In this document: positions 1 through 64,000 of the stretch, piece after piece
How positions within the stretch are numbered: position 1 is the first letter of the stretch
How the letters are laid out: every line of letters begins with the position of its first letter
DNA from: a virus
Taxonomy: Duplodnaviria > Caudoviricetes
DNA length: 64,000 nucleotides
Virus record (IMG/VR): IMGVR_UViG_3300026116_000035
Direction: 5' to 3' (one strand)
Translations under genes and position numbers: made by a program
Notes under the pieces: generated by a model
What the model was told of the DNA's origin: nothing
The model's input: only the letters and a program-made list of their open reading frames with translations
Databases searched by the model: none

Positions 1-137
1 AATTGTAATCAAAATATAGTTTGTTATTCTTATCGTGAAAAAATTAAAAAAGGTGAAAGAATACTGATAACCGATTATGATTGTGAAAAAGAAATGTATA
101 TAGTGGATGAATATCCTAATTTATATTTGTAAAATTA

Positions 138-437
138 ATGCATAAATTCATACCGAAAATTGCGAAAAAATTAAATAAAAAAGTCTCAACACGTCAATTA
201 GATGATATTCTTAATATAATTAATCAATATTTATATGAAGAAATTATAAATAATAAACCTATTTACATTGATAATTTTGGTACGATTAGTCAAAAAGTAT
301 CAAAATCCAGAAAAATATGGTCAAAATTTAAAAAAGCATACGTTTTAACGGTGCCAGCAAGGCAATTGGTATTTCGGGCACATAGTGTGTTTTTAGATTT
401 AATTGAAAAAAAACGTAAAAATTTTGAAAAATCTTAA
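138..437 (+). CDS. HU/IHF-family DNA-binding protein
   Basis: 99 aa, basic; IYIDNFGTI...RKIW...VPARQLVFRA matches the HU/IHF beta-arm pattern. Confidence 0.8.
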   Translation: MHKFIPKIAKKLNKKVSTRQLDDILNIINQYLYEEIINNKPIYIDNFGTISQKVSKSRKIWSKFKKAYVLTVPARQLVFRAHSVFLDLIEKKRKNFEKS

Positions 438-464
438 AATTCTACTTTTAAACTCGAAACATGC

Positions 465-493
465 TTGACATATAATGTGACTTGATCTAATTT
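465..493 (+). promoter_or_regulatory. sigma70-type promoter
   Basis: TTGACA (465-470), 17-nt spacer, TAATTT (488-493) in the intergenic gap before ORF 535. Confidence 0.6.
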
Positions 494-534
494 AGACGTT
501 AAGCCATACACGGGCATATCAGAGGTAAAATAAA

Positions 535-1083
535 ATGTTAGACGAGAATAATTCAGTAGCAATTAAAAAGCGTGGTCGTCCTCCAGGAGCAATCCGTGAG
601 GTATTTTTTATTATTTCAGCCATTGATGAAAACGGACAGCTGATTCAAGAAAAAATTACTGTAACTCGTGGTGAGAACATCACTAAAGAGGACATGCGGT
701 TAGAAGCATGCGCAATTTTCGAAGGCAAATTTAATATTAAACCAAATCTTAAATTTGTTAAAGGTCCGTGTTTTGATGCTAATTTAACTCAAACTTCCTC
801 ACCTAAACGAGAAAGTCCGAAATTTTCAGAAGAAAATGTATCTTGGACGAATCGTAAAATTCAGGCTGATTTTGGAGATTGGCGAGTTTTGGGACGATAT
901 TTTATTGATGAAGATGGAATCGAGCGGACTGATTATGTACGCGTAACATTTCGTTATGAGCTTTTTCCTGGTGAAAAGAAAAGAGCTCGACCAAATGATG
1001 CATTTAAGGCCGTTTCAGAATTAAAGAATATTAAGGAATTGAGCCCTAATTCTGAACATAATTCTGAAATAGCTGCGGAATAA
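535..1083 (+). CDS. hypothetical protein (N-terminal AT-hook-like KKRGRPP)
   Basis: 182-aa ORF with GAGG upstream; no family recognised. Confidence 0.75.
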   Translation: MLDENNSVAIKKRGRPPGAIREVFFIISAIDENGQLIQEKITVTRGENITKEDMRLEACAIFEGKFNIKPNLKFVKGPCFDANLTQTSSPKRESPKFSEENVSWTNRKIQADFGDWRVLGRYFIDEDGIERTDYVRVTFRYELFPGEKKRARPNDAFKAVSELKNIKELSPNSEHNSEIAAE

Positions 1084-1107
1084 TAACAATACATTTATTT
1101 TTTATTT

Positions 1108-1147
1108 AAATGCCTCCAGAATATTAATATTCTGGAGGCATTTTTTT
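1108..1147 (+). terminator. intrinsic terminator (perfect 36-bp palindrome)
   Basis: aaatgcctccagaatatt/aatattctggaggcattt followed by a T run, just after ORF 535-1083. Confidence 0.85.
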
Positions 1148-1235
1148 CGTTTATATTTAATATTTTTGCACATTTCTGTCGAGATTTACCGTAATTTCCG
1201 GCATATAAGGCCGGTACTATACGGAATTAATAAAA

Positions 1236-1613
1236 ATGAGTAAAAAATTAACTAATAAGCAAATTGAATTTTTCAAAAACCTTTTTCTAAAACAAAAAGA
1301 AGATATTGAAAATATATGTAAAAAAAATTGTGAAACTTCTGAAATTGATTTAGAAGGTGATGAAGTGGATATAATCCAAGCTTCCATTTTACACAATGTT
1401 GATTCAAAAATCTTAGAAAGAGAAGCTAAAAAATTGATTAAAATCAATATAGCATTAACCAAAATTGATAATGGAACTTTTGGAAACTGTGAAGATTGCG
1501 ATGAATTTATTACAATCAAGAGATTAGAAGCTTGTCCAGATACTCAATTTTGTATTTTCTGTGCACAAAAAGCTGAATTAGAAGCGAAAATGTTTTCTGG
1601 TAAAAAGATTTAA
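1236..1613 (+). CDS. dksA: DksA/TraR C4 zinc-finger protein
   Basis: Coiled coil with acidic tip GDEVD; GTFGNCEDC...RLEACPDTQFCIFC. Confidence 0.88.
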   Translation: MSKKLTNKQIEFFKNLFLKQKEDIENICKKNCETSEIDLEGDEVDIIQASILHNVDSKILEREAKKLIKINIALTKIDNGTFGNCEDCDEFITIKRLEACPDTQFCIFCAQKAELEAKMFSGKKI

Positions 1614-1684
1614 GTTGTTGAATTTACTGACTATTTTCAGTAAATTAATTAATATAATTAATTAAACGATAAATGTATAGGCAT

Positions 1685-1708
1685 GCAACCTCATATTATT
1701 GAGGTTGC
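1685..1708. repeat. perfect 9-bp inverted repeat upstream of clpP
   Basis: gcaacctca-tattat-tgaggttgc; no T tail. Confidence 0.7.
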
Positions 1709-1731
1709 TATTCAAGAGAAAGTAGTAATCA

Positions 1732-2400
1732 ATGCAGAAAATCAGTAAAACTAGGAATATCCATCCCATGATTTATGAAAAAACTCGAGACGGTGAGGTT
1801 CTGTATGATGTCTTTTCAAGATTAATTAAAGATAGGATTGTATTTTTATCTGGAAGTGAAGGTATTGATTGTGAAACAGCTGTCACTACTTCTGCAACTT
1901 TATTATTTCTTGATCATCAAAGTAAAACAAAACCAATTTCTATATATATAAATTCTCCTGGTGGTACTGTAACAGATGGTTTGTATACCATTTATGATAC
2001 AATGCAGTCAATACAAGCACCAATTAAGACGGTATGTATGGGGCAAGCTTGTTCTGCTGCTGCTGTTATTTTAGGAGCTGGTACAAAAGGCATGAGATAT
2101 GCTTTTGAAAATGCTGAAATAATGATCCACCAACTTCAAATTGGTGGTGGTGAACAATATAAACCAGCATCTGAAGTTATCAAGGAATCTGCTAGGATTA
2201 AACGATTAAATGATAAAATTTTAAAAACTATTGCTGATCATAGTGGCCAATCTTTCGAAAAAGTTAAAAACGATGTAACTGATGATTTTTATATGACAGC
2301 TCAAGAAGCATTAGAGTACGGTTTGATTGATGGTTTAATTAAAAAAACAAAAACTGTTTCAACTCCAAAGAAAGTTATGGGTAGAAGACGTAAAAGTTGA
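1732..2400 (+). CDS. clpP: ATP-dependent Clp protease proteolytic subunit
   Basis: DVFSRLIKDRIVFL, YINSPGG, GQACSAAA (Ser), IMIHQ (His), DFYMTAQEALEYGLID (Asp). Confidence 0.95.
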   Translation: MQKISKTRNIHPMIYEKTRDGEVLYDVFSRLIKDRIVFLSGSEGIDCETAVTTSATLLFLDHQSKTKPISIYINSPGGTVTDGLYTIYDTMQSIQAPIKTVCMGQACSAAAVILGAGTKGMRYAFENAEIMIHQLQIGGGEQYKPASEVIKESARIKRLNDKILKTIADHSGQSFEKVKNDVTDDFYMTAQEALEYGLIDGLIKKTKTVSTPKKVMGRRRKS

Positions 2401-2771
2401 TGTATAGTGATATTGAGGAAAATATTAGAAAAAATCTAATAATTTATCTCTCTAGTCATCAATGTACAGAGTGTTTTAAACCATATTCTGATAGTACATA
2501 TATTGAAATTGACGATCTTGCATTTTATTTTGCAGATAAAATATTCTATAAACTTGATTGTTCAGTTTCAAGAAATATAAATGCAATTAAAAAAAATGTA
2601 AATTATTTTATTCCAAAATCTTCAAGACAGGTATATTCATTAATTAAACCAAGATTACATGGAAATTCTTATAGAATTTGTATTACATGCAAATTTTGCT
2701 ATAAAACCATATATAAAGAATATAACATGTCTAAATTTGATGGAACTAAAATTTATTTAAATAATCAATAA
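2397..2771 (+). CDS. hypothetical protein with Cys motifs
   Basis: 124 aa; CTEC and CITCKFC; ATGA overlap with the clpP stop. Confidence 0.7.
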   Translation: MMYSDIEENIRKNLIIYLSSHQCTECFKPYSDSTYIEIDDLAFYFADKIFYKLDCSVSRNINAIKKNVNYFIPKSSRQVYSLIKPRLHGNSYRICITCKFCYKTIYKEYNMSKFDGTKIYLNNQ

Positions 2772-2773
2772 TT

Positions 2774-4258
2774 TTGCATGATTGTATGAATGAGTTTATT
2801 ATAACAGCTAGGAAAAGGTCTGATGATCCTGTTCAAGAAGCTTTAAGACAGCATAAAGACACATGGAATCATGAAGCTTCTTTACTTATTGCTCAACTAA
2901 TAGCATTCAAACGTGGATTAAATGGTAGAGGTGAGCCTAAGGTAGGATTACCTCCAGGATCTATAAAAGATCCTGTACCAAATGAAATTGGTTCTTATTT
3001 AGATCAATTAGCAGATCGTTATAATAGACTCATTTCAGATGCTCATAAAATTATTGAAGAACAGAATCATTATTCAGAAAACAGAAAAAAAGGATTAAAA
3101 GAACAAACTGCAAATTTTGATCCAGAAATAATGAAAATAGCTTCTTGGTGGGGAAGTAGAGCTTTAACTTATACTAAAAATCAATATTTAAATCCTAAAT
3201 ATTGGCTTTCTAAAAATGAATCCACTAAAATCAGAATGATAGTATTAAAAATATCTACTGATTTAATCAAAAAATTAAAAATTATTGATGGTGATATTGT
3301 ATCTAATGATATAAATGCAACACCAAATGCAGTATATGATTTTGATAAATTTGTATCGTCATTTAATAAATTATTAATTTCAAATTTGAAAAAAATAATT
3401 GAAATAGAGAAAATAAATGAAACTCAACATGCCGAAAACAGTTCGAAAAACAATTTCAAAGAAACTGTTAATGAATCAGGACGTGAAGATGAATCTGTAT
3501 TATCAGGAGAATTTGACTCCGCAGAAAAGTTTCCTAACATACGTGAAGAATCAGAGAGTAAAAATTCAGAAAAAATAGATATAAAGCAGATTTTATCAGA
3601 TATTGTTTATTGTGGACGATTAGTTGAGATTATGAATCTACTTAAAATAGATCAAAAAGATGTAATATTTTTCGAATCTAGTGTAAAAGCTCTAAGAAAA
3701 TTATTAGATAGTATCTCTATTTCTAATGAAGGTTCTTTCGATAATGCAATTAATTCTTATAATGATTTAAAATTATTATCGGCGAAATTATTAAAAGTTA
3801 ATAATGATTCTTTTTTAAAGCAATTAAGTCAAGCAAATGATATTTTACTTGCTAAAACTTCTGCAATTTCTTTAGATTTTGAAAAATTAGCAAAAAAATC
3901 GTTTAAACGGTTTCTTGATAGACAGAAACTAAAAATTTTACCAGATTCGATGGATAGAATTAAATTAGATTGTTCTAAAAAAATAACAAATTTAATTAAC
4001 TTAATAGATGATTTTCAAAATTTATTAGAAAAAAATGAACAAAATTTAGATGTTTTAATATCTAAAGTTAATAATATTATTGATGCAATTTCAGAAACAG
4101 CTGATGATTTATATTATTTGGCTAAAACTCACAATGATAATTATGAACAAAATAGATTAAATGGTAAACCTTCTACTAATTTAATTAAAACTGAAATGAT
4201 ACATAGATTAAAAAACTTCAAAAATGAAGTTGAATTATTAAAAACTAAATTAAAATGA
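2774..4258 (+). CDS. hypothetical protein, possibly virion/head-associated
   Basis: 494-aa helical ORF with K-x-A motifs (MKIASWW, EKLAKK); function inferred only. Confidence 0.7.
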   Translation: MHDCMNEFIITARKRSDDPVQEALRQHKDTWNHEASLLIAQLIAFKRGLNGRGEPKVGLPPGSIKDPVPNEIGSYLDQLADRYNRLISDAHKIIEEQNHYSENRKKGLKEQTANFDPEIMKIASWWGSRALTYTKNQYLNPKYWLSKNESTKIRMIVLKISTDLIKKLKIIDGDIVSNDINATPNAVYDFDKFVSSFNKLLISNLKKIIEIEKINETQHAENSSKNNFKETVNESGREDESVLSGEFDSAEKFPNIREESESKNSEKIDIKQILSDIVYCGRLVEIMNLLKIDQKDVIFFESSVKALRKLLDSISISNEGSFDNAINSYNDLKLLSAKLLKVNNDSFLKQLSQANDILLAKTSAISLDFEKLAKKSFKRFLDRQKLKILPDSMDRIKLDCSKKITNLINLIDDFQNLLEKNEQNLDVLISKVNNIIDAISETADDLYYLAKTHNDNYEQNRLNGKPSTNLIKTEMIHRLKNFKNEVELLKTKLK

Positions 4259-4650
4259 ATGATAAAGTAAAAATTGGAAATTATGTATTTGATACTCTTA
4301 TTGCAATAACTGAAGAAGAACATTCAAATGGATTAATGTGGAAGAAACCTCCAACGCCTATTATGAGTTTTCCATATGATAAATTAGATATACATAAGTT
4401 CTGGATGCAAAATACTATTGTTCCATTAGATATATTATTTTGTAGATGTGGTCAAGTAATAGATATACAAAAAGGTAAACCATATTCTATTGATCTTATT
4501 GGACCAGATGAACCAACGGATTTAGTTATAGAATTACCAGAAGGTACAGCGGATAAATTTAATATAACTATAGGATCAGAAGTTTCAATTAAATATTCTG
4601 TGCCAACTTTAAGTAAAAAAATTATAAAGAAACTAAATTTTACCTCTTGA
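4255..4650 (+). CDS. DUF192-family protein
   Basis: GLMW...MSFPY...FWMQNTIVPLDILF...VIELPEG is the DUF192 pattern. Confidence 0.85.
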   Translation: MNDKVKIGNYVFDTLIAITEEEHSNGLMWKKPPTPIMSFPYDKLDIHKFWMQNTIVPLDILFCRCGQVIDIQKGKPYSIDLIGPDEPTDLVIELPEGTADKFNITIGSEVSIKYSVPTLSKKIIKKLNFTS

Positions 4651-4676
4651 CAATTTATAATATTTGTGGTTAGAAT
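4647..4676 (+). promoter_or_regulatory. sigma70-type promoter
   Basis: TTGACA (4647-4652), 18-nt spacer, TAGAAT (4671-4676), a few nt before ATG 4683 (near-leaderless). Confidence 0.6.
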
Positions 4677-4682
4677 ATAAGT

Positions 4683-4967
4683 ATGTTAACTATACCAAAA
4701 TGTTATTCTGCATTAGTTGCTTCCGGCAATGGAGCAAAATGTGAAAATTTAAAAAGAAATATTCAAAATGTTCTTCTAAAAAGAGAAGACTTTACAGGAA
4801 TGTATAAAGTAGAATTGTTTAAATTTTACAAAGATCAATATCCAGATATCGTCAGAGAAATTTCAAAAGAACTAAAACAATCTATTGAAATAGTTGTTAA
4901 AGATGTAGACGATATATATTTTGGCAATGATTTAAAGAAAACACAAGCGAAAGTCATCATAAAATGA
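4683..4967 (+). CDS. hypothetical protein
   Basis: 94-aa ORF directly after the promoter. Confidence 0.7.
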   Translation: MLTIPKCYSALVASGNGAKCENLKRNIQNVLLKREDFTGMYKVELFKFYKDQYPDIVREISKELKQSIEIVVKDVDDIYFGNDLKKTQAKVIIK

Positions 4968-5107
4968 ATCCAGAAGTAGAAAAATTAGTAAGAGTTTCTC
5001 CATTGCGTTTAAATGCTGATTTGGCTAAAGATATTGCTATTTTTAGAAAAATTTTAGAGCTCTCTATGAAAAAGTTTTTATGGAACGGTTTATGTGGTCA
5101 GAGTTAG
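4964..5107 (+). CDS. small hypothetical protein (47 aa, not in ORF track)
   Basis: MNPEVEKLVRVSPLRLNADLAKDIAIFRKILELSMKKFLWNGLCGQS; ATGA overlap with the upstream stop. Confidence 0.5.
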   Translation: MNPEVEKLVRVSPLRLNADLAKDIAIFRKILELSMKKFLWNGLCGQS

Positions 5108-5165
5108 ATAATTTAATATTTTTTTTTAAATTTTCGACAATTTATTTGTTAAATCATTTAATAAT

Positions 5166-5413
5166 GAAGGTGGGCCAAGTATGCAAATGTAGTCATATTT
5201 CGCCTCAACCTTTCTTCGATTTAGACTTGACTGTGGCCAAAAAGTCAGTAGGATGATGATCAATCAGCCACAGATATGTTCATATAAGTTTTAAAACATA
5301 AAATTTAAAATTTTCGAGAGACTGTGGCAACGAGAATTTAAAATTCTCGTTAGTCTAACTAACATTAGACTTAAATAAGTGAATAATTGTGGAAACACTT
5401 TAAAATTCCACAA
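5166..5413. other. structured non-coding region (candidate ncRNA or origin)
   Basis: Several inverted repeats (5329-5351, 5352-5371, 5387-5413, 5231-5273) and direct repeat gactgtggc at 5229 and 5320, within a ~390-bp gap. Confidence 0.5.
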
Positions 5414-5500
5414 AAATAAACGTTTAAAAACTTTAGCAAGACATATTATCCAATTTTAAATAGTTGGTATGATATACTTTTGCAAAAATGATGGTGCCGA

Positions 5501-7027
5501 ATGAGTGACGAAAGTTCCATAAGCGTTATTGAAAAATTTAATAAAATAGCTTCAACTATTACTGTTGAAGAGCTAGATGATTGGACCGACATTTTATTTT
5601 CTTATTATCATAATAAAATTCATAGTTTAGCGATTAAATCATATGGTGAAACGGCTAGGGCAACTGGAGTAGCTTCTTTAGCTTTTAAGGAACAAGCTAA
5701 AATTGAATTAAAATCAGCTTTAAATACATTTTTATTCAAGTCAGAACATTGGAGAACAGGTAGAGATATAAATAGTTACTTACATACATGTTTAAATAGA
5801 TTGTCTGATAGAATTTTAGCTGATGTTGATAACGTAAAAAAATATAATTGTCCTATTTGCCCTGGATGTAAACATCTTGGTATTAAAACATTTTTATTTG
5901 CTGAAGGCAAATTATTAAAATGTGATTATTGTAATAAAGAATCAGATAGACTTCCTAATGAAATTTTGTTGTTAAAAAACAAAATAAATTTATCTATACA
6001 AGATAAACAAAATATTTCATTATTCGAATCTAGATTAAGAATTCATAAAACATTTGCTATCCATTCTAAAAAAGGATATCGTTGTACCGATTGTCAAAGA
6101 TTTATTCCTGAATCTTTGGCGACAAATCACGGAATATCTTGTCCATATGATGATTGTGATTTCTTCTCTAAGATTGAGAAATTAGAGATAATGGCTCATC
6201 CTGTATCTATGTCAACAAGACTTATGATGCATTTTGAAGATAAAGATAATAATAGCGCAAATAGTATACGTAGACCAAACACAGTATTTTTAAATAGTTT
6301 AAATATAAAAGCAGATAATATTGATGCAGATATTAATTTAGAAATTAATGAAACTATAGAAATTGAATTTGAACAGCTAACTTCAGTTATTGATGAACAA
6401 GTTAAATCAATAAAAAGAATAAATTCTTCTAGTACAATGATGCAAAAATTGCTTATGTATCAAGCATATCAAAATATGTTAGAGCAGTTTCCTGAAGAAA
6501 TGATCTCTTATTTAGTTCATAGAAAACAAGCAGCAGAATTTCCAATTCAATCCCGTATATTTCAAGAATATGCGAAATTAATGCAGGAATCTTTGCCTTT
6601 TACTATTGAAAGAGATTTTGGAGAATATACTGTTTATGATTTATTAGATCCACAATTACAATTATTCTCAGGGAAATCTGAATTTGAAACAGAGGTACAG
6701 TACGATCACTCTATACCTAATAAAACCATAGAAACATATGTAGGCGGAACATCATTTAAAGATTATGGACCATGCTTTATCGGATCTTTAATTGATGTAG
6801 TTGACAAAAATACTGGATTTTCCATAAAAGACAAAGTTAAAAATTATACTTTTTCACAAATAAATATGACAGATGAAGTATTATATAATACGCCTGTCAC
6901 AGTAAAACATTTTAGAATTAAATCACATTATGAAATTGGTAGTTTAGTTTATTTACAAAGAATTAGAAAACGAATTGTCGATGGTGTGTATTTTAAATTG
7001 CATGGTAAAAAGCGAATGGCAAGCTAA
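5501..7027 (+). CDS. hypothetical multi-zinc-ribbon protein, N-terminus weakly sigma-region-2-like
   Basis: 508 aa; CPICPGC, CDYC, CTDC, CPYDDC; helical N-terminal domain. Confidence 0.7.
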   Translation: MSDESSISVIEKFNKIASTITVEELDDWTDILFSYYHNKIHSLAIKSYGETARATGVASLAFKEQAKIELKSALNTFLFKSEHWRTGRDINSYLHTCLNRLSDRILADVDNVKKYNCPICPGCKHLGIKTFLFAEGKLLKCDYCNKESDRLPNEILLLKNKINLSIQDKQNISLFESRLRIHKTFAIHSKKGYRCTDCQRFIPESLATNHGISCPYDDCDFFSKIEKLEIMAHPVSMSTRLMMHFEDKDNNSANSIRRPNTVFLNSLNIKADNIDADINLEINETIEIEFEQLTSVIDEQVKSIKRINSSSTMMQKLLMYQAYQNMLEQFPEEMISYLVHRKQAAEFPIQSRIFQEYAKLMQESLPFTIERDFGEYTVYDLLDPQLQLFSGKSEFETEVQYDHSIPNKTIETYVGGTSFKDYGPCFIGSLIDVVDKNTGFSIKDKVKNYTFSQINMTDEVLYNTPVTVKHFRIKSHYEIGSLVYLQRIRKRIVDGVYFKLHGKKRMAS

Positions 7028-7036
7028 AGGAGATAG

Positions 7037-7489
7037 ATGACGAATATAAGAAATAATGTTAAAGCGTTTCATGAGGCGATGGACATACCAATTTTAAATA
7101 AACCTCAAGTTCCATCGGAAAACAGAGTTAGGTTACGATTAAGACTTATTGCTGAAGAATTTGTTGAATTATTAGAAGCAACATACAATATACCTAGTCT
7201 TTTATTACTTTCTATTAAATTTATTTTGAATCTTATAGTTGATTCATGTGAAATAGATGTAAATATGGAAAAATTTGCTGATTCATTGGGTGATATTGAT
7301 TATGTCAATGAAGGAGCTAGATTAGAATTTGGTATTAATGGAGAGGGAATTGCAGCCGAAATTCAAGCCGCAAATATGAGAAAAATAGGTGGTCCAATTC
7401 GCCCTGAAGATGGAAAACGATTAAAGCCTCCAGGTTGGGTAGGTCCTGATATTCTTGGTGAATTAAAAAGACAGGGATTTGAAGAATAA
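7037..7489 (+). CDS. MazG-like/PRA-PH NTP pyrophosphohydrolase
   Basis: VKAFHEAM...LRLRLIAEEFVEL...ADSLGDIDYV...EIQAANMRK. Confidence 0.85.
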   Translation: MTNIRNNVKAFHEAMDIPILNKPQVPSENRVRLRLRLIAEEFVELLEATYNIPSLLLLSIKFILNLIVDSCEIDVNMEKFADSLGDIDYVNEGARLEFGINGEGIAAEIQAANMRKIGGPIRPEDGKRLKPPGWVGPDILGELKRQGFEE

Positions 7490-7795
7490 ATGAATTCACA
7501 ATATTCTTCATTATTAATAGGTGAACCTCTTAATATTCTTCCAACTCTTTTAAAAGATAAAAATTGTAATATTTGGTATGAAAAGTCGGATTATATCAGA
7601 GAAAATTTATCGCAGCAAGATATTAAATCCTTTTATCTAGTTTTATTAGAGGCTGCAGAAAAAGAAAGTCCTCTAAATGAAGATGAATCAAATTATAATC
7701 GTCTAATGGAAGATTTAGATATTTTTTGGTACGCTATGTCTAATAAAAATGCTATAGAAGTAGAATTAATATCAAAAGATCCTATTAAATTATAA
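7490..7795 (+). CDS. hypothetical protein
   Basis: 101-aa ORF, tightly packed with neighbours. Confidence 0.7.
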   Translation: MNSQYSSLLIGEPLNILPTLLKDKNCNIWYEKSDYIRENLSQQDIKSFYLVLLEAAEKESPLNEDESNYNRLMEDLDIFWYAMSNKNAIEVELISKDPIKL

Positions 7796-8430
7796 TGTCC
7801 AAAAATAATTCGGAAATTGGTAAAATAGATGAAGAATATATTGCCAGAGGTAAAACAATTATCGGCGTAGATGATGTCGGTAGAGGTTGTATCGCTGGCA
7901 ATATGTATATAGGATTTGTTTCATTTAATCCTTTATCATCTTATCCAGGAATAGATGATAGTAAAAAATTATCTAAAATTTTTAAAGATGACGAAAAGCG
8001 ATTTAAATTAGATAGTTTTATTAGAAATAATAGTAGACATCTAGTTATGCAAGTCTCTGTAAATCAAATAAATTCTGGTAGAAATTTGAATGAATTATTT
8101 CGAATTCAATTTATTAATGGATTGAATATATTAACTAATTCAATGAAAATTAATAAAAAAGATTTAGTAGTATTTTTGGACGGTCTTGACACATATGATA
8201 ATGATCTCTATAATATTGAATATAGAGCTAAATTTGACGCACTGAGTTATAATGTAGCTGCAGCTTCAATTATTGCTAAAAATGTACAAGTTTCAGCAAT
8301 GAGGGAATTAGATAGCAAATTTCCTGACTATAAATTTAGTTCTCATAATGGATATTCTACTGATAAACATAGAGAAGCCATTAAAAAATATGGAACTTGT
8401 TCTGCACATAGAATAGATTGGATAAAATGA
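7795..8430 (+). CDS. rnhB: ribonuclease HII
   Basis: IIGVDDVGRGCIAG (usual DE pair is DD here), DDSKKL, VAAASIIAK, HNGYSTDKHREAI. Confidence 0.9.
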   Translation: MSKNNSEIGKIDEEYIARGKTIIGVDDVGRGCIAGNMYIGFVSFNPLSSYPGIDDSKKLSKIFKDDEKRFKLDSFIRNNSRHLVMQVSVNQINSGRNLNELFRIQFINGLNILTNSMKINKKDLVVFLDGLDTYDNDLYNIEYRAKFDALSYNVAAASIIAKNVQVSAMRELDSKFPDYKFSSHNGYSTDKHREAIKKYGTCSAHRIDWIK

Positions 8431-9272
8431 GAATATTATTAGTAAGACATGGTGAATCTCAAAGTAATTGTGATTCTACTTTACATAAAATTATACCTGA
8501 TCATGAAATCTCTCTTTCATCATTAGGATTTTCTCAAGCTGAATATGCTGGAGAATGTTTAAAAGCGTATTTTGAAAAAATTTACGCTGATATTTACAAT
8601 AATAATATTTCAATTAAAGAAAAAGCCGAAAGTAAAATTGATGAATTATTTGATGCTTTTGGTAAAAACAATCAATTGAAATCTATAATGAAAGGTTTAT
8701 TATCAAATATAGATGGTTCAAATCATTATTTAGATAATGAATTAAAACCAAAAATTAAATTATATCATTCTCCATATCGTAGAACTAGAGAAACTACAAA
8801 TGAAATTTTAAAAGTGATAAAACCATTAGTATGTGAAGTACAAGAAGATGTTTTACTTTGCGAAGAGCAACATGGTCTATTTGATGGCGCTGAAGATGAT
8901 GAACAAGAAAGGGAATATCCTAATGAATATAAATTATTCATTAAAACAAAATTACATAATGGTAAATTTTGGGCAAGGTATCCCCACGGAGAATCGCCTT
9001 TTGATGTAGCAATTAGATTACGTCAATTTTTTCAACGGCTAAAAGAAGATGAAGAAAATGGAATTAATGATGCAGTTATAGTTTGTCATGGAATTGTAAT
9101 AAAAGTATTTGCTATGGCCTGGCTGAATGAAACTCCAGAATGGTATGAAGCTGAACAATCTCCAGGAAATTGTTCTATTAGGATTTTAGAAAATAAAAAA
9201 GATATGGGGTACATTTTTGGCGGACATAGAAACGGAAAAGCTTGGAATTATCAGCAAAATATTAAGAAATAA
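8427..9272 (+). CDS. histidine phosphatase (phosphoglycerate mutase-like)
   Basis: LLVRHGESQSN, SPYRRTRET, GESPFDV, IVCHG; start set to ATG 8427 (ATGA overlap). Confidence 0.9.
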   Translation: MRILLVRHGESQSNCDSTLHKIIPDHEISLSSLGFSQAEYAGECLKAYFEKIYADIYNNNISIKEKAESKIDELFDAFGKNNQLKSIMKGLLSNIDGSNHYLDNELKPKIKLYHSPYRRTRETTNEILKVIKPLVCEVQEDVLLCEEQHGLFDGAEDDEQEREYPNEYKLFIKTKLHNGKFWARYPHGESPFDVAIRLRQFFQRLKEDEENGINDAVIVCHGIVIKVFAMAWLNETPEWYEAEQSPGNCSIRILENKKDMGYIFGGHRNGKAWNYQQNIKK

Positions 9273-9275
9273 ACT

Positions 9276-9572
9276 ATGAAATATTTATTAGGAACAAAAG
9301 ATAAAAAATGGTTCTTTAGATATCATGCAGAAGGATCAACTATAATTACAAGCGATCCGTTCCAAGCGTTATTAGTTAATAATATAGATGATATTCCATC
9401 TGATTGGATTAAAAATACTATAAAATGTGCTGGTAAATTTATTGATTCTAATGGTCCAGAAATGAATAAACTTCTTGATGAAGTTGACGGAATTAAAATT
9501 GAAGAAAACGATTTATGTATTTATGAATTTGAAACGGAAATTAAATATTCTTTAAAAGAATTAGAAAAATGA
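9276..9572 (+). CDS. hypothetical protein
   Basis: 98-aa ORF. Confidence 0.7.
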   Translation: MKYLLGTKDKKWFFRYHAEGSTIITSDPFQALLVNNIDDIPSDWIKNTIKCAGKFIDSNGPEMNKLLDEVDGIKIEENDLCIYEFETEIKYSLKELEK

Positions 9573-10672
9573 GTAATATTAAATACGATATTGATCTTGA
9601 CCAAATTTATAAAAATTTTAGTCAAAATTGGTTAAAAGATAATACAATTTATCAAGTTGTTCATGGCAGTCATGCATATGGTACAAATATTAAAGGATCA
9701 GATATTGATATTAGAGGTATTTGCATTCCTCCGATAAATTATTTATTTGGTGTTTTAGATAAATTTGAACAGGCCGTAACTAATGAACCTTATGATTGTA
9801 CTATTTTTGGTATACAAAAATTTGTATATTTAGCTATGCAGGGTAATCCAAATGCATTAGAGTTATTATTTGTTGATTTTGATGATATCATCTATTCTAA
9901 TGAAATAGGTAATTCTTTATTAAATATTAGAGATTTATTTATTTCTAAAAAATGTAAACATACTTTTTCCGGTTATGCTGCAAGTCAATTAAAACGTATA
10001 AAACTTCATAGAAATTATATCCTTAAAGGTGAACTTAAAAAACCTGAAAGATCTGATTATAATTTGCCGGATACACATAAATTAATTCCTGAGCATCAAC
10101 AGCTAGAAATAGAAGCTCAAATTAAAAAAGTTTTGGATGGTTGGACTATTGATACTACTGGAATGGAGCCGGCTGCTGAAATTAAGTTTAAAAATGAATT
10201 AGAAGATGTTTTAATTGATTTAAAATTAAATCATGAAGATTTTCATATGTATGCTGCTAGAAGTTTAGGACTGAATGATAATTTAACCGAAGCTTTTCAA
10301 AGAGAACGAGCATATAAACTTGCTTTGCATGAATATAAATGTTGGCAAACGTGGAAATTGGAAAGAAATAAAGCTCGTTTTGAATTGGAAGAAAAGTATA
10401 CCTATGACACGAAACATGCTAGCCATCTCATACGTCTTACTTTAATGTGTAAGGAAATACTTGGGACGCATAAAATTAATGTAAAACGTCCTGATGCTGA
10501 ATTTCTTTTAGCTATTCGAAATGGTTTATGGTCTTATGATGAATTAATGAGTTGGTATGAAAATCAGGCTACTATATTAGATGATTTGTATCAAACCTCA
10601 AATTTACGTAATGAGCCGGAACGTGTTAAAATTAATGATTGGTTAATCAATTCTTTGCAAGATTATAAATGA
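9569..10672 (+). CDS. DNA polymerase beta-superfamily nucleotidyltransferase (RlaP/YcgL-like)
   Basis: HGSHAYGTNIKGSDIDIRG, GNPNALELLF, YDTKHASHLIRL. Confidence 0.88.
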   Translation: MSNIKYDIDLDQIYKNFSQNWLKDNTIYQVVHGSHAYGTNIKGSDIDIRGICIPPINYLFGVLDKFEQAVTNEPYDCTIFGIQKFVYLAMQGNPNALELLFVDFDDIIYSNEIGNSLLNIRDLFISKKCKHTFSGYAASQLKRIKLHRNYILKGELKKPERSDYNLPDTHKLIPEHQQLEIEAQIKKVLDGWTIDTTGMEPAAEIKFKNELEDVLIDLKLNHEDFHMYAARSLGLNDNLTEAFQRERAYKLALHEYKCWQTWKLERNKARFELEEKYTYDTKHASHLIRLTLMCKEILGTHKINVKRPDAEFLLAIRNGLWSYDELMSWYENQATILDDLYQTSNLRNEPERVKINDWLINSLQDYK

Positions 10673-10858
10673 CAGGAAAAATCACGTATTAGTGCCAATT
10701 AAAAACTCTAAACTATTTTTAAATGTGAAAAATGTGATCACATAATCAAATGTGAAACATTTTATCATGATGATTGGTATTTTTTAAATGATATTGATGG
10801 TAGATTTTATTTTTTAAAAAATTGTCATGAAATGATAATTGCAAATATACTAGGTTGA
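10669..10858 (+). pseudogene. frameshifted paralogue of ORF 10862-11047
   Basis: Aligns to the next ORF (KNHVLVPIKNS...FKCEKCD...NCHEMIIANILG) with two 1-nt deletions, near 10675 and 10713. Confidence 0.75.
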
Positions 10859-10861
10859 TAA

Positions 10862-11047
10862 ATGATATATAAAAATCATATATTAACCCCAATTAAAAAT
10901 TCTAAACGTATTTTTAAATGTGAAAAATGTGATAATATAATTCAATGGCAAATGGGTAATTGGTGGTATTTTTTAGATTATACTAGAGGTGGTTTTTTTC
11001 CTCTAAGAGATTGTCATGAAATGATAATTGCGGAAGTATTAGGATAA
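10862..11047 (+). CDS. small CxxC protein with C-terminal signature (array A)
   Basis: CEKC; ends DCHEMIIAEVLG. Confidence 0.75.
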   Translation: MIYKNHILTPIKNSKRIFKCEKCDNIIQWQMGNWWYFLDYTRGGFFPLRDCHEMIIAEVLG

Positions 11048-11050
11048 ATA

Positions 11051-11890
11051 ATGAGTAAATGGCGTCCAAATCCTGAACCTGGAAATTGTATATATGTTAT
11101 TCCAGATGTTCATGGCTGTAGTGAACAATTAAAATTGATTTTGAATCGTATTCTTCCTTTACGAGATCAAGATAAATTAGTTTTTTTAGGTGACTATACA
11201 GATAGAGGCCCAGATTCTCCTGGTGTTTTAGATATTTGTGTTAAATTACGCGAAAAATATACCTCAGAGCAATGTATTTTCATTCGTGGAAATCATGATG
11301 CTTTATTATTATCAGTTGCAGGTCGGAATAATGTAGGATTCGACCCGAGTTTGCCAAGTGATTATAGTATATTAATGAATAATGGTGGAGATCTTACCTT
11401 TCAGCAATATGCAGCAAGGCAAGGTGTCGAATTAAAGAATCCTAAACATCTTACAATTGATAGAGCTGTTTCATTCTTAGATATTAAACATTTAGATTTT
11501 TTAGAAAAAGAAACACAATTAATAGCTAAAATTGATAATTATATCTTTGTTCATGCTAGTTATGATCCTAATATTGCTATAGATCAACAGCAAGAAGAAA
11601 TTTTAGTGTGGGATCGTTCTTTATATAATACTGTAAAATCTCTAGCTTCAAAAGGTCAAGAATTATTTTGGGCTAAGGATTATACAATTGTTGCTGGACA
11701 TAATTATGAAGGACCATTTTTTACACCAGGATTTTTAATGCTTGATTCTTCAGGTAGCGGTAAACTAGTTGTATTAGAATTAAATACAATGGAAGCTTTT
11801 AGCGCAAGCCCTGGTCATAATCGTTTAGTTAAATTAAAAATTAATGAAACTAAACCTATTTTTTCATCAAATGCTGTAGTTGTTCAATAA
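11051..11890 (+). CDS. calcineurin-like metallophosphoesterase (Ser/Thr phosphatase type)
   Basis: DVHG, GDYTDRG, RGNHD, FVHA, GH motifs. Confidence 0.9.
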   Translation: MSKWRPNPEPGNCIYVIPDVHGCSEQLKLILNRILPLRDQDKLVFLGDYTDRGPDSPGVLDICVKLREKYTSEQCIFIRGNHDALLLSVAGRNNVGFDPSLPSDYSILMNNGGDLTFQQYAARQGVELKNPKHLTIDRAVSFLDIKHLDFLEKETQLIAKIDNYIFVHASYDPNIAIDQQQEEILVWDRSLYNTVKSLASKGQELFWAKDYTIVAGHNYEGPFFTPGFLMLDSSGSGKLVVLELNTMEAFSASPGHNRLVKLKINETKPIFSSNAVVVQ

Positions 11891-12113
11891 TATTTGGAAA
11901 TTTATCAGCTATTTCTTCAAATAGCATCCAACTACGTCCTAATAAAATATAACATTTATAATAAGCATTTTGGGCAATGGAATGATAATATTCCTTTGAA
12001 GCTCCTTTTAAAGCTTCAGGAAACATACTTTCCATAAAAAATAACCAATCTGCTAAATTTTGATATTTCTCGAAGCTATAATTGAATTTAGCTTCAGAAT
12101 ATTCTATTGTCAA
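11856..12113 (-). CDS. hypothetical protein, probably the 3' part of a gene interrupted by IS607
   Basis: Frame stays open upstream to 12191 with no ATG; may join a segment at 14094-14131. Confidence 0.5.
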   Translation of the reverse strand: MTIEYSEAKFNYSFEKYQNLADWLFFMESMFPEALKGASKEYYHSIAQNAYYKCYILLGRSWMLFEEIADKFPNIIEQLQHLMKK

Positions 12114-12225
12114 ACTTGATTTAGATAAGTCAGAGTTTGAATTTTTATATTTATCTAAAGTGTAGCGAAATTTAGATGGTAATATATCTTTTTATTATTT
12201 TTTATTATAGATTATATCAATAATT

Positions 12226-12813
12226 GTGTATAAGTTTATGAAATTATCCGATTGGGCTAAATTACAAGGTATTTCTTACTTAACTGCTTATAAATGGTTT
12301 AAATCTGGTAAAATACCAAACGCAAAACAATATGATACAGGTACCATTCTAATATCTCTAGAAAAAGAAAACATATCAGATAATAATTCTTGTGTTATTT
12401 ATTGTAGAGTTTCTAATCAATCTCGAAAAAAAGAGTTAGAATACCAAGTTCAAAGATGTGAAGATTTTGCAAGGTCTAAAGGCTTATCAGTTAATAAAAT
12501 ATATAAAGAAGTAGCATCTGGTATGAATGATAAGCGCAGAGAATTATTAAAAATGATAGATTCGAATCCTAAAATTATTATCGTTGAAAATAAAGACCGA
12601 TTAACTAGATTTGGATTCAATTTTTTAGAAAAACTTTTATCTAAACTTGATTGTAAAATCATTGTCATTAATTATGATAAAGAAGATGAGGTTGATTTAA
12701 TTAAAGATCTTGTATCTATTATTACATCATTTTGTTGTAGATTATACGGATTAAGAAGAAGTAAAAATAAAATAAATAAAATTAAAAAAATTTTAAATGA
12801 ACAAAACGTATAA
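12226..12813 (+). CDS. tnpA: IS607 transposase TnpA (MerR-type HTH + serine recombinase)
   Basis: KLSDWAKLQGISYLTAYKW, VIYCRVS, EVASGMNDKR, ENKDRLTRFGF, DLVSIITSFCCRLYG. Confidence 0.95.
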   Translation: MYKFMKLSDWAKLQGISYLTAYKWFKSGKIPNAKQYDTGTILISLEKENISDNNSCVIYCRVSNQSRKKELEYQVQRCEDFARSKGLSVNKIYKEVASGMNDKRRELLKMIDSNPKIIIVENKDRLTRFGFNFLEKLLSKLDCKIIVINYDKEDEVDLIKDLVSIITSFCCRLYGLRRSKNKINKIKKILNEQNV

Positions 12814-14083
12814 AACATCGATTATTAAAATTTCAAATCTTAATCTTATTAAAGATTCAAATTTGTCTTTGTTTATTGATGAATATTACAAGGCTACCCT
12901 ATTTTTCATTGATTACCTCTGGAATAATAAAATTACTTATAAATCAAATGATTCTGAAAAAATATTTGATGTTAAAAATGATCAATTAGATTGTCCGAAA
13001 TTTATCCCTACTGTTAATATAAATTATAAAACAATTTTATCCGCAAGAGCATTAAAATGTGCCGCAAATCAAGCTTGTGGAATAATTGCTAGCCATATTG
13101 ATAAAAGAAAAAGATTAATATATGTACGAAATAAGCTTCAAAATGATGGTCAACGAACTCGTTCGTTGACTCGTAAAATTAATAATCTTACATTAAAAAA
13201 ACCTTCGGTTGACTATATAGAACCGAATCTCAATTCAATCTGTTCCCGAGTAGAAAAATCAAATATTAAACATTTTGATCATGTTTTAACTTTGAGTTCT
13301 ATCGGCAAAACTTTCGGTAAAATTAAAATTCCTTTTAATTATCATAAACATACAAGAAAATTAGAATCTGAAGGAAAATTGCTTTCTGGTTTAATGATTT
13401 CAAAAAATAATATTAAATTAGTTTTTGAAGTTCCTATACCTGAACCGAAAAAAGAAGGAAGAGTAGTTGGAGCCGATCAAGGTATAAATAGCTGTGTAAC
13501 TTTGTCGGATTCTCAAATTACTCCTAAAAATAAACATGGTCATGATTTAAATTATATTTTGAATAAACTTAAAAGAAAAACTAAAGGTTCTAAAGCTTTT
13601 AATAAAGTAAAAGCCCAGAGAGATAATTATATTAATTGGTCAATAAAACAATTAGATTTTTCTAAAATATCTCAAATTAATTTAGAAAAAATTTCAAATT
13701 TTAGGTATAAGAAAAATGTGGGGAAATTTTTAAACTACTTTAATGAAACTTTGATAAGAGAGAAATTGATAGATATAGCTCAACAATCTGGCGTCCGGAT
13801 TGTTGAGCAGAGTTCACCATTTCGTTCTCAGAGATGTAGTTCATGTGGTTATGTAAGTAAGAAGAATAGAAAAGGTAAGGATTTCAGTTGTAAACACTGT
13901 TCTTTTCAAACAGATGCGGATTTAAATGCAAGTTTAAATCATGAAATCAAACTTTCTTTTTCGTTTATTCTTTTTGCTTCTTTAAGAGAAATTAAAGAAT
14001 TCTTCTGGAAAGAAGAGGGATTTTTTAACTTAAATGGTTCGGAGATTGTAGTCCCGGATACAAATAAAAGATATAAACGATAA
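12797..14083 (+). CDS. tnpB: TnpB RNA-guided endonuclease
   Basis: RuvC-I GADQG, RuvC-II INLEK, zinc finger SQRCSSC...CKHC, RuvC-III DADLNASLN. Confidence 0.92.
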   Translation: MNKTYKTSIIKISNLNLIKDSNLSLFIDEYYKATLFFIDYLWNNKITYKSNDSEKIFDVKNDQLDCPKFIPTVNINYKTILSARALKCAANQACGIIASHIDKRKRLIYVRNKLQNDGQRTRSLTRKINNLTLKKPSVDYIEPNLNSICSRVEKSNIKHFDHVLTLSSIGKTFGKIKIPFNYHKHTRKLESEGKLLSGLMISKNNIKLVFEVPIPEPKKEGRVVGADQGINSCVTLSDSQITPKNKHGHDLNYILNKLKRKTKGSKAFNKVKAQRDNYINWSIKQLDFSKISQINLEKISNFRYKKNVGKFLNYFNETLIREKLIDIAQQSGVRIVEQSSPFRSQRCSSCGYVSKKNRKGKDFSCKHCSFQTDADLNASLNHEIKLSFSFILFASLREIKEFFWKEEGFFNLNGSEIVVPDTNKRYKR

Positions 14084-14252
14084 GAATATATCTAACTGCT
14101 GTAAATGTATGCAGATGTGTTTTTTCTGCATTCCAGCATTTTTAATTTATCATTAAAATATTCTTCTAAAGAAACATATTTAATAATCATTTAAATATAT
14201 GTTATAATATTATCATTTTATTACAAAATATTGAACTTCGAGGTTATATATA

Positions 14253-16478
14253 ATGGTAGATATATTAATTATGGTACGTAAAAAAACTAAAAATAAAATA
14301 TTAATTGTTATTGAAAGTCCTGGAAAACAAAGAACAATTGAAAAGTATCTTAAAGATTCTGATGAAGAATACTTAGTAAGAGCTTCATTTGGTCATGTAA
14401 TGGAACTTTCTGATAAACGTTATAATGGTTTAGGTGTAGATATTACACCTGGATCTAATTATAGAATGTGTAAAACATTAATTCCTAAGCAAAAAGATAA
14501 ACTTCAAGTTATTTTAGATGCTGCCACAGATTGTAAAGAAATATTAATTGCTACTGACCCTGATAGAGAAGGAGAAGCTATAGCCCAAGATTTATATGAA
14601 TGTTTAGAATCTGTAGGAGTCCCAATTTATAGAATTTCTTTTGGAGAAATTACTAAAAATGCTATATTAAATGCATTAAAAAATAAACATGAAATAAATC
14701 ATAATCTTGTTTCTGCTCAAAAATGCAGAATGGCTATTGATAAAATAACAGGATATTTAGCAAGTCCATGGTTAAGAACCGCATTTCAATCAGTCCAAAA
14801 TGCTGAAAAAAAGCAAGTTTATAGCGCTGGCAGAGTTCAAAGTCCAGCTGTACGATTGATTATTGATAGAGAAGAAGAGATAGAAAAATTCATACCTGAA
14901 GAATATTGGAATATTTTTGCAACTTTAACTAAAAATGATGCTGAGAATAAATTCCAAGCCAAATATAATAAGAAAATATTAAATAAAAATGATGCAAACA
15001 AAGTAAAATTAGATTTAGAAGGTGATGATTTTACTATTATTAATATTGAGGCAAAAGAAAAGAAGAAAAATCCATTTCCTCCATTAATTACATCTTCATT
15101 ACAACAAGCGGCTGGAGCTAAATTTGGACTAAGTGCCGACTTAACCATGAAAATTGCTCAAAATTTGTATGAAAGAGGGTACATTTCTTATATGCGTACT
15201 GATTCTGTACGATCATCTCCAGAATCTATAGAAGAATTACGTAATTATTTAAAAAATAATAATTATAGTATTCCTATTAAACCAAATTTATTTACCGCTA
15301 AATCTAATGCTCAAGATGGTCATGAAGCTATTAGAGTTACCGATATTGGAAAAGATCCTGAAGATATATTTTTTGAAGACCAAAATCATAAAAAAATATA
15401 TAAATTAATTTGGGAAAGATTTGTAGCCTCTCAAATGGAGCCGGCAATTTTTGATACGGTTACAGTTTTAATTAAATCTTCTTCTGGACATGAATTAAAA
15501 GCTAATGGAAAAACATTAAAATCTTCAGGATGGTTAGCGATAACTCAAGATCAGGATGAAGACGATGATATTACTCTTCCTGATTTAAAAATTGGAGATA
15601 AATTAAATCTTATTACTCCAAAAGTAAAGTGTGAACAAAAATTCACACAGCCTTTACCAAGATATTCAGAGGGTGCATTAATTAAAGAATTAGAGAAAAA
15701 GGGAATTGGAAGGCCGAGTACTTTCGCTACAATTGTTACAAAAATTAAAGATCGTGATTATGTAGAATTGAAAAATAAAACTTATCATGGAACTGATATT
15801 GGTAAAAAAGTAATCGAAAAACTTAAGAAACATTTTAAATTTATAGATTATGATTATACGCTTTTAATGGAAGAAAAATTAGATTTAGTTGCTGATGGGA
15901 AATTATCATATGAAGATGCGGTTGATGATTTTTATAAATTATTTGAAAAAGAATTAAAAATAGCTTATCAACATAGAAGTGATGAAGGTAAAACTGATAT
16001 ATTATGTAATAAATGCAAACAGTATAATTTTATAATAATGCATGGCCAATACGGATTCTATCTATCATGTGGTGGAAAACATATAATTGATTGTAAAAAT
16101 ACGGTTTCTTGCACAATTATTGATGGGAAACCAGTTATAAAAGATAATAGAGAAGTTTACGATGGAATCACTTGTCCTAAATGTTCGGGACCAATGACTA
16201 AACGTGATGGAAAATTTGGTCCTTATTTAGCCTGTTTAGATATTTCTTGTAAAGGTAATAGTAAAGTTCCATATGGAAAACGGTGTCCAAAATGTGGAAA
16301 TCATTTATATCAAACAATTTATCAAGAACAAAATGTTTTATTTTGTATGGGATATCCTAATTGCTACCATAGAGAAGATTTAAAAAATGAAGCTCTGAAT
16401 CCAAATAAATATTCAAAAATTGATGATGTTCCCAAGAAGATTAAAAAAATATTCAAAGCTGCAAAAACTATTAAATAA
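14253..16478 (+). CDS. topA: type IA DNA topoisomerase I
   Basis: IVIESP, ATDPDREGEAI, SAGRVQS, ISYMRTDS, GIGRPSTF; C-terminal zinc ribbons. Confidence 0.95.
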   Translation: MVDILIMVRKKTKNKILIVIESPGKQRTIEKYLKDSDEEYLVRASFGHVMELSDKRYNGLGVDITPGSNYRMCKTLIPKQKDKLQVILDAATDCKEILIATDPDREGEAIAQDLYECLESVGVPIYRISFGEITKNAILNALKNKHEINHNLVSAQKCRMAIDKITGYLASPWLRTAFQSVQNAEKKQVYSAGRVQSPAVRLIIDREEEIEKFIPEEYWNIFATLTKNDAENKFQAKYNKKILNKNDANKVKLDLEGDDFTIINIEAKEKKKNPFPPLITSSLQQAAGAKFGLSADLTMKIAQNLYERGYISYMRTDSVRSSPESIEELRNYLKNNNYSIPIKPNLFTAKSNAQDGHEAIRVTDIGKDPEDIFFEDQNHKKIYKLIWERFVASQMEPAIFDTVTVLIKSSSGHELKANGKTLKSSGWLAITQDQDEDDDITLPDLKIGDKLNLITPKVKCEQKFTQPLPRYSEGALIKELEKKGIGRPSTFATIVTKIKDRDYVELKNKTYHGTDIGKKVIEKLKKHFKFIDYDYTLLMEEKLDLVADGKLSYEDAVDDFYKLFEKELKIAYQHRSDEGKTDILCNKCKQYNFIIMHGQYGFYLSCGGKHIIDCKNTVSCTIIDGKPVIKDNREVYDGITCPKCSGPMTKRDGKFGPYLACLDISCKGNSKVPYGKRCPKCGNHLYQTIYQEQNVLFCMGYPNCYHREDLKNEALNPNKYSKIDDVPKKIKKIFKAAKTIK

Positions 16479-16544
16479 TAAATTTGTTTGCGTCGAGTTC
16501 TGATTTACTTTGCACTACTTAAAGTAAGAGGTTCAATTTTAAAT

Positions 16545-17903
16545 ATGTCAACTAAAATAAATATCGATACAAAATCTGATCTAAATGAAGATACAATTGA
16601 AAGTCAAGAATCTTTAAATAAAAAACGATTTCAATCTCTGATTCCTAGATTTGCATGGAATCAATCTGGGATAGATTATCTAAAAAATAGACCTGAGGCA
16701 AATTTAATTGATTTGATGCATTGGGTCAAAAATAATTATTCGAAATATTGTAAATCAAATTCCTCACAAATGGAAGTTTATATACATAATAAAATTGTAA
16801 TCGATGGCTCCTTTATGCAATTTGCCGAAGAAAACAATATTAAAATTGAATGTTTAATGAGAGATTCTATTGCTTCTTGGAAAACTGATAAGCATGATCA
16901 TGAGCATTTTATGGCTCAAGGTATTTTTAGAATTTACAATGATAATTTTGATTTTCTTCATTGTGCTTTATTTCATAAAGGTAATCAAAATGAAGATGAA
17001 GTATCATTTTTTACGATTGTATCAAATGATGTATTTCAAGATTATGTTGATTTACGTAATCAATATGATAAATGGCTTGTTGCAAGAGACAGGGATCATC
17101 TTGAAGTTCATGTAATTGGAGCTGAAGGGTATCCGTATACTCGAGATATGTCTTGGGATGATGTATTCTTGGAAGAAGATTTAAAGGCTGATATTCGAAA
17201 TTATATTGAAGGTTTTTTGTCTTCCCGTCACATTTATGAAAAAATGAAGGTTAGTTGGAGAACTGGAGCTTTATTTTATGGTTCTCCCGGTTGTGGTAAG
17301 ACGTCTTTAATTAAGACTATAATTTCTAATTACAATTTTAAGCCTGTTACTGTTCAATCTGGTACCCAAACCAATGATGATACGATCACTGAGGCATTTG
17401 AATATGCAGCAAGTCAAGAACCAGCTCTTCTTTATATTGAAGATTTAGATACTTTGCTTGGACAGACGATTAGTTTATCGCATTTTTTAAATATGATGGA
17501 TGGTGTTTCGACTAAAAGGGGGTTGATGGTAATTGCTACATCAAATGATTTAAGTAAATTAAAAGAATCGGTTACAGATAGACCGTCTCGATTTGATCGT
17601 AAATGGGAAATTCCATTGCCGGATAAAGACATTTCTTTTAAATATTTAAAGAAATGGTTCGGGAATATATTAAAGGATGCCGAATTGAAGAAATTAGTAA
17701 AAGAAACGTATGAAAATAATTTTTCTTTTGCTTATTTAAAGCAATTATATATTGATTCAGTATATAATGCACTTTCTGAAAAACGTGAAGTTCCTAATCT
17801 TAATGATGTAAATATCGTTAAAAAGCGTATGTTGAAGGATAAAGAAAACGTTAAAAATGGATTTGAAACCACTTTAAATAGTGGTGAAATCGGTTTTGGT
17901 TGA
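16545..17903 (+). CDS. AAA+ ATPase
   Basis: Walker A GSPGCGKT, Walker B LYIEDLD, DRPSRFDR; start set to ATG 16545. Confidence 0.9.
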   Translation: MSTKINIDTKSDLNEDTIESQESLNKKRFQSLIPRFAWNQSGIDYLKNRPEANLIDLMHWVKNNYSKYCKSNSSQMEVYIHNKIVIDGSFMQFAEENNIKIECLMRDSIASWKTDKHDHEHFMAQGIFRIYNDNFDFLHCALFHKGNQNEDEVSFFTIVSNDVFQDYVDLRNQYDKWLVARDRDHLEVHVIGAEGYPYTRDMSWDDVFLEEDLKADIRNYIEGFLSSRHIYEKMKVSWRTGALFYGSPGCGKTSLIKTIISNYNFKPVTVQSGTQTNDDTITEAFEYAASQEPALLYIEDLDTLLGQTISLSHFLNMMDGVSTKRGLMVIATSNDLSKLKESVTDRPSRFDRKWEIPLPDKDISFKYLKKWFGNILKDAELKKLVKETYENNFSFAYLKQLYIDSVYNALSEKREVPNLNDVNIVKKRMLKDKENVKNGFETTLNSGEIGFG

Positions 17904-17922
17904 TATTATAAGGAAATAAAAA

Positions 17923-18276
17923 TTGAAAAAGAATATTAAAGTTGAAAAAAATGCATCAGGGTTTCGTCCAATAGATTTATCTTATTTTTCGCCATTAGAA
18001 GTTCATGTGCGAAATGGCAGAATTGATGAAGCTACGAAAATTTTTAAATCTATTGTTCAAAAAGAACAAGTTTTAACGTTATATAATGATAAATCTCGTT
18101 ATGTTAAACCTTCAGTTAAAAAGCGAATGAAATCAGCAGCAGCTCAACAAAGATTAAAAGCGGCTGAAATTAAGCAAAAATTAATTGATTCTGGTGAATA
18201 TGAAAAACGAAAGCAAAAGAAGGAATTAAAGCGTTCTTCTAATAAGTCAGAAAAGAAGTCAAATGATGATTTATAG
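17923..18276 (+). CDS. rpsU: ribosomal protein bS21 homologue
   Basis: EVHVRNGRIDEATKIFKSIVQKEQVL...RYVKPSVKKRMKSAAA fits bS21; extended N- and C-termini. Confidence 0.8.
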   Translation: MKKNIKVEKNASGFRPIDLSYFSPLEVHVRNGRIDEATKIFKSIVQKEQVLTLYNDKSRYVKPSVKKRMKSAAAQQRLKAAEIKQKLIDSGEYEKRKQKKELKRSSNKSEKKSNDDL

Positions 18277-18865
18277 AAATAAAAATCGTAATAAACAAGA
18301 AAATATTAAACAGGAAGCTTATGTTCCTGAATATCAACGATTGGAAAAAACCCCTATAGCTTTACCTGTTTCTCGTGAAGAATTTAGAAAGCCACCAACT
18401 AAGGTAACTCCACAAGTACCACCCCAAGTTAAAATAAATTCTGGTCAAGATGTATCTCCGGCTTGGATGCAATCACGAATTCCAGCAGCTATAATTCAAC
18501 CAAAACAAACGGAAACTGTAGAATATTCGGTAAAAAATTCATTTTATGATGAGCCTTTAGCTTCTCAGGCTGTTTCTGATTTTTCGTTAGAAAAAGTTGA
18601 AGAAATTAATGAAGAAGAAGTTGAGTTGCCCGGTTCAAAAATTCATTATGAAAATAATGAATTACAAAAAGCAGATTTGTGTTCAATTAAAACTGGTGAA
18701 TTTATTTTCATGTATGATAATGAAGTAATAGCATCAGGAACAATGGAAGAGATTCAATCTGTGATAGAGGAAATTTTAGGTTCCGGGGATTATAATATTT
18801 CGGTTGAAAAAATTGTAATTTTAAAGAAAATGAATTTTTATACTGGGGTAATTATTAGTGAGTGA
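18263..18865 (+). CDS. hypothetical protein
   Basis: 200-aa ORF with a P/Q-rich region. Confidence 0.75.
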   Translation: MMIYRNKNRNKQENIKQEAYVPEYQRLEKTPIALPVSREEFRKPPTKVTPQVPPQVKINSGQDVSPAWMQSRIPAAIIQPKQTETVEYSVKNSFYDEPLASQAVSDFSLEKVEEINEEEVELPGSKIHYENNELQKADLCSIKTGEFIFMYDNEVIASGTMEEIQSVIEEILGSGDYNISVEKIVILKKMNFYTGVIISE

Positions 18866-19487
18866 AGACAAAAATCCTAAAAAGGCGTCAGATCTTCTGG
18901 TCGAGATGGATCAGAAATTGGACACTATATTAGGAATAGTGAAGAATCAAGATAATTTAATAAAAATTTTAAATAATAAAATTTCTAAAATATCTTCACC
19001 GGTTGCTCCATCTAATCAAATATTAGTGGAGCAACCTGACTCTTCAATCAGGTTAAAAACAGAGGTTCAACCTACTAATTCGGTAACTCAATTACCTGGA
19101 TTAAAACCCGGTGTAACATTTCCTGGTATTCAGCAGAATAATCAATCAAATTTAGTAGAATCAAATAATGATTCTGATGATGATTTTGTAAATGTTGAAT
19201 ATGAATCATTAGTTGGACGAAAAGTAGCTGTTCAACAAAAAATTACATATGCAGATGGTAAAAATATTTGCCTCGCATCTGTTGAAATAACTGGTGGAAA
19301 TTTAAGTTCCCCTAAAAAATTAAAAACAAATGCTATGGGTAAGTGGATGACAGTATTAGAGCCTGGAAATTATACCGTTTCTGTTATTAAAAATGGAAAT
19401 AAGACGAAACAAAATGTATCAATTTCTAGTAATTTTGTTGTACCAGAATCTGATAAGCCTGTAGAATTACCTTCAATATCATCATAA
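18858..19487 (+). CDS. hypothetical protein with C-terminal prealbumin/carboxypeptidase-regulatory-like beta domain
   Basis: KTNAMGKWMTVLEPGNYTVSV-type pattern. Confidence 0.6.
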   Translation: MSEDKNPKKASDLLVEMDQKLDTILGIVKNQDNLIKILNNKISKISSPVAPSNQILVEQPDSSIRLKTEVQPTNSVTQLPGLKPGVTFPGIQQNNQSNLVESNNDSDDDFVNVEYESLVGRKVAVQQKITYADGKNICLASVEITGGNLSSPKKLKTNAMGKWMTVLEPGNYTVSVIKNGNKTKQNVSISSNFVVPESDKPVELPSISS

Positions 19488-19497
19488 TAGGGTTTAA

Positions 19498-19767
19498 ATG
19501 ACAAAAGAAGCAAAGAGTAATAGTGAATTTAGTGAATTTGAGAAAGATTTAAAAATTCTTAATGATGTTAGAGATTCGTTGGTTAAAGAATTTAAAGCAT
19601 GTAAAGACCCATCATTAAAAATTGGATTAGCTGCACAACTTAATTCAACTATACATGTAAGAGAAGATGTAGAAGTATTTTTAATGAAATTAGGTGGTTA
19701 TGAGCCTGAATGTGAAGGCTGCTCAGAGTGTGATCCGGGGTATTCAGATCATATTGAGACTAATTGA
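19498..19767 (+). CDS. hypothetical protein
   Basis: 89 aa; C-terminal CEGCSEC. Confidence 0.7.
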   Translation: MTKEAKSNSEFSEFEKDLKILNDVRDSLVKEFKACKDPSLKIGLAAQLNSTIHVREDVEVFLMKLGGYEPECEGCSECDPGYSDHIETN

Positions 19768-20198
19768 TGAAAATTTATTTAGTATCTGCTTTTGAGCCAC
19801 AAAATCTTGGAACTGGTAAAATATATGCAATTATTTCTCAAATTGAAGCTCAAAATAAACAATATGATATAAAAATAGACGGAGCATATCCTCAATTAAC
19901 ACCATCAGATGATATTATTAAAGAATATCGTAAAATTCAATTAGAATTATCTGAAGAAAATAAGGATGCTCAAGAAAGAGCTAGTAAGTATTTTACTACA
20001 GCTTTTTATGAACAATGTAAAAATTTTTATAAATCTTTACATAAAGCTTCAATAGAGGAAAATATATCTATGATGGAACTATTGCCATTTAAAGATGGTG
20101 ATAGTTTAGTTTCAAATGAAAGATTTGGAATGTCTAATTATAGATCTATTGTCGCTGGTGTTTTGAAAAAAATTGGTTACGAAGTGATCCTAAAATAG
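19764..20198 (+). CDS. hypothetical protein
   Basis: 144-aa ORF. Confidence 0.75.
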   Translation: MMKIYLVSAFEPQNLGTGKIYAIISQIEAQNKQYDIKIDGAYPQLTPSDDIIKEYRKIQLELSEENKDAQERASKYFTTAFYEQCKNFYKSLHKASIEENISMMELLPFKDGDSLVSNERFGMSNYRSIVAGVLKKIGYEVILK

Positions 20199-20209
20199 GA
20201 ATTTGTATT

Positions 20210-20623
20210 TTGGTAAAAAAAGAAGTTAAATTAGTTTATAATAAAATTAAACGAAATCTTAGTAAAAATAAAGAAATTATTGATATTAATTCTTCTATTT
20301 TTGATGTAAAGAAACATTTGGATACAAATCTTTCCAATGTAGAAGTGATAAAAAATGCTGTAAATTTTATACATCGAAAAGGTAGAAATGATTCTTCAGA
20401 CGCTCCGATGGAAGAATTATTAAACTCCTTGCCAGCAGAAAATCTGAGAGAATTAGAAGGTGATTTTTCTAAAAAACTTACATTTAAAGATGTTCATTCT
20501 CTTTGTAAAATGCGTAAAGAATATGATAACTTAATTGAAAATAGAGATTCCTTAATTAGAAAAGAAAAAATTTTAAATATTGAACTTTTACAGACAAAAA
20601 TTAAATTATTATTAAATGAATAG
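20210..20623 (+). CDS. hypothetical protein
   Basis: 137-aa ORF, TTG start. Confidence 0.7.
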   Translation: MVKKEVKLVYNKIKRNLSKNKEIIDINSSIFDVKKHLDTNLSNVEVIKNAVNFIHRKGRNDSSDAPMEELLNSLPAENLRELEGDFSKKLTFKDVHSLCKMRKEYDNLIENRDSLIRKEKILNIELLQTKIKLLLNE

Positions 20624-20704
20624 AAATAATTTTTCATTATTGTGATTTTAGTTTAATAGTTTTCCAGTTTCATGTGATGAAATGATAATAAAAAATATAA
20701 TAGA

Positions 20705-21388
20705 ATGAAATTTAATTTAATAATAATGGACCCACCGTATGCTTTTTCTGATAGATTGACTATGAGTAAAACAAAGCGCGGGGCAGAATCTCAATATAAA
20801 TCTATTTTAACCTGTGACGATATAATTAATTTAAATATAAAAGATTTAGCTGAAGATAATGCTATTTTGGCTTTATGGGTACCGTCAACATTAATTGATG
20901 TTGGATTATCAGCCATGGAAAATTATGGATTTGATTTTAAACAAACATTTATTTGGGTAAAATCTAAAAATGAACCTTTAATTAAGTTAAAAAAACAAGT
21001 CAAAAAAGCATTAAAAGAAAAAAACGATCAACAAGTATTGGATTTGATTGATAATTTTGATTTAAATGATACGATGAAATGTTATTTAGGAAGATTTTTT
21101 CGTCAAACTCATGAAGTCGCTTTAATTGGTAGTAGGGGAAAAACTTCAAATGATCGAAAAAATAAATCTCAAATCTCAGTATTTTTCGGTCCTAATCCTA
21201 AACATTCTGAAAAACCTTATGTTTTACATGAACGTTTAGAAAAAATGTATCCAAATTATAATAAAAAATTAGAAATATTTGCCAGAAAAGATTATAAAGA
21301 TTTTATCTGTGTTGGAAATGAAATCCCTGCGCCAAACGAATATAATGGTGATGTAAGAGATGCTATTGAAAAGTTGATAAAACTATGA
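20705..21388 (+). CDS. MT-A70-family adenine methyltransferase
   Basis: IMDPPY, LALWV, FIWVK, RQTHEVALIGSRG, HSEKP, LEIFAR. Confidence 0.88.
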   Translation: MKFNLIIMDPPYAFSDRLTMSKTKRGAESQYKSILTCDDIINLNIKDLAEDNAILALWVPSTLIDVGLSAMENYGFDFKQTFIWVKSKNEPLIKLKKQVKKALKEKNDQQVLDLIDNFDLNDTMKCYLGRFFRQTHEVALIGSRGKTSNDRKNKSQISVFFGPNPKHSEKPYVLHERLEKMYPNYNKKLEIFARKDYKDFICVGNEIPAPNEYNGDVRDAIEKLIKL

Positions 21389-21834
21389 AATTAGATAGAA
21401 AAATATTTGATGATATCGAACATCATAAAACAAGTTTAAAATTTTTAGTAGCTAAATTAAATACAAGAATAAATGAAATATATAATGATATATTTCCTCT
21501 ATTTAATAGAGAGCAGCGGAATATGTATTTTAAAGAATGTATATTCGGTTATAAATATATTCAATTAGAAATTGATGATTTTGATTGTTATAGAATGATG
21601 ATTATTCATAATAATGAAGAAATTAATTTAAATCAAATGTTTCCTATTGATTGGTTATTTTCATCTTCTTTTGAAGATGATACGATTGATGGTATTGAAA
21701 AATATAATACTAAAATGAAAAAGCAGTATAAAACTAGTCCATTAAAAAGTAAAGCTGAAATTGAAGAAATAACGAAGAATATTAAAAATAAATTATCGCC
21801 GGAAGAATTAAAATTTATATCATTTAAAAAATAA
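21385..21834 (+). CDS. hypothetical protein
   Basis: 149-aa ORF. Confidence 0.7.
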   Translation: MKLDRKIFDDIEHHKTSLKFLVAKLNTRINEIYNDIFPLFNREQRNMYFKECIFGYKYIQLEIDDFDCYRMMIIHNNEEINLNQMFPIDWLFSSSFEDDTIDGIEKYNTKMKKQYKTSPLKSKAEIEEITKNIKNKLSPEELKFISFKK

Positions 21835-21852
21835 AATTAATACATACATTAA

Positions 21853-22152
21853 ATGTATATAAATTATTTAATACCAATTAGATTAGATTTATATGAATTT
21901 ATTTATAAATCATATAAAAGTAGAATATTTTTAAATTATAAAGTAATTGATAACTTAATAGAAGTAGATGAATATTATTTAAATAAATATTATTTTGGGG
22001 CTAAAGAAATTAGTTATTGTGTAATAAAAATTTCCAATAATCTTTATTATGGATATGATGAAAAACTTAACATTAAAATGATTAGAAAAATTTGGAAACA
22101 TGAAGAAATTTTAACTGTAGTTGACGCACTAGTATATAGTATAATTCAATAA
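21853..22152 (+). CDS. hypothetical protein with a divergent C-terminal signature
   Basis: Ends LTVVDALVYSIIQ, resembling the array C-terminal tag. Confidence 0.65.
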   Translation: MYINYLIPIRLDLYEFIYKSYKSRIFLNYKVIDNLIEVDEYYLNKYYFGAKEISYCVIKISNNLYYGYDEKLNIKMIRKIWKHEEILTVVDALVYSIIQ

Positions 22153-22156
22153 ATAA

Positions 22157-22654
22157 ATGAAATGTCTTTTATTAAATTCAGCTTATGAAGGGTTAGCTTT
22201 TATACCTGAAATTAAAGGTCTCAAACTCTACTTCAATGATAAAGTAGAAGTATTATCTAATTGGGACGAAGAAATTTCATGGACTTCGGGGTCTATGAAA
22301 ATTCCAGCTGTAATTAAATTAAAATATTATATTAAATTCATTCCTAAACGAGTGCCATTTAATAGGATGGCCGTTTTTCGCCGAGATCTATACGCTTGTC
22401 AATATTGTAATAAGGTTGGTACATCGAACACTTTAACTATTGATCATATAATCCCTAAATCAAAGGGAGGATTGCATGATTGGTTAAATACTGTAGCTTG
22501 TTGCGAAAAATGTAATTTTTATAAAGATAATCGAACTCCAGAAGAAGCTGGAATGAGATTGATAAATAAGCCACATGTTCCAGATTTACGATTGAAAAAT
22601 CTTCTTCCGGAAATGCAAACGGTTCATAAAGATTGGGAATTTTGGTTAAAATGA
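22157..22654 (+). CDS. HNH endonuclease
   Basis: RDLYACQYC...LTIDHIIPKSKGG...WLNTVACCEKCNFYKDNRTPEEAGM. Confidence 0.92.
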   Translation: MKCLLLNSAYEGLAFIPEIKGLKLYFNDKVEVLSNWDEEISWTSGSMKIPAVIKLKYYIKFIPKRVPFNRMAVFRRDLYACQYCNKVGTSNTLTIDHIIPKSKGGLHDWLNTVACCEKCNFYKDNRTPEEAGMRLINKPHVPDLRLKNLLPEMQTVHKDWEFWLK

Positions 22655-23523
22655 AAAATTTAAAATTAATTGATTCAAAAAAATCTCAAATTGAAGATGT
22701 ATATAAATTAATTTTTGAAGATGATGATGTTCTTGAAGTTTCCTATATTAGAAAAGGAGATGGAAAAGATATTTTATGCGTTCCAAGTCAGACTTCATGC
22801 AATCTCAAATGTGTTTTTTGCCATCTCACAGGACTAGGCATCAAAGCAAAAAATTTAAATTCTGAAAGAATTATCAATTTAATTGAAGCTTCATTGAAAT
22901 ATCAACTGCCAGCAAATAAAACTTTATTAATTAGCTATATGGGTGCTGGTGATGGTTTAATGAATTTAGATGGTGTCTTAGGCTCAGCCCTTCATATGCG
23001 AGACCATAGTTCTTTTGAAGATATTAGAAATCAATATAATACAATACGATTTGCTATTTCCACCATTATACCTAATGAAATTAAATTTAATCAATTCAAG
23101 AAATCAATTAAGCAACATAAATTAGACTTTAAGCTACATTGGTCTTTACATTCTTTGGATTCTGTAAGTAGAAAAAATTTAATGCCAGCAGCTTTAAATA
23201 TTCCCGATGCATTAAAAATGATTGATAATTATATAGAAGAAACAGGAAATCCAGTAGAAATTCATTATACGTTGATGGATGAAATTAATGATAGAGAAGA
23301 AGATTTAAATAATTTTATTAAATATGTAAGTAAAAAACCTACAATTAAATTTTTAAAGTTTGCCGAAAAGAAAAATGAACCATTAATGCGTGGTTCAAAA
23401 CGAGTAAATTGGTTTAAATCCGAATTAGAAAAAAATGGATTTAAAGTGGAAGTTTATAGTCCTCCGGGTTCAGATATTGGCTCGAGTTGTGGTCAATTTT
23501 TACTAGATCAATATGTTAAATAG
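22651..23523 (+). CDS. RlmN/Cfr-like radical SAM RNA methyltransferase
   Basis: CVPSQTSCNLKCVFC (CxxxCxxC), SYMGAGDG, SLHS, C-terminal GSDIGSSCGQ. Confidence 0.8.
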   Translation: MKNLKLIDSKKSQIEDVYKLIFEDDDVLEVSYIRKGDGKDILCVPSQTSCNLKCVFCHLTGLGIKAKNLNSERIINLIEASLKYQLPANKTLLISYMGAGDGLMNLDGVLGSALHMRDHSSFEDIRNQYNTIRFAISTIIPNEIKFNQFKKSIKQHKLDFKLHWSLHSLDSVSRKNLMPAALNIPDALKMIDNYIEETGNPVEIHYTLMDEINDREEDLNNFIKYVSKKPTIKFLKFAEKKNEPLMRGSKRVNWFKSELEKNGFKVEVYSPPGSDIGSSCGQFLLDQYVK

Positions 23524-23544
23524 CAATATTTTAGCATTATATCT

Positions 23545-24129
23545 ATGAAGAATGTTATAAAAGCTTACTCGGTTAATTGTGAAACCTGTAATCGTGAAGT
23601 ACATAATTATCAAATTAGACCTGCAAAAGTTGGTTCTAGAGTTTTAAATTTATGTACAATTTGTCATGCTTCAACTGACGCTTATAAACAATTTGTGCAA
23701 GCGGCAAAAATATTGAATGAATTACATAGAGTTGGTCAATTAAATAATGATCCTCAGGTAATTGTTGAGCCTATAGAACCAAATATTAATGCAGCCGTAA
23801 ATTTATTAAAACGTATGGATTCTAATTACTTCGTTGGAATTAAAAAGATAGTAGCTGGACCAGAAGCTAATTATGGACACGTATCTTCAAAAGAACCTGA
23901 TATTATTCATATAAATTTAAACAGAATATTAAATGAAACTAAAAAAGATGATTCTAAACGTAATTTAGTTATTAATATTGCTATTTCTATTGCCCATGAA
24001 GCCGGACACGTAAAATCTTTTGATGGAGAAAAATTCGTTGGTGGCGAATCTCCGGCTCAAGCAGAAGAAAATAAAGTCTCTAATTGGATAAAAGCTAATG
24101 AAAGTAAATTGCAAGATTTATTTGCATGA
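23545..24129 (+). CDS. hypothetical protein with N-terminal zinc finger and HExxH motif
   Basis: CETC...CTIC; IAHEAGH. Confidence 0.65.
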   Translation: MKNVIKAYSVNCETCNREVHNYQIRPAKVGSRVLNLCTICHASTDAYKQFVQAAKILNELHRVGQLNNDPQVIVEPIEPNINAAVNLLKRMDSNYFVGIKKIVAGPEANYGHVSSKEPDIIHINLNRILNETKKDDSKRNLVINIAISIAHEAGHVKSFDGEKFVGGESPAQAEENKVSNWIKANESKLQDLFA

Positions 24130-24449
24130 GTTTCGATCGATCAAATGATCCTAAATATATTTCTTGGGCAAAAGCTGTTAAAGTAAAATTTGATTATAAG
24201 TGTGTAATTTGTTTTGCAGATGGAAATAGAGTTTATTTAGAATCACATCATTTAAATTCCTGGGACTGGGATATTCAAAATCGTTACAATTTAGATAATT
24301 CTGCGTGTTTATGTGAATTTTGTCATAAAAAATTCCATCAGATTTTCGGATACGGTAATAATTATAAATATCAATTTGAGCAATTTAAAGAAATATATAA
24401 AATTTTTCAGAATTTGATCTCGAGTGCAAAAGAAAAAAGCACTCTATAA
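24126..24449 (+). CDS. small HNH-type nuclease
   Basis: CVIC...LESHHL...NSACLCEFCHKKFH. Confidence 0.8.
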   Translation: MSFDRSNDPKYISWAKAVKVKFDYKCVICFADGNRVYLESHHLNSWDWDIQNRYNLDNSACLCEFCHKKFHQIFGYGNNYKYQFEQFKEIYKIFQNLISSAKEKSTL

Positions 24450-24822
24450 ATGTGTCTATATTAAAAAGAGATTTCATTTTATGTCCAATAAAATAAATGA
24501 TCCTTCGTTTGTAAAAATTTTTAAAAATCGTGAATCGGCCAAAAAAGCTTTAACTATTTTGGTTACGGCAAAAGATAGCAATTTTACGAATAAACAAATA
24601 ATGGAAATTCCTTTTTTTAAAAATTTGTTTGATGAAGATTATTTAAAATTTACTAATTCAAATCAATTAGAATGGCGTATGAAAAATATTGCCAGGGATT
24701 TAAAAAAGATTCCATTTGATTTATTAAATAATGATTGGCATGAATTTAAAGAATTTTTCGAAAAAACTAGACGAAAATCTAAATTAGATTTTATAAATAA
24801 GAAAGAAATAATAAATGTTTGA
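24424..24822 (+). CDS. hypothetical protein
   Basis: ORF; true start may be ATG 24481. Confidence 0.65.
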   Translation: MQKKKALYKCVYIKKRFHFMSNKINDPSFVKIFKNRESAKKALTILVTAKDSNFTNKQIMEIPFFKNLFDEDYLKFTNSNQLEWRMKNIARDLKKIPFDLLNNDWHEFKEFFEKTRRKSKLDFINKKEIINV

Positions 24823-25840
24823 TTTAATAGAAGAGATAGATAAATTATCTGAACATGATCAAGATAAAGTTAAAGATTTTATTGAATTTATTAAATACAA
24901 AGAATTTAATAAATACAAATCTTCTCTAAATTCAGTAGAAGAGTTAACTTCTAATAAATTGAATAGTAATATTTTATATTCTATAAATCCTAATCTGCCC
25001 GAATATCTAAAAATAGATATTGATTATATAGAGACCACATATTTATTAGCATCTTTCTATTTTAGAAATAGAGATCGGCCTGTGTCATTTCCAGTAGAAT
25101 GGTTTAATGACGCTTTTTATGACGATCAGTGTTCGATTAAATCATTATATATTAAATTTCGGCCAGGTACAAATAAAATTGATAAAATCGCTCTTCCTGA
25201 AAAATATCTATCTGAATTAGGTGCAGTAGAGTCGAAAAAGAGAATTTTAATTATAAAAGCTAAAAAAGCTGCTGATTTTGTTTCTGTACCTCAATCAGTT
25301 TCAATTCCACAGCAAACATCAACTGCTTTTGTCAAAGATATTCTTGAAAAAGTTGAAGATAATAAGTTTATAACTTGTTCAGTTGCTAAAAATGACCCAA
25401 TGTTTGATGATCTTTATCTCTTTAAAGAAGATCGATTAAGATTAGCTAGGGTTGCGGAAACATTGGTATTTTTTATTGATTCTATGAGAAATGCTCGGTA
25501 TCAATGGAATTCTCAATATTTTCATGGATGTAAGCATGATTTTACTGATATTAAACCTGAATTATCTGGATTGTCTACAGGGAAAACTTTAGATGTTAAG
25601 GCTCACTTTCATAAAAATGATCGTTTACAGTTAAGTGATTATACGTTAAAGAATGTTGATGCTGATATTATTTTATCTGTCTTAGTAGAAGAAACAGATA
25701 CCTCATATGTTGGTACAATTTGTGGTTGGATAACTAAAGAAGAATTTATGGCAAAAACAAAGCCTTGGTCATATAATGAAACAGTTACATTACGTTCTAT
25801 GGAAATTCATGAATTAAATAACCCACACGTACTTTTTTAA
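24815..25840 (+). CDS. hypothetical protein, C-terminal PD-(D/E)xK-like domain
   Basis: DFTD...LDVK...DADIILSV...ICGW pattern. Confidence 0.5.
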   Translation: MFDLIEEIDKLSEHDQDKVKDFIEFIKYKEFNKYKSSLNSVEELTSNKLNSNILYSINPNLPEYLKIDIDYIETTYLLASFYFRNRDRPVSFPVEWFNDAFYDDQCSIKSLYIKFRPGTNKIDKIALPEKYLSELGAVESKKRILIIKAKKAADFVSVPQSVSIPQQTSTAFVKDILEKVEDNKFITCSVAKNDPMFDDLYLFKEDRLRLARVAETLVFFIDSMRNARYQWNSQYFHGCKHDFTDIKPELSGLSTGKTLDVKAHFHKNDRLQLSDYTLKNVDADIILSVLVEETDTSYVGTICGWITKEEFMAKTKPWSYNETVTLRSMEIHELNNPHVLF

Positions 25841-25845
25841 AAAAA

Positions 25846-26175
25846 ATGATTAAAATTAATCCTGATATTGTAATTCAATTTCTAAATGAAATTCACAAGT
25901 TAGACCCCGAAGTACTAGAAAAACTTATTGATTTTCGGGTTCCAGTTAATGAAAAATTAGCCTGGCATGAAACAGTGCAGGTTGTGAATGATGGAACGGA
26001 AGAAGTTCCTACATATAAAGTTGGTTTATTAGGAATAATAAACGGATTATGTGGAATTGATGAAGATGGTTACGGGCTAGTTACCGCAAGTTATGAATTC
26101 GATCAAACTGCCCACAAAGAAAAGTTAGTCGGATTTATAAATAGAAAAAATATTAAATCATTTGAGTGGAAATGA
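25846..26175 (+). CDS. hypothetical protein
   Basis: 109-aa ORF. Confidence 0.75.
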   Translation: MIKINPDIVIQFLNEIHKLDPEVLEKLIDFRVPVNEKLAWHETVQVVNDGTEEVPTYKVGLLGIINGLCGIDEDGYGLVTASYEFDQTAHKEKLVGFINRKNIKSFEWK

Positions 26176-26573
26176 AAATAAGTATGAATTTTTTCGAAAA
26201 TTTTAATACAGAATTTGTTCGCAGGCATGATTTCTATAGTGATGAATTAAATGTATTCTTTAAAAATTGGAATAATATTTATTTTAAAAATATTCCTGAA
26301 GCTTGGATTATAGTAATTGATTCAATGTTAACAGAATTAGCTGAAATAAATGTTAAACCAGATTATGTAGAACAAGAATTTGGACAATTATTAATTCTAT
26401 ATAAATTAGATAATTTTCCTAAAACTGATGAAGATAAAGATATTATTCGAAAAGCTATGGAAAAAATAAAATTAATTGATGAAGATTTATACTTATTTTT
26501 TGATATAGAACCAGAGCAATTAGAATATTTATATTTTAAAACACTTGGTGCCGCAGCTCCTCTTTATAATTAA
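26166..26573 (+). CDS. hypothetical protein
   Basis: 135-aa ORF. Confidence 0.7.
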   Translation: MEMKISMNFFENFNTEFVRRHDFYSDELNVFFKNWNNIYFKNIPEAWIIVIDSMLTELAEINVKPDYVEQEFGQLLILYKLDNFPKTDEDKDIIRKAMEKIKLIDEDLYLFFDIEPEQLEYLYFKTLGAAAPLYN

Positions 26574-27555
26574 GGATTTAATTTTGAACGATTGGCAAAA
26601 AAAAATATTTTCTGTAGTAGGATTAATTATTTTAATTTCTGGTTTATTATTAGTTATTAAATATCAAAGAGATATAATTAATAAACAAGCTATAATTCAA
26701 AATTCTCTTGTAGAAATGAAAAAAATACAAGGGGATGTAACTAGAAATCAGACTCAGTATGCTACTCCTGAAGATATTAATAAAATTGCCAATAGTTTAG
26801 ATCTAAAATTAGGTCCGATTAAAGATGATTTAAATTCATTGAAAGCTCACATTACCGGAATTCAAACTATTTCTGTGAATTCTGATGGAGTTAATAAAAC
26901 TAATTTAAATTCTACTTCTGTAACGCCTAGAACGGATATTCCTAAAAATGAACCTGTAGATGAATTTGGATATCAAAGAAATGCTCAAAATTTAACGTTA
27001 TCTGAAACTTTTGGAAAAAATACTATTCCTGTTGGTAATGTTACTTTTAAAGCATGGCAAAAAGAACCATGGAGTGTTTTACAATATCCTAGAAAATATA
27101 GTGTAATTAATGTTCTAGGTACGGATGAAGATGGAAAAACTTATACATATTCTAAATTTGCCGTAGAGACGAATGGTAAAGTTTATAATTTGGATATTAA
27201 TGATGCCAAATTAACTGAACTATTACCTGAAAATAAATTTAGATTTTCTCCAAGATTATTTATGGGTGGTGATTTTGGAGTATCATTATTAAAACCACAA
27301 TTTGAATTTGTACCTAATTTAGAATTAATGTTATTTTCTCGTGGAGTTACATCTACGTATCCAAGTTGGTTATTTTTAGGATTGGGATTAGGGTATAATA
27401 CAGCTGGCAAAAATGTTTTATTTATGGTTTCACCGGTTTCTTATAATGTTGGACAATTTATACCATTTATGAAAAATTTATATTTGTCTACTGATATAGG
27501 GATTGATGTACATGGTGATTTTGCAGTTTTGGGTGGAGTTAAAGTAGGTTTGTAA
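26545..27555 (+). CDS. membrane-anchored hypothetical protein (possible lysis/spanin-like or virion protein)
   Basis: N-terminal TM segment IFSVVGLIILISGLLLV, coiled coil, Gly-rich beta-strand C-terminus. Confidence 0.6.
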   Translation: MVPQLLFIIKDLILNDWQKKIFSVVGLIILISGLLLVIKYQRDIINKQAIIQNSLVEMKKIQGDVTRNQTQYATPEDINKIANSLDLKLGPIKDDLNSLKAHITGIQTISVNSDGVNKTNLNSTSVTPRTDIPKNEPVDEFGYQRNAQNLTLSETFGKNTIPVGNVTFKAWQKEPWSVLQYPRKYSVINVLGTDEDGKTYTYSKFAVETNGKVYNLDINDAKLTELLPENKFRFSPRLFMGGDFGVSLLKPQFEFVPNLELMLFSRGVTSTYPSWLFLGLGLGYNTAGKNVLFMVSPVSYNVGQFIPFMKNLYLSTDIGIDVHGDFAVLGGVKVGL

Positions 27556-27596
27556 TATTTTCGTATATTAATGTAAGCTAATTTTAGGAGTGAAAA

Positions 27597-27743
27597 ATGT
27601 TACCTGATTGGCTAATTAAAAAAATAGACAAACCGAAAGAAAAATTTATTCAAGAAGAATTAAGGATTGAAGAATATCCTCTTCCATATAAAAAAGAAGA
27701 AATAAAAGAAGAATTTAAAGTTATAATAATAGATTTATTTTAA
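27597..27743 (+). CDS. small protein (48 aa, not in ORF track)
   Basis: AGGAG RBS at 27586-27590; MLPDWLIKKIDKPKEKFIQEELRIEEYPLPYKKEEIKEEFKVIIIDLF. Confidence 0.7.
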   Translation: MLPDWLIKKIDKPKEKFIQEELRIEEYPLPYKKEEIKEEFKVIIIDLF

Positions 27744-27763
27744 TTAACTCTATAAAAGGAAGA

Positions 27764-28747
27764 ATGATAGAGTCACGAAATCAAATTTTAAAAGCATTAT
27801 CAAAAGATATTTCTCGTAGATATATTTCAATTTGCCGCCTCCAATCTGATGGTAGGTTAGAATTAGATAAAGCTTGTTTATCGATATTAAACCCGAAAGA
27901 TAACGAAGAATTTTCAATTATAGATGACAATAGTTCTATAATTATCGTTAGAGAGCCGTTAGATATCCATAAAAATAAAGTAATTTCTAAAGCTGTATAC
28001 AAAGCCGCTAGAAAAAGATTAGTATTACCTTCTTCTGTATTAAAGATTTTATTATGCTGTAAAATAGGAATTAAAGCTTTTAAATATTCAAATGAGACTG
28101 CTTTAGAATTTGAACCTTATATTGAATCTCCTCCGGATTTAATATCTTTAAATTTATCTAATATTGACGAATTAGCTCCTTATGTACTTAGATCTTCTAG
28201 GTCTATTTTGCATATAGATATTTTTGATCGAAAACAAAAAATTAATCATTCTGGCACAACTTTTAAAATTTTGGGCGAATATTGGTTAAATAGTTGGCAC
28301 CAATCAGTACTTGATTTAGATTTAAATTATATTAAATGTATTAAAGATAATTGTAAATATTGTGAACAAAAGAGCACATATCCACTATCTAAAACAATTA
28401 TTTCATATCCTGTAATAGCATATGAGCAGGGTCACTATGCCCGTCCTGGATTAATTTCTTTTCATACTTCTATTAGAAATACTAGTACCACTACAATACA
28501 CATAGATTTAAAAATAGCCTGTAAAGAATGGGCTAAAAAATGTGGAACTGTGGAGCAATATTATAAACGAGGAATAATCGATTATACTGGCACACAGCTT
28601 TTCAAAATCGAGAACAATGAACTTGGTGAGATATTAATATCTGAGATAAATGACGTTCAAAATAGCCAAATTACACAAGAAGAAAATGGCTTAATGCGTT
28701 TAGCATTAAAAGAATTAATGGATACAGTTACTAACTATAAACCGTAA
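27764..28747 (+). CDS. hypothetical protein
   Basis: 327 aa; contains CIKDNCKYC. Confidence 0.75.
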   Translation: MIESRNQILKALSKDISRRYISICRLQSDGRLELDKACLSILNPKDNEEFSIIDDNSSIIIVREPLDIHKNKVISKAVYKAARKRLVLPSSVLKILLCCKIGIKAFKYSNETALEFEPYIESPPDLISLNLSNIDELAPYVLRSSRSILHIDIFDRKQKINHSGTTFKILGEYWLNSWHQSVLDLDLNYIKCIKDNCKYCEQKSTYPLSKTIISYPVIAYEQGHYARPGLISFHTSIRNTSTTTIHIDLKIACKEWAKKCGTVEQYYKRGIIDYTGTQLFKIENNELGEILISEINDVQNSQITQEENGLMRLALKELMDTVTNYKP

Positions 28748-28762
28748 GGACAATAAAACAAC

Positions 28763-29311
28763 TTGAACAATTTTCAAAATAATAGCAAAAAACGAGACGT
28801 AACTTTAATTAATAATCAAATTAGATCAGCAAAAGTACAGTGTATTGATCATTTGCAGAATAATTTAGGATTAATTGAAACTTACAAAGCTCTTCAAATT
28901 GCTAGGGATAATGAGTTAGATTTAGTACAAATTTCTTTTAACGCTAAAGAAAATGTACCAACTTGCAAAATTTTAGATTATGGTAAATATAAGTACCAAA
29001 TTTCTAAAAATCAAAAAATGGCTGCAAAAAAGCAACGAGAATCTGAAATTAAAATTAAAGAAATAAAGTTGCGGCCATCTACAGAAATTAATGATCTAAA
29101 AGTAAAAGCTGCAAAAACTCAAGAAATATTGGACGATGGTGATAAAGTTAGGGTAAATATTGTATTTAAAGGTCGAGAAGTTAATTATAAAGAAATAGCT
29201 TTTGAACAATTTAATACATTCATTCAGTTAGTTGAAAATGCTGATGTAATAGAAAAACCGTCATTAAATGGTAAAATTCTTACTGCTTTAATTGGTAAAA
29301 AAGCTGCATGA
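28763..29311 (+). CDS. infC: translation initiation factor IF-3
   Basis: INNQIR, DLVQI...PTCKILDYGKYKY, KEIKLRP..EINDL..K, GDKVRV...FKGRE; TTG start. Confidence 0.95.
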   Translation: MNNFQNNSKKRDVTLINNQIRSAKVQCIDHLQNNLGLIETYKALQIARDNELDLVQISFNAKENVPTCKILDYGKYKYQISKNQKMAAKKQRESEIKIKEIKLRPSTEINDLKVKAAKTQEILDDGDKVRVNIVFKGREVNYKEIAFEQFNTFIQLVENADVIEKPSLNGKILTALIGKKAA

Positions 29312-29811
29312 TAATTACTGACGAAAAATTACTTCGCGTAAAATGTGAAAATGTTTTACCAGAAGAAATCGGGTCTTTAATAGATCAACTGGAAAGAGAA
29401 CTAAAAAGAGCTGGTAACGGGATTGGTTTAGCTGCTCCGCAAATTGGTATAGCTAAAAATGCTGCAATAATTCGAATTAATCAAAATTATTCTATGAATT
29501 TAATAAATTGTAGAATAGAAAAAGGTTATGATGAAGAAATTTTTGAAGATGAAGGATGTTTATCTTTTCCTGGTAAATATGTAAAAACATTACGATATTC
29601 AGAGATTTATGTTGTTGATAACTTAGGAGAGGTAAATTCGTTTATTGCTCAAGGATTACCAGCAGTTGTAATACAGCATGAATTAAATCATTTGAATGGA
29701 ATTTTGTTGCCAGATTTAGAAATAAAACAAGCAGTTAAATCAAAAGTTCGGCCAAATGATCCTTGTTCTTGCAATTCAGGTAAAAAAGCAAAACGATGTT
29801 GTTTTAAATAG
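29308..29811 (+). CDS. def: peptide deformylase with C-terminal SEC-C motif
   Basis: GIGLAAPQIG, EGCLSFPG, QHELNHLNG; tail RPNDPCSCNSGKKAKRCC. Confidence 0.93.
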   Translation: MIITDEKLLRVKCENVLPEEIGSLIDQLERELKRAGNGIGLAAPQIGIAKNAAIIRINQNYSMNLINCRIEKGYDEEIFEDEGCLSFPGKYVKTLRYSEIYVVDNLGEVNSFIAQGLPAVVIQHELNHLNGILLPDLEIKQAVKSKVRPNDPCSCNSGKKAKRCCFK

Positions 29812-29819
29812 GAAGTAAT

Positions 29820-30065
29820 ATGAATAAAGATAATGATGAATTAGAAAAAATTTCAGCTGAAGTTAAAAAACTATCAGAAGATAGAGATCTTTTTGATGCA
29901 CTTTTAGCAGAACTATTATTAAAAGTTAATACAGTAGAAAAAATATTAATTGATAATAAAATTATTTCTATTGAAGAATATAATAAAGTGTTTACTAATT
30001 CTGTTAATAAAATGACTGATATTTTAAACCAAACTAAAAAAATTCCAGAAGGTCAAGTAAATTGA
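29820..30065 (+). CDS. hypothetical protein
   Basis: 81-aa ORF. Confidence 0.7.
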   Translation: MNKDNDELEKISAEVKKLSEDRDLFDALLAELLLKVNTVEKILIDNKIISIEEYNKVFTNSVNKMTDILNQTKKIPEGQVN

Positions 30066-30367
30066 TTAAATTAGAAAAAGCTGAAGATTTAAATGTAAGT
30101 AATGGTCTTTTTGCTATTAAATTTACTGCTGAATGGTGTGGTCCGTGTAAAAAACAGCAGCCAAATATTGATAAGATGGAAGAAGAATTTCCAAATGTTC
30201 AATTTATTTCTATTGATGTTGATTTAATTAAGGATTTTAATACAACTTATAATGTAAAATCGTTGCCTTTATTAGTCTTAGTTAAAGATGGAGTTGAAAT
30301 AAATAGAATTGTAGGGATGACATTAGTAGCACCGTTGAGAACTGCCTTTATAAATTTCACTAAATAA
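30062..30367 (+). CDS. trxA: thioredoxin
   Basis: FTAEWCGPCK, VKSLP, DG.EINRIVG. Confidence 0.93.
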   Translation: MIKLEKAEDLNVSNGLFAIKFTAEWCGPCKKQQPNIDKMEEEFPNVQFISIDVDLIKDFNTTYNVKSLPLLVLVKDGVEINRIVGMTLVAPLRTAFINFTK

Positions 30368-30422
30368 ATAATTTTACTGATATATTTTAGTTGATAAGTT
30401 TTGTTAAAAGAAAGAGGATAAT

Positions 30423-30734
30423 ATGGCTGATGAAAAAGAAGTAAAGAAATTTGAATCTGAATTAATTTGGGATGAAATTAAAGATCTTAGTATTGATATG
30501 TTTGGTTTACCTAATCAAAAAATATCGCAATATGTAACTCCAATTAATAAAATTCCTGGGAGTAAATTGTATGTAAAGATATCAGTATCGTCCGTAATTA
30601 CGTCATTAGAGAATGCAATTTCTCATAAATTTGATGTAAATCAGGGTGATACGTATATTACAATTGAGCGAAAAGCAGCACAGCCAGTAGAAATTTCTGA
30701 TGTTTTGCCGAATCGTTCAAAAAAGACTAAGTAA
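30423..30734 (+). CDS. hypothetical protein
   Basis: 103 aa; GAGG upstream. Confidence 0.75.
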   Translation: MADEKEVKKFESELIWDEIKDLSIDMFGLPNQKISQYVTPINKIPGSKLYVKISVSSVITSLENAISHKFDVNQGDTYITIERKAAQPVEISDVLPNRSKKTK

Positions 30735-30750
30735 TTTTATTTTAAATAAA

Positions 30751-31107
30751 ATGGCTGGAATTTGTAGTAGAAAATATCCTCATGCTATTTATTGGTATAA
30801 AAAGGGTACAGAAATTCTACATAGAGAAGATGGACCAGCTATAGAGCAGACCAATGGAACTAAATTATGGTATCAAAATGGATTATGTCATAGGATAAGT
30901 GGTCCAGCTGTAGAATTTTATGATGGTGCTAAACATTGGTATCAAAATGGAGAACGTCATAGAACGGATGGCCCGGCGATAGATAATAATATCTATGACG
31001 GGAACAAAGATTGGGATTATGCTGATCAAGAATATTGGTTATATGGAAAATATTATCCAAATATTAAAACTGACGAAGAATGGATTATATTTCAAATAAT
31101 AAATTAA
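30751..31107 (+). CDS. HR-x-DGPA repeat protein (array B, 3 repeats)
   Basis: HREDGPA, HRISGPA, HRTDGPA; ends TDEEWIIFQIIN; start set to ATG 30751. Confidence 0.85.
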   Translation: MAGICSRKYPHAIYWYKKGTEILHREDGPAIEQTNGTKLWYQNGLCHRISGPAVEFYDGAKHWYQNGERHRTDGPAIDNNIYDGNKDWDYADQEYWLYGKYYPNIKTDEEWIIFQIIN

Positions 31108-31108
31108 T

Positions 31109-31438
31109 ATGATTAAAGTATATTTTGAAAAAAATAAATATGGAACTATTTGTTGGTATAAAGAAGGAACTAAAATTCCTCATAGAGAAGATGGTCCAGC
31201 TAAAGAATATTCAAATAGATCTAAAGAATGGTACTATGATGGAGAACTCCATAGAGCAGATGGTCCAGCTATAGATTATATTGATGGATATAAAGAATAT
31301 TGGTTAAATGGATTATGTCATAGAAAGGATGGCCCAGCAATAATATTGAATGGAAGTGGATATTATTATCTGAATGATAAATATTATCCAAATATCACTA
31401 CAGATGAAGAATGGTTGATATTTCAAATAATTAATTAA
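31109..31438 (+). CDS. HR-x-DGPA repeat protein (array B, 3 repeats)
   Basis: HREDGPA, HRADGPA, HRKDGPA; ends TDEEWLIFQIIN. Confidence 0.85.
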   Translation: MIKVYFEKNKYGTICWYKEGTKIPHREDGPAKEYSNRSKEWYYDGELHRADGPAIDYIDGYKEYWLNGLCHRKDGPAIILNGSGYYYLNDKYYPNITTDEEWLIFQIIN

Positions 31439-31439
31439 T

Positions 31440-31703
31440 ATGACTAAAGTATATTCAAAAAAAGACGAATATGGAAATATTCGTTGGTACAAAACAGGTA
31501 CAAATCTTCTTCATAGGGAAGATGGTCCAGCTTTAGAATGGAATGATGGAACAAAATGGTGGTATCAAAATGATAGACGCCACAGAACAGATGGCCCTGC
31601 AATAGAATATATTAATGGATTTAAATATTACTATTTAAATGGGAAATATTATCCAGATATTAAAACCGATAAAGAATGGATTATATTTCAAATTATAAAT
31701 TAA
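31440..31703 (+). CDS. HR-x-DGPA repeat protein (array B, 2 repeats)
   Basis: HREDGPA, HRTDGPA; ends TDKEWIIFQIIN. Confidence 0.85.
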   Translation: MTKVYSKKDEYGNIRWYKTGTNLLHREDGPALEWNDGTKWWYQNDRRHRTDGPAIEYINGFKYYYLNGKYYPDIKTDKEWIIFQIIN

Positions 31704-31898
31704 ATGACTAAATCATATTGTGGAAAAAATGAATATGGAAATATTTATTAGTTTAAAGAAGGTACGAAAATTTCTCATAGTGAAGATGGACCAGCTATAG
31801 AATATAATGATGGAGAAAAAGAATATTGGTTAAATGATATTTGTTATCCAGACATTAAAACTGATGAAGAATGGTTAATATTTCAAATAATTAATTAA
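31704..31898 (+). pseudogene. HR-x-DGPA family pseudogene (array B, 1 repeat)
   Basis: In-frame TAG at 31749 where paralogues have TGG (Trp); continues HSEDGPA...TDEEWLIFQIIN. Confidence 0.8.
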
Positions 31899-31979
31899 TA
31901 TTTTAAATTATCGATATATTAAATAATCAAGGCTAAAATATGAATATTAATACCATAATAGGAATTATCGAGCGTTTAC

Positions 31980-32429
31980 GTGGGTGAGTTGTATCTTATA
32001 CTTGGATGTTTTGGAAGGAATGATGATGGATTTGTAAGCTGTTCTAGCTGTGAAAACAAAATCCTAAATGTAAACGCTCGTCTTGATAAATATAACGAAA
32101 TTATGGACTATTTGGAAGCTTGCCGTCTTTTTGACAGACCGATTTTTGAATATAGTACTATAGCTCATTTTATTAAAAATATGCAGGATAGATACGATCA
32201 AATAGCCGTTGGTCGTAGATTATGGTCAGAAAAACAGTATAATCTTTATTTAAAATTTATTGCCGAACATAAATTATGCGGATGTTACGTTAAATTAGCG
32301 TTATTAGACCAAAATACGGTCGAAAAACTCACTCCTGAAGAAAAAGGAGTAATTATTAAAGCTCAAAAAAATGAAGAATTAAAAATTAACCCCAAAGTTA
32401 ATTTAAAATTAATCAAATTTCGTAGATAA
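31980..32429 (+). CDS. hypothetical protein
   Basis: 149 aa, GTG start; CSSC and HKLCGC. Confidence 0.7.
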   Translation: MGELYLILGCFGRNDDGFVSCSSCENKILNVNARLDKYNEIMDYLEACRLFDRPIFEYSTIAHFIKNMQDRYDQIAVGRRLWSEKQYNLYLKFIAEHKLCGCYVKLALLDQNTVEKLTPEEKGVIIKAQKNEELKINPKVNLKLIKFRR

Positions 32430-32465
32430 TAATTTAGCATAATAATACAACCCGCAGGAGCAATA

Positions 32466-32657
32466 ATGAATTCTAATTCAGATGAAGAATATTTTATTTT
32501 GGCCGGACTTGAAATTCTCGAGTCCAGGAAAAGTTCTTCTAAATCTATTCATTGTTATGGATGCGGTAATTTAATTAAATCTGGATCTTTGTTAGTTTGT
32601 GCCGAATGTTTATCTGGCGAATGTGAAACATTTGAAGAATTAGCAATTGATGATTAA
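32466..32657 (+). CDS. small zinc-finger protein
   Basis: CYGC...CAEC; AGGAG RBS. Confidence 0.7.
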   Translation: MNSNSDEEYFILAGLEILESRKSSSKSIHCYGCGNLIKSGSLLVCAECLSGECETFEELAIDD

Positions 32658-32671
32658 TTTCGTATACATAT

Positions 32672-32911
32672 GTGACACTTTTTAAGAATCCATTAATAAT
32701 ACATCTTTTAATTGTAAAATGTCAATTAAATTATTTAGAATCCATTTTAGACACAAATGATTCTGATGAATGGCCGGAAGGTTATTATGGAGAAATTTTA
32801 TTAGCCACAGATAGATTTTATCGAATTCGTGACAAATTAGTTAAAATTTCTTCAGAAGATTCAATTGATAAAATATTATGGATGTTATATAAAAATGCAG
32901 GAGAATGTTAA
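32672..32911 (+). CDS. hypothetical protein
   Basis: 79-aa ORF. Confidence 0.6.
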   Translation: MTLFKNPLIIHLLIVKCQLNYLESILDTNDSDEWPEGYYGEILLATDRFYRIRDKLVKISSEDSIDKILWMLYKNAGEC

Positions 32912-33165
32912 TGGTAAATGAATTAGATTTAATAACAGCATTAGATGAATCTTTAAAGTTATCTTTTGAAGAAACTAATAATTTTTATTTTAAAGTTAAA
33001 AATGTAATTGAAAATTCTACTCCAGATGAAGCTTCGAGAGTTATTTTAGCTTCTGTTGTAGAAATATTAAATAAATCAAACGAGAAAATTAAAGATAAAT
33101 TACTTCCAGGACCAGATGGTGGAGTTAAAATTGTTAGTGGTCTTTTTAGACGAGTACCTTCCTGA
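32905..33165 (+). CDS. hypothetical protein
   Basis: 86-aa ORF. Confidence 0.7.
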   Translation: MLMVNELDLITALDESLKLSFEETNNFYFKVKNVIENSTPDEASRVILASVVEILNKSNEKIKDKLLPGPDGGVKIVSGLFRRVPS

Positions 33166-33188
33166 TATCAATATTTTCTTATAATATT

Positions 33189-33410
33189 ATGAGAAAAATT
33201 GCTGAAAAAAACATTTCAAATAGAAATAGAGCCATTAGAAAAGCTTTGTTAGCTAGATTATTAAAGCAAAATGAAAATGGTGAAATAAGTAATTTACAAC
33301 ATCCAGGAAGAATTACAAAAGAATATATCTCTCCAATAGATAGAAGTTCAAATAATTATGGATATATGACTATGAGCGAAATGGGCTCTGGATCTTCAAT
33401 TGTTTCATAA
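33189..33410 (+). CDS. hypothetical protein (possible virion protein)
   Basis: 73 aa; begins MRKIAEK. Confidence 0.65.
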   Translation: MRKIAEKNISNRNRAIRKALLARLLKQNENGEISNLQHPGRITKEYISPIDRSSNNYGYMTMSEMGSGSSIVS

Positions 33411-33422
33411 AAGGATATTTAA

Positions 33423-33815
33423 ATGCGTACAGTAACAGAAAATTTAAAAGAACGATTAGTTGCCCAAGCTGAAGAGGCTAAACTTCAAGGTTTAACTAAA
33501 ACAGCCGCTCATTTAATAAATCAAGCTGAAAATGTTGAAGTTAGAGCTAATTTACAATCTTACACATATTCTAATGAAGATTTTCAGAATGATGTGGAAG
33601 ATTCAATTTGGAAAGCTGTCATTCGATTTGCTGATTTCCATAATGCGTCTATAGATGCAATTCAAGCTCAAGATATTGTTGAAAAAGTAGCAAAAGATTT
33701 AGTATCAGAATTAAGAGCAAAAACTGGAATGAGTCATGGTATTGGAGCTTTTGAGCCTACAGTAGCTGGAGAATCAAGACAAACCTTAATTTTATCGGTT
33801 GAAGAAGATGAATGA
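33423..33815 (+). CDS. hypothetical protein (possible virion protein)
   Basis: 130 aa; AAGGA RBS; TKTAA and EKVAK motifs. Confidence 0.75.
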   Translation: MRTVTENLKERLVAQAEEAKLQGLTKTAAHLINQAENVEVRANLQSYTYSNEDFQNDVEDSIWKAVIRFADFHNASIDAIQAQDIVEKVAKDLVSELRAKTGMSHGIGAFEPTVAGESRQTLILSVEEDE

Positions 33816-34233
33816 AAAAGTAAAGTTAGATAATACTAAATCAAGATTTGCAAAAAAAGCAGAAGAGCAAAAAAAGCAAGAAGCTCAATTTGATCAATCT
33901 GTAGATGATTATCAAAAAAATCAAGCGGCTCTTGTTAAAAAAGCTAGTGAATTATCTTCACAATTTATGTCTTATATAAAGGACCAAAGGCTTAATTTAC
34001 CGGAAAATAAAGGTCCAGTTTTAATCGAAATGGAAAAACAAATCTGTAAAGAACTTACGGATTTATCATTAGAATTAAATCAAGATCAAAGTCAACCGGA
34101 GGGAATTGGTTCGGCTGGCATGATTTTATTATTATTAAAAACTGTATTAGTACAGAGGGATTTTATAAATGAATTGCGTTATGATATTTCTAAATTAAAG
34201 AAAAATTCGAGTGCGTCTGGTAATGGCGAATAA
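33808..34233 (+). CDS. hypothetical coiled-coil protein
   Basis: ORF; start set to ATG 33808. Confidence 0.7.
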   Translation: MNEKVKLDNTKSRFAKKAEEQKKQEAQFDQSVDDYQKNQAALVKKASELSSQFMSYIKDQRLNLPENKGPVLIEMEKQICKELTDLSLELNQDQSQPEGIGSAGMILLLLKTVLVQRDFINELRYDISKLKKNSSASGNGE

Positions 34234-34423
34234 AATTTTAGATATAGATTATATTTTAACTCTCCTTTCGGATGAAAAAGAGAGTTATTCACAATATGTA
34301 AGCATTTGCGAGAAATACAAAATACAATTGGATCCGATAGTGACAGCTGTCTCAATAGCGAGGCAGGAGATCTTATTGAAGATTCTGGATGGGAAATCGA
34401 ATCAGATTCAATTTCATCCATAG
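34223..34423 (+). CDS. hypothetical protein overlapping the CHC2 gene
   Basis: MANKILDIDYILTLLSDEKESY...QIQFHP; ATG overlaps the previous gene's end. Confidence 0.55.
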   Translation: MANKILDIDYILTLLSDEKESYSQYVSICEKYKIQLDPIVTAVSIARQEILLKILDGKSNQIQFHP

Positions 34424-34995
34424 AGGAAAAATCTAAAGAATTTGAATGGAAATTAATTAAATTAGCTAATCAAAAGGTTGATTTAATGAATATATTCAAA
34501 TCATTGAATATATCATTTAGTAATATTATTTATAGTCCTAGTGGTTGGACTCATAATACAAATTGCCCTTTTAAAGACCATAATGATCAAAGTCCATCAT
34601 TTTGGTATAATTCCGTAGATAACTTTTTTAAGTGTCACGGATGTCAAAAAGGCGGTGGAGCTGTTCAATTTTTATCATTTTTTAATAATAAACCGCAAAT
34701 TGAAATAGCTAAAGATTTACTAGCTAAGTATGGCGATTTAGAAGATGTAGTTGAAGAAATTGATGACGAATTAAGAAAAAAAGTTGATAATTTAATATTA
34801 ACATCTTCTGAATATTTTAAAAATTTTATGAAAACTCATTCAGATGAGCCTAAATTATTAAATTTTGCTGAAAATTTATTATGGAGTTTAGATATTTATT
34901 TGGAACGGTTAAATTTAGCCAAAAATAATATCGAGATAGAAAATTTAGAAGCCAGAATAAATATTATGAAAAGAAAGTTGGCTAAATTTGAGTAA
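34306..34995 (+). CDS. CHC2 zinc-finger protein (DnaG primase zinc-binding domain, stand-alone)
   Basis: CPFKDHNDQSPSF...FFKCHGCQKGGGAVQF; no TOPRIM domain. Confidence 0.85.
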   Translation: MREIQNTIGSDSDSCLNSEAGDLIEDSGWEIESDSISSIEEKSKEFEWKLIKLANQKVDLMNIFKSLNISFSNIIYSPSGWTHNTNCPFKDHNDQSPSFWYNSVDNFFKCHGCQKGGGAVQFLSFFNNKPQIEIAKDLLAKYGDLEDVVEEIDDELRKKVDNLILTSSEYFKNFMKTHSDEPKLLNFAENLLWSLDIYLERLNLAKNNIEIENLEARINIMKRKLAKFE

Positions 34996-36187
34996 AACAT
35001 TAATTATTGGCGACGTCCATATAGGAAAAGGCTTATCTTTAGGTAAGCCTGGTATCGGAAATGCCTTTAATAGCCGTATAAATGATCAAATTCGGCTATT
35101 AGACTGGATTATTGATGTTATTGAAGAAAATCAAGTTGATAGAGTTATTTTAACTGGTGATATTTTTGAAGATACAAGGCCTGAGTTTTATTTATTTAAA
35201 ATATTTATTGATTGGTTAAAACGATTAGAATTACAAAGTGTAGATTGTCATATTATTTCTGGAAATCATGATATAAAACGTTCTGGAAATGTATATTCTT
35301 CTGTTTTAGATATTATTTCTAGTTTAGATTTTGAGCATATTTTTTATCATAAATCTTTAACAACAGTACATACTCCTGGCGTTTCTTTTACTCTTTTGCC
35401 ATATAAAGATCGTAGAGGGATGAATGCTGAAACGAATACTCAAGCATTAAAATCTATAGAAGATTGTATTAGTTATGAAGTTTCAGGTATTCCTCATGAT
35501 GATATTAAGGTTTTAGTAGGACATTTAGCTTTAGAAAATTCCATATATGTTGGTGATGAAATTGATGATTTTCAAAATGAATTAATTTGTCCATTATCTT
35601 TATTTTTAAATTATCAATACACTTGGATGGGACATGTTCATCGTCCTCAAATAGCCAGTTATAAACCTCATATAGCCCATATTGGAAGTCTTGATTTATC
35701 GGATTATGGTGAAACAAATCATACAAAAATTTTGATATTATTTGATCCTAATCTTGAAGACCATTTTAAAGAAATTCCTGTTCCATCTAGGCCTTTACGT
35801 AGATTAAAAATTTCTATACCAGAAAATAATGATTCTACAGAATATGTTATTGAAGCAGTTAAGACTCATAATGAAACATTAAATTATAAAAATGCGTTAG
35901 TTAAATTAGAAATAACGATAAATGGGGAACAAGTTGGAGTTGATAAGAAAAAAATCGAAGAATTTATTTATTCTTTAGGTGCTTTTTATATTTCCAATAT
36001 TTCCGAGTCGAGAAATATTTCTGTAGTAACTCAAGAAAAAAGAGAACTTGTTGATAATACTGTAGATCCTAAATCTGCAATTAAATTATATGCTTCGTCT
36101 ATGACATTTAAAAATGATGATGAAAAAAATGCTTTTATAAAAGAATGCTTTCTAGTTATAGATGAGTACAAAGAAAGTGGTAAATAA
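34988..36187 (+). CDS. sbcD: SbcD/Mre11-like nuclease subunit
   Basis: IIGDVHIG, LTGDIF, SGNHD, VGHL, MGHVH. Confidence 0.9.
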   Translation: MSKTLIIGDVHIGKGLSLGKPGIGNAFNSRINDQIRLLDWIIDVIEENQVDRVILTGDIFEDTRPEFYLFKIFIDWLKRLELQSVDCHIISGNHDIKRSGNVYSSVLDIISSLDFEHIFYHKSLTTVHTPGVSFTLLPYKDRRGMNAETNTQALKSIEDCISYEVSGIPHDDIKVLVGHLALENSIYVGDEIDDFQNELICPLSLFLNYQYTWMGHVHRPQIASYKPHIAHIGSLDLSDYGETNHTKILILFDPNLEDHFKEIPVPSRPLRRLKISIPENNDSTEYVIEAVKTHNETLNYKNALVKLEITINGEQVGVDKKKIEEFIYSLGAFYISNISESRNISVVTQEKRELVDNTVDPKSAIKLYASSMTFKNDDEKNAFIKECFLVIDEYKESGK

Positions 36188-38352
36188 TGCTTCCTAGACG
36201 AATTTATATGTTAAATTTTATGGGTCATATCGAAACTGATATTGATTGTACCAAATTTAATTCATGTTTAATTGTTGGAAAAAATAAGAAAAATCCTAAT
36301 ATTTCCAATGGAGTAGGCAAAAGTACGATTTATAAAGCTATAGATTTCGTTTTATATGGTGAATATGCATGTGATAAAATTGAAGAAATTATTCGAGATG
36401 AAGCAGAACTTTGTAAGGTGATTTTTGAATTTGAATTAGAAAATGCAATTTATCAGATTATTAGACAAAGATCTAAAAGCGGAACTCATATATATTTAAA
36501 TCAATTTATTGGTGATAAATGGGAATCTTTAACTGCAAAAACTAATACGCAAACAGAAGCTGAATTACATAAATTAATTAAAATATCATATAAAGCATTT
36601 AAAAATTCAATTTCTTTTGCTCAATCGGATTTAGAAGGAATTTGTTCAGCTACGCCGGATAAAAGAAAAGAATTATTAAAAGAGCCGTTAAATATTAGTA
36701 TTTATAACAAATTTCACAAAATAGCTAAAAAACGATTAGATGATCAGAATAAAGAATTAGATAGAAATAATTATGGAATTCAAGCCTTAGGTTCGCCAGA
36801 AAAAGAATTAGAAGAAATATTTAATAAAATTAAGATAGCTGAAAATGAAATCTTATTAAAACGTAAACAATATGATGATTCTCAAAATGAATTAATTAAG
36901 AAAAAAGTAGAATTATCAGAATTACAAAAATTAATTAAATCGGAATCTACTGATATTAACGCTCAATTACTTGAAGTTAAGCAAAGAATTAGAGAAGTTG
37001 AAACTGAATTATCTAGAACTAATTCAGAACATTCTTCATCTTCCAAAAAAATGGAAGAATTTAAAAAAGATTTAGCGTTAAAATTATCAGGATTGCAAGA
37101 TAAAGTAGATAATTTAAAAAAACTTAAATCTGAAGAATTAAGAACACCATTAACTATACAAAATGAGTTAGATTCATTTATTGAAAAAGAGCAGCGTGGT
37201 AGAGTTTTAATCGCAAAATTAGAAGCAGATAAAATTAAGTTCAGCCAATCTATTCCAGAAATTGGCGAATGTGTAATGTGTTTTCAAGAAATTACCAATA
37301 ATCATCGCGAAAAATGTCTGGAAGAAGCTAATAAAAATCTTGAAACCGTATTAAATGAATTAAAAAAATACAATGACGGTATGGAAAAATGTATTTCTAG
37401 ACGTAAAAAATTAGAATTAGAGCAACGTGAAACTGCTAAAAAATTAGCTCAAATTGATTCTATGGAGCTTGAAATAGCTAATTGGAAAAATAATATAAAT
37501 AAAACTCAAGAATTAGTTAATCAATATAATGGCACAATAGATTTAAAAAATACAGATTTATTAAGATTAAATTCATCATTAGAATCTTTAAAAGCCAAAC
37601 AAGTTATTCTTGTAAATAATTTAAAAAAGACTAATATAAATGAATTAAATATTAAAATTGATAATATTAATATTTTAATATCTAAACTTGAAAATGAAAA
37701 TAAACAATTACTTCAACAAATTTCTTCAGCTGACACTTTATTAGGTATTTTAAAAGAGAAGAAAGTAAATACTGAAGAAAATATTTTAAAACTAAAAATA
37801 TTATTAAATGAAAAAATAGATATAGAAAATAAAATATCTTTACAAATTAAAGTTGTAAAAGCTTATTCTTCTCATGGAATTCCTTCGTTAATTATAAATA
37901 CAATTTTAGATGATCTGCAAATTGAAGCTAATATGTTATTGGCTCAATTACGTCCCAGCCTTCAATTTCAATTTAAGTTAGACAAAAATGATGAAGACGT
38001 TTTAGATATTATTTATAAAGTTCATGATAAAGAAAGAAGTTATCGTTTGCTTTCAGGTGGGCAAAAGATGATGATTAATATTTGTATGAAATTAGCTTTA
38101 TCTAAAATTATTCAAAGAAGATTAGGTGTTGATATTAAGTTTATTTTATTAGATGAGGTAGATCAATCTTTAGATAAATCTGGTGTAGATGATTTAGCCG
38201 AAGTAATTAAAAAATGGCAAAATAACTTTAAAATTTTCCTAATTACACATAATAGAGAATTAAAAGAAAAATTCTCTGATTTTATTATTGTTGAAGGAGA
38301 AGATAGGCAAGGAAGTAAGGCTCATTATTCTACAAGTTGGGATGAAGTATAA
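36187..38352 (+). CDS. sbcC: SbcC/Rad50-like SMC ATPase
   Basis: Walker A NGVGKST, zinc hook CVMC, signature LSGGQ, LLDEVDQSLD, H-loop ITHN. Confidence 0.92.
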   Translation: MLPRRIYMLNFMGHIETDIDCTKFNSCLIVGKNKKNPNISNGVGKSTIYKAIDFVLYGEYACDKIEEIIRDEAELCKVIFEFELENAIYQIIRQRSKSGTHIYLNQFIGDKWESLTAKTNTQTEAELHKLIKISYKAFKNSISFAQSDLEGICSATPDKRKELLKEPLNISIYNKFHKIAKKRLDDQNKELDRNNYGIQALGSPEKELEEIFNKIKIAENEILLKRKQYDDSQNELIKKKVELSELQKLIKSESTDINAQLLEVKQRIREVETELSRTNSEHSSSSKKMEEFKKDLALKLSGLQDKVDNLKKLKSEELRTPLTIQNELDSFIEKEQRGRVLIAKLEADKIKFSQSIPEIGECVMCFQEITNNHREKCLEEANKNLETVLNELKKYNDGMEKCISRRKKLELEQRETAKKLAQIDSMELEIANWKNNINKTQELVNQYNGTIDLKNTDLLRLNSSLESLKAKQVILVNNLKKTNINELNIKIDNINILISKLENENKQLLQQISSADTLLGILKEKKVNTEENILKLKILLNEKIDIENKISLQIKVVKAYSSHGIPSLIINTILDDLQIEANMLLAQLRPSLQFQFKLDKNDEDVLDIIYKVHDKERSYRLLSGGQKMMINICMKLALSKIIQRRLGVDIKFILLDEVDQSLDKSGVDDLAEVIKKWQNNFKIFLITHNRELKEKFSDFIIVEGEDRQGSKAHYSTSWDEV

Positions 38353-38406
38353 TGGGATATAATTTTTTAATATTATTTATAATTTGGCTTTTAATTGCAT
38401 AAAAAT

Positions 38407-38553
38407 ATGATTAAGAATATTTATTTTATTTTTCTTTATTTTATTATTATTGCTGTTAGTGTAAATTCAATTGCCCTATTTAGCGTTTGTTTACTGTTTA
38501 TAATTACATTTTTATATTTAGTAATAAATTTAAAAAATTGGAATAAAATATGA
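38407..38553 (+). CDS. small membrane protein (48 aa, not in ORF track)
   Basis: MIKNIYFIFLYFIIIAVSVNSIALFSVCLLFIITFLYLVINLKNWNKI; ATGA overlap with the next gene. Confidence 0.5.
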   Translation: MIKNIYFIFLYFIIIAVSVNSIALFSVCLLFIITFLYLVINLKNWNKI

Positions 38554-39155
38554 TAATAGGAATTAGTGGAAAAGCGGGGTCTGGAAAAGATACAATTTCA
38601 GATTATATAGTAAAAAATCATAATTTTATTAAAATAGCTTTCGCTGATTCAATAAAACGAATATTAATGGAAGTTTATGGTTTTACATATACTCAACTTT
38701 GGGGTCCTTCAGAAGAGCGAGGTAAAATAGACCCAAGGTATGGAAAAGCTGTCAGAGAATTTATTCAAGGATTTGGGGATAAAGGCCGAGAATTATGTTT
38801 GAGTACTTGGATTAACAAAACTGTAAACATTATAGAAAAAGTTCATAATACAACCGGATGGACCTATATAGATCATTTAGGATTACAAGAAAATTATGAT
38901 TATGATTTTGATTCTAAATCTATAATTATATCTGATGGACGTTATCTAAATGAATTAGAGGCATTAAAAAAAATTAATGCTAAATTAATTAGAATAATTA
39001 GACCAGAAAATAATTTATTAGGAAAATTGGGAGGGCATAGTTCAGAAACAGACCAAAATGAAATTCCTAATTCATATTTTGATGAAATTATTATTAATAA
39101 TGGGTCTTTAGAGGATTTGTATTTAAAAATAGATAATATATTGTCTAAAAGGTAA
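38550..39155 (+). CDS. deoxynucleoside monophosphate kinase
   Basis: IIGISGKAGSGKDT, IAFADSIK, REFIQGFG, ISDGRYLNE, HSSE. Confidence 0.88.
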   Translation: MIIGISGKAGSGKDTISDYIVKNHNFIKIAFADSIKRILMEVYGFTYTQLWGPSEERGKIDPRYGKAVREFIQGFGDKGRELCLSTWINKTVNIIEKVHNTTGWTYIDHLGLQENYDYDFDSKSIIISDGRYLNELEALKKINAKLIRIIRPENNLLGKLGGHSSETDQNEIPNSYFDEIIINNGSLEDLYLKIDNILSKR

Positions 39156-39187
39156 TTTGTATAATATTTTGATATATTAATATACAA

Positions 39188-39493
39188 ATGGCTAAAAATA
39201 TAACAGAAAAGCATATAGAGGAATATACTAAAATACTCGATAAAAAAGGAGAGGACGGATTTTATCGTCATGCGGTAGCTGTTGGAATTAAACAATCAAC
39301 AAGAAATCCTACTCCCCAAATAGATATGTTAGAATTATCCGATGCTTTTTTTCTTTTAAATCGTAGAACTGGAGAAAATTTATACTCTACATTTGGAAAA
39401 TTATTCAGAAGAGCTGCTCATACTTTATATAGACAATTTAATAAAGAAGATGCTAATAAACCAATAAATAAAAAGTTTCTTCGGGCGGTATAA
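39188..39493 (+). CDS. hypothetical protein
   Basis: 101-aa ORF. Confidence 0.75.
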   Translation: MAKNITEKHIEEYTKILDKKGEDGFYRHAVAVGIKQSTRNPTPQIDMLELSDAFFLLNRRTGENLYSTFGKLFRRAAHTLYRQFNKEDANKPINKKFLRAV

Positions 39494-39496
39494 TTC

Positions 39497-40480
39497 ATGG
39501 CCGTTATTACTTTAACTATTGCATCTAGTCCTATAGAAATTGTTTCTGGAATACCTAAAAGCATTTATGTTTCTACCAATATTCCAGCTACAGTATTTTT
39601 TACTTTAGATGGCACAAATCCTACCGTTGATTCTGAAATCATTGTAGGAGGCATAGATTTACCCACAAATAATAATTCTATAACTTTTAAAGCTTTTGCA
39701 ACTGATGGAACCACTACTTCTGCGATAATTACCCAAATATATAAAAATACAACAATTTCTAATTTAAGACAAGCTAGAGATAAAGTTATAGGATTAGATA
39801 ATAAATCTAATTCAAATTTAGGTATTTTCGGTTCTAATTCTCCAAATCCAAATGTTACTTTTGGAAATATTGGTGGAATCATTGTAAATGCTGCTGATTC
39901 TGTAGGGATTCCAGACGGATATGACGGAACAGCTACAGGTACTCCAGCAACATTTACCGATGAACCACTGAGCTCTTATCAATTTTTATATTCTACAACA
40001 AATAGATTAGGTGAAACTGGTAAAGGTATCGGAACGTTACCAGCTACAATTAAAATATATGTACCACCGCCACCTCCAGAAAGTTCAAATACTAGTAATA
40101 AATTATTCAATCCTAAATCTTTATTAATTATTCAAGATGGTACGAAACCTCCAGAAAATCCTGATATAGCATTAATAAATCGTCCATTTTTCTCATTAAA
40201 TAATCCAAATATTACGGATGGTACAGAATATACAAAAACTGCATTTGAAGGATCGACTTTATCAGGTTCATTTTTAAGACAGTTTTATAATCCGAGAGAC
40301 CAAACGATTACTTATTATTATTTTGATAGCAAGGCTTTACGTTGGATTATTTCAAAAGAGCCTTATGTAGCTAAAACTCCTGACTTATTTAATTATGCAA
40401 CAATGGTATTCCCTAATAGAGATAGGGGTTCAAAATTTGTTTATGATTGGGGTATTTTTAGAAGGAGAGTCTTACCTTAA
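39497..40480 (+). CDS. probable virion structural protein with N-terminal chitobiase/FN3-like domain
   Basis: ATVFFTLDGTNPT...ITFKAFATDG; Thr/Gly/Pro-rich. Confidence 0.65.
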   Translation: MAVITLTIASSPIEIVSGIPKSIYVSTNIPATVFFTLDGTNPTVDSEIIVGGIDLPTNNNSITFKAFATDGTTTSAIITQIYKNTTISNLRQARDKVIGLDNKSNSNLGIFGSNSPNPNVTFGNIGGIIVNAADSVGIPDGYDGTATGTPATFTDEPLSSYQFLYSTTNRLGETGKGIGTLPATIKIYVPPPPPESSNTSNKLFNPKSLLIIQDGTKPPENPDIALINRPFFSLNNPNITDGTEYTKTAFEGSTLSGSFLRQFYNPRDQTITYYYFDSKALRWIISKEPYVAKTPDLFNYATMVFPNRDRGSKFVYDWGIFRRRVLP

Positions 40481-40492
40481 AAGAAAGTTTAA

Positions 40493-41392
40493 ATGCCTGT
40501 CGAATTTACAGAAGTATTAGAAGATCGACCTAAAAATATATCTTTATTAAATCTATCAGTTTCTAAAGCTAAATCATTTAAAGATTGTCAAGCCAAATTT
40601 AGATTCTCTTATATTGAAAGATTACCACAAAAAGAACGAGATTACCATATATTTGGTAAATTTCTTCATGAAGTTTTAGAAAAATTTCATAAAGAATTAA
40701 TAGCAGGATGTACCGATCCTTATAATATTATTATTTCTCGTTCTTTTAAATCTGCTTATCAAAACTTTAAAAATAAATTAAATGAAGATCAAATTAAAGA
40801 ATGTAAAAATATTATTAAAAAATATCTTATTAAATTAGATACAGATAAAAAAATAGGAAGAATTGCTCAAGTTTTAGATGTAGAAAAACAATTTTATATA
40901 AATATTAATAATAAAATATTATTAAATGGTTTTATTGATAGAGTGCAACTAGATGCGGATGGAATATTACATGTAGGTGATTATAAAACAACTCTGCTTA
41001 TTGATAAAAAAAATCCAGATGGCGTTTTTTCTGAATCTGAAAAATATAAAAGATATAAGAAAGATTTATTTCAATTAAGAACTTATGCATATGTAATGTG
41101 CTTAGAAGATCCGACTCTGCAAAAAGTCCGATGTTCATATATAATGTTACGTCATGATTTTCATTTAATAGAAAAAGTCTTTTCAAGAAATGAAATAATG
41201 GAAATGGGTGATATATTTCTTGATTACGCACAAAAAATCGAGGAAGAAAAATTATATAGACCAAATCTTACGCCTTTATGTGAATATTGTGATTTTGCAG
41301 AAAAAGATATCTGTACTCCTGGATTTGATTATGTAAAATCTAGAAATGAAGAAAAAAATGCAGGTAAGTCATTTGGTGAAACTGATTGGTAA
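40493..41392 (+). CDS. PD-(D/E)xK nuclease, RecB/AddB/Cas4-like
   Basis: FKDCQAKF, GKFLHEVLE, GFIDRV...VGDYKT, QLRTY, CEYCDFAEKDIC. Confidence 0.88.
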   Translation: MPVEFTEVLEDRPKNISLLNLSVSKAKSFKDCQAKFRFSYIERLPQKERDYHIFGKFLHEVLEKFHKELIAGCTDPYNIIISRSFKSAYQNFKNKLNEDQIKECKNIIKKYLIKLDTDKKIGRIAQVLDVEKQFYININNKILLNGFIDRVQLDADGILHVGDYKTTLLIDKKNPDGVFSESEKYKRYKKDLFQLRTYAYVMCLEDPTLQKVRCSYIMLRHDFHLIEKVFSRNEIMEMGDIFLDYAQKIEEEKLYRPNLTPLCEYCDFAEKDICTPGFDYVKSRNEEKNAGKSFGETDW

Positions 41393-41411
41393 TTTAATTA
41401 AGGAAGTTTAA

Positions 41412-42611
41412 ATGTTAGAATTAAATGAAGTTGAATATTGTAAAGTAAAAGTAAAATATACCGCTGATTCAGATAAAGTTAAGGAAAAATATAAAAAGGC
41501 TATTTCTGAATTAAAGAAATTGCCAGTTCCAGGCTTTCGACCCAATAAAGCTACTGATCAGGCTATTAGAAATCATTTTAAGGCTAAAATTGACGCCTGG
41601 GTTAAACAGGAAATGATCTCTGAATCTTATGAAGATATTTTATTTGAAACTAAAATACAACCTATTGGATTTCCTCAAACTTTAGATTTGAAGCTTGATG
41701 GCAATGATTTTAATTGTGAATTTCTCTTTTTAAAGAAGCCTGATTTTGAATTAAAAGAAGTTAAAGGTTTAGAAATACCTAAACCACATCAAAATATTAC
41801 ACAAAATGATTACGTAGAAGAAATGCTCCAAGAAATACGTACTCAAAATAGTAATGCCGTCCCTTATGCTGATGGAGATTTTGTTCAGGCCGGCGATACT
41901 ATTACTATGGATTATACCGTAGATGATCAAGTTGCTGAAGGTGAATTATATAAAGTTGGAAATAATCTTTTGCCTGAATTTGATGATAATATTATTGGTA
42001 TGGCTCCTGGTGAAAGTAGAGAATTTGATGTACTTAATCCCACCACAAATGCAAAATCTCACGTTAAAGTTCTTCTACACATGGGTATGAAAAAAACTTT
42101 ATGTGGTCTAGATGATGAGTTAGCTGTTAAAGTTGGATTAAAAGATTTAGCCGAACTTCGCAAGGTAGTTGAGGGTATTTCAAGTAATCGTTTGAAGCAA
42201 CATACAGATGCACAAATTGCCGATCAAATTAAAAAGCGATTAGTTGATATGCATGATTTTGAACTTCCGGAATGGTTAACAAATATGGAATTACAGCAGG
42301 TAGCTCAAAGAATGAGTATTGATCTTGCTACAGCTTCAGATCAAACTAAATCTGATTTAATTACTCAAGCAAAAAATAGCGTAAAATTTGCGTTGATTTT
42401 AGATTCTATTCGAAAAAATACTCCAGAAGCTGATTTATCTGATGAAGAGATTTTAAATATAATTAAAGCGAAAGTTGCAAATCAGGTTCAGGATGTTGAT
42501 GGATTTTTGCAAGAATCTCAGAAAAACGGGAAATTACTAGGTTTTGTTGCTCAAGTTAGAAATGAAGTTACATTACAATATTTAATTGATAATGCTAAGA
42601 TTGTAGAATAA
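41412..42611 (+). CDS. tig: trigger factor
   Basis: PVPGFRPNKA ribosome-binding loop, FKBP-like GDTITMDY...FDDNIIGM.PGESREF, helical C-domain. Confidence 0.88.
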   Translation: MLELNEVEYCKVKVKYTADSDKVKEKYKKAISELKKLPVPGFRPNKATDQAIRNHFKAKIDAWVKQEMISESYEDILFETKIQPIGFPQTLDLKLDGNDFNCEFLFLKKPDFELKEVKGLEIPKPHQNITQNDYVEEMLQEIRTQNSNAVPYADGDFVQAGDTITMDYTVDDQVAEGELYKVGNNLLPEFDDNIIGMAPGESREFDVLNPTTNAKSHVKVLLHMGMKKTLCGLDDELAVKVGLKDLAELRKVVEGISSNRLKQHTDAQIADQIKKRLVDMHDFELPEWLTNMELQQVAQRMSIDLATASDQTKSDLITQAKNSVKFALILDSIRKNTPEADLSDEEILNIIKAKVANQVQDVDGFLQESQKNGKLLGFVAQVRNEVTLQYLIDNAKIVE

Positions 42612-42625
42612 AAAAGGAAAATAAA

Positions 42626-42931
42626 ATGGCTAAAAAGAGTAAGACAAGTGACGAGAATTTAGATACTGATTTTAATCCTAAATATGCTAAGTTAATTCAG
42701 CATTTAACAGAATCCTTAGACTCAATGTCAACGGAAGATTTAAAGGAAACGATTGTAAAGGCTCAAAAATCTATTTCTGATATTGAAAAGGATATGGAAG
42801 CTGATGAACATTTGAAGGCTTTAAAGGATGAAATTAAGGATATAGTAGGATCTTTTAAAGATGTAGCCAAAGTTGAACAGGCCAAGACCATGTATTGCGT
42901 TCATTTATTAAGAACTCGTGGTGAAGAATAA
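42626..42931 (+). CDS. hypothetical coiled-coil protein
   Basis: 101-aa ORF with AAGGA upstream. Confidence 0.75.
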   Translation: MAKKSKTSDENLDTDFNPKYAKLIQHLTESLDSMSTEDLKETIVKAQKSISDIEKDMEADEHLKALKDEIKDIVGSFKDVAKVEQAKTMYCVHLLRTRGEE

Positions 42932-42940
42932 GGAATAATT

Positions 42941-43231
42941 TTGGCTATTAAGAAAACAATTCAGCAGGCTTGTTGTGGTAATACTGGTTCAACTATTATT
43001 TTTTATATAGATAAACCAATTACTAAGCTTATGGTTCCTATATTTGAAGCGGCCGGATATACCTGCCCTGCCCATTATACTAATTCTGGTATTTTTTATG
43101 CTCGAAAAGATGGTTTGGTAGCAAATACTTCAATGGGTACTACAAAAATAACAGTAAAATGTGGTGCTTTTGAAAGAGACCAAAAATTAGCTGAATTTGA
43201 AAATATTCTTAATCAAGCTTTAAATAGTTAA
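42941..43231 (+). CDS. hypothetical protein
   Basis: 96 aa, TTG start with AAGGA RBS. Confidence 0.75.
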   Translation: MAIKKTIQQACCGNTGSTIIFYIDKPITKLMVPIFEAAGYTCPAHYTNSGIFYARKDGLVANTSMGTTKITVKCGAFERDQKLAEFENILNQALNS

Positions 43232-43254
43232 ATATAAATAACAATACTAATATT

Positions 43255-43283
43255 AAAGGCGATCCATATAGGTCGCCTTTTTT
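43255..43283 (+). terminator. intrinsic terminator
   Basis: aaaggcgatc-catata-ggtcgccttt plus T run. Confidence 0.8.
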
Positions 43284-43350
43284 ATTTTCAAAATGCCGTC
43301 GAGTTTAACAGGATCCCAATCTCTTATTTATTGGCTTATTAGAGGAAAAC

Positions 43351-46300
43351 ATGACTGAAGAAATTGTAAAAGATTCAGAAACTGTAGAAATTAAAGAATA
43401 CCCGTACGTATCATTACATAATCATACTACCTATTCAATATTTCAATCGCTAATAAAGCCGGCTGATTTATTTAAACGTGCCAAAGAATTAGGTCAAAAA
43501 GCAATAGCAGTAACTGATAAAAATACATGTGCTGGATTTTGGGAATCTTTAAAAGCCTCAAAAGAAACTGGAGTAAAATTAATTGCCGGTCTAGAAATTT
43601 CATTTGTAGATGATGTATCTATTCTAGACTCTAAACTGCGTAATGTTGTTTTAATTGCAAAAAATGCTCAAGGTTATCAAAATTTATTAAAAATATCTAA
43701 AATTGGATATGATAATTTTATTATAGCAAGAAAAAATCCTTTACCTAGAATTGATTGGAAAATTTTAGAAGAATATAAAGAAGGATTGCTTTGTATTACT
43801 GGAGATACTTCTGGTATTATTCCACGATTATTAAATGATAAGAAATTTGAAGAAGCTGAAAAACAAGCTTTAAGATTAAAAGGTATATTTGGTGATGATT
43901 TAGCGTTTGAATTACAGCCTAATGCTTTAAAGCGAGCATTGGGTAATTATAATGAAATAGCTGATCAAGCTCAGGCTAATAGGCAATTAAAAAAATTAGG
44001 TGAAAAACTTAATATTAGATTAATTGCTGCAACGAATTCATATTATATAAATCCTGAACAATATGATGCTCATGATACGTGGCTTGCTATGCAAAGCTCT
44101 CAACCAAAATCATCAGGTAACCGTTTAAGTTTTAATGTTAATGATTTTTACATTAAATCTGGGAAAGAAGTATTTGAGTTCTTTAAAAGGACTCAGGGAT
44201 ATGAATTAAATGGTGACGGGGAAATTTTTGCTACTAAATTATTAAAAGATACAATTGATTTTGCTAAAAAATGTGAAAATCCGGAATGGATTGATCCTAG
44301 ATATTCTAATCCATCCGGAAAAGAGCTTCCAACCTTTCCAGTAAAGGATCAAGAAGACTATATTGAATTTAAACAATGGCTTATTAAACAAAAAAATCAA
44401 ACATTAGAAGAAGATGTTCAATATTTAAGATATAAGTGTATAACTAATTATAAAACAATTATCGCTAATAATCCTAAATATAAAAATGTAGCAGATATTT
44501 ATAAAAAACGAATTTATGAAGAATTAGATGTATTAGAAAGTCAAGGATTTTCTGGATATATGCTCATAGTTGCGGATTTTCTTGAATGGGCACGAAAAAA
44601 TAAAGTGTCTGTTGGTCCTGGTAGAGGGTCAGTTGGAGGTTCATTAATTGGATATCTTTTAGGGATACATGAGGCTGATCCAATTAAATATGGTTTAATT
44701 TTTGCTCGTTTTCATTCAAAAATGAAAATTTCGGCACCCGACTGCGATTCAGATATCTCTAAAATTAATAGGCATTTAGTTGAAAAATATTTAATTGAAA
44801 AATATGGTTCTTCACATGTTGCAAGTATTTCAACATTTAATACATTGACTCCGAAACCTTATGTTAAAGCTATAGCAAGAACTTTTTTATATGGCGGTGA
44901 TAGATCTGAGGCAGTTAAAATTGGTACTATGTTAGCTGACACAATTCCAGCTGAAGCTAAAACAGTTTCTCGTATGTTTGAATATTCTCCATTATTAAAT
45001 GAGTATTGTAAAAAATATAAAGAATTGAAAGAATATTCTGATGCATTTGGTAAAAATCCTATTGCTATTGGAACGCATGCTGCAGGACTAATTATTAGTA
45101 AAAGAGAACTAACAGGACTAGTTCCTCTTCGTAGAGATAAAGAAGGTTCAGTTTCTTTAGAATATGAGAAAGAAGGCGCAGAAGAAAATGGTATGGTTAA
45201 AATGGATTTGCTTGGATTGGCAACTCTTGATGTCATTGATAATACATATAAATTAATAAAAAAAGTTAATAAAATTATTCCATATGATAAATTTGATTAT
45301 GAATCTTATGATAAAGATGCTTACGATTTAATTTCAAATGGTGATACTATGGGTGTTTTTCAATTCGGCACATCTGGTGGAACTATAGAGCTTTGTAAAA
45401 GATATCAGCCTAAAAGTATTGAAGATTTAGCGATTATTACTACTCTTGCACGACCAGCAGCAAAAGAAATTCGAGATGATTTTTTCAAAGTTAAAAATGG
45501 AGAACAAGAAATATCGTATTTTCATCCTTTATTAGAAAGAGCATTTAGCAAAACGCTCGGATTTCCTCTTTATGATGAAAGTTTATTAATTCTTGCCGAA
45601 GATGTTGCAGGTTGGGATCTTAATGAAGCCGATAAACTTCGTAAATTAACTAAAGAAAAAGGTAAGAATCCGGCTAAAGCTAAGAAATGGAAAGAAGAAT
45701 TTATCTCTAATGCTAATGAAAGAAAAAATATTAAACCTGAAATAGCTGAAAAAATTTGGGTTGATATTATAGAGCCTTTTGGAAAATATTCCTTTAATAA
45801 ATCACATGCAGTATTGTATTCAATGATTAGTTATCATACTGCATATTTGAAAGCACATTATAGATTTGAATTTCTTGTAGCAAATTTAATGGAACAAGTA
45901 AGTTCAAAAGCTCAAAAAGCAAAAAATGATGTTGTTAAATATAAAGAAGAAATTAGAAAATTTAACGCAAAAATTGTTACTCCCAATATAAATACTTCAG
46001 GGGCCGTTTATACAATTATAGGAGAAAATACACTTGCTACAGGTTTAAATGCTTTAAAGTATATGGGTCAAGATGCAATTCCAGAAATATTAGCAAAACG
46101 GCCATTTAAATCATTTGAAGATTTTTTGACTAGAACAGATTCTTCAAAAGTAAAAGCTCCAGCAATTCAAGCATTAGCGGCCTCAGGAGCTTTATCTGAA
46201 TTTAATATGCCACGAAAGCAAATGTTTCTTTATGCTGCAGATTATAAGAAAAAATTGCAAGTATGGCTTAAAAAGAAACCAGAAAAACGTGGAGAATTCG

Positions 46301-46989
46301 TTTATCCTTGGCCTGAAACTGGGGAATGGTCAATTTCTGAAATAAATGCATTAGAGCATTTTTATATTGGTGAAGGATTAACCGGATCTAAATTTGATGT
46401 TTATAAAGGATTTTTTAGTAAACATCATCGTAATTTTGCTGATTTTGTAGGTTTTCATCCGCCACCACCTGAAGGTATGGATGAAAAAGATCTTAAAAAT
46501 TATGTTAAAAAAGTCAATTTTGTAGAGGGTATAGTTAAATCTATATTTGAATTTAAGATTAAAAAGGAAAAGAGTAAGTTATTTGGTCAGACGATGGCTA
46601 AAATATCTATTGAAGATCCTTATGGAAATGAATTAAGTATAACTTGCTTTCCAGAAAAGTGGGAATACTTAAAGGAAAGAATTAAAGATATTAATGCTAA
46701 ACTTAAATTTGAAATAGGTATGGGTTTATCTATGACAGGTAATTTACAATGGTGGGAAGGAAATTTATCATTAATATTTGATGAGTTAGCTAATGCATGT
46801 CCTCCACCACAACTTCCTGCTGATTTAAAGGCCAAGAAAACTGAAACGGTAAAAAAGGCAAAAGAAGAGGTAGTTGATGAAAATATGGATAGAAATGAAT
46901 TATTAGAAGAAATTGAAGATGAATTGGCAGAATCTGGATTTGCTGATTTAGATGATGAAAATGATTTAGAGGAACATAATTTTGAATGA
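43351..46989 (+). CDS. dnaE: DNA polymerase III alpha subunit (family C)
   Basis: PHP SLHNHTTYS, GPGRGSVGGS, catalytic PDCDSD, GTHAAG, KMDLLGL, YSFNKSHA; no intein-sized insert. Confidence 0.97.
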   Translation: MTEEIVKDSETVEIKEYPYVSLHNHTTYSIFQSLIKPADLFKRAKELGQKAIAVTDKNTCAGFWESLKASKETGVKLIAGLEISFVDDVSILDSKLRNVVLIAKNAQGYQNLLKISKIGYDNFIIARKNPLPRIDWKILEEYKEGLLCITGDTSGIIPRLLNDKKFEEAEKQALRLKGIFGDDLAFELQPNALKRALGNYNEIADQAQANRQLKKLGEKLNIRLIAATNSYYINPEQYDAHDTWLAMQSSQPKSSGNRLSFNVNDFYIKSGKEVFEFFKRTQGYELNGDGEIFATKLLKDTIDFAKKCENPEWIDPRYSNPSGKELPTFPVKDQEDYIEFKQWLIKQKNQTLEEDVQYLRYKCITNYKTIIANNPKYKNVADIYKKRIYEELDVLESQGFSGYMLIVADFLEWARKNKVSVGPGRGSVGGSLIGYLLGIHEADPIKYGLIFARFHSKMKISAPDCDSDISKINRHLVEKYLIEKYGSSHVASISTFNTLTPKPYVKAIARTFLYGGDRSEAVKIGTMLADTIPAEAKTVSRMFEYSPLLNEYCKKYKELKEYSDAFGKNPIAIGTHAAGLIISKRELTGLVPLRRDKEGSVSLEYEKEGAEENGMVKMDLLGLATLDVIDNTYKLIKKVNKIIPYDKFDYESYDKDAYDLISNGDTMGVFQFGTSGGTIELCKRYQPKSIEDLAIITTLARPAAKEIRDDFFKVKNGEQEISYFHPLLERAFSKTLGFPLYDESLLILAEDVAGWDLNEADKLRKLTKEKGKNPAKAKKWKEEFISNANERKNIKPEIAEKIWVDIIEPFGKYSFNKSHAVLYSMISYHTAYLKAHYRFEFLVANLMEQVSSKAQKAKNDVVKYKEEIRKFNAKIVTPNINTSGAVYTIIGENTLATGLNALKYMGQDAIPEILAKRPFKSFEDFLTRTDSSKVKAPAIQALAASGALSEFNMPRKQMFLYAADYKKKLQVWLKKKPEKRGEFVYPWPETGEWSISEINALEHFYIGEGLTGSKFDVYKGFFSKHHRNFADFVGFHPPPPEGMDEKDLKNYVKKVNFVEGIVKSIFEFKIKKEKSKLFGQTMAKISIEDPYGNELSITCFPEKWEYLKERIKDINAKLKFEIGMGLSMTGNLQWWEGNLSLIFDELANACPPPQLPADLKAKKTETVKKAKEEVVDENMDRNELLEEIEDELAESGFADLDDENDLEEHNFE

Positions 46990-47285
46990 TAAAATATATT
47001 AAATATAATATTAAATATATTGAATATGATAATAATGATTTAATATCAATGATTCAGGATATTAAGAAAGATACACATAAAATTGATATTTATTATCATG
47101 CCAAATTTGATTGTGAGGAATTCGGATTTCGTTTACGTGATAATGATGAAGTATGGTTTGTTATTTTGCCTTTTAAAGAATGTAAAAAAATAATTGAATC
47201 TAGATTAAATATAAAATATAGTCAATTATATGATTATATGAATTTAACCAAAGAAGAATTTATTATTAAAAATATAATAGATTAA
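46986..47285 (+). CDS. small protein with C-terminal signature (array C)
   Basis: Ends NLTKEEFIIKNIID; ATGA overlap with dnaE. Confidence 0.8.
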   Translation: MIKYIKYNIKYIEYDNNDLISMIQDIKKDTHKIDIYYHAKFDCEEFGFRLRDNDEVWFVILPFKECKKIIESRLNIKYSQLYDYMNLTKEEFIIKNIID

Positions 47286-47307
47286 TTGTATAATTAAAGA
47301 TTTAATT

Positions 47308-47589
47308 ATGATTACTGGTAAATATTATAATTTCAATAGATATGATAATTTACTTTATATGGTAGAAGATATGAAAAATTCTGGCCATAAAATTGTAAAA
47401 TGTGATAATTATTTTGAATTAGAATTTAAATCACATTCAGAATCAACTGCTAAATTTTGTTGGATGATTAGGTTAGATTTAGTTAAAAAAAATAATTCAT
47501 TAAATAAATTAAACATAACAATAGATCAAATAGTTGATTATGTTAACTTAACCGATGAAGAATTTATTATTAAAAATATAATAGAATAA
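47308..47589 (+). CDS. small protein with C-terminal signature (array C)
   Basis: Ends DYVNLTDEEFIIKNIIE. Confidence 0.8.
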   Translation: MITGKYYNFNRYDNLLYMVEDMKNSGHKIVKCDNYFELEFKSHSESTAKFCWMIRLDLVKKNNSLNKLNITIDQIVDYVNLTDEEFIIKNIIE

Positions 47590-47601
47590 ATATAATTTAA
47601 T

Positions 47602-47898
47602 ATGACTAAATTTTTTAAAAATGAGCATTATTTTAATAGATATACTAATTTATCTTTTATGGTAAGTGATATGAAAGCGCTAAATCATAAAATTATAAAA
47701 ATTAATAATTCCATTGATTTAATATTTAAAACATTTTCACAAGCAAATTATAAAATACATTTTGTTATGAGTTCAAGTTTAATTACAACGAATTCACTAA
47801 AAGAATTAAAAAATGAATTAAATATAACTTTAGATCAAATAGTAGATTATGTTAATTTAACTGAAAAAGAATTTATTATTAAAAATATAATAGAATAA
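47602..47898 (+). CDS. small protein with C-terminal signature (array C)
   Basis: Ends DYVNLTEKEFIIKNIIE. Confidence 0.8.
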   Translation: MTKFFKNEHYFNRYTNLSFMVSDMKALNHKIIKINNSIDLIFKTFSQANYKIHFVMSSSLITTNSLKELKNELNITLDQIVDYVNLTEKEFIIKNIIE

Positions 47899-48164
47899 AT
47901 GATATATAATAAATATACCGATTTAGCTTAATGATAAAAGATATTAAGCAATCAGGCCAAAAAATTGAAAAAAGTGACAATTCGACTAAATTAGAATTAG
48001 GTTTTAAATCAAATTCTACACCTGAAATATTTTGGCAGATTAGTATTTTTTATTTTATGTATCAAAAACATGTATTAAATAAATTTAATATAACATTTGA
48101 TGAAATAGTAGATTATATTAATTTAACTGAAGAAGAGTTTATTATTAAAAATATTATAGAGTAG
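47899..48164 (+). pseudogene. array C member with 5' frameshift (MIKDIK... ORF from 47931 is intact)
   Basis: ATG 47899 MIYNKYTDLA matches paralogue RYTNLSFM but is 1 nt out of frame; ends NLTEEEFIIKNIIE. Confidence 0.65.
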
Positions 48165-48252
48165 ATATTTATTTATAATAAAAGCAAAATTTAGTCCGGT
48201 GATATATTATTATAAATGAATAAAAATGAGCCGATAAATAAGGGAAAATAAG

Positions 48253-48888
48253 ATGTTATGTAATAGTTGTAATGCAGAAATCCCGCCAGCATTTGTAAAA
48301 GCAATCAAAGTTAATATTTGTCCTGCATGTGATGGGCCTATTATGTCCGATCAAACAATTGAACTTATGGCCGGATTAAAATCAGCTTTAGAGCAAATGC
48401 CAAATGATGCCCAAGGTATTGCTGGATGGCTTTTATCTAATTATCGCATGGAAAAAGTAGGAACCGGCGAACCTACTGGATTTTATGGTATTTCAAAGAC
48501 GCCAGCTGCAAAAGATCAAAATAATTTAAAACAAGCTAAAAATCCAGTTCATAAATTTCTAAAAAATGCCGGAATAGATCCTAATAAACAAAAGGATTAT
48601 GCTCTTTTAGCCGCTCAAATAAATGCAATGGAAGAGGGAAATGAATCTGAACCTGAAGAAATTGATGATTCTGTAGAAGATGAGGATCCAGAATTCACAA
48701 AACAAGCAATGAGAACTATGATTTCGCCAAATATTAATAAAAGCCAAATGCCGAAATTTAATGAACCAGAAATTGATGAATCTTTAGATGGTTTACATCC
48801 CGCTTTACATGCGGATAGATTGAAACGATTAGAAAAACAAAAAGAATTATCATCTTTTGGCGGAACTGGAATAATTAAACGATCATAA
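48253..48888 (+). CDS. hypothetical protein with N-terminal zinc ribbon
   Basis: CNSC...CPAC; acidic middle region. Confidence 0.75.
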   Translation: MLCNSCNAEIPPAFVKAIKVNICPACDGPIMSDQTIELMAGLKSALEQMPNDAQGIAGWLLSNYRMEKVGTGEPTGFYGISKTPAAKDQNNLKQAKNPVHKFLKNAGIDPNKQKDYALLAAQINAMEEGNESEPEEIDDSVEDEDPEFTKQAMRTMISPNINKSQMPKFNEPEIDESLDGLHPALHADRLKRLEKQKELSSFGGTGIIKRS

Positions 48889-48889
48889 T

Positions 48890-49222
48890 ATGCAAAGAAT
48901 AATAAATAATAAAAGAATAGATTTAACTGATGAGGAGTATAAAATATATGAAGAACTTTGTGCGTCATATAATCGTGACAATTTCAATGGTAAAGATCTT
49001 TTTAACGACTTATTTGAAACAGACGATGAAGGAATAATTATTTTTTTAAGACCGCCTAAAACCACATTTAGTATGGAAATTATCATATATTTAAATAATA
49101 TTATGACTCATCAGCATTTAAGAAAGATCGCCTCAGAACATAATTTGGCAATGAAGGAATTTAAACAATTAAAATCTGAAATAACCGAATTATTAACTGA
49201 ATTAAAGAAAAATTCGAGCTGA
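48890..49222 (+). CDS. hypothetical protein
   Basis: 110-aa ORF. Confidence 0.75.
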   Translation: MQRIINNKRIDLTDEEYKIYEELCASYNRDNFNGKDLFNDLFETDDEGIIIFLRPPKTTFSMEIIIYLNNIMTHQHLRKIASEHNLAMKEFKQLKSEITELLTELKKNSS

Positions 49223-49246
49223 AAGAATACTTAAAATAAAATATAT

Positions 49247-49795
49247 ATGTCAAAAGAAGATTGGGAAGTAAAACCTTTCCCCACAAAACAAAATTTATCA
49301 GAATCAAGTAAACCCACAGATGTTATTCTTCCTCCTAAGAGAAATTCTCAGATTGAAAAGACAGATGAGGGTTTTCTATCAAATGCAGAACGCGTTGAAT
49401 ATTTAATCAATAAAATATCAAAAGAATTAAAAATAGCTCATAGTCAGAAATATGATGCCACACAAGCTGAATTAACTGCAGCTCTAGTTCTAGATGCTCA
49501 AAAAGAATTATCAGAGTTTTTATCCGATGCTGAATTAATTAGCAAAGAAAAAAAAGCTGAAGTTGAACGAGTAGAAGCTGAACGATATTATTTTTATAAA
49601 GAAAATTCTGAATCTAAAACTTCAGATGTAGCTTTAACGAGATTAGTATCTAAGGATGAATTAGTATTAACTGCAAAGAAAGAGCAATATAGTGCTGAAT
49701 CTGATTTTTCCAAGTATAAGAATTTATTTGGGATGTTAAAAGATGCTCATGTATTTTTTAGAGGATTAGCGAAGGGGAAGAACGATTGGACGTAA
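49247..49795 (+). CDS. hypothetical helical protein, possibly a UvsY-like recombination mediator
   Basis: All-helical; directly upstream of the RecA/UvsX gene; weak resemblance only. Confidence 0.45.
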   Translation: MSKEDWEVKPFPTKQNLSESSKPTDVILPPKRNSQIEKTDEGFLSNAERVEYLINKISKELKIAHSQKYDATQAELTAALVLDAQKELSEFLSDAELISKEKKAEVERVEAERYYFYKENSESKTSDVALTRLVSKDELVLTAKKEQYSAESDFSKYKNLFGMLKDAHVFFRGLAKGKNDWT

Positions 49796-49845
49796 TTTTG
49801 ATAAAAAAGAATAATTAAAAAATATTAAATAAATTAAGGAAATAA

Positions 49846-50844
49846 ATGGTAAAAAATACCGAAAAAACAGAAAAAAAAGTAATAAAATTAGATTTAAATA
49901 AATTGGTTGAATCAGTTCGCGCAACATACGGAAAAAATGAACAAAATTTAGCTAAACAAATTTCAACAGGTTCATCAATTTCTCGTCCTACCGGTGAAGA
50001 TGCCTTTGTATGTTGGAAAAATTCCCCTTGGGCCGAGTTAACAGGTATTCCAGGTTTACCATTTGGAAGAATTATTCAAATTGCAGGCCGTCCAGATTCA
50101 GGGAAATCCACCCACGCTATGCAGTTTATGAAAGCTGCACAAGAACAAAATGTATTAGTTATTTTATGGGATACAGAAGGTAAATTCTCTGCCCGTAGAT
50201 TTGATAAGAATTTCGGTGGAGATTCGTCACAATTAATTACTATTTCGTCTAAAATGATTCTTGAAGGTGCCTCAGAGATTGAAAAAGTTATTACTGCGGC
50301 TAAAGAACAAGATTCAGATTGTAGAATTTTAATTGTCTGGGATTCGATCGGAGGCAGTCTTGCTAAGAATGAGGGTGACGATCACGATTTACTTGATGGA
50401 AAACAAATGGCCGCCGCTGCTAAAGAAAATGGAGCTGTAATGCGTGCGTTTGTTCGATTAATGGAAAAATATAAAAATCGTGAAACTAACGAAGAGACTA
50501 TTACGATCCTTTTAATAAATCAATTATATTCTAATATAGGTTCTGTAGGATCTACAAATGCTGGCGGCCAAAAAGTAGAATATTTTTCTTCATTAATTCT
50601 TCAATTATCTAGAAAGTCTGATTTAACTAAAGTTAAAGACGGAATTAAACGTAAAATCGGAATTGTTACACGGGCTAAAGTTAAGAAAAATCATTTATTT
50701 GACGGTGATGATTCAATTGCTGAGCTTGATTTAGTTATTACAGCTGGTGGCATCGATCTCCTTTCAAAGCAAAAGACCAAAAAAGATAAATCTGAAGATG
50801 GTTGGGATGACAGCGATAATGGCGAAGTGGAACTAGCTGATTAA
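49846..50844 (+). CDS. recA: RecA/UvsX-like recombinase
   Basis: GLPFGRIIQIAGRPDSGKST, WDTEGK, IVWDSIG, LLINQ, GGQKVEYFSSLILQL. Confidence 0.92.
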   Translation: MVKNTEKTEKKVIKLDLNKLVESVRATYGKNEQNLAKQISTGSSISRPTGEDAFVCWKNSPWAELTGIPGLPFGRIIQIAGRPDSGKSTHAMQFMKAAQEQNVLVILWDTEGKFSARRFDKNFGGDSSQLITISSKMILEGASEIEKVITAAKEQDSDCRILIVWDSIGGSLAKNEGDDHDLLDGKQMAAAAKENGAVMRAFVRLMEKYKNRETNEETITILLINQLYSNIGSVGSTNAGGQKVEYFSSLILQLSRKSDLTKVKDGIKRKIGIVTRAKVKKNHLFDGDDSIAELDLVITAGGIDLLSKQKTKKDKSEDGWDDSDNGEVELAD

Positions 50845-50904
50845 AAATAAACCTGAAGTTCTTGTCGAGAATTTCAAATTTTTTAAATATAAAAGAAAGA
50901 CAAA

Positions 50905-51306
50905 ATGGTTAAGGAATTAAAAAGCGGTACATCAGATTTTGTTACCGGAGATCCAATTTTAGCTTCTGCAGATTCGGACGCAATTGCAAGAATTCGCGAG
51001 AATTCTATCAATAAACCGGTATATATTATAAGAGTTCAAGGCCTGTATGGAAATGAAAGGGAGTTTCATTCTTCTAAAAATTTAGTTGAAACACCAAATT
51101 ATGTTCAATTTACAGGAATTGAAATCTTAGTAGAAACCAAGAAAACGCAAAAAACAGATAGAAATTCACAAGTATTAAAAAAAACAAGTAAAGATTTAAA
51201 ACCTTTACCTGAAGCCAATAAGGGAAATGTCGTAGATATAAAAATTCCCTGGCACAGAATAATTGAAATACAGAATGTAAGCTATCAGAATAAAAACGCA
51301 AAATAA
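50905..51306 (+). CDS. hypothetical protein
   Basis: 133-aa ORF. Confidence 0.75.
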   Translation: MVKELKSGTSDFVTGDPILASADSDAIARIRENSINKPVYIIRVQGLYGNEREFHSSKNLVETPNYVQFTGIEILVETKKTQKTDRNSQVLKKTSKDLKPLPEANKGNVVDIKIPWHRIIEIQNVSYQNKNAK

Positions 51307-51315
51307 GGAAAATAA

Positions 51316-52032
51316 ATGAGTGAAAAAAATCAATTCGGTGCAACTAGTTGGGATATAGACACAGGTTCTTCGTTCAAGAAAGGTCCGTCAGCAAAAGACC
51401 TTTATTTACGTCTAGAACAGGGTAGTAACGTTATTAGAATTATTACCAAGCCGCATGAGTATTTGGTCCATCAGGGTTTTAAGCCTGATCCTCAAGCTCC
51501 AGGTTATGGCAAAAAAGTAATGTCATCAAAGTTTTATGGTGAAGATTGTTTAGAGAAGCCGCCGTGGAATTTAAAGGCTAAGCGTCGTTGGCTTGTTGGT
51601 GTTATTGATCGTAAGACTCAATCATATAAGCTTCTAGACATTTCGAAGTCAGTATTTGATGGTATTCGTGAATTAGTTCGAGACTCTGATTATGGTCCGA
51701 CTGAGGGTTATGATATCGATATTAAGGTCGATAAGCAAGGCGGAGCTACTGGATATTACAAAGTAGTGCCGAAGCCTGCTAAGCCGCTCTCTCCTGCTGA
51801 TTTAGAGATTAAGCAGAATGTAGATTTGGAAGATCTTAAACGGAGGTGCTCGCCACCCACTATTGCAAGTATGGAAGAGCGTGTTAAAGCTATTATTGCT
51901 GAAGCTGGAATTAAAACTCCCGCGAATGGAGCAGCAGTAACAATGTCAAATTCGGCTTCTTCGTCAGTTTCTGAAAATCATGATTCAGATAATAGTGGAG
52001 ATGATGATTTTGACTTTCCACCGGTTAACTAA
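51316..52032 (+). CDS. gp32-like single-stranded DNA-binding protein
   Basis: LRLEQGSNVIRII, GVIDR...KLLDISKSVF, GYDIDI; acidic tail DDDFDFPPVN; next to recA. Confidence 0.75.
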   Translation: MSEKNQFGATSWDIDTGSSFKKGPSAKDLYLRLEQGSNVIRIITKPHEYLVHQGFKPDPQAPGYGKKVMSSKFYGEDCLEKPPWNLKAKRRWLVGVIDRKTQSYKLLDISKSVFDGIRELVRDSDYGPTEGYDIDIKVDKQGGATGYYKVVPKPAKPLSPADLEIKQNVDLEDLKRRCSPPTIASMEERVKAIIAEAGIKTPANGAAVTMSNSASSSVSENHDSDNSGDDDFDFPPVN

Positions 52033-52063
52033 TCTTAATAAAATATAATTTAAAATAGTTCTT

Positions 52064-52094
52064 AAGGCAGTTAATTAATTTTAACTGCCTTTTT
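52064..52094 (+). terminator. intrinsic terminator
   Basis: aaggcagttaa-ttaatt-ttaactgcctt plus T run. Confidence 0.85.
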
Positions 52095-52108
52095 GTTATG
52101 ATAGCTGT

Positions 52109-52375
52109 CTATTTTTTGGATATTTGTTGATTTTGATAATATGTTTTATGTAAATTTTTGTTTTTATCATTATAAATAATAGCATTTTTTTGAAATTTAT
52201 TTATTTCATTTTTATAAAAAAGTTTATAAATAAAATTTACTATATAATCCGTAATTTTTAATTTAAATTGTTTTATTTTATATTTTATTGTAAGTAACTT
52301 TATTTTAATTTTTAAATTCGTTAGCCAAAAATTGTATTGTATTTTATTAATAATATTCAAAATTTTCATTTTCAT
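52109..52375 (-). CDS. possible small K/I/N-rich protein
   Basis: Fills the gap between SSB and ruvC on the opposite strand; low complexity, may be spurious. Confidence 0.35.
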   Translation of the reverse strand: MKMKILNIINKIQYNFWLTNLKIKIKLLTIKYKIKQFKLKITDYIVNFIYKLFYKNEINKFQKNAIIYNDKNKNLHKTYYQNQQISKK

Positions 52376-52480
52376 TGATTAAATAAATCTAATTCATTTG
52401 TTTTTTAATTTCGGTACTTATTTAATTATATATCATCATTTTAAAAGTATAAATGTTATGCATACGGATATATAATTTAT

Positions 52481-53119
52481 ATGTCAAAAATTATAATGGG
52501 TATAGATTGTTCTACGACTACTATAGGTGTATCGGTTATTGAGGAGACTGATGATGGTTATTTATTATTTAAACACGTAGAGCATTATAATCCTATAAAA
52601 AAGAATACTCATCCTTTAGATACTTTAAAATGGGTGAAAGAGTATATTTTATCTAAACTTGAAGAATTTTCGCCTGATGAAGTGGGTATAGAAGAATTCA
52701 TTAAATTTATGAAAGGTAATTCTTCGGCAGATTCTACAATTTCTTTGGCTATTATAAATAGATTAGTGTGTATGACTATTTATGAATATTTTGATAAAAA
52801 GCCTTGGATTTTAAATGTAAATACTATTAGAGCATTAATAAAACCAAAAAATTATGAATTTCCAAGAGTTTCAAAAGAACAAATTCTTCCTTTAGTTTGT
52901 AAAATATTAAATATAGAATGGAAATGGTTAAAGAACAAAAAAGGCAAAATTGAAGATTTCAATTTTGACCGCAGTGATTCTATTGCAGTATCTATAGCTT
53001 TATCATATGGTTTACGCTCTGGTAAAATTAAATCAACGAATGGTATGAAAATTAAAAAATCTAAGAAAAAAGCAATTAAAAAAGATAAACCACAAAATCG
53101 AGCGAAGAAGATGGTATAG
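52481..53119 (+). CDS. ruvC: RuvC-like Holliday junction resolvase
   Basis: IMGIDCSTTTIG, VGIEE, DRSDSIAVS. Confidence 0.85.
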   Translation: MSKIIMGIDCSTTTIGVSVIEETDDGYLLFKHVEHYNPIKKNTHPLDTLKWVKEYILSKLEEFSPDEVGIEEFIKFMKGNSSADSTISLAIINRLVCMTIYEYFDKKPWILNVNTIRALIKPKNYEFPRVSKEQILPLVCKILNIEWKWLKNKKGKIEDFNFDRSDSIAVSIALSYGLRSGKIKSTNGMKIKKSKKKAIKKDKPQNRAKKMV

Positions 53120-53157
53120 CTTCAATATGTGAAAATCTAAAATTAAGAGATATTTAA

Positions 53158-54090
53158 ATGAATTCACAAGAAGCTTATAAAATATTAGAATTGCAACCTT
53201 CAGCTACTCCGGAAGAAATCCAAGCTGCATTTAGAAAATTAGCTAAAAAATATCATCCAGATTTAAATAAAGATAATCCTGATGCAGAAAGTAAATTTAA
53301 AGAAATTAATTCAGCTTATCAATTATTAACAAATCCTTCTCCTAGACAACAGGATTTTAATAATTCTGTTAATATAAATTTTCAGGATCTTTTTAATCAA
53401 GCATTTGGTGGTAATCCTTTTGGCGGCGGATTCGGTGGTTTTGGTTCTAATCCTGCCCCCATTGCACCTAATAATACTACAATTTCTTTTGCTGAATCTG
53501 TTTTAGGTGTAGAAAAAGAATTAGAAATTACACAAAATCAAACTTGTGGTGTTTGTCATGGAAATGGTTCTACTTCTGATGTAAATAATTGTAATTTTTG
53601 TCAGGGTAAAGGGGCAAAACAAGCTTCATTTTCGCGTGGAGCTATGAGTTTTATTGAACAGTGCCAAAAATGTAAGGGAACTGGCAAAATTCAAAATCCG
53701 TGTAAACCTTGTGAGGAAAAAGGATTTACATCGATTAAAATGAACAAAAAAATTAAAATTCCTGGTGGTGTATTAAATAATAATGTATTAAAAATTCCTG
53801 GTGGATTTATTAAAATAAATGTAGAAGCTGATTCTGATATGAGATTGGAAGATGGTAATGTAGTTTCCGATATAAATATTTCTCTTTTAGAAGCTTTAAA
53901 GGGAACGTTAAAACCTGTAAAAACGGTAAAAGGGGAAATGAATTTAAAAATACCCGCAAATATTAAAAATGGAAATTCTGTACAGGTACATGGGTATGGA
54001 GTTGAGGGACATGGTAGTCATATTTTTAATATAAGTGTAAATTACCCACAGGATACTCAAAAATTAATTGAGTTGCTTGAGAGTGAGTAA
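53158..54090 (+). CDS. dnaJ: DnaJ (Hsp40) co-chaperone
   Basis: J domain with HPD, G/F-rich linker, CxxCxGxG repeats, C-terminal domain. Confidence 0.93.
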   Translation: MNSQEAYKILELQPSATPEEIQAAFRKLAKKYHPDLNKDNPDAESKFKEINSAYQLLTNPSPRQQDFNNSVNINFQDLFNQAFGGNPFGGGFGGFGSNPAPIAPNNTTISFAESVLGVEKELEITQNQTCGVCHGNGSTSDVNNCNFCQGKGAKQASFSRGAMSFIEQCQKCKGTGKIQNPCKPCEEKGFTSIKMNKKIKIPGGVLNNNVLKIPGGFIKINVEADSDMRLEDGNVVSDINISLLEALKGTLKPVKTVKGEMNLKIPANIKNGNSVQVHGYGVEGHGSHIFNISVNYPQDTQKLIELLESE

Positions 54091-54334
54091 ATTGGATTCT
54101 GTAATAAATGAAATTATTGAATACTTAAATCATAGATTTGAATTAATTATAATAAGTAACTATGGTAAAACTTATACCTGTAATAGGTGTAATTGTAAAG
54201 TTGATAAGTTTATAGATACTCCATATTATAAATCGAATAAAAATCAATATTGGCTTCATGATATTTATGGCAAACCGTATAAAATATTAAATTTAACTTG
54301 CGATGAAATGATAATTAAAAATATAGTGGAATAA
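54068..54334 (+). CDS. array D member 1
   Basis: YLNH, CNRC, LTCDEMIIKNIVE; start uncertain. Confidence 0.8.
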   Translation: MSCLRVSKLDSVINEIIEYLNHRFELIIISNYGKTYTCNRCNCKVDKFIDTPYYKSNKNQYWLHDIYGKPYKILNLTCDEMIIKNIVE

Positions 54335-54336
54335 AT

Positions 54337-54573
54337 ATGTTATCAAATTTTGAATATTTAGGACATAATTTTTCACCTTTAACTAAAACCACTTGTTACG
54401 TTACTTATTTTTGTTTAAAGTGTAATTGTAAAATTAGTAAATGTGAAATTGGAATACCGTATAGTAATGTAAAAGAGGATAAATATTGGGTTTGTTTTAA
54501 TCAATTGTATGTATTCCATAACTCATTAAATTTAACTTGTGATGAAATAATAATTAAAAATATAATAGAATAA
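54337..54573 (+). CDS. array D member 2
   Basis: YLGH, CLKC, LTCDEIIIKNIIE. Confidence 0.8.
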   Translation: MLSNFEYLGHNFSPLTKTTCYVTYFCLKCNCKISKCEIGIPYSNVKEDKYWVCFNQLYVFHNSLNLTCDEIIIKNIIE

Positions 54574-54779
54574 TGAATAAAATTATTTTAGGCCATGAAT
54601 TACAATTATTACATAAAACTTATGGTCTATATACTTATATATGTGTTAAATGTAATTCTCATATTCAATCTTTTTTGCGTAGTAATAGTAAACACGAGTA
54701 TTATATTTATGGAATAAATTATTTTAGAGATTTAGATTTAACTTGTGATGAAGTAATAATTAAAAATATAATAGAATGA
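54573..54779 (+). CDS. array D member 3
   Basis: ILGH, CVKC, LTCDEVIIKNIIE. Confidence 0.8.
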   Translation: MNKIILGHELQLLHKTYGLYTYICVKCNSHIQSFLRSNSKHEYYIYGINYFRDLDLTCDEVIIKNIIE

Positions 54780-55009
54780 ATATAAACACAGACCACGAAT
54801 ATTTAGGTCACATTTGTAAAATCATAAATAAACGTACTTATTATACTGTATTTTTATGTTTGAGGTGTGGTTATAAGTTTACGCTCTATCCAAAAAATAC
54901 TGTATATAATTATAGAATGGAAGATGAATATTTAATTTATTTAGATGGAACATATGGGCCACTGAAGTTAACTTGTGATGAAATGATAATTAAGAATATA
55001 TTAGAATAA
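54776..55009 (+). CDS. array D member 4
   Basis: YLGH, CLRC, LTCDEMIIKNILE. Confidence 0.8.
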   Translation: MNINTDHEYLGHICKIINKRTYYTVFLCLRCGYKFTLYPKNTVYNYRMEDEYLIYLDGTYGPLKLTCDEMIIKNILE

Positions 55010-55236
55010 TGAAACCAAATATTGAATATTTAGGTCATAGATTTATTTTTAAAAATTCTTTAGCAGAATATGATAGATATAGCTGTGAAATATGTGATTC
55101 AATATATATTATACATACTGAATTATATTTAATGTGTCATAAAACCGCCACGAGGTATAAAATTTATGATATTCATTTGGATAAAATAAATAAATTAACG
55201 TGTGATGAAGTTCTTATTAAAAATATAATAGAATAA
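55009..55236 (+). CDS. array D member 5
   Basis: YLGH, CEIC, LTCDEVLIKNIIE. Confidence 0.8.
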   Translation: MKPNIEYLGHRFIFKNSLAEYDRYSCEICDSIYIIHTELYLMCHKTATRYKIYDIHLDKINKLTCDEVLIKNIIE

Positions 55237-55475
55237 TGCTTAATTATTTAAATCATAATTTTAGTTCATATTATCAATCATATGTTAAAATTTTTAAATT
55301 TACTAATAAAGATAAAAATTATATAATTTCATTTTATTATTGTGATAAATGTCATATTAGATGTTTTAACAGAGAAAATGACAGTAGTTGGTATTATTGG
55401 GATGATAGTAAAACATCTTATCAATTGTTAAAATTAACATGTGATGAAATGATTATTAGTAATATTACAGGATAG
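55236..55475 (+). CDS. array D member 6
   Basis: YLNH, CDKC, LTCDEMIISNITG. Confidence 0.8.
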   Translation: MLNYLNHNFSSYYQSYVKIFKFTNKDKNYIISFYYCDKCHIRCFNRENDSSWYYWDDSKTSYQLLKLTCDEMIISNITG

Positions 55476-55480
55476 TTACG

Positions 55481-55707
55481 TTTGATGAAAATTACTTAAA
55501 TCATAATTTTATATTAATTGAAAAAAAATCCTGAATTTTTTAAAAATATAAAATATAAAATATTCTAGTTATCATTGTGAAAAATGTAATATTGTAGTAG
55601 ATAGTCATAATACACATCCTGCTATTCCATATTCAGTTATTGATGATTTATATGTTAAATTAATTTTTACTTGCGAAGAAATAATAATTAAAAATATAGT
55701 AGAATGA
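55481..55707 (+). pseudogene. array D member 7 (frameshifted)
   Basis: ENYLNHNF in one frame; YHCEKC...FTCEEIIIKNIVE in another. Confidence 0.75.
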
Positions 55708-55931
55708 TGCCATTAGTAGATATCGAACATTTGGGGCATAAATTTAAATTAATTTATGAAGATTGGATTTGTTATTCTTATTTATGCGAAAAATGTAATT
55801 GTGTAGTAGATCTTTATATAAATAATCATGCTAAATATGATAATTTGCTTTTAATGTATGATAATGATAAATATTATGAAAAGTTAAATTTAACTTGTGA
55901 TGAAATAATTATTAAAAACATAATAGAATGA
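55704..55931 (+). CDS. array D member 8
   Basis: HLGH, CEKC, LTCDEIIIKNIIE. Confidence 0.8.
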   Translation: MMPLVDIEHLGHKFKLIYEDWICYSYLCEKCNCVVDLYINNHAKYDNLLLMYDNDKYYEKLNLTCDEIIIKNIIE

Positions 55932-56158
55932 TAAATTTAGCTGAAATTAAATATTTAGAACATAAATTTGAATGTATATCAACAAATATAAATTATACTT
56001 ATTTATGTAAAAAATGTAATTGCGTTGCTTATCTTAATATAAATGATAAAATTCCTTATGAAAAAATAGTTTTGAAAGTTATTGATACGAGTAATAAAAA
56101 ATTAATTAATTTAAATTTAACTTGCGATGAATGGATTATTAAAAATATCATAGAATGA
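55928..56158 (+). CDS. array D member 9
   Basis: YLEH, CKKC, LTCDEWIIKNIIE. Confidence 0.8.
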   Translation: MINLAEIKYLEHKFECISTNINYTYLCKKCNCVAYLNINDKIPYEKIVLKVIDTSNKKLINLNLTCDEWIIKNIIE

Positions 56159-56358
56159 AGTATTTAACCCACGAATTAAGTCCATGTAGTATATATGGAC
56201 TTGAGCAATTTGGTTATAAATGCAATATTTGTAATGTAATATTATATTTTTCAATACAAGGAAATTATTATTTAATTAGAAATGATATAAATTATATTGA
56301 AAGTGATGTATTTTTGTTTACTTGTAATGAATGGATTATTAAAAAAATAATTGATTAA
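56155..56358 (+). CDS. array D member 10
   Basis: YLTH, CNIC, FTCNEWIIKKIID. Confidence 0.8.
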   Translation: MKYLTHELSPCSIYGLEQFGYKCNICNVILYFSIQGNYYLIRNDINYIESDVFLFTCNEWIIKKIID

Positions 56359-56568
56359 ATGAAAAAATATTTAACTCATACATTAAACCCAACTAAAATT
56401 TATGGTCCATATAATGACCATGATTATAAATGTAATATTTGTGGAGTGTATTTACTTGAAGATTACTTTGGTAAATTTTTATTAATTACAAATAATGGAA
56501 ATGATGTTGAAGATGATAAATTTTCACTTACTTGCGATGAATGGATTATTAGAAATATAATAGAATGA
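56359..56568 (+). CDS. array D member 11
   Basis: YLTH, CNIC, LTCDEWIIRNIIE. Confidence 0.8.
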   Translation: MKKYLTHTLNPTKIYGPYNDHDYKCNICGVYLLEDYFGKFLLITNNGNDVEDDKFSLTCDEWIIRNIIE

Positions 56569-56771
56569 AATACCTAACGCATAAATTAAGTCAATGTCAC
56601 ATATATGGCACTAATAACACTTCTGATTATAAATGTGATGTTTGTGGCGTAATATTATATTTAAATTCAATGGGTAATTATAAATTAATTACAAATAATG
56701 GAAATAATGTTAAATCTAATATATTTTTGCTAACTTGTGACGAATGGATTATTAGAAAAATAATAGAATGA
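56565..56771 (+). CDS. array D member 12
   Basis: YLTH, CDVC, LTCDEWIIRKIIE. Confidence 0.8.
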   Translation: MKYLTHKLSQCHIYGTNNTSDYKCDVCGVILYLNSMGNYKLITNNGNNVKSNIFLLTCDEWIIRKIIE

Positions 56772-56971
56772 AATACTTAACTCATCAATTAAGCTAATGT
56801 AAAATTTATGGTACAGATAATATCTATGATTATAAATGTGATATCTGTGGAGTATATTTGCTCAAGAATCATTCAGAATTTTATTTAATTACTGATAATG
56901 GAAACAATGTAAAATTAACTGAATTTGTATTAACTTGCGATGAAGTTATTATCAAAAAGATTATAGAATGA
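56768..56971 (+). pseudogene. array D member 13 (nonsense mutation)
   Basis: MKYLTHQLS then TAA at 56795 where the next paralogue has CAA; rest is open to LTCDEVIIKKIIE. Confidence 0.85.
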
Positions 56972-57174
56972 AATATTTAACTCATCAATTAAGCCAATGT
57001 AAAATTTATGGCTTTAATAAAAATTATGATTTTAAATGTGATATTTGTGATATAATGTTGTATCAGGATATGAATGGGAATTATTATTTAATTACGAAAA
57101 ATGGAACTAAAGTTGAAAATACTATATCATTTGTTACCTGTGACGAATGGATTATTAGAAAAATAATTGATTAA
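56968..57174 (+). CDS. array D member 14
   Basis: YLTH, CDIC, VTCDEWIIRKIID. Confidence 0.8.
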   Translation: MKYLTHQLSQCKIYGFNKNYDFKCDICDIMLYQDMNGNYYLITKNGTKVENTISFVTCDEWIIRKIID

Positions 57175-57402
57175 ATGGATAATATAGACATTCCAGTTAA
57201 ATCTAAATTTAATTATTTGACTCATAAATTTGTTTTAGAAATCAAAGGTAATGCATATTGTATGTATATTTGTGAGAAATGTAATTGTAAAGTATATTCT
57301 ATGTATAATAGTAATGAAATATATGATTATTCAGCATTATATCCAGGTATTAAATTTACTCTTACCTGCGATGAATATATGATCAAATCAATAATAGAAT
57401 AA
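57175..57402 (+). CDS. array D member 15
   Basis: YLTH, CEKC, LTCDEYMIKSIIE. Confidence 0.8.
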   Translation: MDNIDIPVKSKFNYLTHKFVLEIKGNAYCMYICEKCNCKVYSMYNSNEIYDYSALYPGIKFTLTCDEYMIKSIIE

Positions 57403-57403
57403 T

Positions 57404-57634
57404 ATGAAAGATTTAAAATATAAGAAATTTGTTCGTTTAGGACATAAATTTTTATGGTCTCAAGTAACATTTTTCTTAGAAACTCGGGAAGATATTTATA
57501 TTTGTGAAAAATGTAATTATAAAATTCTGATATTTGATAATAATTTAGATTATTTATCTGATTTAAACTCATTTGATTTTAGTCAATTAAAATTATATTG
57601 CAATGAATATATAATTAAATCAATTATAGAATAA
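57404..57634 (+). CDS. array D member 16
   Basis: RLGH, CEKC, LYCNEYIIKSIIE. Confidence 0.8.
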   Translation: MKDLKYKKFVRLGHKFLWSQVTFFLETREDIYICEKCNYKILIFDNNLDYLSDLNSFDFSQLKLYCNEYIIKSIIE

Positions 57635-57636
57635 AT

Positions 57637-57861
57637 ATGTCAGTTACAAATCAAAAATCATTTAAATATCTAGATCATTATTTTATTTACTTTGATACAT
57701 GTGATAATTTTTATGATATTTATATTTGTGAAAAATGTAATTGCAAAGTGGATATATCTGGTAATGATTGTAATCGATTATATTATTCAGAAGAAAAGTT
57801 TAAATTGATTTTATTTACATTAACCTGCACTGAATATATTATCAAATCCATAATAGATTAA
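57637..57861 (+). CDS. array D member 17
   Basis: YLDH, CEKC, LTCTEYIIKSIID. Confidence 0.8.
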   Translation: MSVTNQKSFKYLDHYFIYFDTCDNFYDIYICEKCNCKVDISGNDCNRLYYSEEKFKLILFTLTCTEYIIKSIID

Positions 57862-57870
57862 GGAAATTAA

Positions 57871-64000: not shown

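Follow-up and report, generated by a model that had tools for sequence, protein, structure and literature searches.

The locus described here raises the question of whether a phage that encodes factors for the initiation, N-terminal processing, folding and turnover of proteins uses them together on the ribosomes of its host. A first-pass annotation had named nine such genes and proposed that they form one pipeline with which the phage would re-tool both the entry and the exit side of the host ribosome. We analysed the whole stretch of DNA in which these genes lie, a window of 64,000 nucleotides from record IMGVR_UViG_3300026116_000035, which is classed as a virus. The source contig is 131 kb long, with a CheckV completeness of 31%, and the same proteins are also encoded on a separately assembled contig of 390,274 bp. 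The window probably belongs to the backbone of replication and early genes in a huge, uncultured phage of soil or rhizosphere, which is about 390 kb in size and putatively a member of the same lineage as the published 'Judaphage' genomes. We consider it fairly probable that the genes are lineage-old phage copies of bacterial ribosome and nascent-protein factors, which act canonically on host ribosomes and with host partners.

Families were assigned by Pfam and NCBIfam profile searches and key residues were read from the translations (Table 1). The nine genes lie where they had been placed: each coordinate marks where an open frame of the + strand begins, except that 22651 is an internal ATG, the first in an ORF listed from a TTG at 22633. 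The identities also hold, with strong family matches for eight of the nine and a weaker one for the RlmN-like gene. The NCBIfam equivalog cut-offs are passed by IF3 (infC, 140.9 bits; cut-off 60), bS21 (S21p, 44.1 against 28.95) and trigger factor (tig, 185.7 against 180.2, aligned over 10-391). ClpP, peptide deformylase (PDF), DnaJ, the DksA-like protein, thioredoxin and the RlmN-like protein score below the NCBIfam cut-offs, with their own family still the top match; for ClpP, PDF and DnaJ these scores count against the explanation that we favor. Catalytic and signature motifs are intact in all nine genes apart from three departures, namely HELNH in motif 3 of PDF, DxxDxI at the tip of the DksA-like protein and the lack of about 78 N-terminal residues in the RlmN-like protein.

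Table 1. Positions of the genes discussed in the text and the matches on which their assignment rests.
Product	Coordinates	Strand	Match or basis
DksA-like C4 zinc-finger protein, 125 aa	1236..1613	+	Pfam zf-dskA_traR, E 1e-10
ClpP proteolytic subunit, 222 aa	1732..2400	+	Pfam CLP_protease, 196 bits, E 5e-58
Classic AAA ATPase, 471 aa, Cdc48/VAT/YjoB-like	16488..17903	+	Pfam AAA
bS21 homologue, 117 aa	17923..18276	+	Pfam Ribosomal_S21, E 1e-12
RlmN/Cfr-family radical-SAM methyltransferase-like	22633..23523	+	NCBIfam RlmN, E 3e-30; Cfr, E 2e-26
IF3, 182 aa, TTG start	28763..29311	+	Pfam IF3_N, E 5e-22; IF3_C, E 3e-20
Peptide deformylase with SEC-C tail	29308..29811	+	Pfam Pep_deformylase, E 3e-27
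Small helical protein, 81 aa, between PDF and thioredoxin-fold gene	29820..30065	+	Conserved position
Thioredoxin, 101 aa, WCGPC	30062..30367	+	Pfam Thioredoxin, E 2e-18
Trigger factor, 399 aa	41412..42611	+	Pfam N domain, E 1e-22; C domain, E 6e-8
Type I DnaJ, 310 aa	53158..54090	+	Pfam DnaJ, DnaJ_CXXCXGXG, DnaJ_C; E 3e-22

Conservation was assessed in five complete relatives of 435-481 kb, all CheckV-complete. Trigger factor, PDF, bS21, DnaJ, ClpP and the DksA-like protein are each present in all five and IF3 is present in four, with a gene order colinear with that of the window. This survey of co-occurrence, which the first-pass annotation had called for, shows the set kept in the same order through the clade; it is lineage equipment and not a one-off. 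Catalytic residues are invariant among relatives whose proteins are 33-67% identical, and the differences between strains in infC, def, sbcD and orf327 comprise 24 synonymous and 4 non-synonymous changes (7 synonymous and 2 non-synonymous in infC and def alone). This invariance, together with the excess of synonymous differences, points to purifying selection. HSP70/DnaK, GroEL and SecB were searched for and found in none of the five complete relatives, nor did any of these genomes reveal a convincing ClpX-type ATPase, and these absences suggest that the phage depends on host partners.

On the initiation side, bS21 carries an N-terminal extension of about 25 residues and a basic C-terminal one, and is found in all but one of 12 related records. 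It lies 19 nucleotides downstream of the AAA ATPase gene, whose product ends in ...EIGFG and for which the best matches in a PDB profile search were VAT, YjoB, AFG2 and p97. An ortholog of this ATPase lies directly upstream of bS21 in all 10 relatives that have one; three relatives share with this phage a C-terminal tail of the form IG[FIL], six have KY[FL], and one has neither. The IF3 stop codon overlaps the deformylase start (ATGA), and the two genes adjoin in relatives G001, G002, G004 and G007. The best phage matches to this IF3, in Agrobacterium phage Atu_ph07 and Sinorhizobium phage Phosso, are 40-45% identical.

The exit side is represented by PDF and trigger factor. PDF consists of a deformylase domain (residues 1-137), a basic linker and a SEC-C, or SecA-type, metal-binding motif at residues 150-166 (Pfam SEC-C, 21.9 bits against a cut-off of 20.4). 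Across 29 relatives there is no variation at Q45, C84, H124, E125 and H128 of the enzyme or at C153, C155 and C164 of the tail. Of 11 relatives, 10 have the tail, and more than 100 metagenomic clusters conserve its combination with PDF. The predicted structure (pLDDT 92.8) matches the PDF fold and has a flexible linker. Since the metal-binding domains of SecA and YecA bind to 70S ribosomes, with crosslinks close to uL23 (PMC6620043; 10.1101/2020.07.21.215244), the presence of a module of this type supports, by analogy, a role at the exit port, to which PDF is probably tethered by its zinc tail instead of by the usual C-terminal helix. A literature search for deformylase, SEC-C and phage together returned no paper.

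Trigger factor has an N-terminal ribosome-binding domain, a short FKBP domain and C-terminal arms. Its model (pLDDT 87.5) finds the full-length trigger factors of E. coli and T. maritima as best Foldseek matches (E about 1e-20), and the predicted fold also matches ribosome-bound E. coli trigger factor. The family conserves GFR in the docking loop, which again suggests a place at the exit. The end of this motif deviates from the consensus (GFRPNKAT compared with GFRxGxxP), and this counts against canonical action. The first-pass annotation was right to call trigger factor uncommon among phages: among 50,697 phage records there were only 14 weak matches (23-27% identity), mostly unannotated fragments or bacterial-looking contigs. 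The phage type occurs on 30 IMG/VR contigs and in at least 150 clusters (50% identity) at E<1e-60, with identity falling sharply, to 27% or less, against bacterial trigger factors, from 30 of which it is split with an SH-aLRT of 100. Clade-specific patterns found it in none of 185,579 species genomes. By these sequence comparisons it is a large, separate, virus-associated family. The relatives add a further exit-site enzyme, a type I methionine aminopeptidase (MetAP), for which all three relatives tested score above the equivalog cut-off and all five complete genomes give an M24 match; its presence lends support to the exit-side reading. It was not found in the 131-kb contig of this phage, which covers about 31% of the genome.

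For folding and turnover, the phage encodes a DnaJ with a J domain containing HPD, a short G/F region, four zinc motifs and a C-terminal domain, and all 12 related records have this gene. ClpP is a single copy, predicted from its Ser108, His133 and Asp185 to be active; it scores 214 bits with the NCBIfam ClpP model, compared with 75 for the model of ClpP-related head-maturation proteases, and it lies about 70 kb from the portal and terminase genes.

Taken together, these features suggest a lineage long equipped with its own copies of bacterial factors that act on ribosomes and new proteins, most likely by the canonical mechanism in which the phage proteins dock on host ribosomes and host partner machines. 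In this mechanism bS21 and IF3 would serve the small-subunit initiation step, and PDF and trigger factor, joined by MetAP in the relatives, would work at the tunnel exit. DnaJ would have to recruit the DnaK of the host, and ClpP would have to work through a host unfoldase or a phage AAA ATPase. We infer ribosome binding, activity, timing and benefit accordingly as follows: initiation, N-terminal processing, folding and turnover would be sustained for a very large phage proteome once host expression declines.

It is possible, if rather unlikely, that these are independent auxiliary genes of host origin with no functional link, to which "pipeline" is a mere label. DnaJ would then serve replication complexes or virion assembly, ClpP and the DksA-like protein would help in taking over the host, and the thioredoxin fold would act as structural cofactor to a DNA enzyme, with IF3, bS21 and PDF boosting translation in a generic way. 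Phage DnaJ and ClpP have known non-translation roles, in the remodelling of replication complexes and in attack on host proteins, and these roles count against the explanation that we prefer. So does the dispersal of the set, which forms no single operon but is scattered over 53 kb at spacings of 10-16 kb among replication, recombination and repair genes. As a single unit, therefore, the nine genes are not supported. What is conserved locally is a series of pairs and groups: DksA-ClpP, AAA-bS21 and PDF-orf81-Trx. ClpP, DnaJ and IF3 are moreover sporadic and separately distributed in jumbo phages (Iyer et al. 2021, PMC7824862).

Three of the nine genes fit independence. The DksA-like protein (DxxD at 42-45; C85, C88, C106 and C109) aligns over its full length with the NCBIfam DksA models. 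DksA is a transcription factor, and the gene is directly upstream of ClpP in this phage and in all five complete relatives, coupled to ClpP and not to the ribosome genes, so that its membership in a pipeline is not sustained. The thioredoxin gene keeps its position after PDF and a small ORF in all relatives; the small ORF has no Pfam match, and its slot holds a gene of 64-85 residues across the clade with a nearly invariant final Asn. Both active-site cysteines are absent from 6 of the 10 relatives compared, in which WMP(Y/F/T)x replaces WCGPC, and the conserved role of this protein is therefore probably not redox. The RlmN-like gene, which likely starts at the ATG at 22651, has RlmN and Cfr as its best NCBIfam matches, both far under their cut-offs, and a Pfam radical-SAM score (24.9 bits) that is also under cut-off. 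The alignment starts at position 79 of the model, the N-terminal domain being absent, but CxxxCxxC, C49 and C286 are present. Its family thus stands, whereas its membership in the set does not, since it is found in only three of the five complete relatives. All three are probably separate modules and not pipeline steps.

Against independence, trigger factor, PDF, bS21, DnaJ, ClpP and MetAP occur together in all five complete genomes at 33-67% protein identity. PDF, MetAP and trigger factor act at one physical site in bacteria, and PDF appears, by analogy, to have acquired a second module of a ribosome-binding type. Of the original interpretation, then, phage DNA, intact genes, purifying selection and ordered co-occurrence stand; the single unit and the inclusion in it of the RlmN-like, thioredoxin-fold and DksA-like genes are not supported, and a re-tooling of the ribosome stays an inference.

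A second alternative, which we regard as improbable, is interference with the host. The zinc-tailed PDF and trigger factor would sit at the docking site on uL23, or would bind SecB, and so block SecA/SRP targeting of the host and the host trigger factor, while ClpP would degrade host or defence proteins. The uL23 site is common to trigger factor, SecA and SRP, SecA-type metal-binding domains bind ribosomes and SecB alike, and phage ClpP has been read as a weapon against the host (Iyer et al. 2021, PMC7824862). However, PDF and ClpP keep all their catalytic residues throughout the clade, which a pure blocker would not need; the three-domain trigger factor is kept whole, including its substrate-holding arms, and SecB is not encoded. 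Finally, a cellular or plasmid replicon, such as a reduced symbiont with ordinary housekeeping genes, would account for the many bacterial-type informational genes (DnaE, TopA-like, RecA-like, IF3, bS21) and for the label 'provirus' on two relatives in IMG/VR, but it is vanishingly unlikely and for practical purposes refuted: as expected of the viral-looking segment first described, the 131-kb contig carries portal, large terminase, rIIA/rIIB and RNA ligase genes. There are only two tRNAs and no rRNA or ribosomal-protein operons, every gene has the same orientation and many ORFs are tiny; the relatives are CheckV-complete viruses, and clade-specific patterns find the phage-type trigger factor in none of the species genomes searched.

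The reading of canonical action on host ribosomes may be compared with known systems. Like bacterial Tig (1w26, 2vrh, 3gty), the phage trigger factor has three domains and its model superposes on the full-length structures. It differs in its low identity, its docking loop, its virus-associated clade and a shorter FKBP domain, missed by Pfam in this copy; nor is the gene beside clpP-clpX, as it is in many bacteria. The PDFs of cyanophage S-SSM7 (3uwa; Frank et al. 2013, PMC3660681) and Vibrio phage Vp16 (PMC5591237) share the type 1B-like core (TM 0.82 between our model and 3uwa) and likewise lack the long C-terminal helix of bacterial enzymes, which is replaced here by the basic linker and zinc motif. 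SecA, YecA (AscA) and YchJ carry the same CxCxSGx(K/R)xKxCC after a flexible basic linker, whereas here it is attached to an N-terminal-processing enzyme; among the matches listed (80 bacterial loci with the motif) there was no deformylase fusion. Huge phages that encode IF3, bS21 and PDF were described by Al-Shayeb et al. (2020, Nature, PMC7162821), and the two Judaphage genomes compared, SR-VP_PHAGE_40_16 (426 kb) and BM_PHAGE_CIR_35_55 (438 kb), encode all three, as does this phage. The main text of that paper does not mention trigger factor, chaperones, Clp or DnaJ, and the exit-site set, the zinc-tailed PDF and the AAA-bS21 and DksA-ClpP pairs are undescribed there. Although a literature search turned up no study of trigger factor in phages, one is already annotated in the published Judaphage files, where the supplementary GenBank records carry the automatic product names 'Trigger factor', 'Methionine aminopeptidase' and 'DnaJ'. 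For the BM_PHAGE_CIR_35_55 trigger factor, the initial 44 residues match the phage family profile with a probability of 99.1%. Cultured jumbo phages show the same ClpP without a matching unfoldase and a DnaJ predicted to recruit host Hsp70, in a survey that mentions neither trigger factor nor MetAP (Iyer et al. 2021, PMC7824862). In those phages the genes are patchy, whereas here they form a clade core, together with trigger factor and MetAP.

The window is taken from the minus strand of one 131,451-bp contig (G000), where it spans bases 12034-76033. Genes for a portal protein, rIIA/rIIB, the large terminase, an FtsK-like ATPase and an RNA ligase lie in the remainder of that contig. The portal, large terminase and rIIA/rIIB genes, together with the viral class of the record, confirm the viral look noted in the first-pass annotation, and the presence of the same genes excludes a cellular origin of the contig, which had been named there as one finding that would refute its proposal. 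The G+C content of the window is about 28% and its long open reading frames (ORFs) lie nearly all on the plus strand, tightly packed. A search of the window for tRNA genes found none; the whole contig has two, and no terminal repeat was found in it. CheckV completeness is 31%, so that about one third of the genome is represented. A contig of 390,274 bp from another assembly encodes identical trigger factor (TF) and peptide deformylase (PDF) proteins with identical neighbouring genes, and the window therefore comes from a huge phage whose genome measures about 390 kb or more. The DNA, or strains about 3% diverged from it, is present in several runs from soil and rhizosphere, and the strain differences in infC, def, sbcD and one neighbouring gene comprise 24 synonymous and 4 non-synonymous changes. 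No run listed as containing this DNA is recorded as RNA; in one run, for which RNA status is only guessed, short contigs fall on the stretch, one of them inside def. Contig depth in soil runs is two- to three-fold higher over 30.7-32.0 kb and many assembly joints connect 31.1-31.3 kb with 47.26-47.57 kb, which points to a repeated small-gene family (see table) that breaks assemblies.

All nine genes of interest are on the plus strand, and the position first assigned to each is the start of an ORF. For eight of them (DksA-like, ClpP, bS21, IF3, PDF, thioredoxin (Trx), TF and DnaJ) Pfam and NCBIfam agree with the initial naming. The ninth, an RlmN-like enzyme, holds up in part. The RlmN/Cfr radical-SAM family is its best match and the cysteines are present (CxxxCxxC at C56/C60/C63, plus C49 and C286), but the alignment begins at model position 79, the N-terminal RNA-binding domain is absent, and the scores fall far below the cut-offs (106 versus 290 bits for RlmN, 93 versus 530 bits for Cfr). 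The NCBIfam equivalog cut-offs are passed by IF3, bS21 and TF; the other six proteins have diverged, each with its own family as best match. IF3 possesses IF3_N and IF3_C domains (Pfam) and scores 140.9 bits with TIGR00168 (cut-off 60), while bS21 scores 44.1 bits with TIGR00030 (cut-off 28.95) over residues 26-78 and has both N- and C-terminal extensions. DnaJ is of type I, with three Pfam domains, HPD and four zinc motifs, the fourth being CKPCEEKG; it is about 65 residues shorter than bacterial DnaJ and misses the equivalog score (194 versus 377 bits), as does the DksA-like protein (69 versus 105 bits). The latter retains DxxD (D42, D45) and a C4 zinc finger, with Ile in place of the Ala of DxxDxA. 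Trx has WCGPC at residues 25-29. Catalytic or signature residues are in place in ClpP, PDF, DnaJ, Trx, DksA and the RlmN-like protein.

Features of the window and contig, with positions in the window unless a locus is named
Feature	Position	Remarks
Three overlapping ORFs after ClpP	2397-4650	124 aa, 494 aa and a DUF192 protein
RlaP-type RNA-repair nucleotidyltransferase	9569-10672	
Serine-resolvase gene	12226-12813	overlaps the next gene
TnpB/Cas12f-like gene	12797-14083	
Classic AAA ATPase	16488-17903	closest solved relatives VAT, YjoB, AFG2, p97
HNH endonuclease	22157-22654	directly before and overlapping the RlmN-like gene
Trx-fold gene	30062-30367	
Repeated small-gene family	30423-31703 and 46986-47898	
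Back-to-back small genes, about 20	54068-58923	66-88 aa, no family assigned
GIY-YIG endonuclease	60810-61724	near the primase gene
RNA ligase	L002:2626-3855	locus elsewhere on the contig

Several entries in the table lie outside the nine-gene set. The HNH and GIY-YIG enzymes are probably homing endonucleases, and the resolvase and TnpB/Cas12f-like genes are arranged as in an IS607-type element that has inserted into the backbone of the phage, a short way upstream of the topoisomerase gene. The RlaP-type enzyme and the RNA ligase suggest a capacity for tRNA or RNA repair beside the translation genes.

The TF scores 185.7 bits with TIGR00115 (cut-off 180.2), with residues 10-391 aligned. Foldseek with an AF2 model (pLDDT 87.5) gives full-length TFs of E. 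coli and T. maritima (2vrh, 1w26, 3gty) at E values of about 1e-20 to 1e-21; the model has the three-domain fold, with a TM of 0.77 for the N domain and FKBP matches. The ribosome-docking signature reads GFRPNKAT, versus the consensus GFRxGxxP; among 38 relatives, G41 and R43 never vary and at least 90% have F42. Across the wider family the docking loop is GFRxGK in 130 of 202 members, and the final Pro is often substituted. This family consists of proteins of about 400 residues with 31-67% identity, many of them on contigs of 100-460 kb, and with E<1e-60 a profile search recovered 150 or more clusters at the 50% identity level. Identity falls sharply, to 27% or less, against bacterial TFs, and in a tree the phage-type family is split from a small and biased sample of 30 bacterial TFs with an SH-aLRT of 100. 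Clade-specific peptide patterns did not find the phage type in 185,579 species genomes. It was found on 30 IMG/VR viral contigs; there, a search with the single TF protein gave no match, and the pattern search for TF loci used a 12-sequence alignment, one of 38 sequences being too divergent. The earlier remark that TF is uncommon in phages is borne out by the cultured-phage collection, from which both TF and methionine aminopeptidase (MetAP) are nearly absent, bar records resembling bacterial contigs.

The motifs of the PDF are GIGLAAPQ, EGCLS and HELNH. None of the 29 relatives departs from its metal ligands C84, H124 and H128 or from the catalytic Q45 and E125. The Pfam cut-off is passed; the TIGR00079 score of 92.8 bits is below the cut-off of 103.95, and the C-terminal part of that model is absent from the protein. 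In fold, the structural model (pLDDT 92.8) agrees with deformylases from bacteria and cyanophage. The core ends right after motif 3 and is followed by a basic linker, modelled with low confidence, and then by a SEC-C zinc motif, CSCNSGKKAKRCC. This tail has the pattern CxC-x8-9-C(C/H) and scores 21.9 bits with Pfam SEC-C (cut-off 20.4); its cysteines C153, C155 and C164 are likewise invariant in the 29 relatives, and 10 of 11 relatives carry the tail on PDF. The combined annotation PF01327 plus PF02810 is found in more than 100 metagenomic clusters, and the tail also occurs in a published 635-kb phage. Among the matches listed, all candidate bacterial deformylase-SEC-C fusions with two-part matches proved to be other SEC-C proteins. 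The metal-binding domain of SecA binds 70S ribosomes, crosslinks near uL23 and also binds SecB (PMC6620043), and that of YecA/AscA behaves like SecA's (10.1101/2020.07.21.215244).

The stop codon of IF3 overlaps the start codon of PDF (ATGA), suggesting translational coupling. Four relatives have the two genes side by side, and in another four about 20 kb separates them. PDF also belongs to a conserved trio with a gene for a helical protein of about 80 residues and the Trx-fold gene. Orthologues of the latter in six relatives (L046, L048-L052) have WMP(Y/F/T)x rather than WCGPC, with both cysteines lost, so that the conserved role is probably not redox; by their sequences these six copies are redox-dead yet conserved.

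To what extent do these genes travel together? As the first-pass annotation had proposed, co-occurrence was surveyed across huge phages. In the five CheckV-complete relatives (435-481 kb) TF, PDF, bS21, DnaJ, ClpP and DksA are found together in every genome and IF3 in four, whereas the RlmN-like gene occurs in only three. Gene order and spacing match those of the window; in G002, one of the relatives, the order is DksA, ClpP, bS21, IF3, PDF, TF, DnaJ, with similar intervals. An M24 peptidase is present in all five, and the three that were extracted pass the equivalog cut-off for type I MetAP, so that the lineage holds all three bacterial exit-site factors. In this phage MetAP was not found in 131 kb of contig, nor was one on the 390,274-bp contig found among the best 120 of 1842 homologue clusters. 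HMM scans of six-frame translations of the five complete genomes did not find HSP70, GroEL, SecB or peptidyl-tRNA hydrolase and gave no convincing ClpX or ClpA. The partners of DnaJ and ClpP must therefore be supplied by the host or be unconventional proteins of the phage.

ClpP itself retains the triad S108, H133 and D185 and scores 196 bits with Pfam, and it misses the subfamily cut-offs (NF001368, 214 versus 249 bits; TIGR00493, 195 versus 309 bits). A prohead protease was considered and rejected, because the ClpP model gives 214 bits versus 75 for the head-maturation model and the head genes are about 70 kb away; this is a true ClpP. The DksA-like gene lies directly upstream of it in all five complete relatives. 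The three ORFs that follow may be co-transcribed with it; the first two have no Pfam match, and the second has no PHROG match either. No convincing AAA_2 protein that could serve as a Clp ATPase with IGF/L loops for ClpP was seen in the five complete relatives. The classic AAA ATPase lies directly upstream of bS21 in all 10 relatives having it. Its C-terminal tail is IG[FIL] here and in three of the relatives, KY[FL] in six others and neither in one. We take the former to resemble the ClpP-docking tripeptide and the latter the proteasome-docking HbYX tails, and regard this as a lead only. A complex prediction with three ClpP chains and the C-terminal 77 residues of the ATPase scored 0.01, which favours neither binding nor its absence. 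The N-terminal domain of the ATPase gave Atlas leads to BCS1_N/AAA_assoc, sub-threshold only.

What can be said most safely is that bS21, IF3, zinc-tailed PDF, MetAP and TF, a ribosome-proximal set, are kept by vertical descent, together with DnaJ and ClpP, in a clade of huge phages. The pipeline first envisaged is less convincing as an account of all nine genes; the DksA-like, Trx-fold and RlmN-like genes look like separate modules. The model that best fits the intact catalytic sites and the partly retained TF docking motif is one in which these proteins would perform their canonical functions: on ribosomes of the host, and with its DnaK and its unfoldases as partners, they would support initiation, N-terminal processing, folding and turnover; we regard this as rather probable, judging from the sequences. 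Other jobs for DnaJ and ClpP are plausible. It is also possible that the phage proteins interfere, blocking SecA, SRP or host TF at uL23, although the conserved catalytic residues fit this less well. It seems improbable that a dedicated population of ribosomes is made by the phage in two steps. In the first, the AAA ATPase would pull host bS21 or another platform protein off the 30S subunit so that the extended phage bS21 could be inserted (or, alternatively, would dock phage ClpP through its IGF/KYF-type tail as a new unfoldase-protease pair); in the second, on the opposite side of the ribosome, zinc-tailed PDF, MetAP and TF would together make up a processing station specific to the phage, located where the tunnel opens.

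Should these proteins bind the host ribosome, phage control of translation would reach from initiation to co-translational maturation. The lineage retains the bacterial tunnel-exit factors (PDF and TF in this phage, MetAP in relatives), a DnaK recruiter and the ClpP core, and leaves the ATP-driven partners to the host. It could thus serve as a natural test case for finding out which steps in protein maturation are limiting for a large viral proteome.

Gene relationships, from which the phylum of that host was to have been predicted, give conflicting hints. The terminase has only 26% identity to Bacillus phage terminases, the closest bacterial PDFs among the matches listed (a biased sample) are from Clostridia MAGs, and one MetAP relative among the best 120 of 1842 homologue clusters is labelled as a Flavobacteriaceae MAG. 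An AGGA-type motif precedes only about 21% of the 198 predicted genes of the whole contig (background 4%), indicating low Shine-Dalgarno use, and 25 genes, infC, rpsU and trx among them, start with TTG. Low Shine-Dalgarno use bears on the host and on the possible role of phage bS21 and IF3.

Huge phages are known to carry parts of the translation apparatus, of which tRNAs, synthetases, initiation factors and bS21 have so far drawn the attention. They have been listed with IF1, IF3, S1, S4, S21, L7/L12 and PDF (Al-Shayeb et al. 2020, PMC7162821), and jumbo phages with sporadic ClpP, DnaJ domains and IF3, with recruitment of host Hsp70 predicted (Iyer et al. 2021, PMC7824862). TF is absent from the main texts of both papers and aminopeptidase from the text of the second, and in the literature searched we found no description of a phage-encoded TF or of a deformylase-SEC-C fusion. 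In the supplementary GenBank files of PMC7162821, 11 or more genomes have the automatic names 'Trigger factor', 'Methionine aminopeptidase' and 'DnaJ', so that the genes are public but undescribed. These genomes include SR-VP_PHAGE_40_16 (426 kb), listed as a Judaphage, and BM_PHAGE_CIR_35_55 (438 kb), whose protein groups with listed Judaphage genomes in the supplementary trees (PMC7162821). The start of the BM_PHAGE_CIR_35_55 TF matches our phage TF family profile; the Judaphage link rests only on published Judaphage genomes with the same TF family and on similar genome sizes. Two candidate molecular novelties, both testable, emerge: a deformylase that a SecA-type zinc domain would tether, and a TF family that may be confined to viruses.

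Canonical TF is defined by binding uL23 at the tunnel exit and holding the nascent chain, a role that the phage TF may share. E. coli PDF sits near the tunnel exit through its C-terminal helix; the phage enzyme seems to have exchanged this helix for a different module of a ribosome-binding type. This phage possesses one ClpP copy, predicted to be active, and seven relatives (L155-L161, in G003, G005, G006, G008, G009, G011 and G012) carry a tandem pair in which the upstream copy is ClpR-like, with Ser and His lost, and the downstream copy is predicted to be active, an arrangement reminiscent of the ClpP/ClpR rings found in cyanobacteria and plastids.

Follow-up and report, generated by a model that had tools for sequence, protein, structure and literature searches.

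What might a phage gain from a run of small, divergent, head-to-tail genes directly behind dnaJ, and what do the products of such genes do? The DNA analyzed here (the window) is a 64,000-nucleotide stretch of the 131-kb IMG/VR virus record IMGVR_UViG_3300026116_000035 (Caudoviricetes), itself a piece of the genome of a huge soil phage. On its plus strand, positions 54068 to 57861 are fully tiled by 17 co-oriented mini-genes; neighbors either overlap, by ATGA or TAATG, or stand 0 to 2 nt apart, leaving no intergenic space. The original prediction had counted 17 copies, which is correct if two pseudogenes (units 7 and 13) are included, but only 15 units are intact open reading frames (67 to 88 aa). 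dnaJ, encoding a J domain, a CxxCxGxG zinc domain and a C-terminal domain, lies directly upstream on the same strand and overlaps unit 1.

53158..54090, plus strand: dnaJ (Pfam DnaJ, DnaJ_C, DnaJ_CXXCXGXG); context, not a member
54068..54334, plus strand: unit 1 (P0004), intact; start uncertain, TTG 54068 or GTG 54083
54337..54573, plus strand: unit 2, intact, 78 aa
54573..54779, plus strand: unit 3, intact, 68 aa
54776..55009, plus strand: unit 4, intact, 77 aa
55009..55236, plus strand: unit 5, intact, 75 aa
55236..55475, plus strand: unit 6, intact, 79 aa; long insertion in variable hairpin 1; diverged tail end ISNITG
55476..55706, plus strand: unit 7, pseudogene; CxxC and tail still recognizable
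55704..55931, plus strand: unit 8, intact, 75 aa; P0001 is the same protein from the second Met; modeled
55928..56158, plus strand: unit 9, intact, 76 aa; sister to unit 8
56155..56358, plus strand: unit 10, intact, 67 aa; KYLTH subfamily
56359..56568, plus strand: unit 11, intact, 69 aa; KYLTH subfamily
56565..56771, plus strand: unit 12 (P0005), intact, 68 aa; KYLTH subfamily; modeled, pLDDT 92.5
56768..56971, plus strand: unit 13, pseudogene; codon 10 is TAA where paralogs have CAA, rest in frame
56968..57174, plus strand: unit 14, intact, 68 aa; KYLTH subfamily
57175..57402, plus strand: unit 15, intact, 75 aa
57404..57634, plus strand: unit 16, intact, 76 aa
57637..57861, plus strand: unit 17, intact, 74 aa
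58283..58923, plus strand: three divergent members (70, 74, and 66 aa)

Extent of the array and its family

Unit 7 reads ACG at the position of its paralogs' ATG start, shifts frame at an A8 run and contains a TAA stop in frame. An assembly artifact, named in the original prediction as an outcome that would count against it, is spoken against, as far as tested, by short contigs from a different soil study, which cover 28 of 30 bins at 88 to 98% identity. The array is not a self-contained block: the three divergent members at 58283 to 58923 follow it, and other parts of the 131-kb record contain about nine others; in the whole record the zinc mini-protein family has approximately 29 matches. 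The three divergent proteins keep the His and the CxxC, their last Cys comes two residues sooner, and their tail takes the form EEKIIKDIIE; compared with the family profile by hhalign, they match from the CxxC through the C-terminus with a probability of 86%.

A profile search returned 823 cluster representatives at E ≤ 1e-3, all of 65 to 105 aa except for one match of 1206 aa, which was omitted from the alignment; the 138 aligned sequences used below were drawn from these 823 clusters. A complete 459-kb phage holds 82 family matches, with 54 packed into the interval from 30.8 to 48.6 kb, and a 57.5-kb contig holds 20 within 20 kb. Neither PDB sequences nor GenBank phages gave a match for the family, no Pfam-A family reached its cut-off in the window proteins scanned or in the 138 members, and no PHROG (v4) was matched by more than one of the 138 (best E 2.6e-4). 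The family is large, uncharacterized and without database annotation, and it comes from huge, uncultivated phages. The placement behind dnaJ holds in this window but not as a conserved position, since in the 459-kb relative dnaJ lies at 216 kb with no family match within 40 kb of it.

Conserved residues and structure models

The 15 intact array copies share an invariant L, H, C, C, C, E, I, and I, and among the 138 aligned relatives the invariant columns are exactly H, C, C, and C. The proposed His/Cys3 scaffold with variable segments is thus upheld, since none of its four ligand candidates varies in the 138 sequences, and each mini-protein is, judging from these residues, probably a single-zinc module. 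Entropy and indels in the 138 relatives cluster in three hairpin segments (model residues 14 to 24, 33 to 46, and 51 to 59). Family proteins end in a near-invariant C-terminal helix, LTCDExIIKNIIE-stop, and because synonymous sites vary within these conserved tail codons, the constraint on the tail acts at the protein level.

Confident AlphaFold2 models of two subfamilies both predict five to six strands and a C-terminal helix, with pLDDT of 80.6 (unit 8) and 92.5 (unit 12), and their fold matches are weak and inconsistent, FLYWCH-like for one model and C1-like for the other. It has to be asked, then, whether these are sequence-specific DNA or RNA binders, for example regulators of transcription or replication, possibly partnering the adjacent primase. 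The best AlphaFold-DB matches of the first model (Foldseek) are nearly all FLYWCH-type DNA-binding fingers (E 0.05 to 0.3, TM 0.43 to 0.54), with FLYWCH matches also in two ESM Atlas searches; the array sits among replication genes, and the primase at 58920 to 59711 opens directly with its catalytic core, without a CHC2 zinc finger. We nevertheless consider nucleic acid binding unlikely. With the second, better model no FLYWCH matches appear (best E 1.1), the family, with a net charge of −1.8 on average and a median pI of 5.8, is neutral to acidic and not basic, no Pfam nucleic-acid-binding finger reaches threshold in the 138 members, the arrays of other phages do not adjoin primase, and the order H...CxxC...C is unlike that of FLYWCH/WRKY and DnaG fingers.

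Individual finger types can be set against this order. DnaG fingers have the ligand order C-H-C-C; we rejected the DnaG/T7-type primase zf-CHC2, as the mini-proteins show H-C-C-C, and zf-CHC2 had no match in the 10 window proteins scanned, nor does it appear in the list of 25 Pfam families obtained with the 138 members. FLYWCH and WRKY-GCM1 fingers, four-stranded sheets stabilized by one zinc, resemble the predicted mini-proteins in the weak Foldseek matches of the first model, but their ligands are C2H2 dyads (PMC1702500), and they are eukaryotic with a basic DNA-binding surface, none of which is seen in the mini-proteins. This class was rejected as well, the ligand candidates being H, CxxC, and C rather than two dyads (CxnC ... 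HxH/C); FLYWCH is absent among the 25 families listed of 59 matched by the 138 members at E ≤ 0.1, and none of these reaches its cut-off.

For the better model, C1 domains account for 14 of the 50 structural matches listed, at Z scores of 2.1 to 4.1, which lie within the tool's stated noise range and below its caution level of 8; the top match is PKC beta II chain 8se1_A (Z 4.1, rmsd 2.2 Å over 44 residues). Pfam C1_2 matches 2 of the 138 members, at E 0.068 or weaker. Like the predicted mini-proteins, C1 domains are small, beta-rich zinc modules with a short C-terminal helix, and one C1 zinc site takes its ligands in the order seen in the mini-proteins, from a His near the N-terminus through a CxxC in the middle to a Cys near the C-terminus. 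C1 domains, however, are eukaryotic modules that bind lipids or proteins and hold two zinc ions, whereas the mini-proteins have one ligand set; the two-zinc C1 motif HX12CX2CXnCX2CX4HX2CX7C is ruled out, as a single H/C/C/C set is conserved. The anti-sigma-F factor Fin (PF10955) was likewise rejected, with one distal member at 14.7 bits against a cut-off of 23.7 and 1 of the 138 at E 0.013.

A C-terminal tail on several body types

On the terminal motif, kept by every member, the original prediction needs revision, as the motif is not specific to the family and also ends proteins with other bodies. In the 131-kb record, the coding strand has 51 occurrences of a loose 10-residue tail pattern, 50 of which sit exactly at a C-terminus; the other strand has only two, neither of them C-terminal. 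The 50 tail-ended ORFs are of at least three body types, namely the zinc family, a Cys-less family of ~100 aa at 46986 to 48161 that matches the zinc family over its last 20 residues only (hhalign probability 94%), and about 24 HREDGPA-repeat proteins, which end in TDEEWIIFQIIN. This sharing favors the view that the tail does more than hold a zinc ligand, and a purely structural view of the helix leaves the tail on unrelated bodies unexplained.

One tentative account, a serious rival to a binder role though in our view not the probable one, is that the constant tail (consensus: an acidic pair, x-I-I-x-x-I-I, an acidic or amide residue, stop) serves as an address tag or adaptor that docks tagged proteins onto one common partner or place. 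Candidate destinations would be the capsid, where tagged proteins would be packaged and co-injected, a compartment built by the phage, or a chaperone or AAA+/unfoldase machine; the zinc mini-domain would then be one of several cargo or recognition bodies, and the array the cargo library of an undescribed phage sorting system. Beyond the strict terminal position of the pattern and the variety of bodies that bear it, this account draws on a match that extends to the last residue in 149 of the best 150 database matches, on a final Glu in 134 of the 138 aligned sequences, and on the near-invariance of E66, K70, N71, and E74, residues expected to face solvent. Against it, the fourth invariant zinc-ligand candidate sits at the start of the helix, the helix is predicted confidently as part of the fold, and helix stability alone could conserve a T-x-x-E capping box and an E-K-E i/i+4 ladder; moreover, the 459-kb relative, for all its 82 zinc mini-proteins, lacks the repeat-protein family. 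T4-type internal proteins (IPI and relatives) are hypervariable, small and equipped with a common short terminal capsid-targeting sequence; they cluster in plastic loci, and at least one is an anti-restriction protein. In both cases small phage proteins of great diversity end in a short peptide that stays constant, but the T4 signal is N-terminal and cleaved, whereas the constant part of the mini-proteins is at the extreme C-terminus and holds a putative zinc ligand.

Duplication, decay and a proposed binder repertoire

Pairwise amino acid identity within the array is 17 to 65%. Units 10 to 14 form a tighter group (50 to 65%), as had been noticed, but the recent duplication read from this does not stand, given a dS of 0.5 to 0.7 or higher and a subfamily also found in proteins from other sources; whole-gene dN/dS in this group is 0.1 to 0.7, with synonymous sites near saturation. 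In the tree, local clusters (units 1 to 4, 8 and 9, and 10 to 14) are interleaved with proteins from other sources. The best-conserved DNA is a 50-nt junction block found in 16 copies, which match the reference copy at 70 to 92% identity; 15 of them (72 to 92%) lie within the array, spaced 200 to 240 nt apart. This block could serve unequal crossover. The local sub-clusters, the two pseudogenes and the conserved block together bear out birth-and-death evolution. In poxvirus gene accordions and giant-virus multigene families, recombination between tandem copies expands copy number, followed by divergence and loss. Poxvirus accordions, however, are recent, near-identical and under acute selection, whereas the array copies are old and their subfamilies are common to proteins from other sources.

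Diversity-generating retroelements had been judged not to be supported here, and our searches agree. RVT_1 (PF00078) has no match in the 131-kb record, itself ~31% complete (CheckV), and positions 53500 to 59500 hold no near-identical repeat pair of the template/variable kind, the longest direct repeats being 299 nt at 62 to 75% identity; we therefore see no support for the array as a target of this kind.

Evolutionary rates are unequal along the locus. In comparison with a related phage sampled in another soil study, dnaJ is under strong constraint (pN/pS 0.03). For unit 1 the ratio is 0.72 over the whole gene, 0.18 for scaffold codons and ~1.3 for variable codons, the last value coming from 12 non-synonymous against 2 synonymous changes in a single contig of low depth. 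Differences from the positional ortholog of unit 1, which is from another soil sample, are mostly non-synonymous and include an in-frame 6-nt loop deletion that leaves the gene open. Neutral loops were to count against the original prediction, and the outcome is borderline, coming from one scorable positional ortholog pair with very small counts; relaxed constraint fits the near-1 ratio as well as diversifying selection does. Units 14 and 15 are 98.5% identical to the related strain and three of four classifiable differences are synonymous, so not all copies are fast-evolving.

Two pseudogenes in 17 units, a near-neutral rate in the variable parts of unit 1, and junction repeats that favor slippage and crossover are what would be expected if the array were a functionless or selfish by-product of recombination at repeated junctions, its copies drifting to decay without benefit. 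This is nonetheless very improbable in our view: 138 sequences share four invariant residues and a near-invariant tail, scaffold codons are constrained (the pN/pS of 0.18), and unrelated huge phages maintain large arrays. Nor are the array frames open by chance, there being 15 of them against a probability of ~6e-4 for a single 67-codon frame at the local base composition.

The best explanation, to which we assign a probability of about 0.5, is a tandemly duplicated repertoire of zinc modules. The array would be expressed as one polycistronic, translationally coupled run of tandem-duplicated genes, yielding cytoplasmic mini-proteins of ~70 residues in which a His in the first long strand, the CxxC knuckle and the Cys at the helix start would tie a small beta-sheet to the C-terminal helix. 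Core and helix are constant, with the three hairpin segments free in sequence and length. Unequal crossover at the conserved gene junctions may grow and shrink the array, after which copies would diverge and some decay. The variable surface would bind different partners, most likely host proteins (defense or takeover targets), and the phage would thus hold a standing repertoire of small binders.

A parallel in organization is offered by the tandem polyimmunity arrays of bacterial polymorphic toxin loci, for example the SUKH and Imm families, some of which are reported to have been taken up by DNA viruses (PMC3113570, PMC3482391). As described there, these are small, co-oriented, diversified paralogs of constant fold, thought to neutralize a range of protein effectors. 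They have no sequence relationship to the mini-proteins, and immunity and inhibitor protein structures match only weakly (Z 2.2 to 3.8); the mini-protein arrays differ further in that they belong to phages, have no toxin gene next to them and use a probable single-zinc mini-domain as scaffold.

Much of the coding capacity of huge phages is unexplained, and in the 459-kb phage one unannotated family alone accounts for 82 matches. The common tail on unrelated bodies raises the question of whether a terminal tag sorts sets of small phage proteins. If the mini-proteins bind host targets, their arrays would be a natural repertoire of phage countermeasures to mine, and, as binders, they would offer a compact, zinc-stabilized scaffold of ~70 residues with three freely variable hairpins for binder engineering.

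Organization and genomic setting of the array

The window corresponds to positions 12034-76033, reverse-complemented, of a single virus record of 131,451 bp (28% GC). Because CheckV estimates this record to be 31% complete and a contig of 390,274 bp carries the same proteins, it represents part of a huge phage's genome. The sequence is present in both rhizosphere and soil metagenome runs; no RNA run was among those listed for the array, which speaks neither for nor against expression. From 54068 to 57861, the plus strand is wholly tiled by 17 small units whose junctions are ATGA or TAATG overlaps, or else gaps of 0 to 2 nt, and the units therefore form one translationally coupled operon that is continuous with dnaJ. 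The original prediction of a 17-copy array is borne out as far as the tiling goes, but only 15 of the 17 units are intact (67 to 88 amino acids), units 7 and 13 being broken. The chance of a 67-codon frame staying open at the local base composition is ~6e-4; fifteen successive open frames are not chance. An alternative genetic code was rejected as the explanation of the two broken units, since unit 7 would also need a frameshift and the 15 other units read cleanly in table 11.

Array, further family members, and surrounding genes
54068-57861, + strand: units 1 to 17, the mini-protein array
55476-55706, + strand: unit 7, broken (ACG at the start position, frameshift at an A8 run, in-frame TAA)
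56768-56971, + strand: unit 13, broken (single CAA-to-TAA change at codon 10)
58283-58923, + strand: distal trio, three true but divergent members of the family
Array surroundings, + strand: DnaE-type polymerase, SbcCD
Array surroundings, + strand: RecA-like protein, RuvC, DnaJ, primase core, sigma region-4 protein

Every gene in the array neighbourhood lies on the plus strand, and the neighbours are replication and recombination genes. The DnaG-type primase (58920-59711) starts at its catalytic core, without the N-terminal zinc-binding domain, and ~700 nt upstream of it a 108-aa open reading frame (ORF; 57871-58197) encodes two CxxC...CxxC zinc-ribbon-like units. Shortly 3' of the sigma-like gene, the ORF at 60810-61724 encodes a GIY-YIG endonuclease, likely of the homing type. 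On the other side, the stretch 51316-52091 comprises a 238-aa ORF, ~450 nt upstream of ruvC, that ends in an acidic DDDFDF-type tail and had no Pfam match, and, behind it, the sole strong terminator-like hairpin of the region (52064-52091). Farther away, a 428-aa ORF at 12797-14083 combines a Cas12f1-like TNB domain with a weak, TnpB-like match to OrfB_IS605, which suggests that an IS200/IS605- or IS607-type element has inserted into the phage genome. Two more, shorter members of the mini-protein family, with ends of the form CHEMIIA(E/N)(V/I)LG, are present at 10712-11044; in the first, no N-terminal part can be recognised, and this copy may have decayed. The 131-kb record holds about 29 members in total.

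A conserved core and a tail shared with other proteins

Across the 15 intact copies, the invariant residues are L, H, C, C, C, E, I, and I. A profile built from these copies, run against 1.84 billion cluster representatives, recovered 823 proteins at E ≤ 1e-3; the best 150 of the 823 are 64 to 105 aa long and aligned to the last residue, with the exception of one 1206-aa protein. With that protein left out, 138 of the matches were aligned, and the sole invariant columns were His11, Cys27, Cys30, and Cys64 (unit 8 numbering), with L9, E66, I69, K70, I72, and E74 each conserved in >90%. One histidine and three cysteines are the pattern expected of a single structural zinc site, and the His/Cys3 site proposed in the original prediction thus retains its candidacy, its candidate ligands being the only invariant columns. 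Conservation is concentrated in the N-terminal (D/N)xNYLGHxF motif, the YxCxKC knuckle, Tyr47, and the last 15 residues, and variability (column entropy and insertions) sits in three segments, residues 14-24, 33-46, and 51-59.

Synonymous positions in the conserved tail codons vary freely, which points to constraint on the protein rather than on a DNA signal. Sigma-70-like promoter hexamers (TTGTGA-N18-TATAAT) lie inside these codons; they were rejected as a signal because of this synonymous variation, because promoter-like matches in such AT-rich DNA are only modestly more frequent than in shuffles (110 versus 84), and because phages as different as 29 and 37% in GC all conserve the family as protein.

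The tail is also carried by other bodies. In the 131-kb record, the coding strand has 51 matches to a loose 10-residue tail pattern, 50 of them exactly at a C terminus; the opposite strand has two, neither at a C terminus. ORFs with this tail belong to one of three groups, namely, the zinc family, a Cys-less family of ~100 aa, and HREDGPA-type repeat proteins. The Cys-less family comprises four tandem paralogs (46986-48161) directly behind the DnaE polymerase gene; its match to the zinc family is limited to the last ~20 residues (NLTxEEFIIKNIIE; hhalign probability, 94%), and no relatives were found outside this phage lineage. The HREDGPA-type family has about 24 members, small proteins composed of Y-x-N-G-x-x-HR-x-DGPA-type repeats and encoded at 30700-31895 and, for about 20 copies, elsewhere in the record outside the window; all end in TDEEWIIFQIIN followed by the stop codon, closely resembling the zinc-family tail. 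Two members tested gave no Pfam match, the family is absent from a complete 459-kb relative (L003), and the copy at 31704-31898 is apparently broken by a TAG. The main rival to a role for the variable bodies starts from this distribution: function would reside in the constant tail itself, which would serve as an address or docking tag common to several cargo families.

Predicted fold and distribution of the family

AlphaFold2 models of units 8 and 12, built on deep alignments (mean pLDDT, 80.6 and 92.5), both place five or six short strands before a C-terminal helix, which begins at the last cysteine. Foldseek searches of PDB, BFVD, and ESM Atlas returned nothing at E ≤ 0.001 for either model. 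Against AlphaFold DB, the unit 8 model gave weak matches to FLYWCH fingers (E, 0.05 to 0.3; TM, 0.43 to 0.54), a signal that was gone with the unit 12 model (best E, 1.1). In wide VIA-align searches, the top Z scores were 5.1 (PipX) for unit 8 and 4.1 (a C1 domain) for unit 12, both below the tool's caution level; C1-domain entries made up 14 of the best 50 rows from the exhaustive aligner for unit 12, at Z scores of 2.1 to 4.1, a range that the tool calls common. One of the zincs of the C1 domain is bound by an N-terminal histidine, a central CxxC, and a C-terminal cysteine, the same order as that of the candidate ligands in the zinc family; the C1 domain differs in binding two zinc ions. Scans of the window members and all 138 aligned relatives against Pfam and PHROGs yielded nothing at threshold, and the best hit of a PDB profile search (E, 0.008), a cytochrome, was dismissed as a chance CxxC match. 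We therefore regard the predicted fold as that of a small, treble-clef-like zinc module, which has no established relative and which we place in no named family. A single complex prediction, co-folding the C-terminal domain of the phage DnaJ with unit 8, scored 0.01, which lends no support to a complex and does not speak against one.

With a consensus-like member as the query, tblastn against GenBank phages gave no match at E ≤ 0.01; a scan of GTDB genome contigs returned only a 16-residue match, judged spurious, and full-text literature searches found no prior description of the family. Beyond the present record, a 57.5-kb metagenomic contig (31% GC) carries 20 members within 20 kb, a 7.4-kb IMG/VR fragment carries six, and L003 (~37% GC) has 82 matches, 54 of them at 30.8 to 48.6 kb. 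The L003 dnaJ gene, at 216 kb, is >40 kb from every family match, so the position behind dnaJ, which the original prediction had named, is not a conserved trait. The surroundings of the main L003 array are an accessory-gene neighbourhood. Pfam matches in a locus flanking part of it (11987-19092) include a cytidylyltransferase-like (nucleotidyltransferase) enzyme, methyltransferases, a Pol-beta nucleotidyltransferase, an AAA_33 kinase with a polynucleotide-kinase 3'-phosphatase domain, and Thg1 (tRNA-His guanylyltransferase), gene kinds with roles in tRNA repair and in nucleotide or cofactor metabolism. A member from another metagenome (P0022; L012, 2363-2680) bears a hydrophobic N-terminal extension of ~35 residues, by which some members may be membrane anchored; its gene lies between an MT-A70 methyltransferase gene and, one ORF further, an HNH endonuclease gene.

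Evolution and possible role of the array

The run marked as the possible source gave no contig across the array, a result without weight because its records may be filtered. A soil metagenome from a different study supplies contigs that cover 28 of the 30 bins of 53000-59800, and identity to the window differs along the region.

Identity of the soil contigs to the window
53000-53663, ruvC-dnaJ: 98%
54526-55076 and 55571-55906, array pieces: 88-89%
56963-57364, units 14-15: 98.5%
58837-59250, primase: 96.6%

One contig (~5x depth) contains both the end of dnaJ and unit 1, which is therefore a positional ortholog; it has an in-frame 6-nt loop deletion that leaves the gene open.

Differences in one ortholog pair (small counts, ~5x contig depth)
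dnaJ part: 9 synonymous, 1 non-synonymous, pN/pS 0.03
Unit 1, all codons: 4 synonymous, 14 non-synonymous, pN/pS 0.72
Unit 1, scaffold codons: 2 synonymous, 2 non-synonymous, pN/pS 0.18
Unit 1, variable codons: 2 synonymous, 12 non-synonymous, pN/pS about 1.3

The core of unit 1 is thus shown to be constrained, and its loops are either unconstrained or diversifying, as both fit the counts; in units 14-15, three of the four classified differences are synonymous. Decay is real in units 7 and 13, but beside a constrained core it is unlikely that the array is pure junk.

Pairwise amino acid identity between units is 17 to 65%. In a tree of 202 sequences, poorly resolved because only 70 columns were usable, units 1-4, 8-9, and 10-14 form local clusters interleaved with proteins from other sources, and the 57.5-kb contig encodes a close ortholog of one member that lies outside the window. 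Units 10-14 had been read as a recent local duplication; they do cluster more closely, but with dS of 0.5 to 0.7 or more (dN/dS, 0.1 to 0.7) they are a subfamily that expanded locally some time ago and not a set of recent copies. At the DNA level, conservation is highest in a 50-nt block that runs across each tail and its stop codon and is present in 16 copies with 70 to 92% identity to a reference copy; the 15 within the array (72 to 92%) are spaced 200 to 240 nt apart, and the sixteenth is in the distal trio. Such a block would be a natural substrate for unequal crossover. Together with the local clusters and the two pseudogenes, it supports birth-and-death evolution, as originally proposed. 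Diversification by a diversity-generating retroelement likewise stays unsupported within the DNA available: no reverse transcriptase was found in the 131-kb record (31% complete), and the array DNA holds no near-identical repeat pairs.

As a description, it is secure that the array is an expanded, decaying-and-renewing operon of putative single-zinc mini-proteins, and that their family is large and without an entry in the libraries searched. As to function, we favour the reading that the mini-proteins are intracellular binding modules for variable partners, probably host proteins, because a constant core carries three free hairpins, the charge is non-basic, rates are unequal between core and loops, and large expansions recur in huge phages. 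Nucleic acid binding is less likely for a non-basic family. The binding-module reading and that of the tail as a tag are compatible: the variable bodies could bind the targets, and the tail could dock them.
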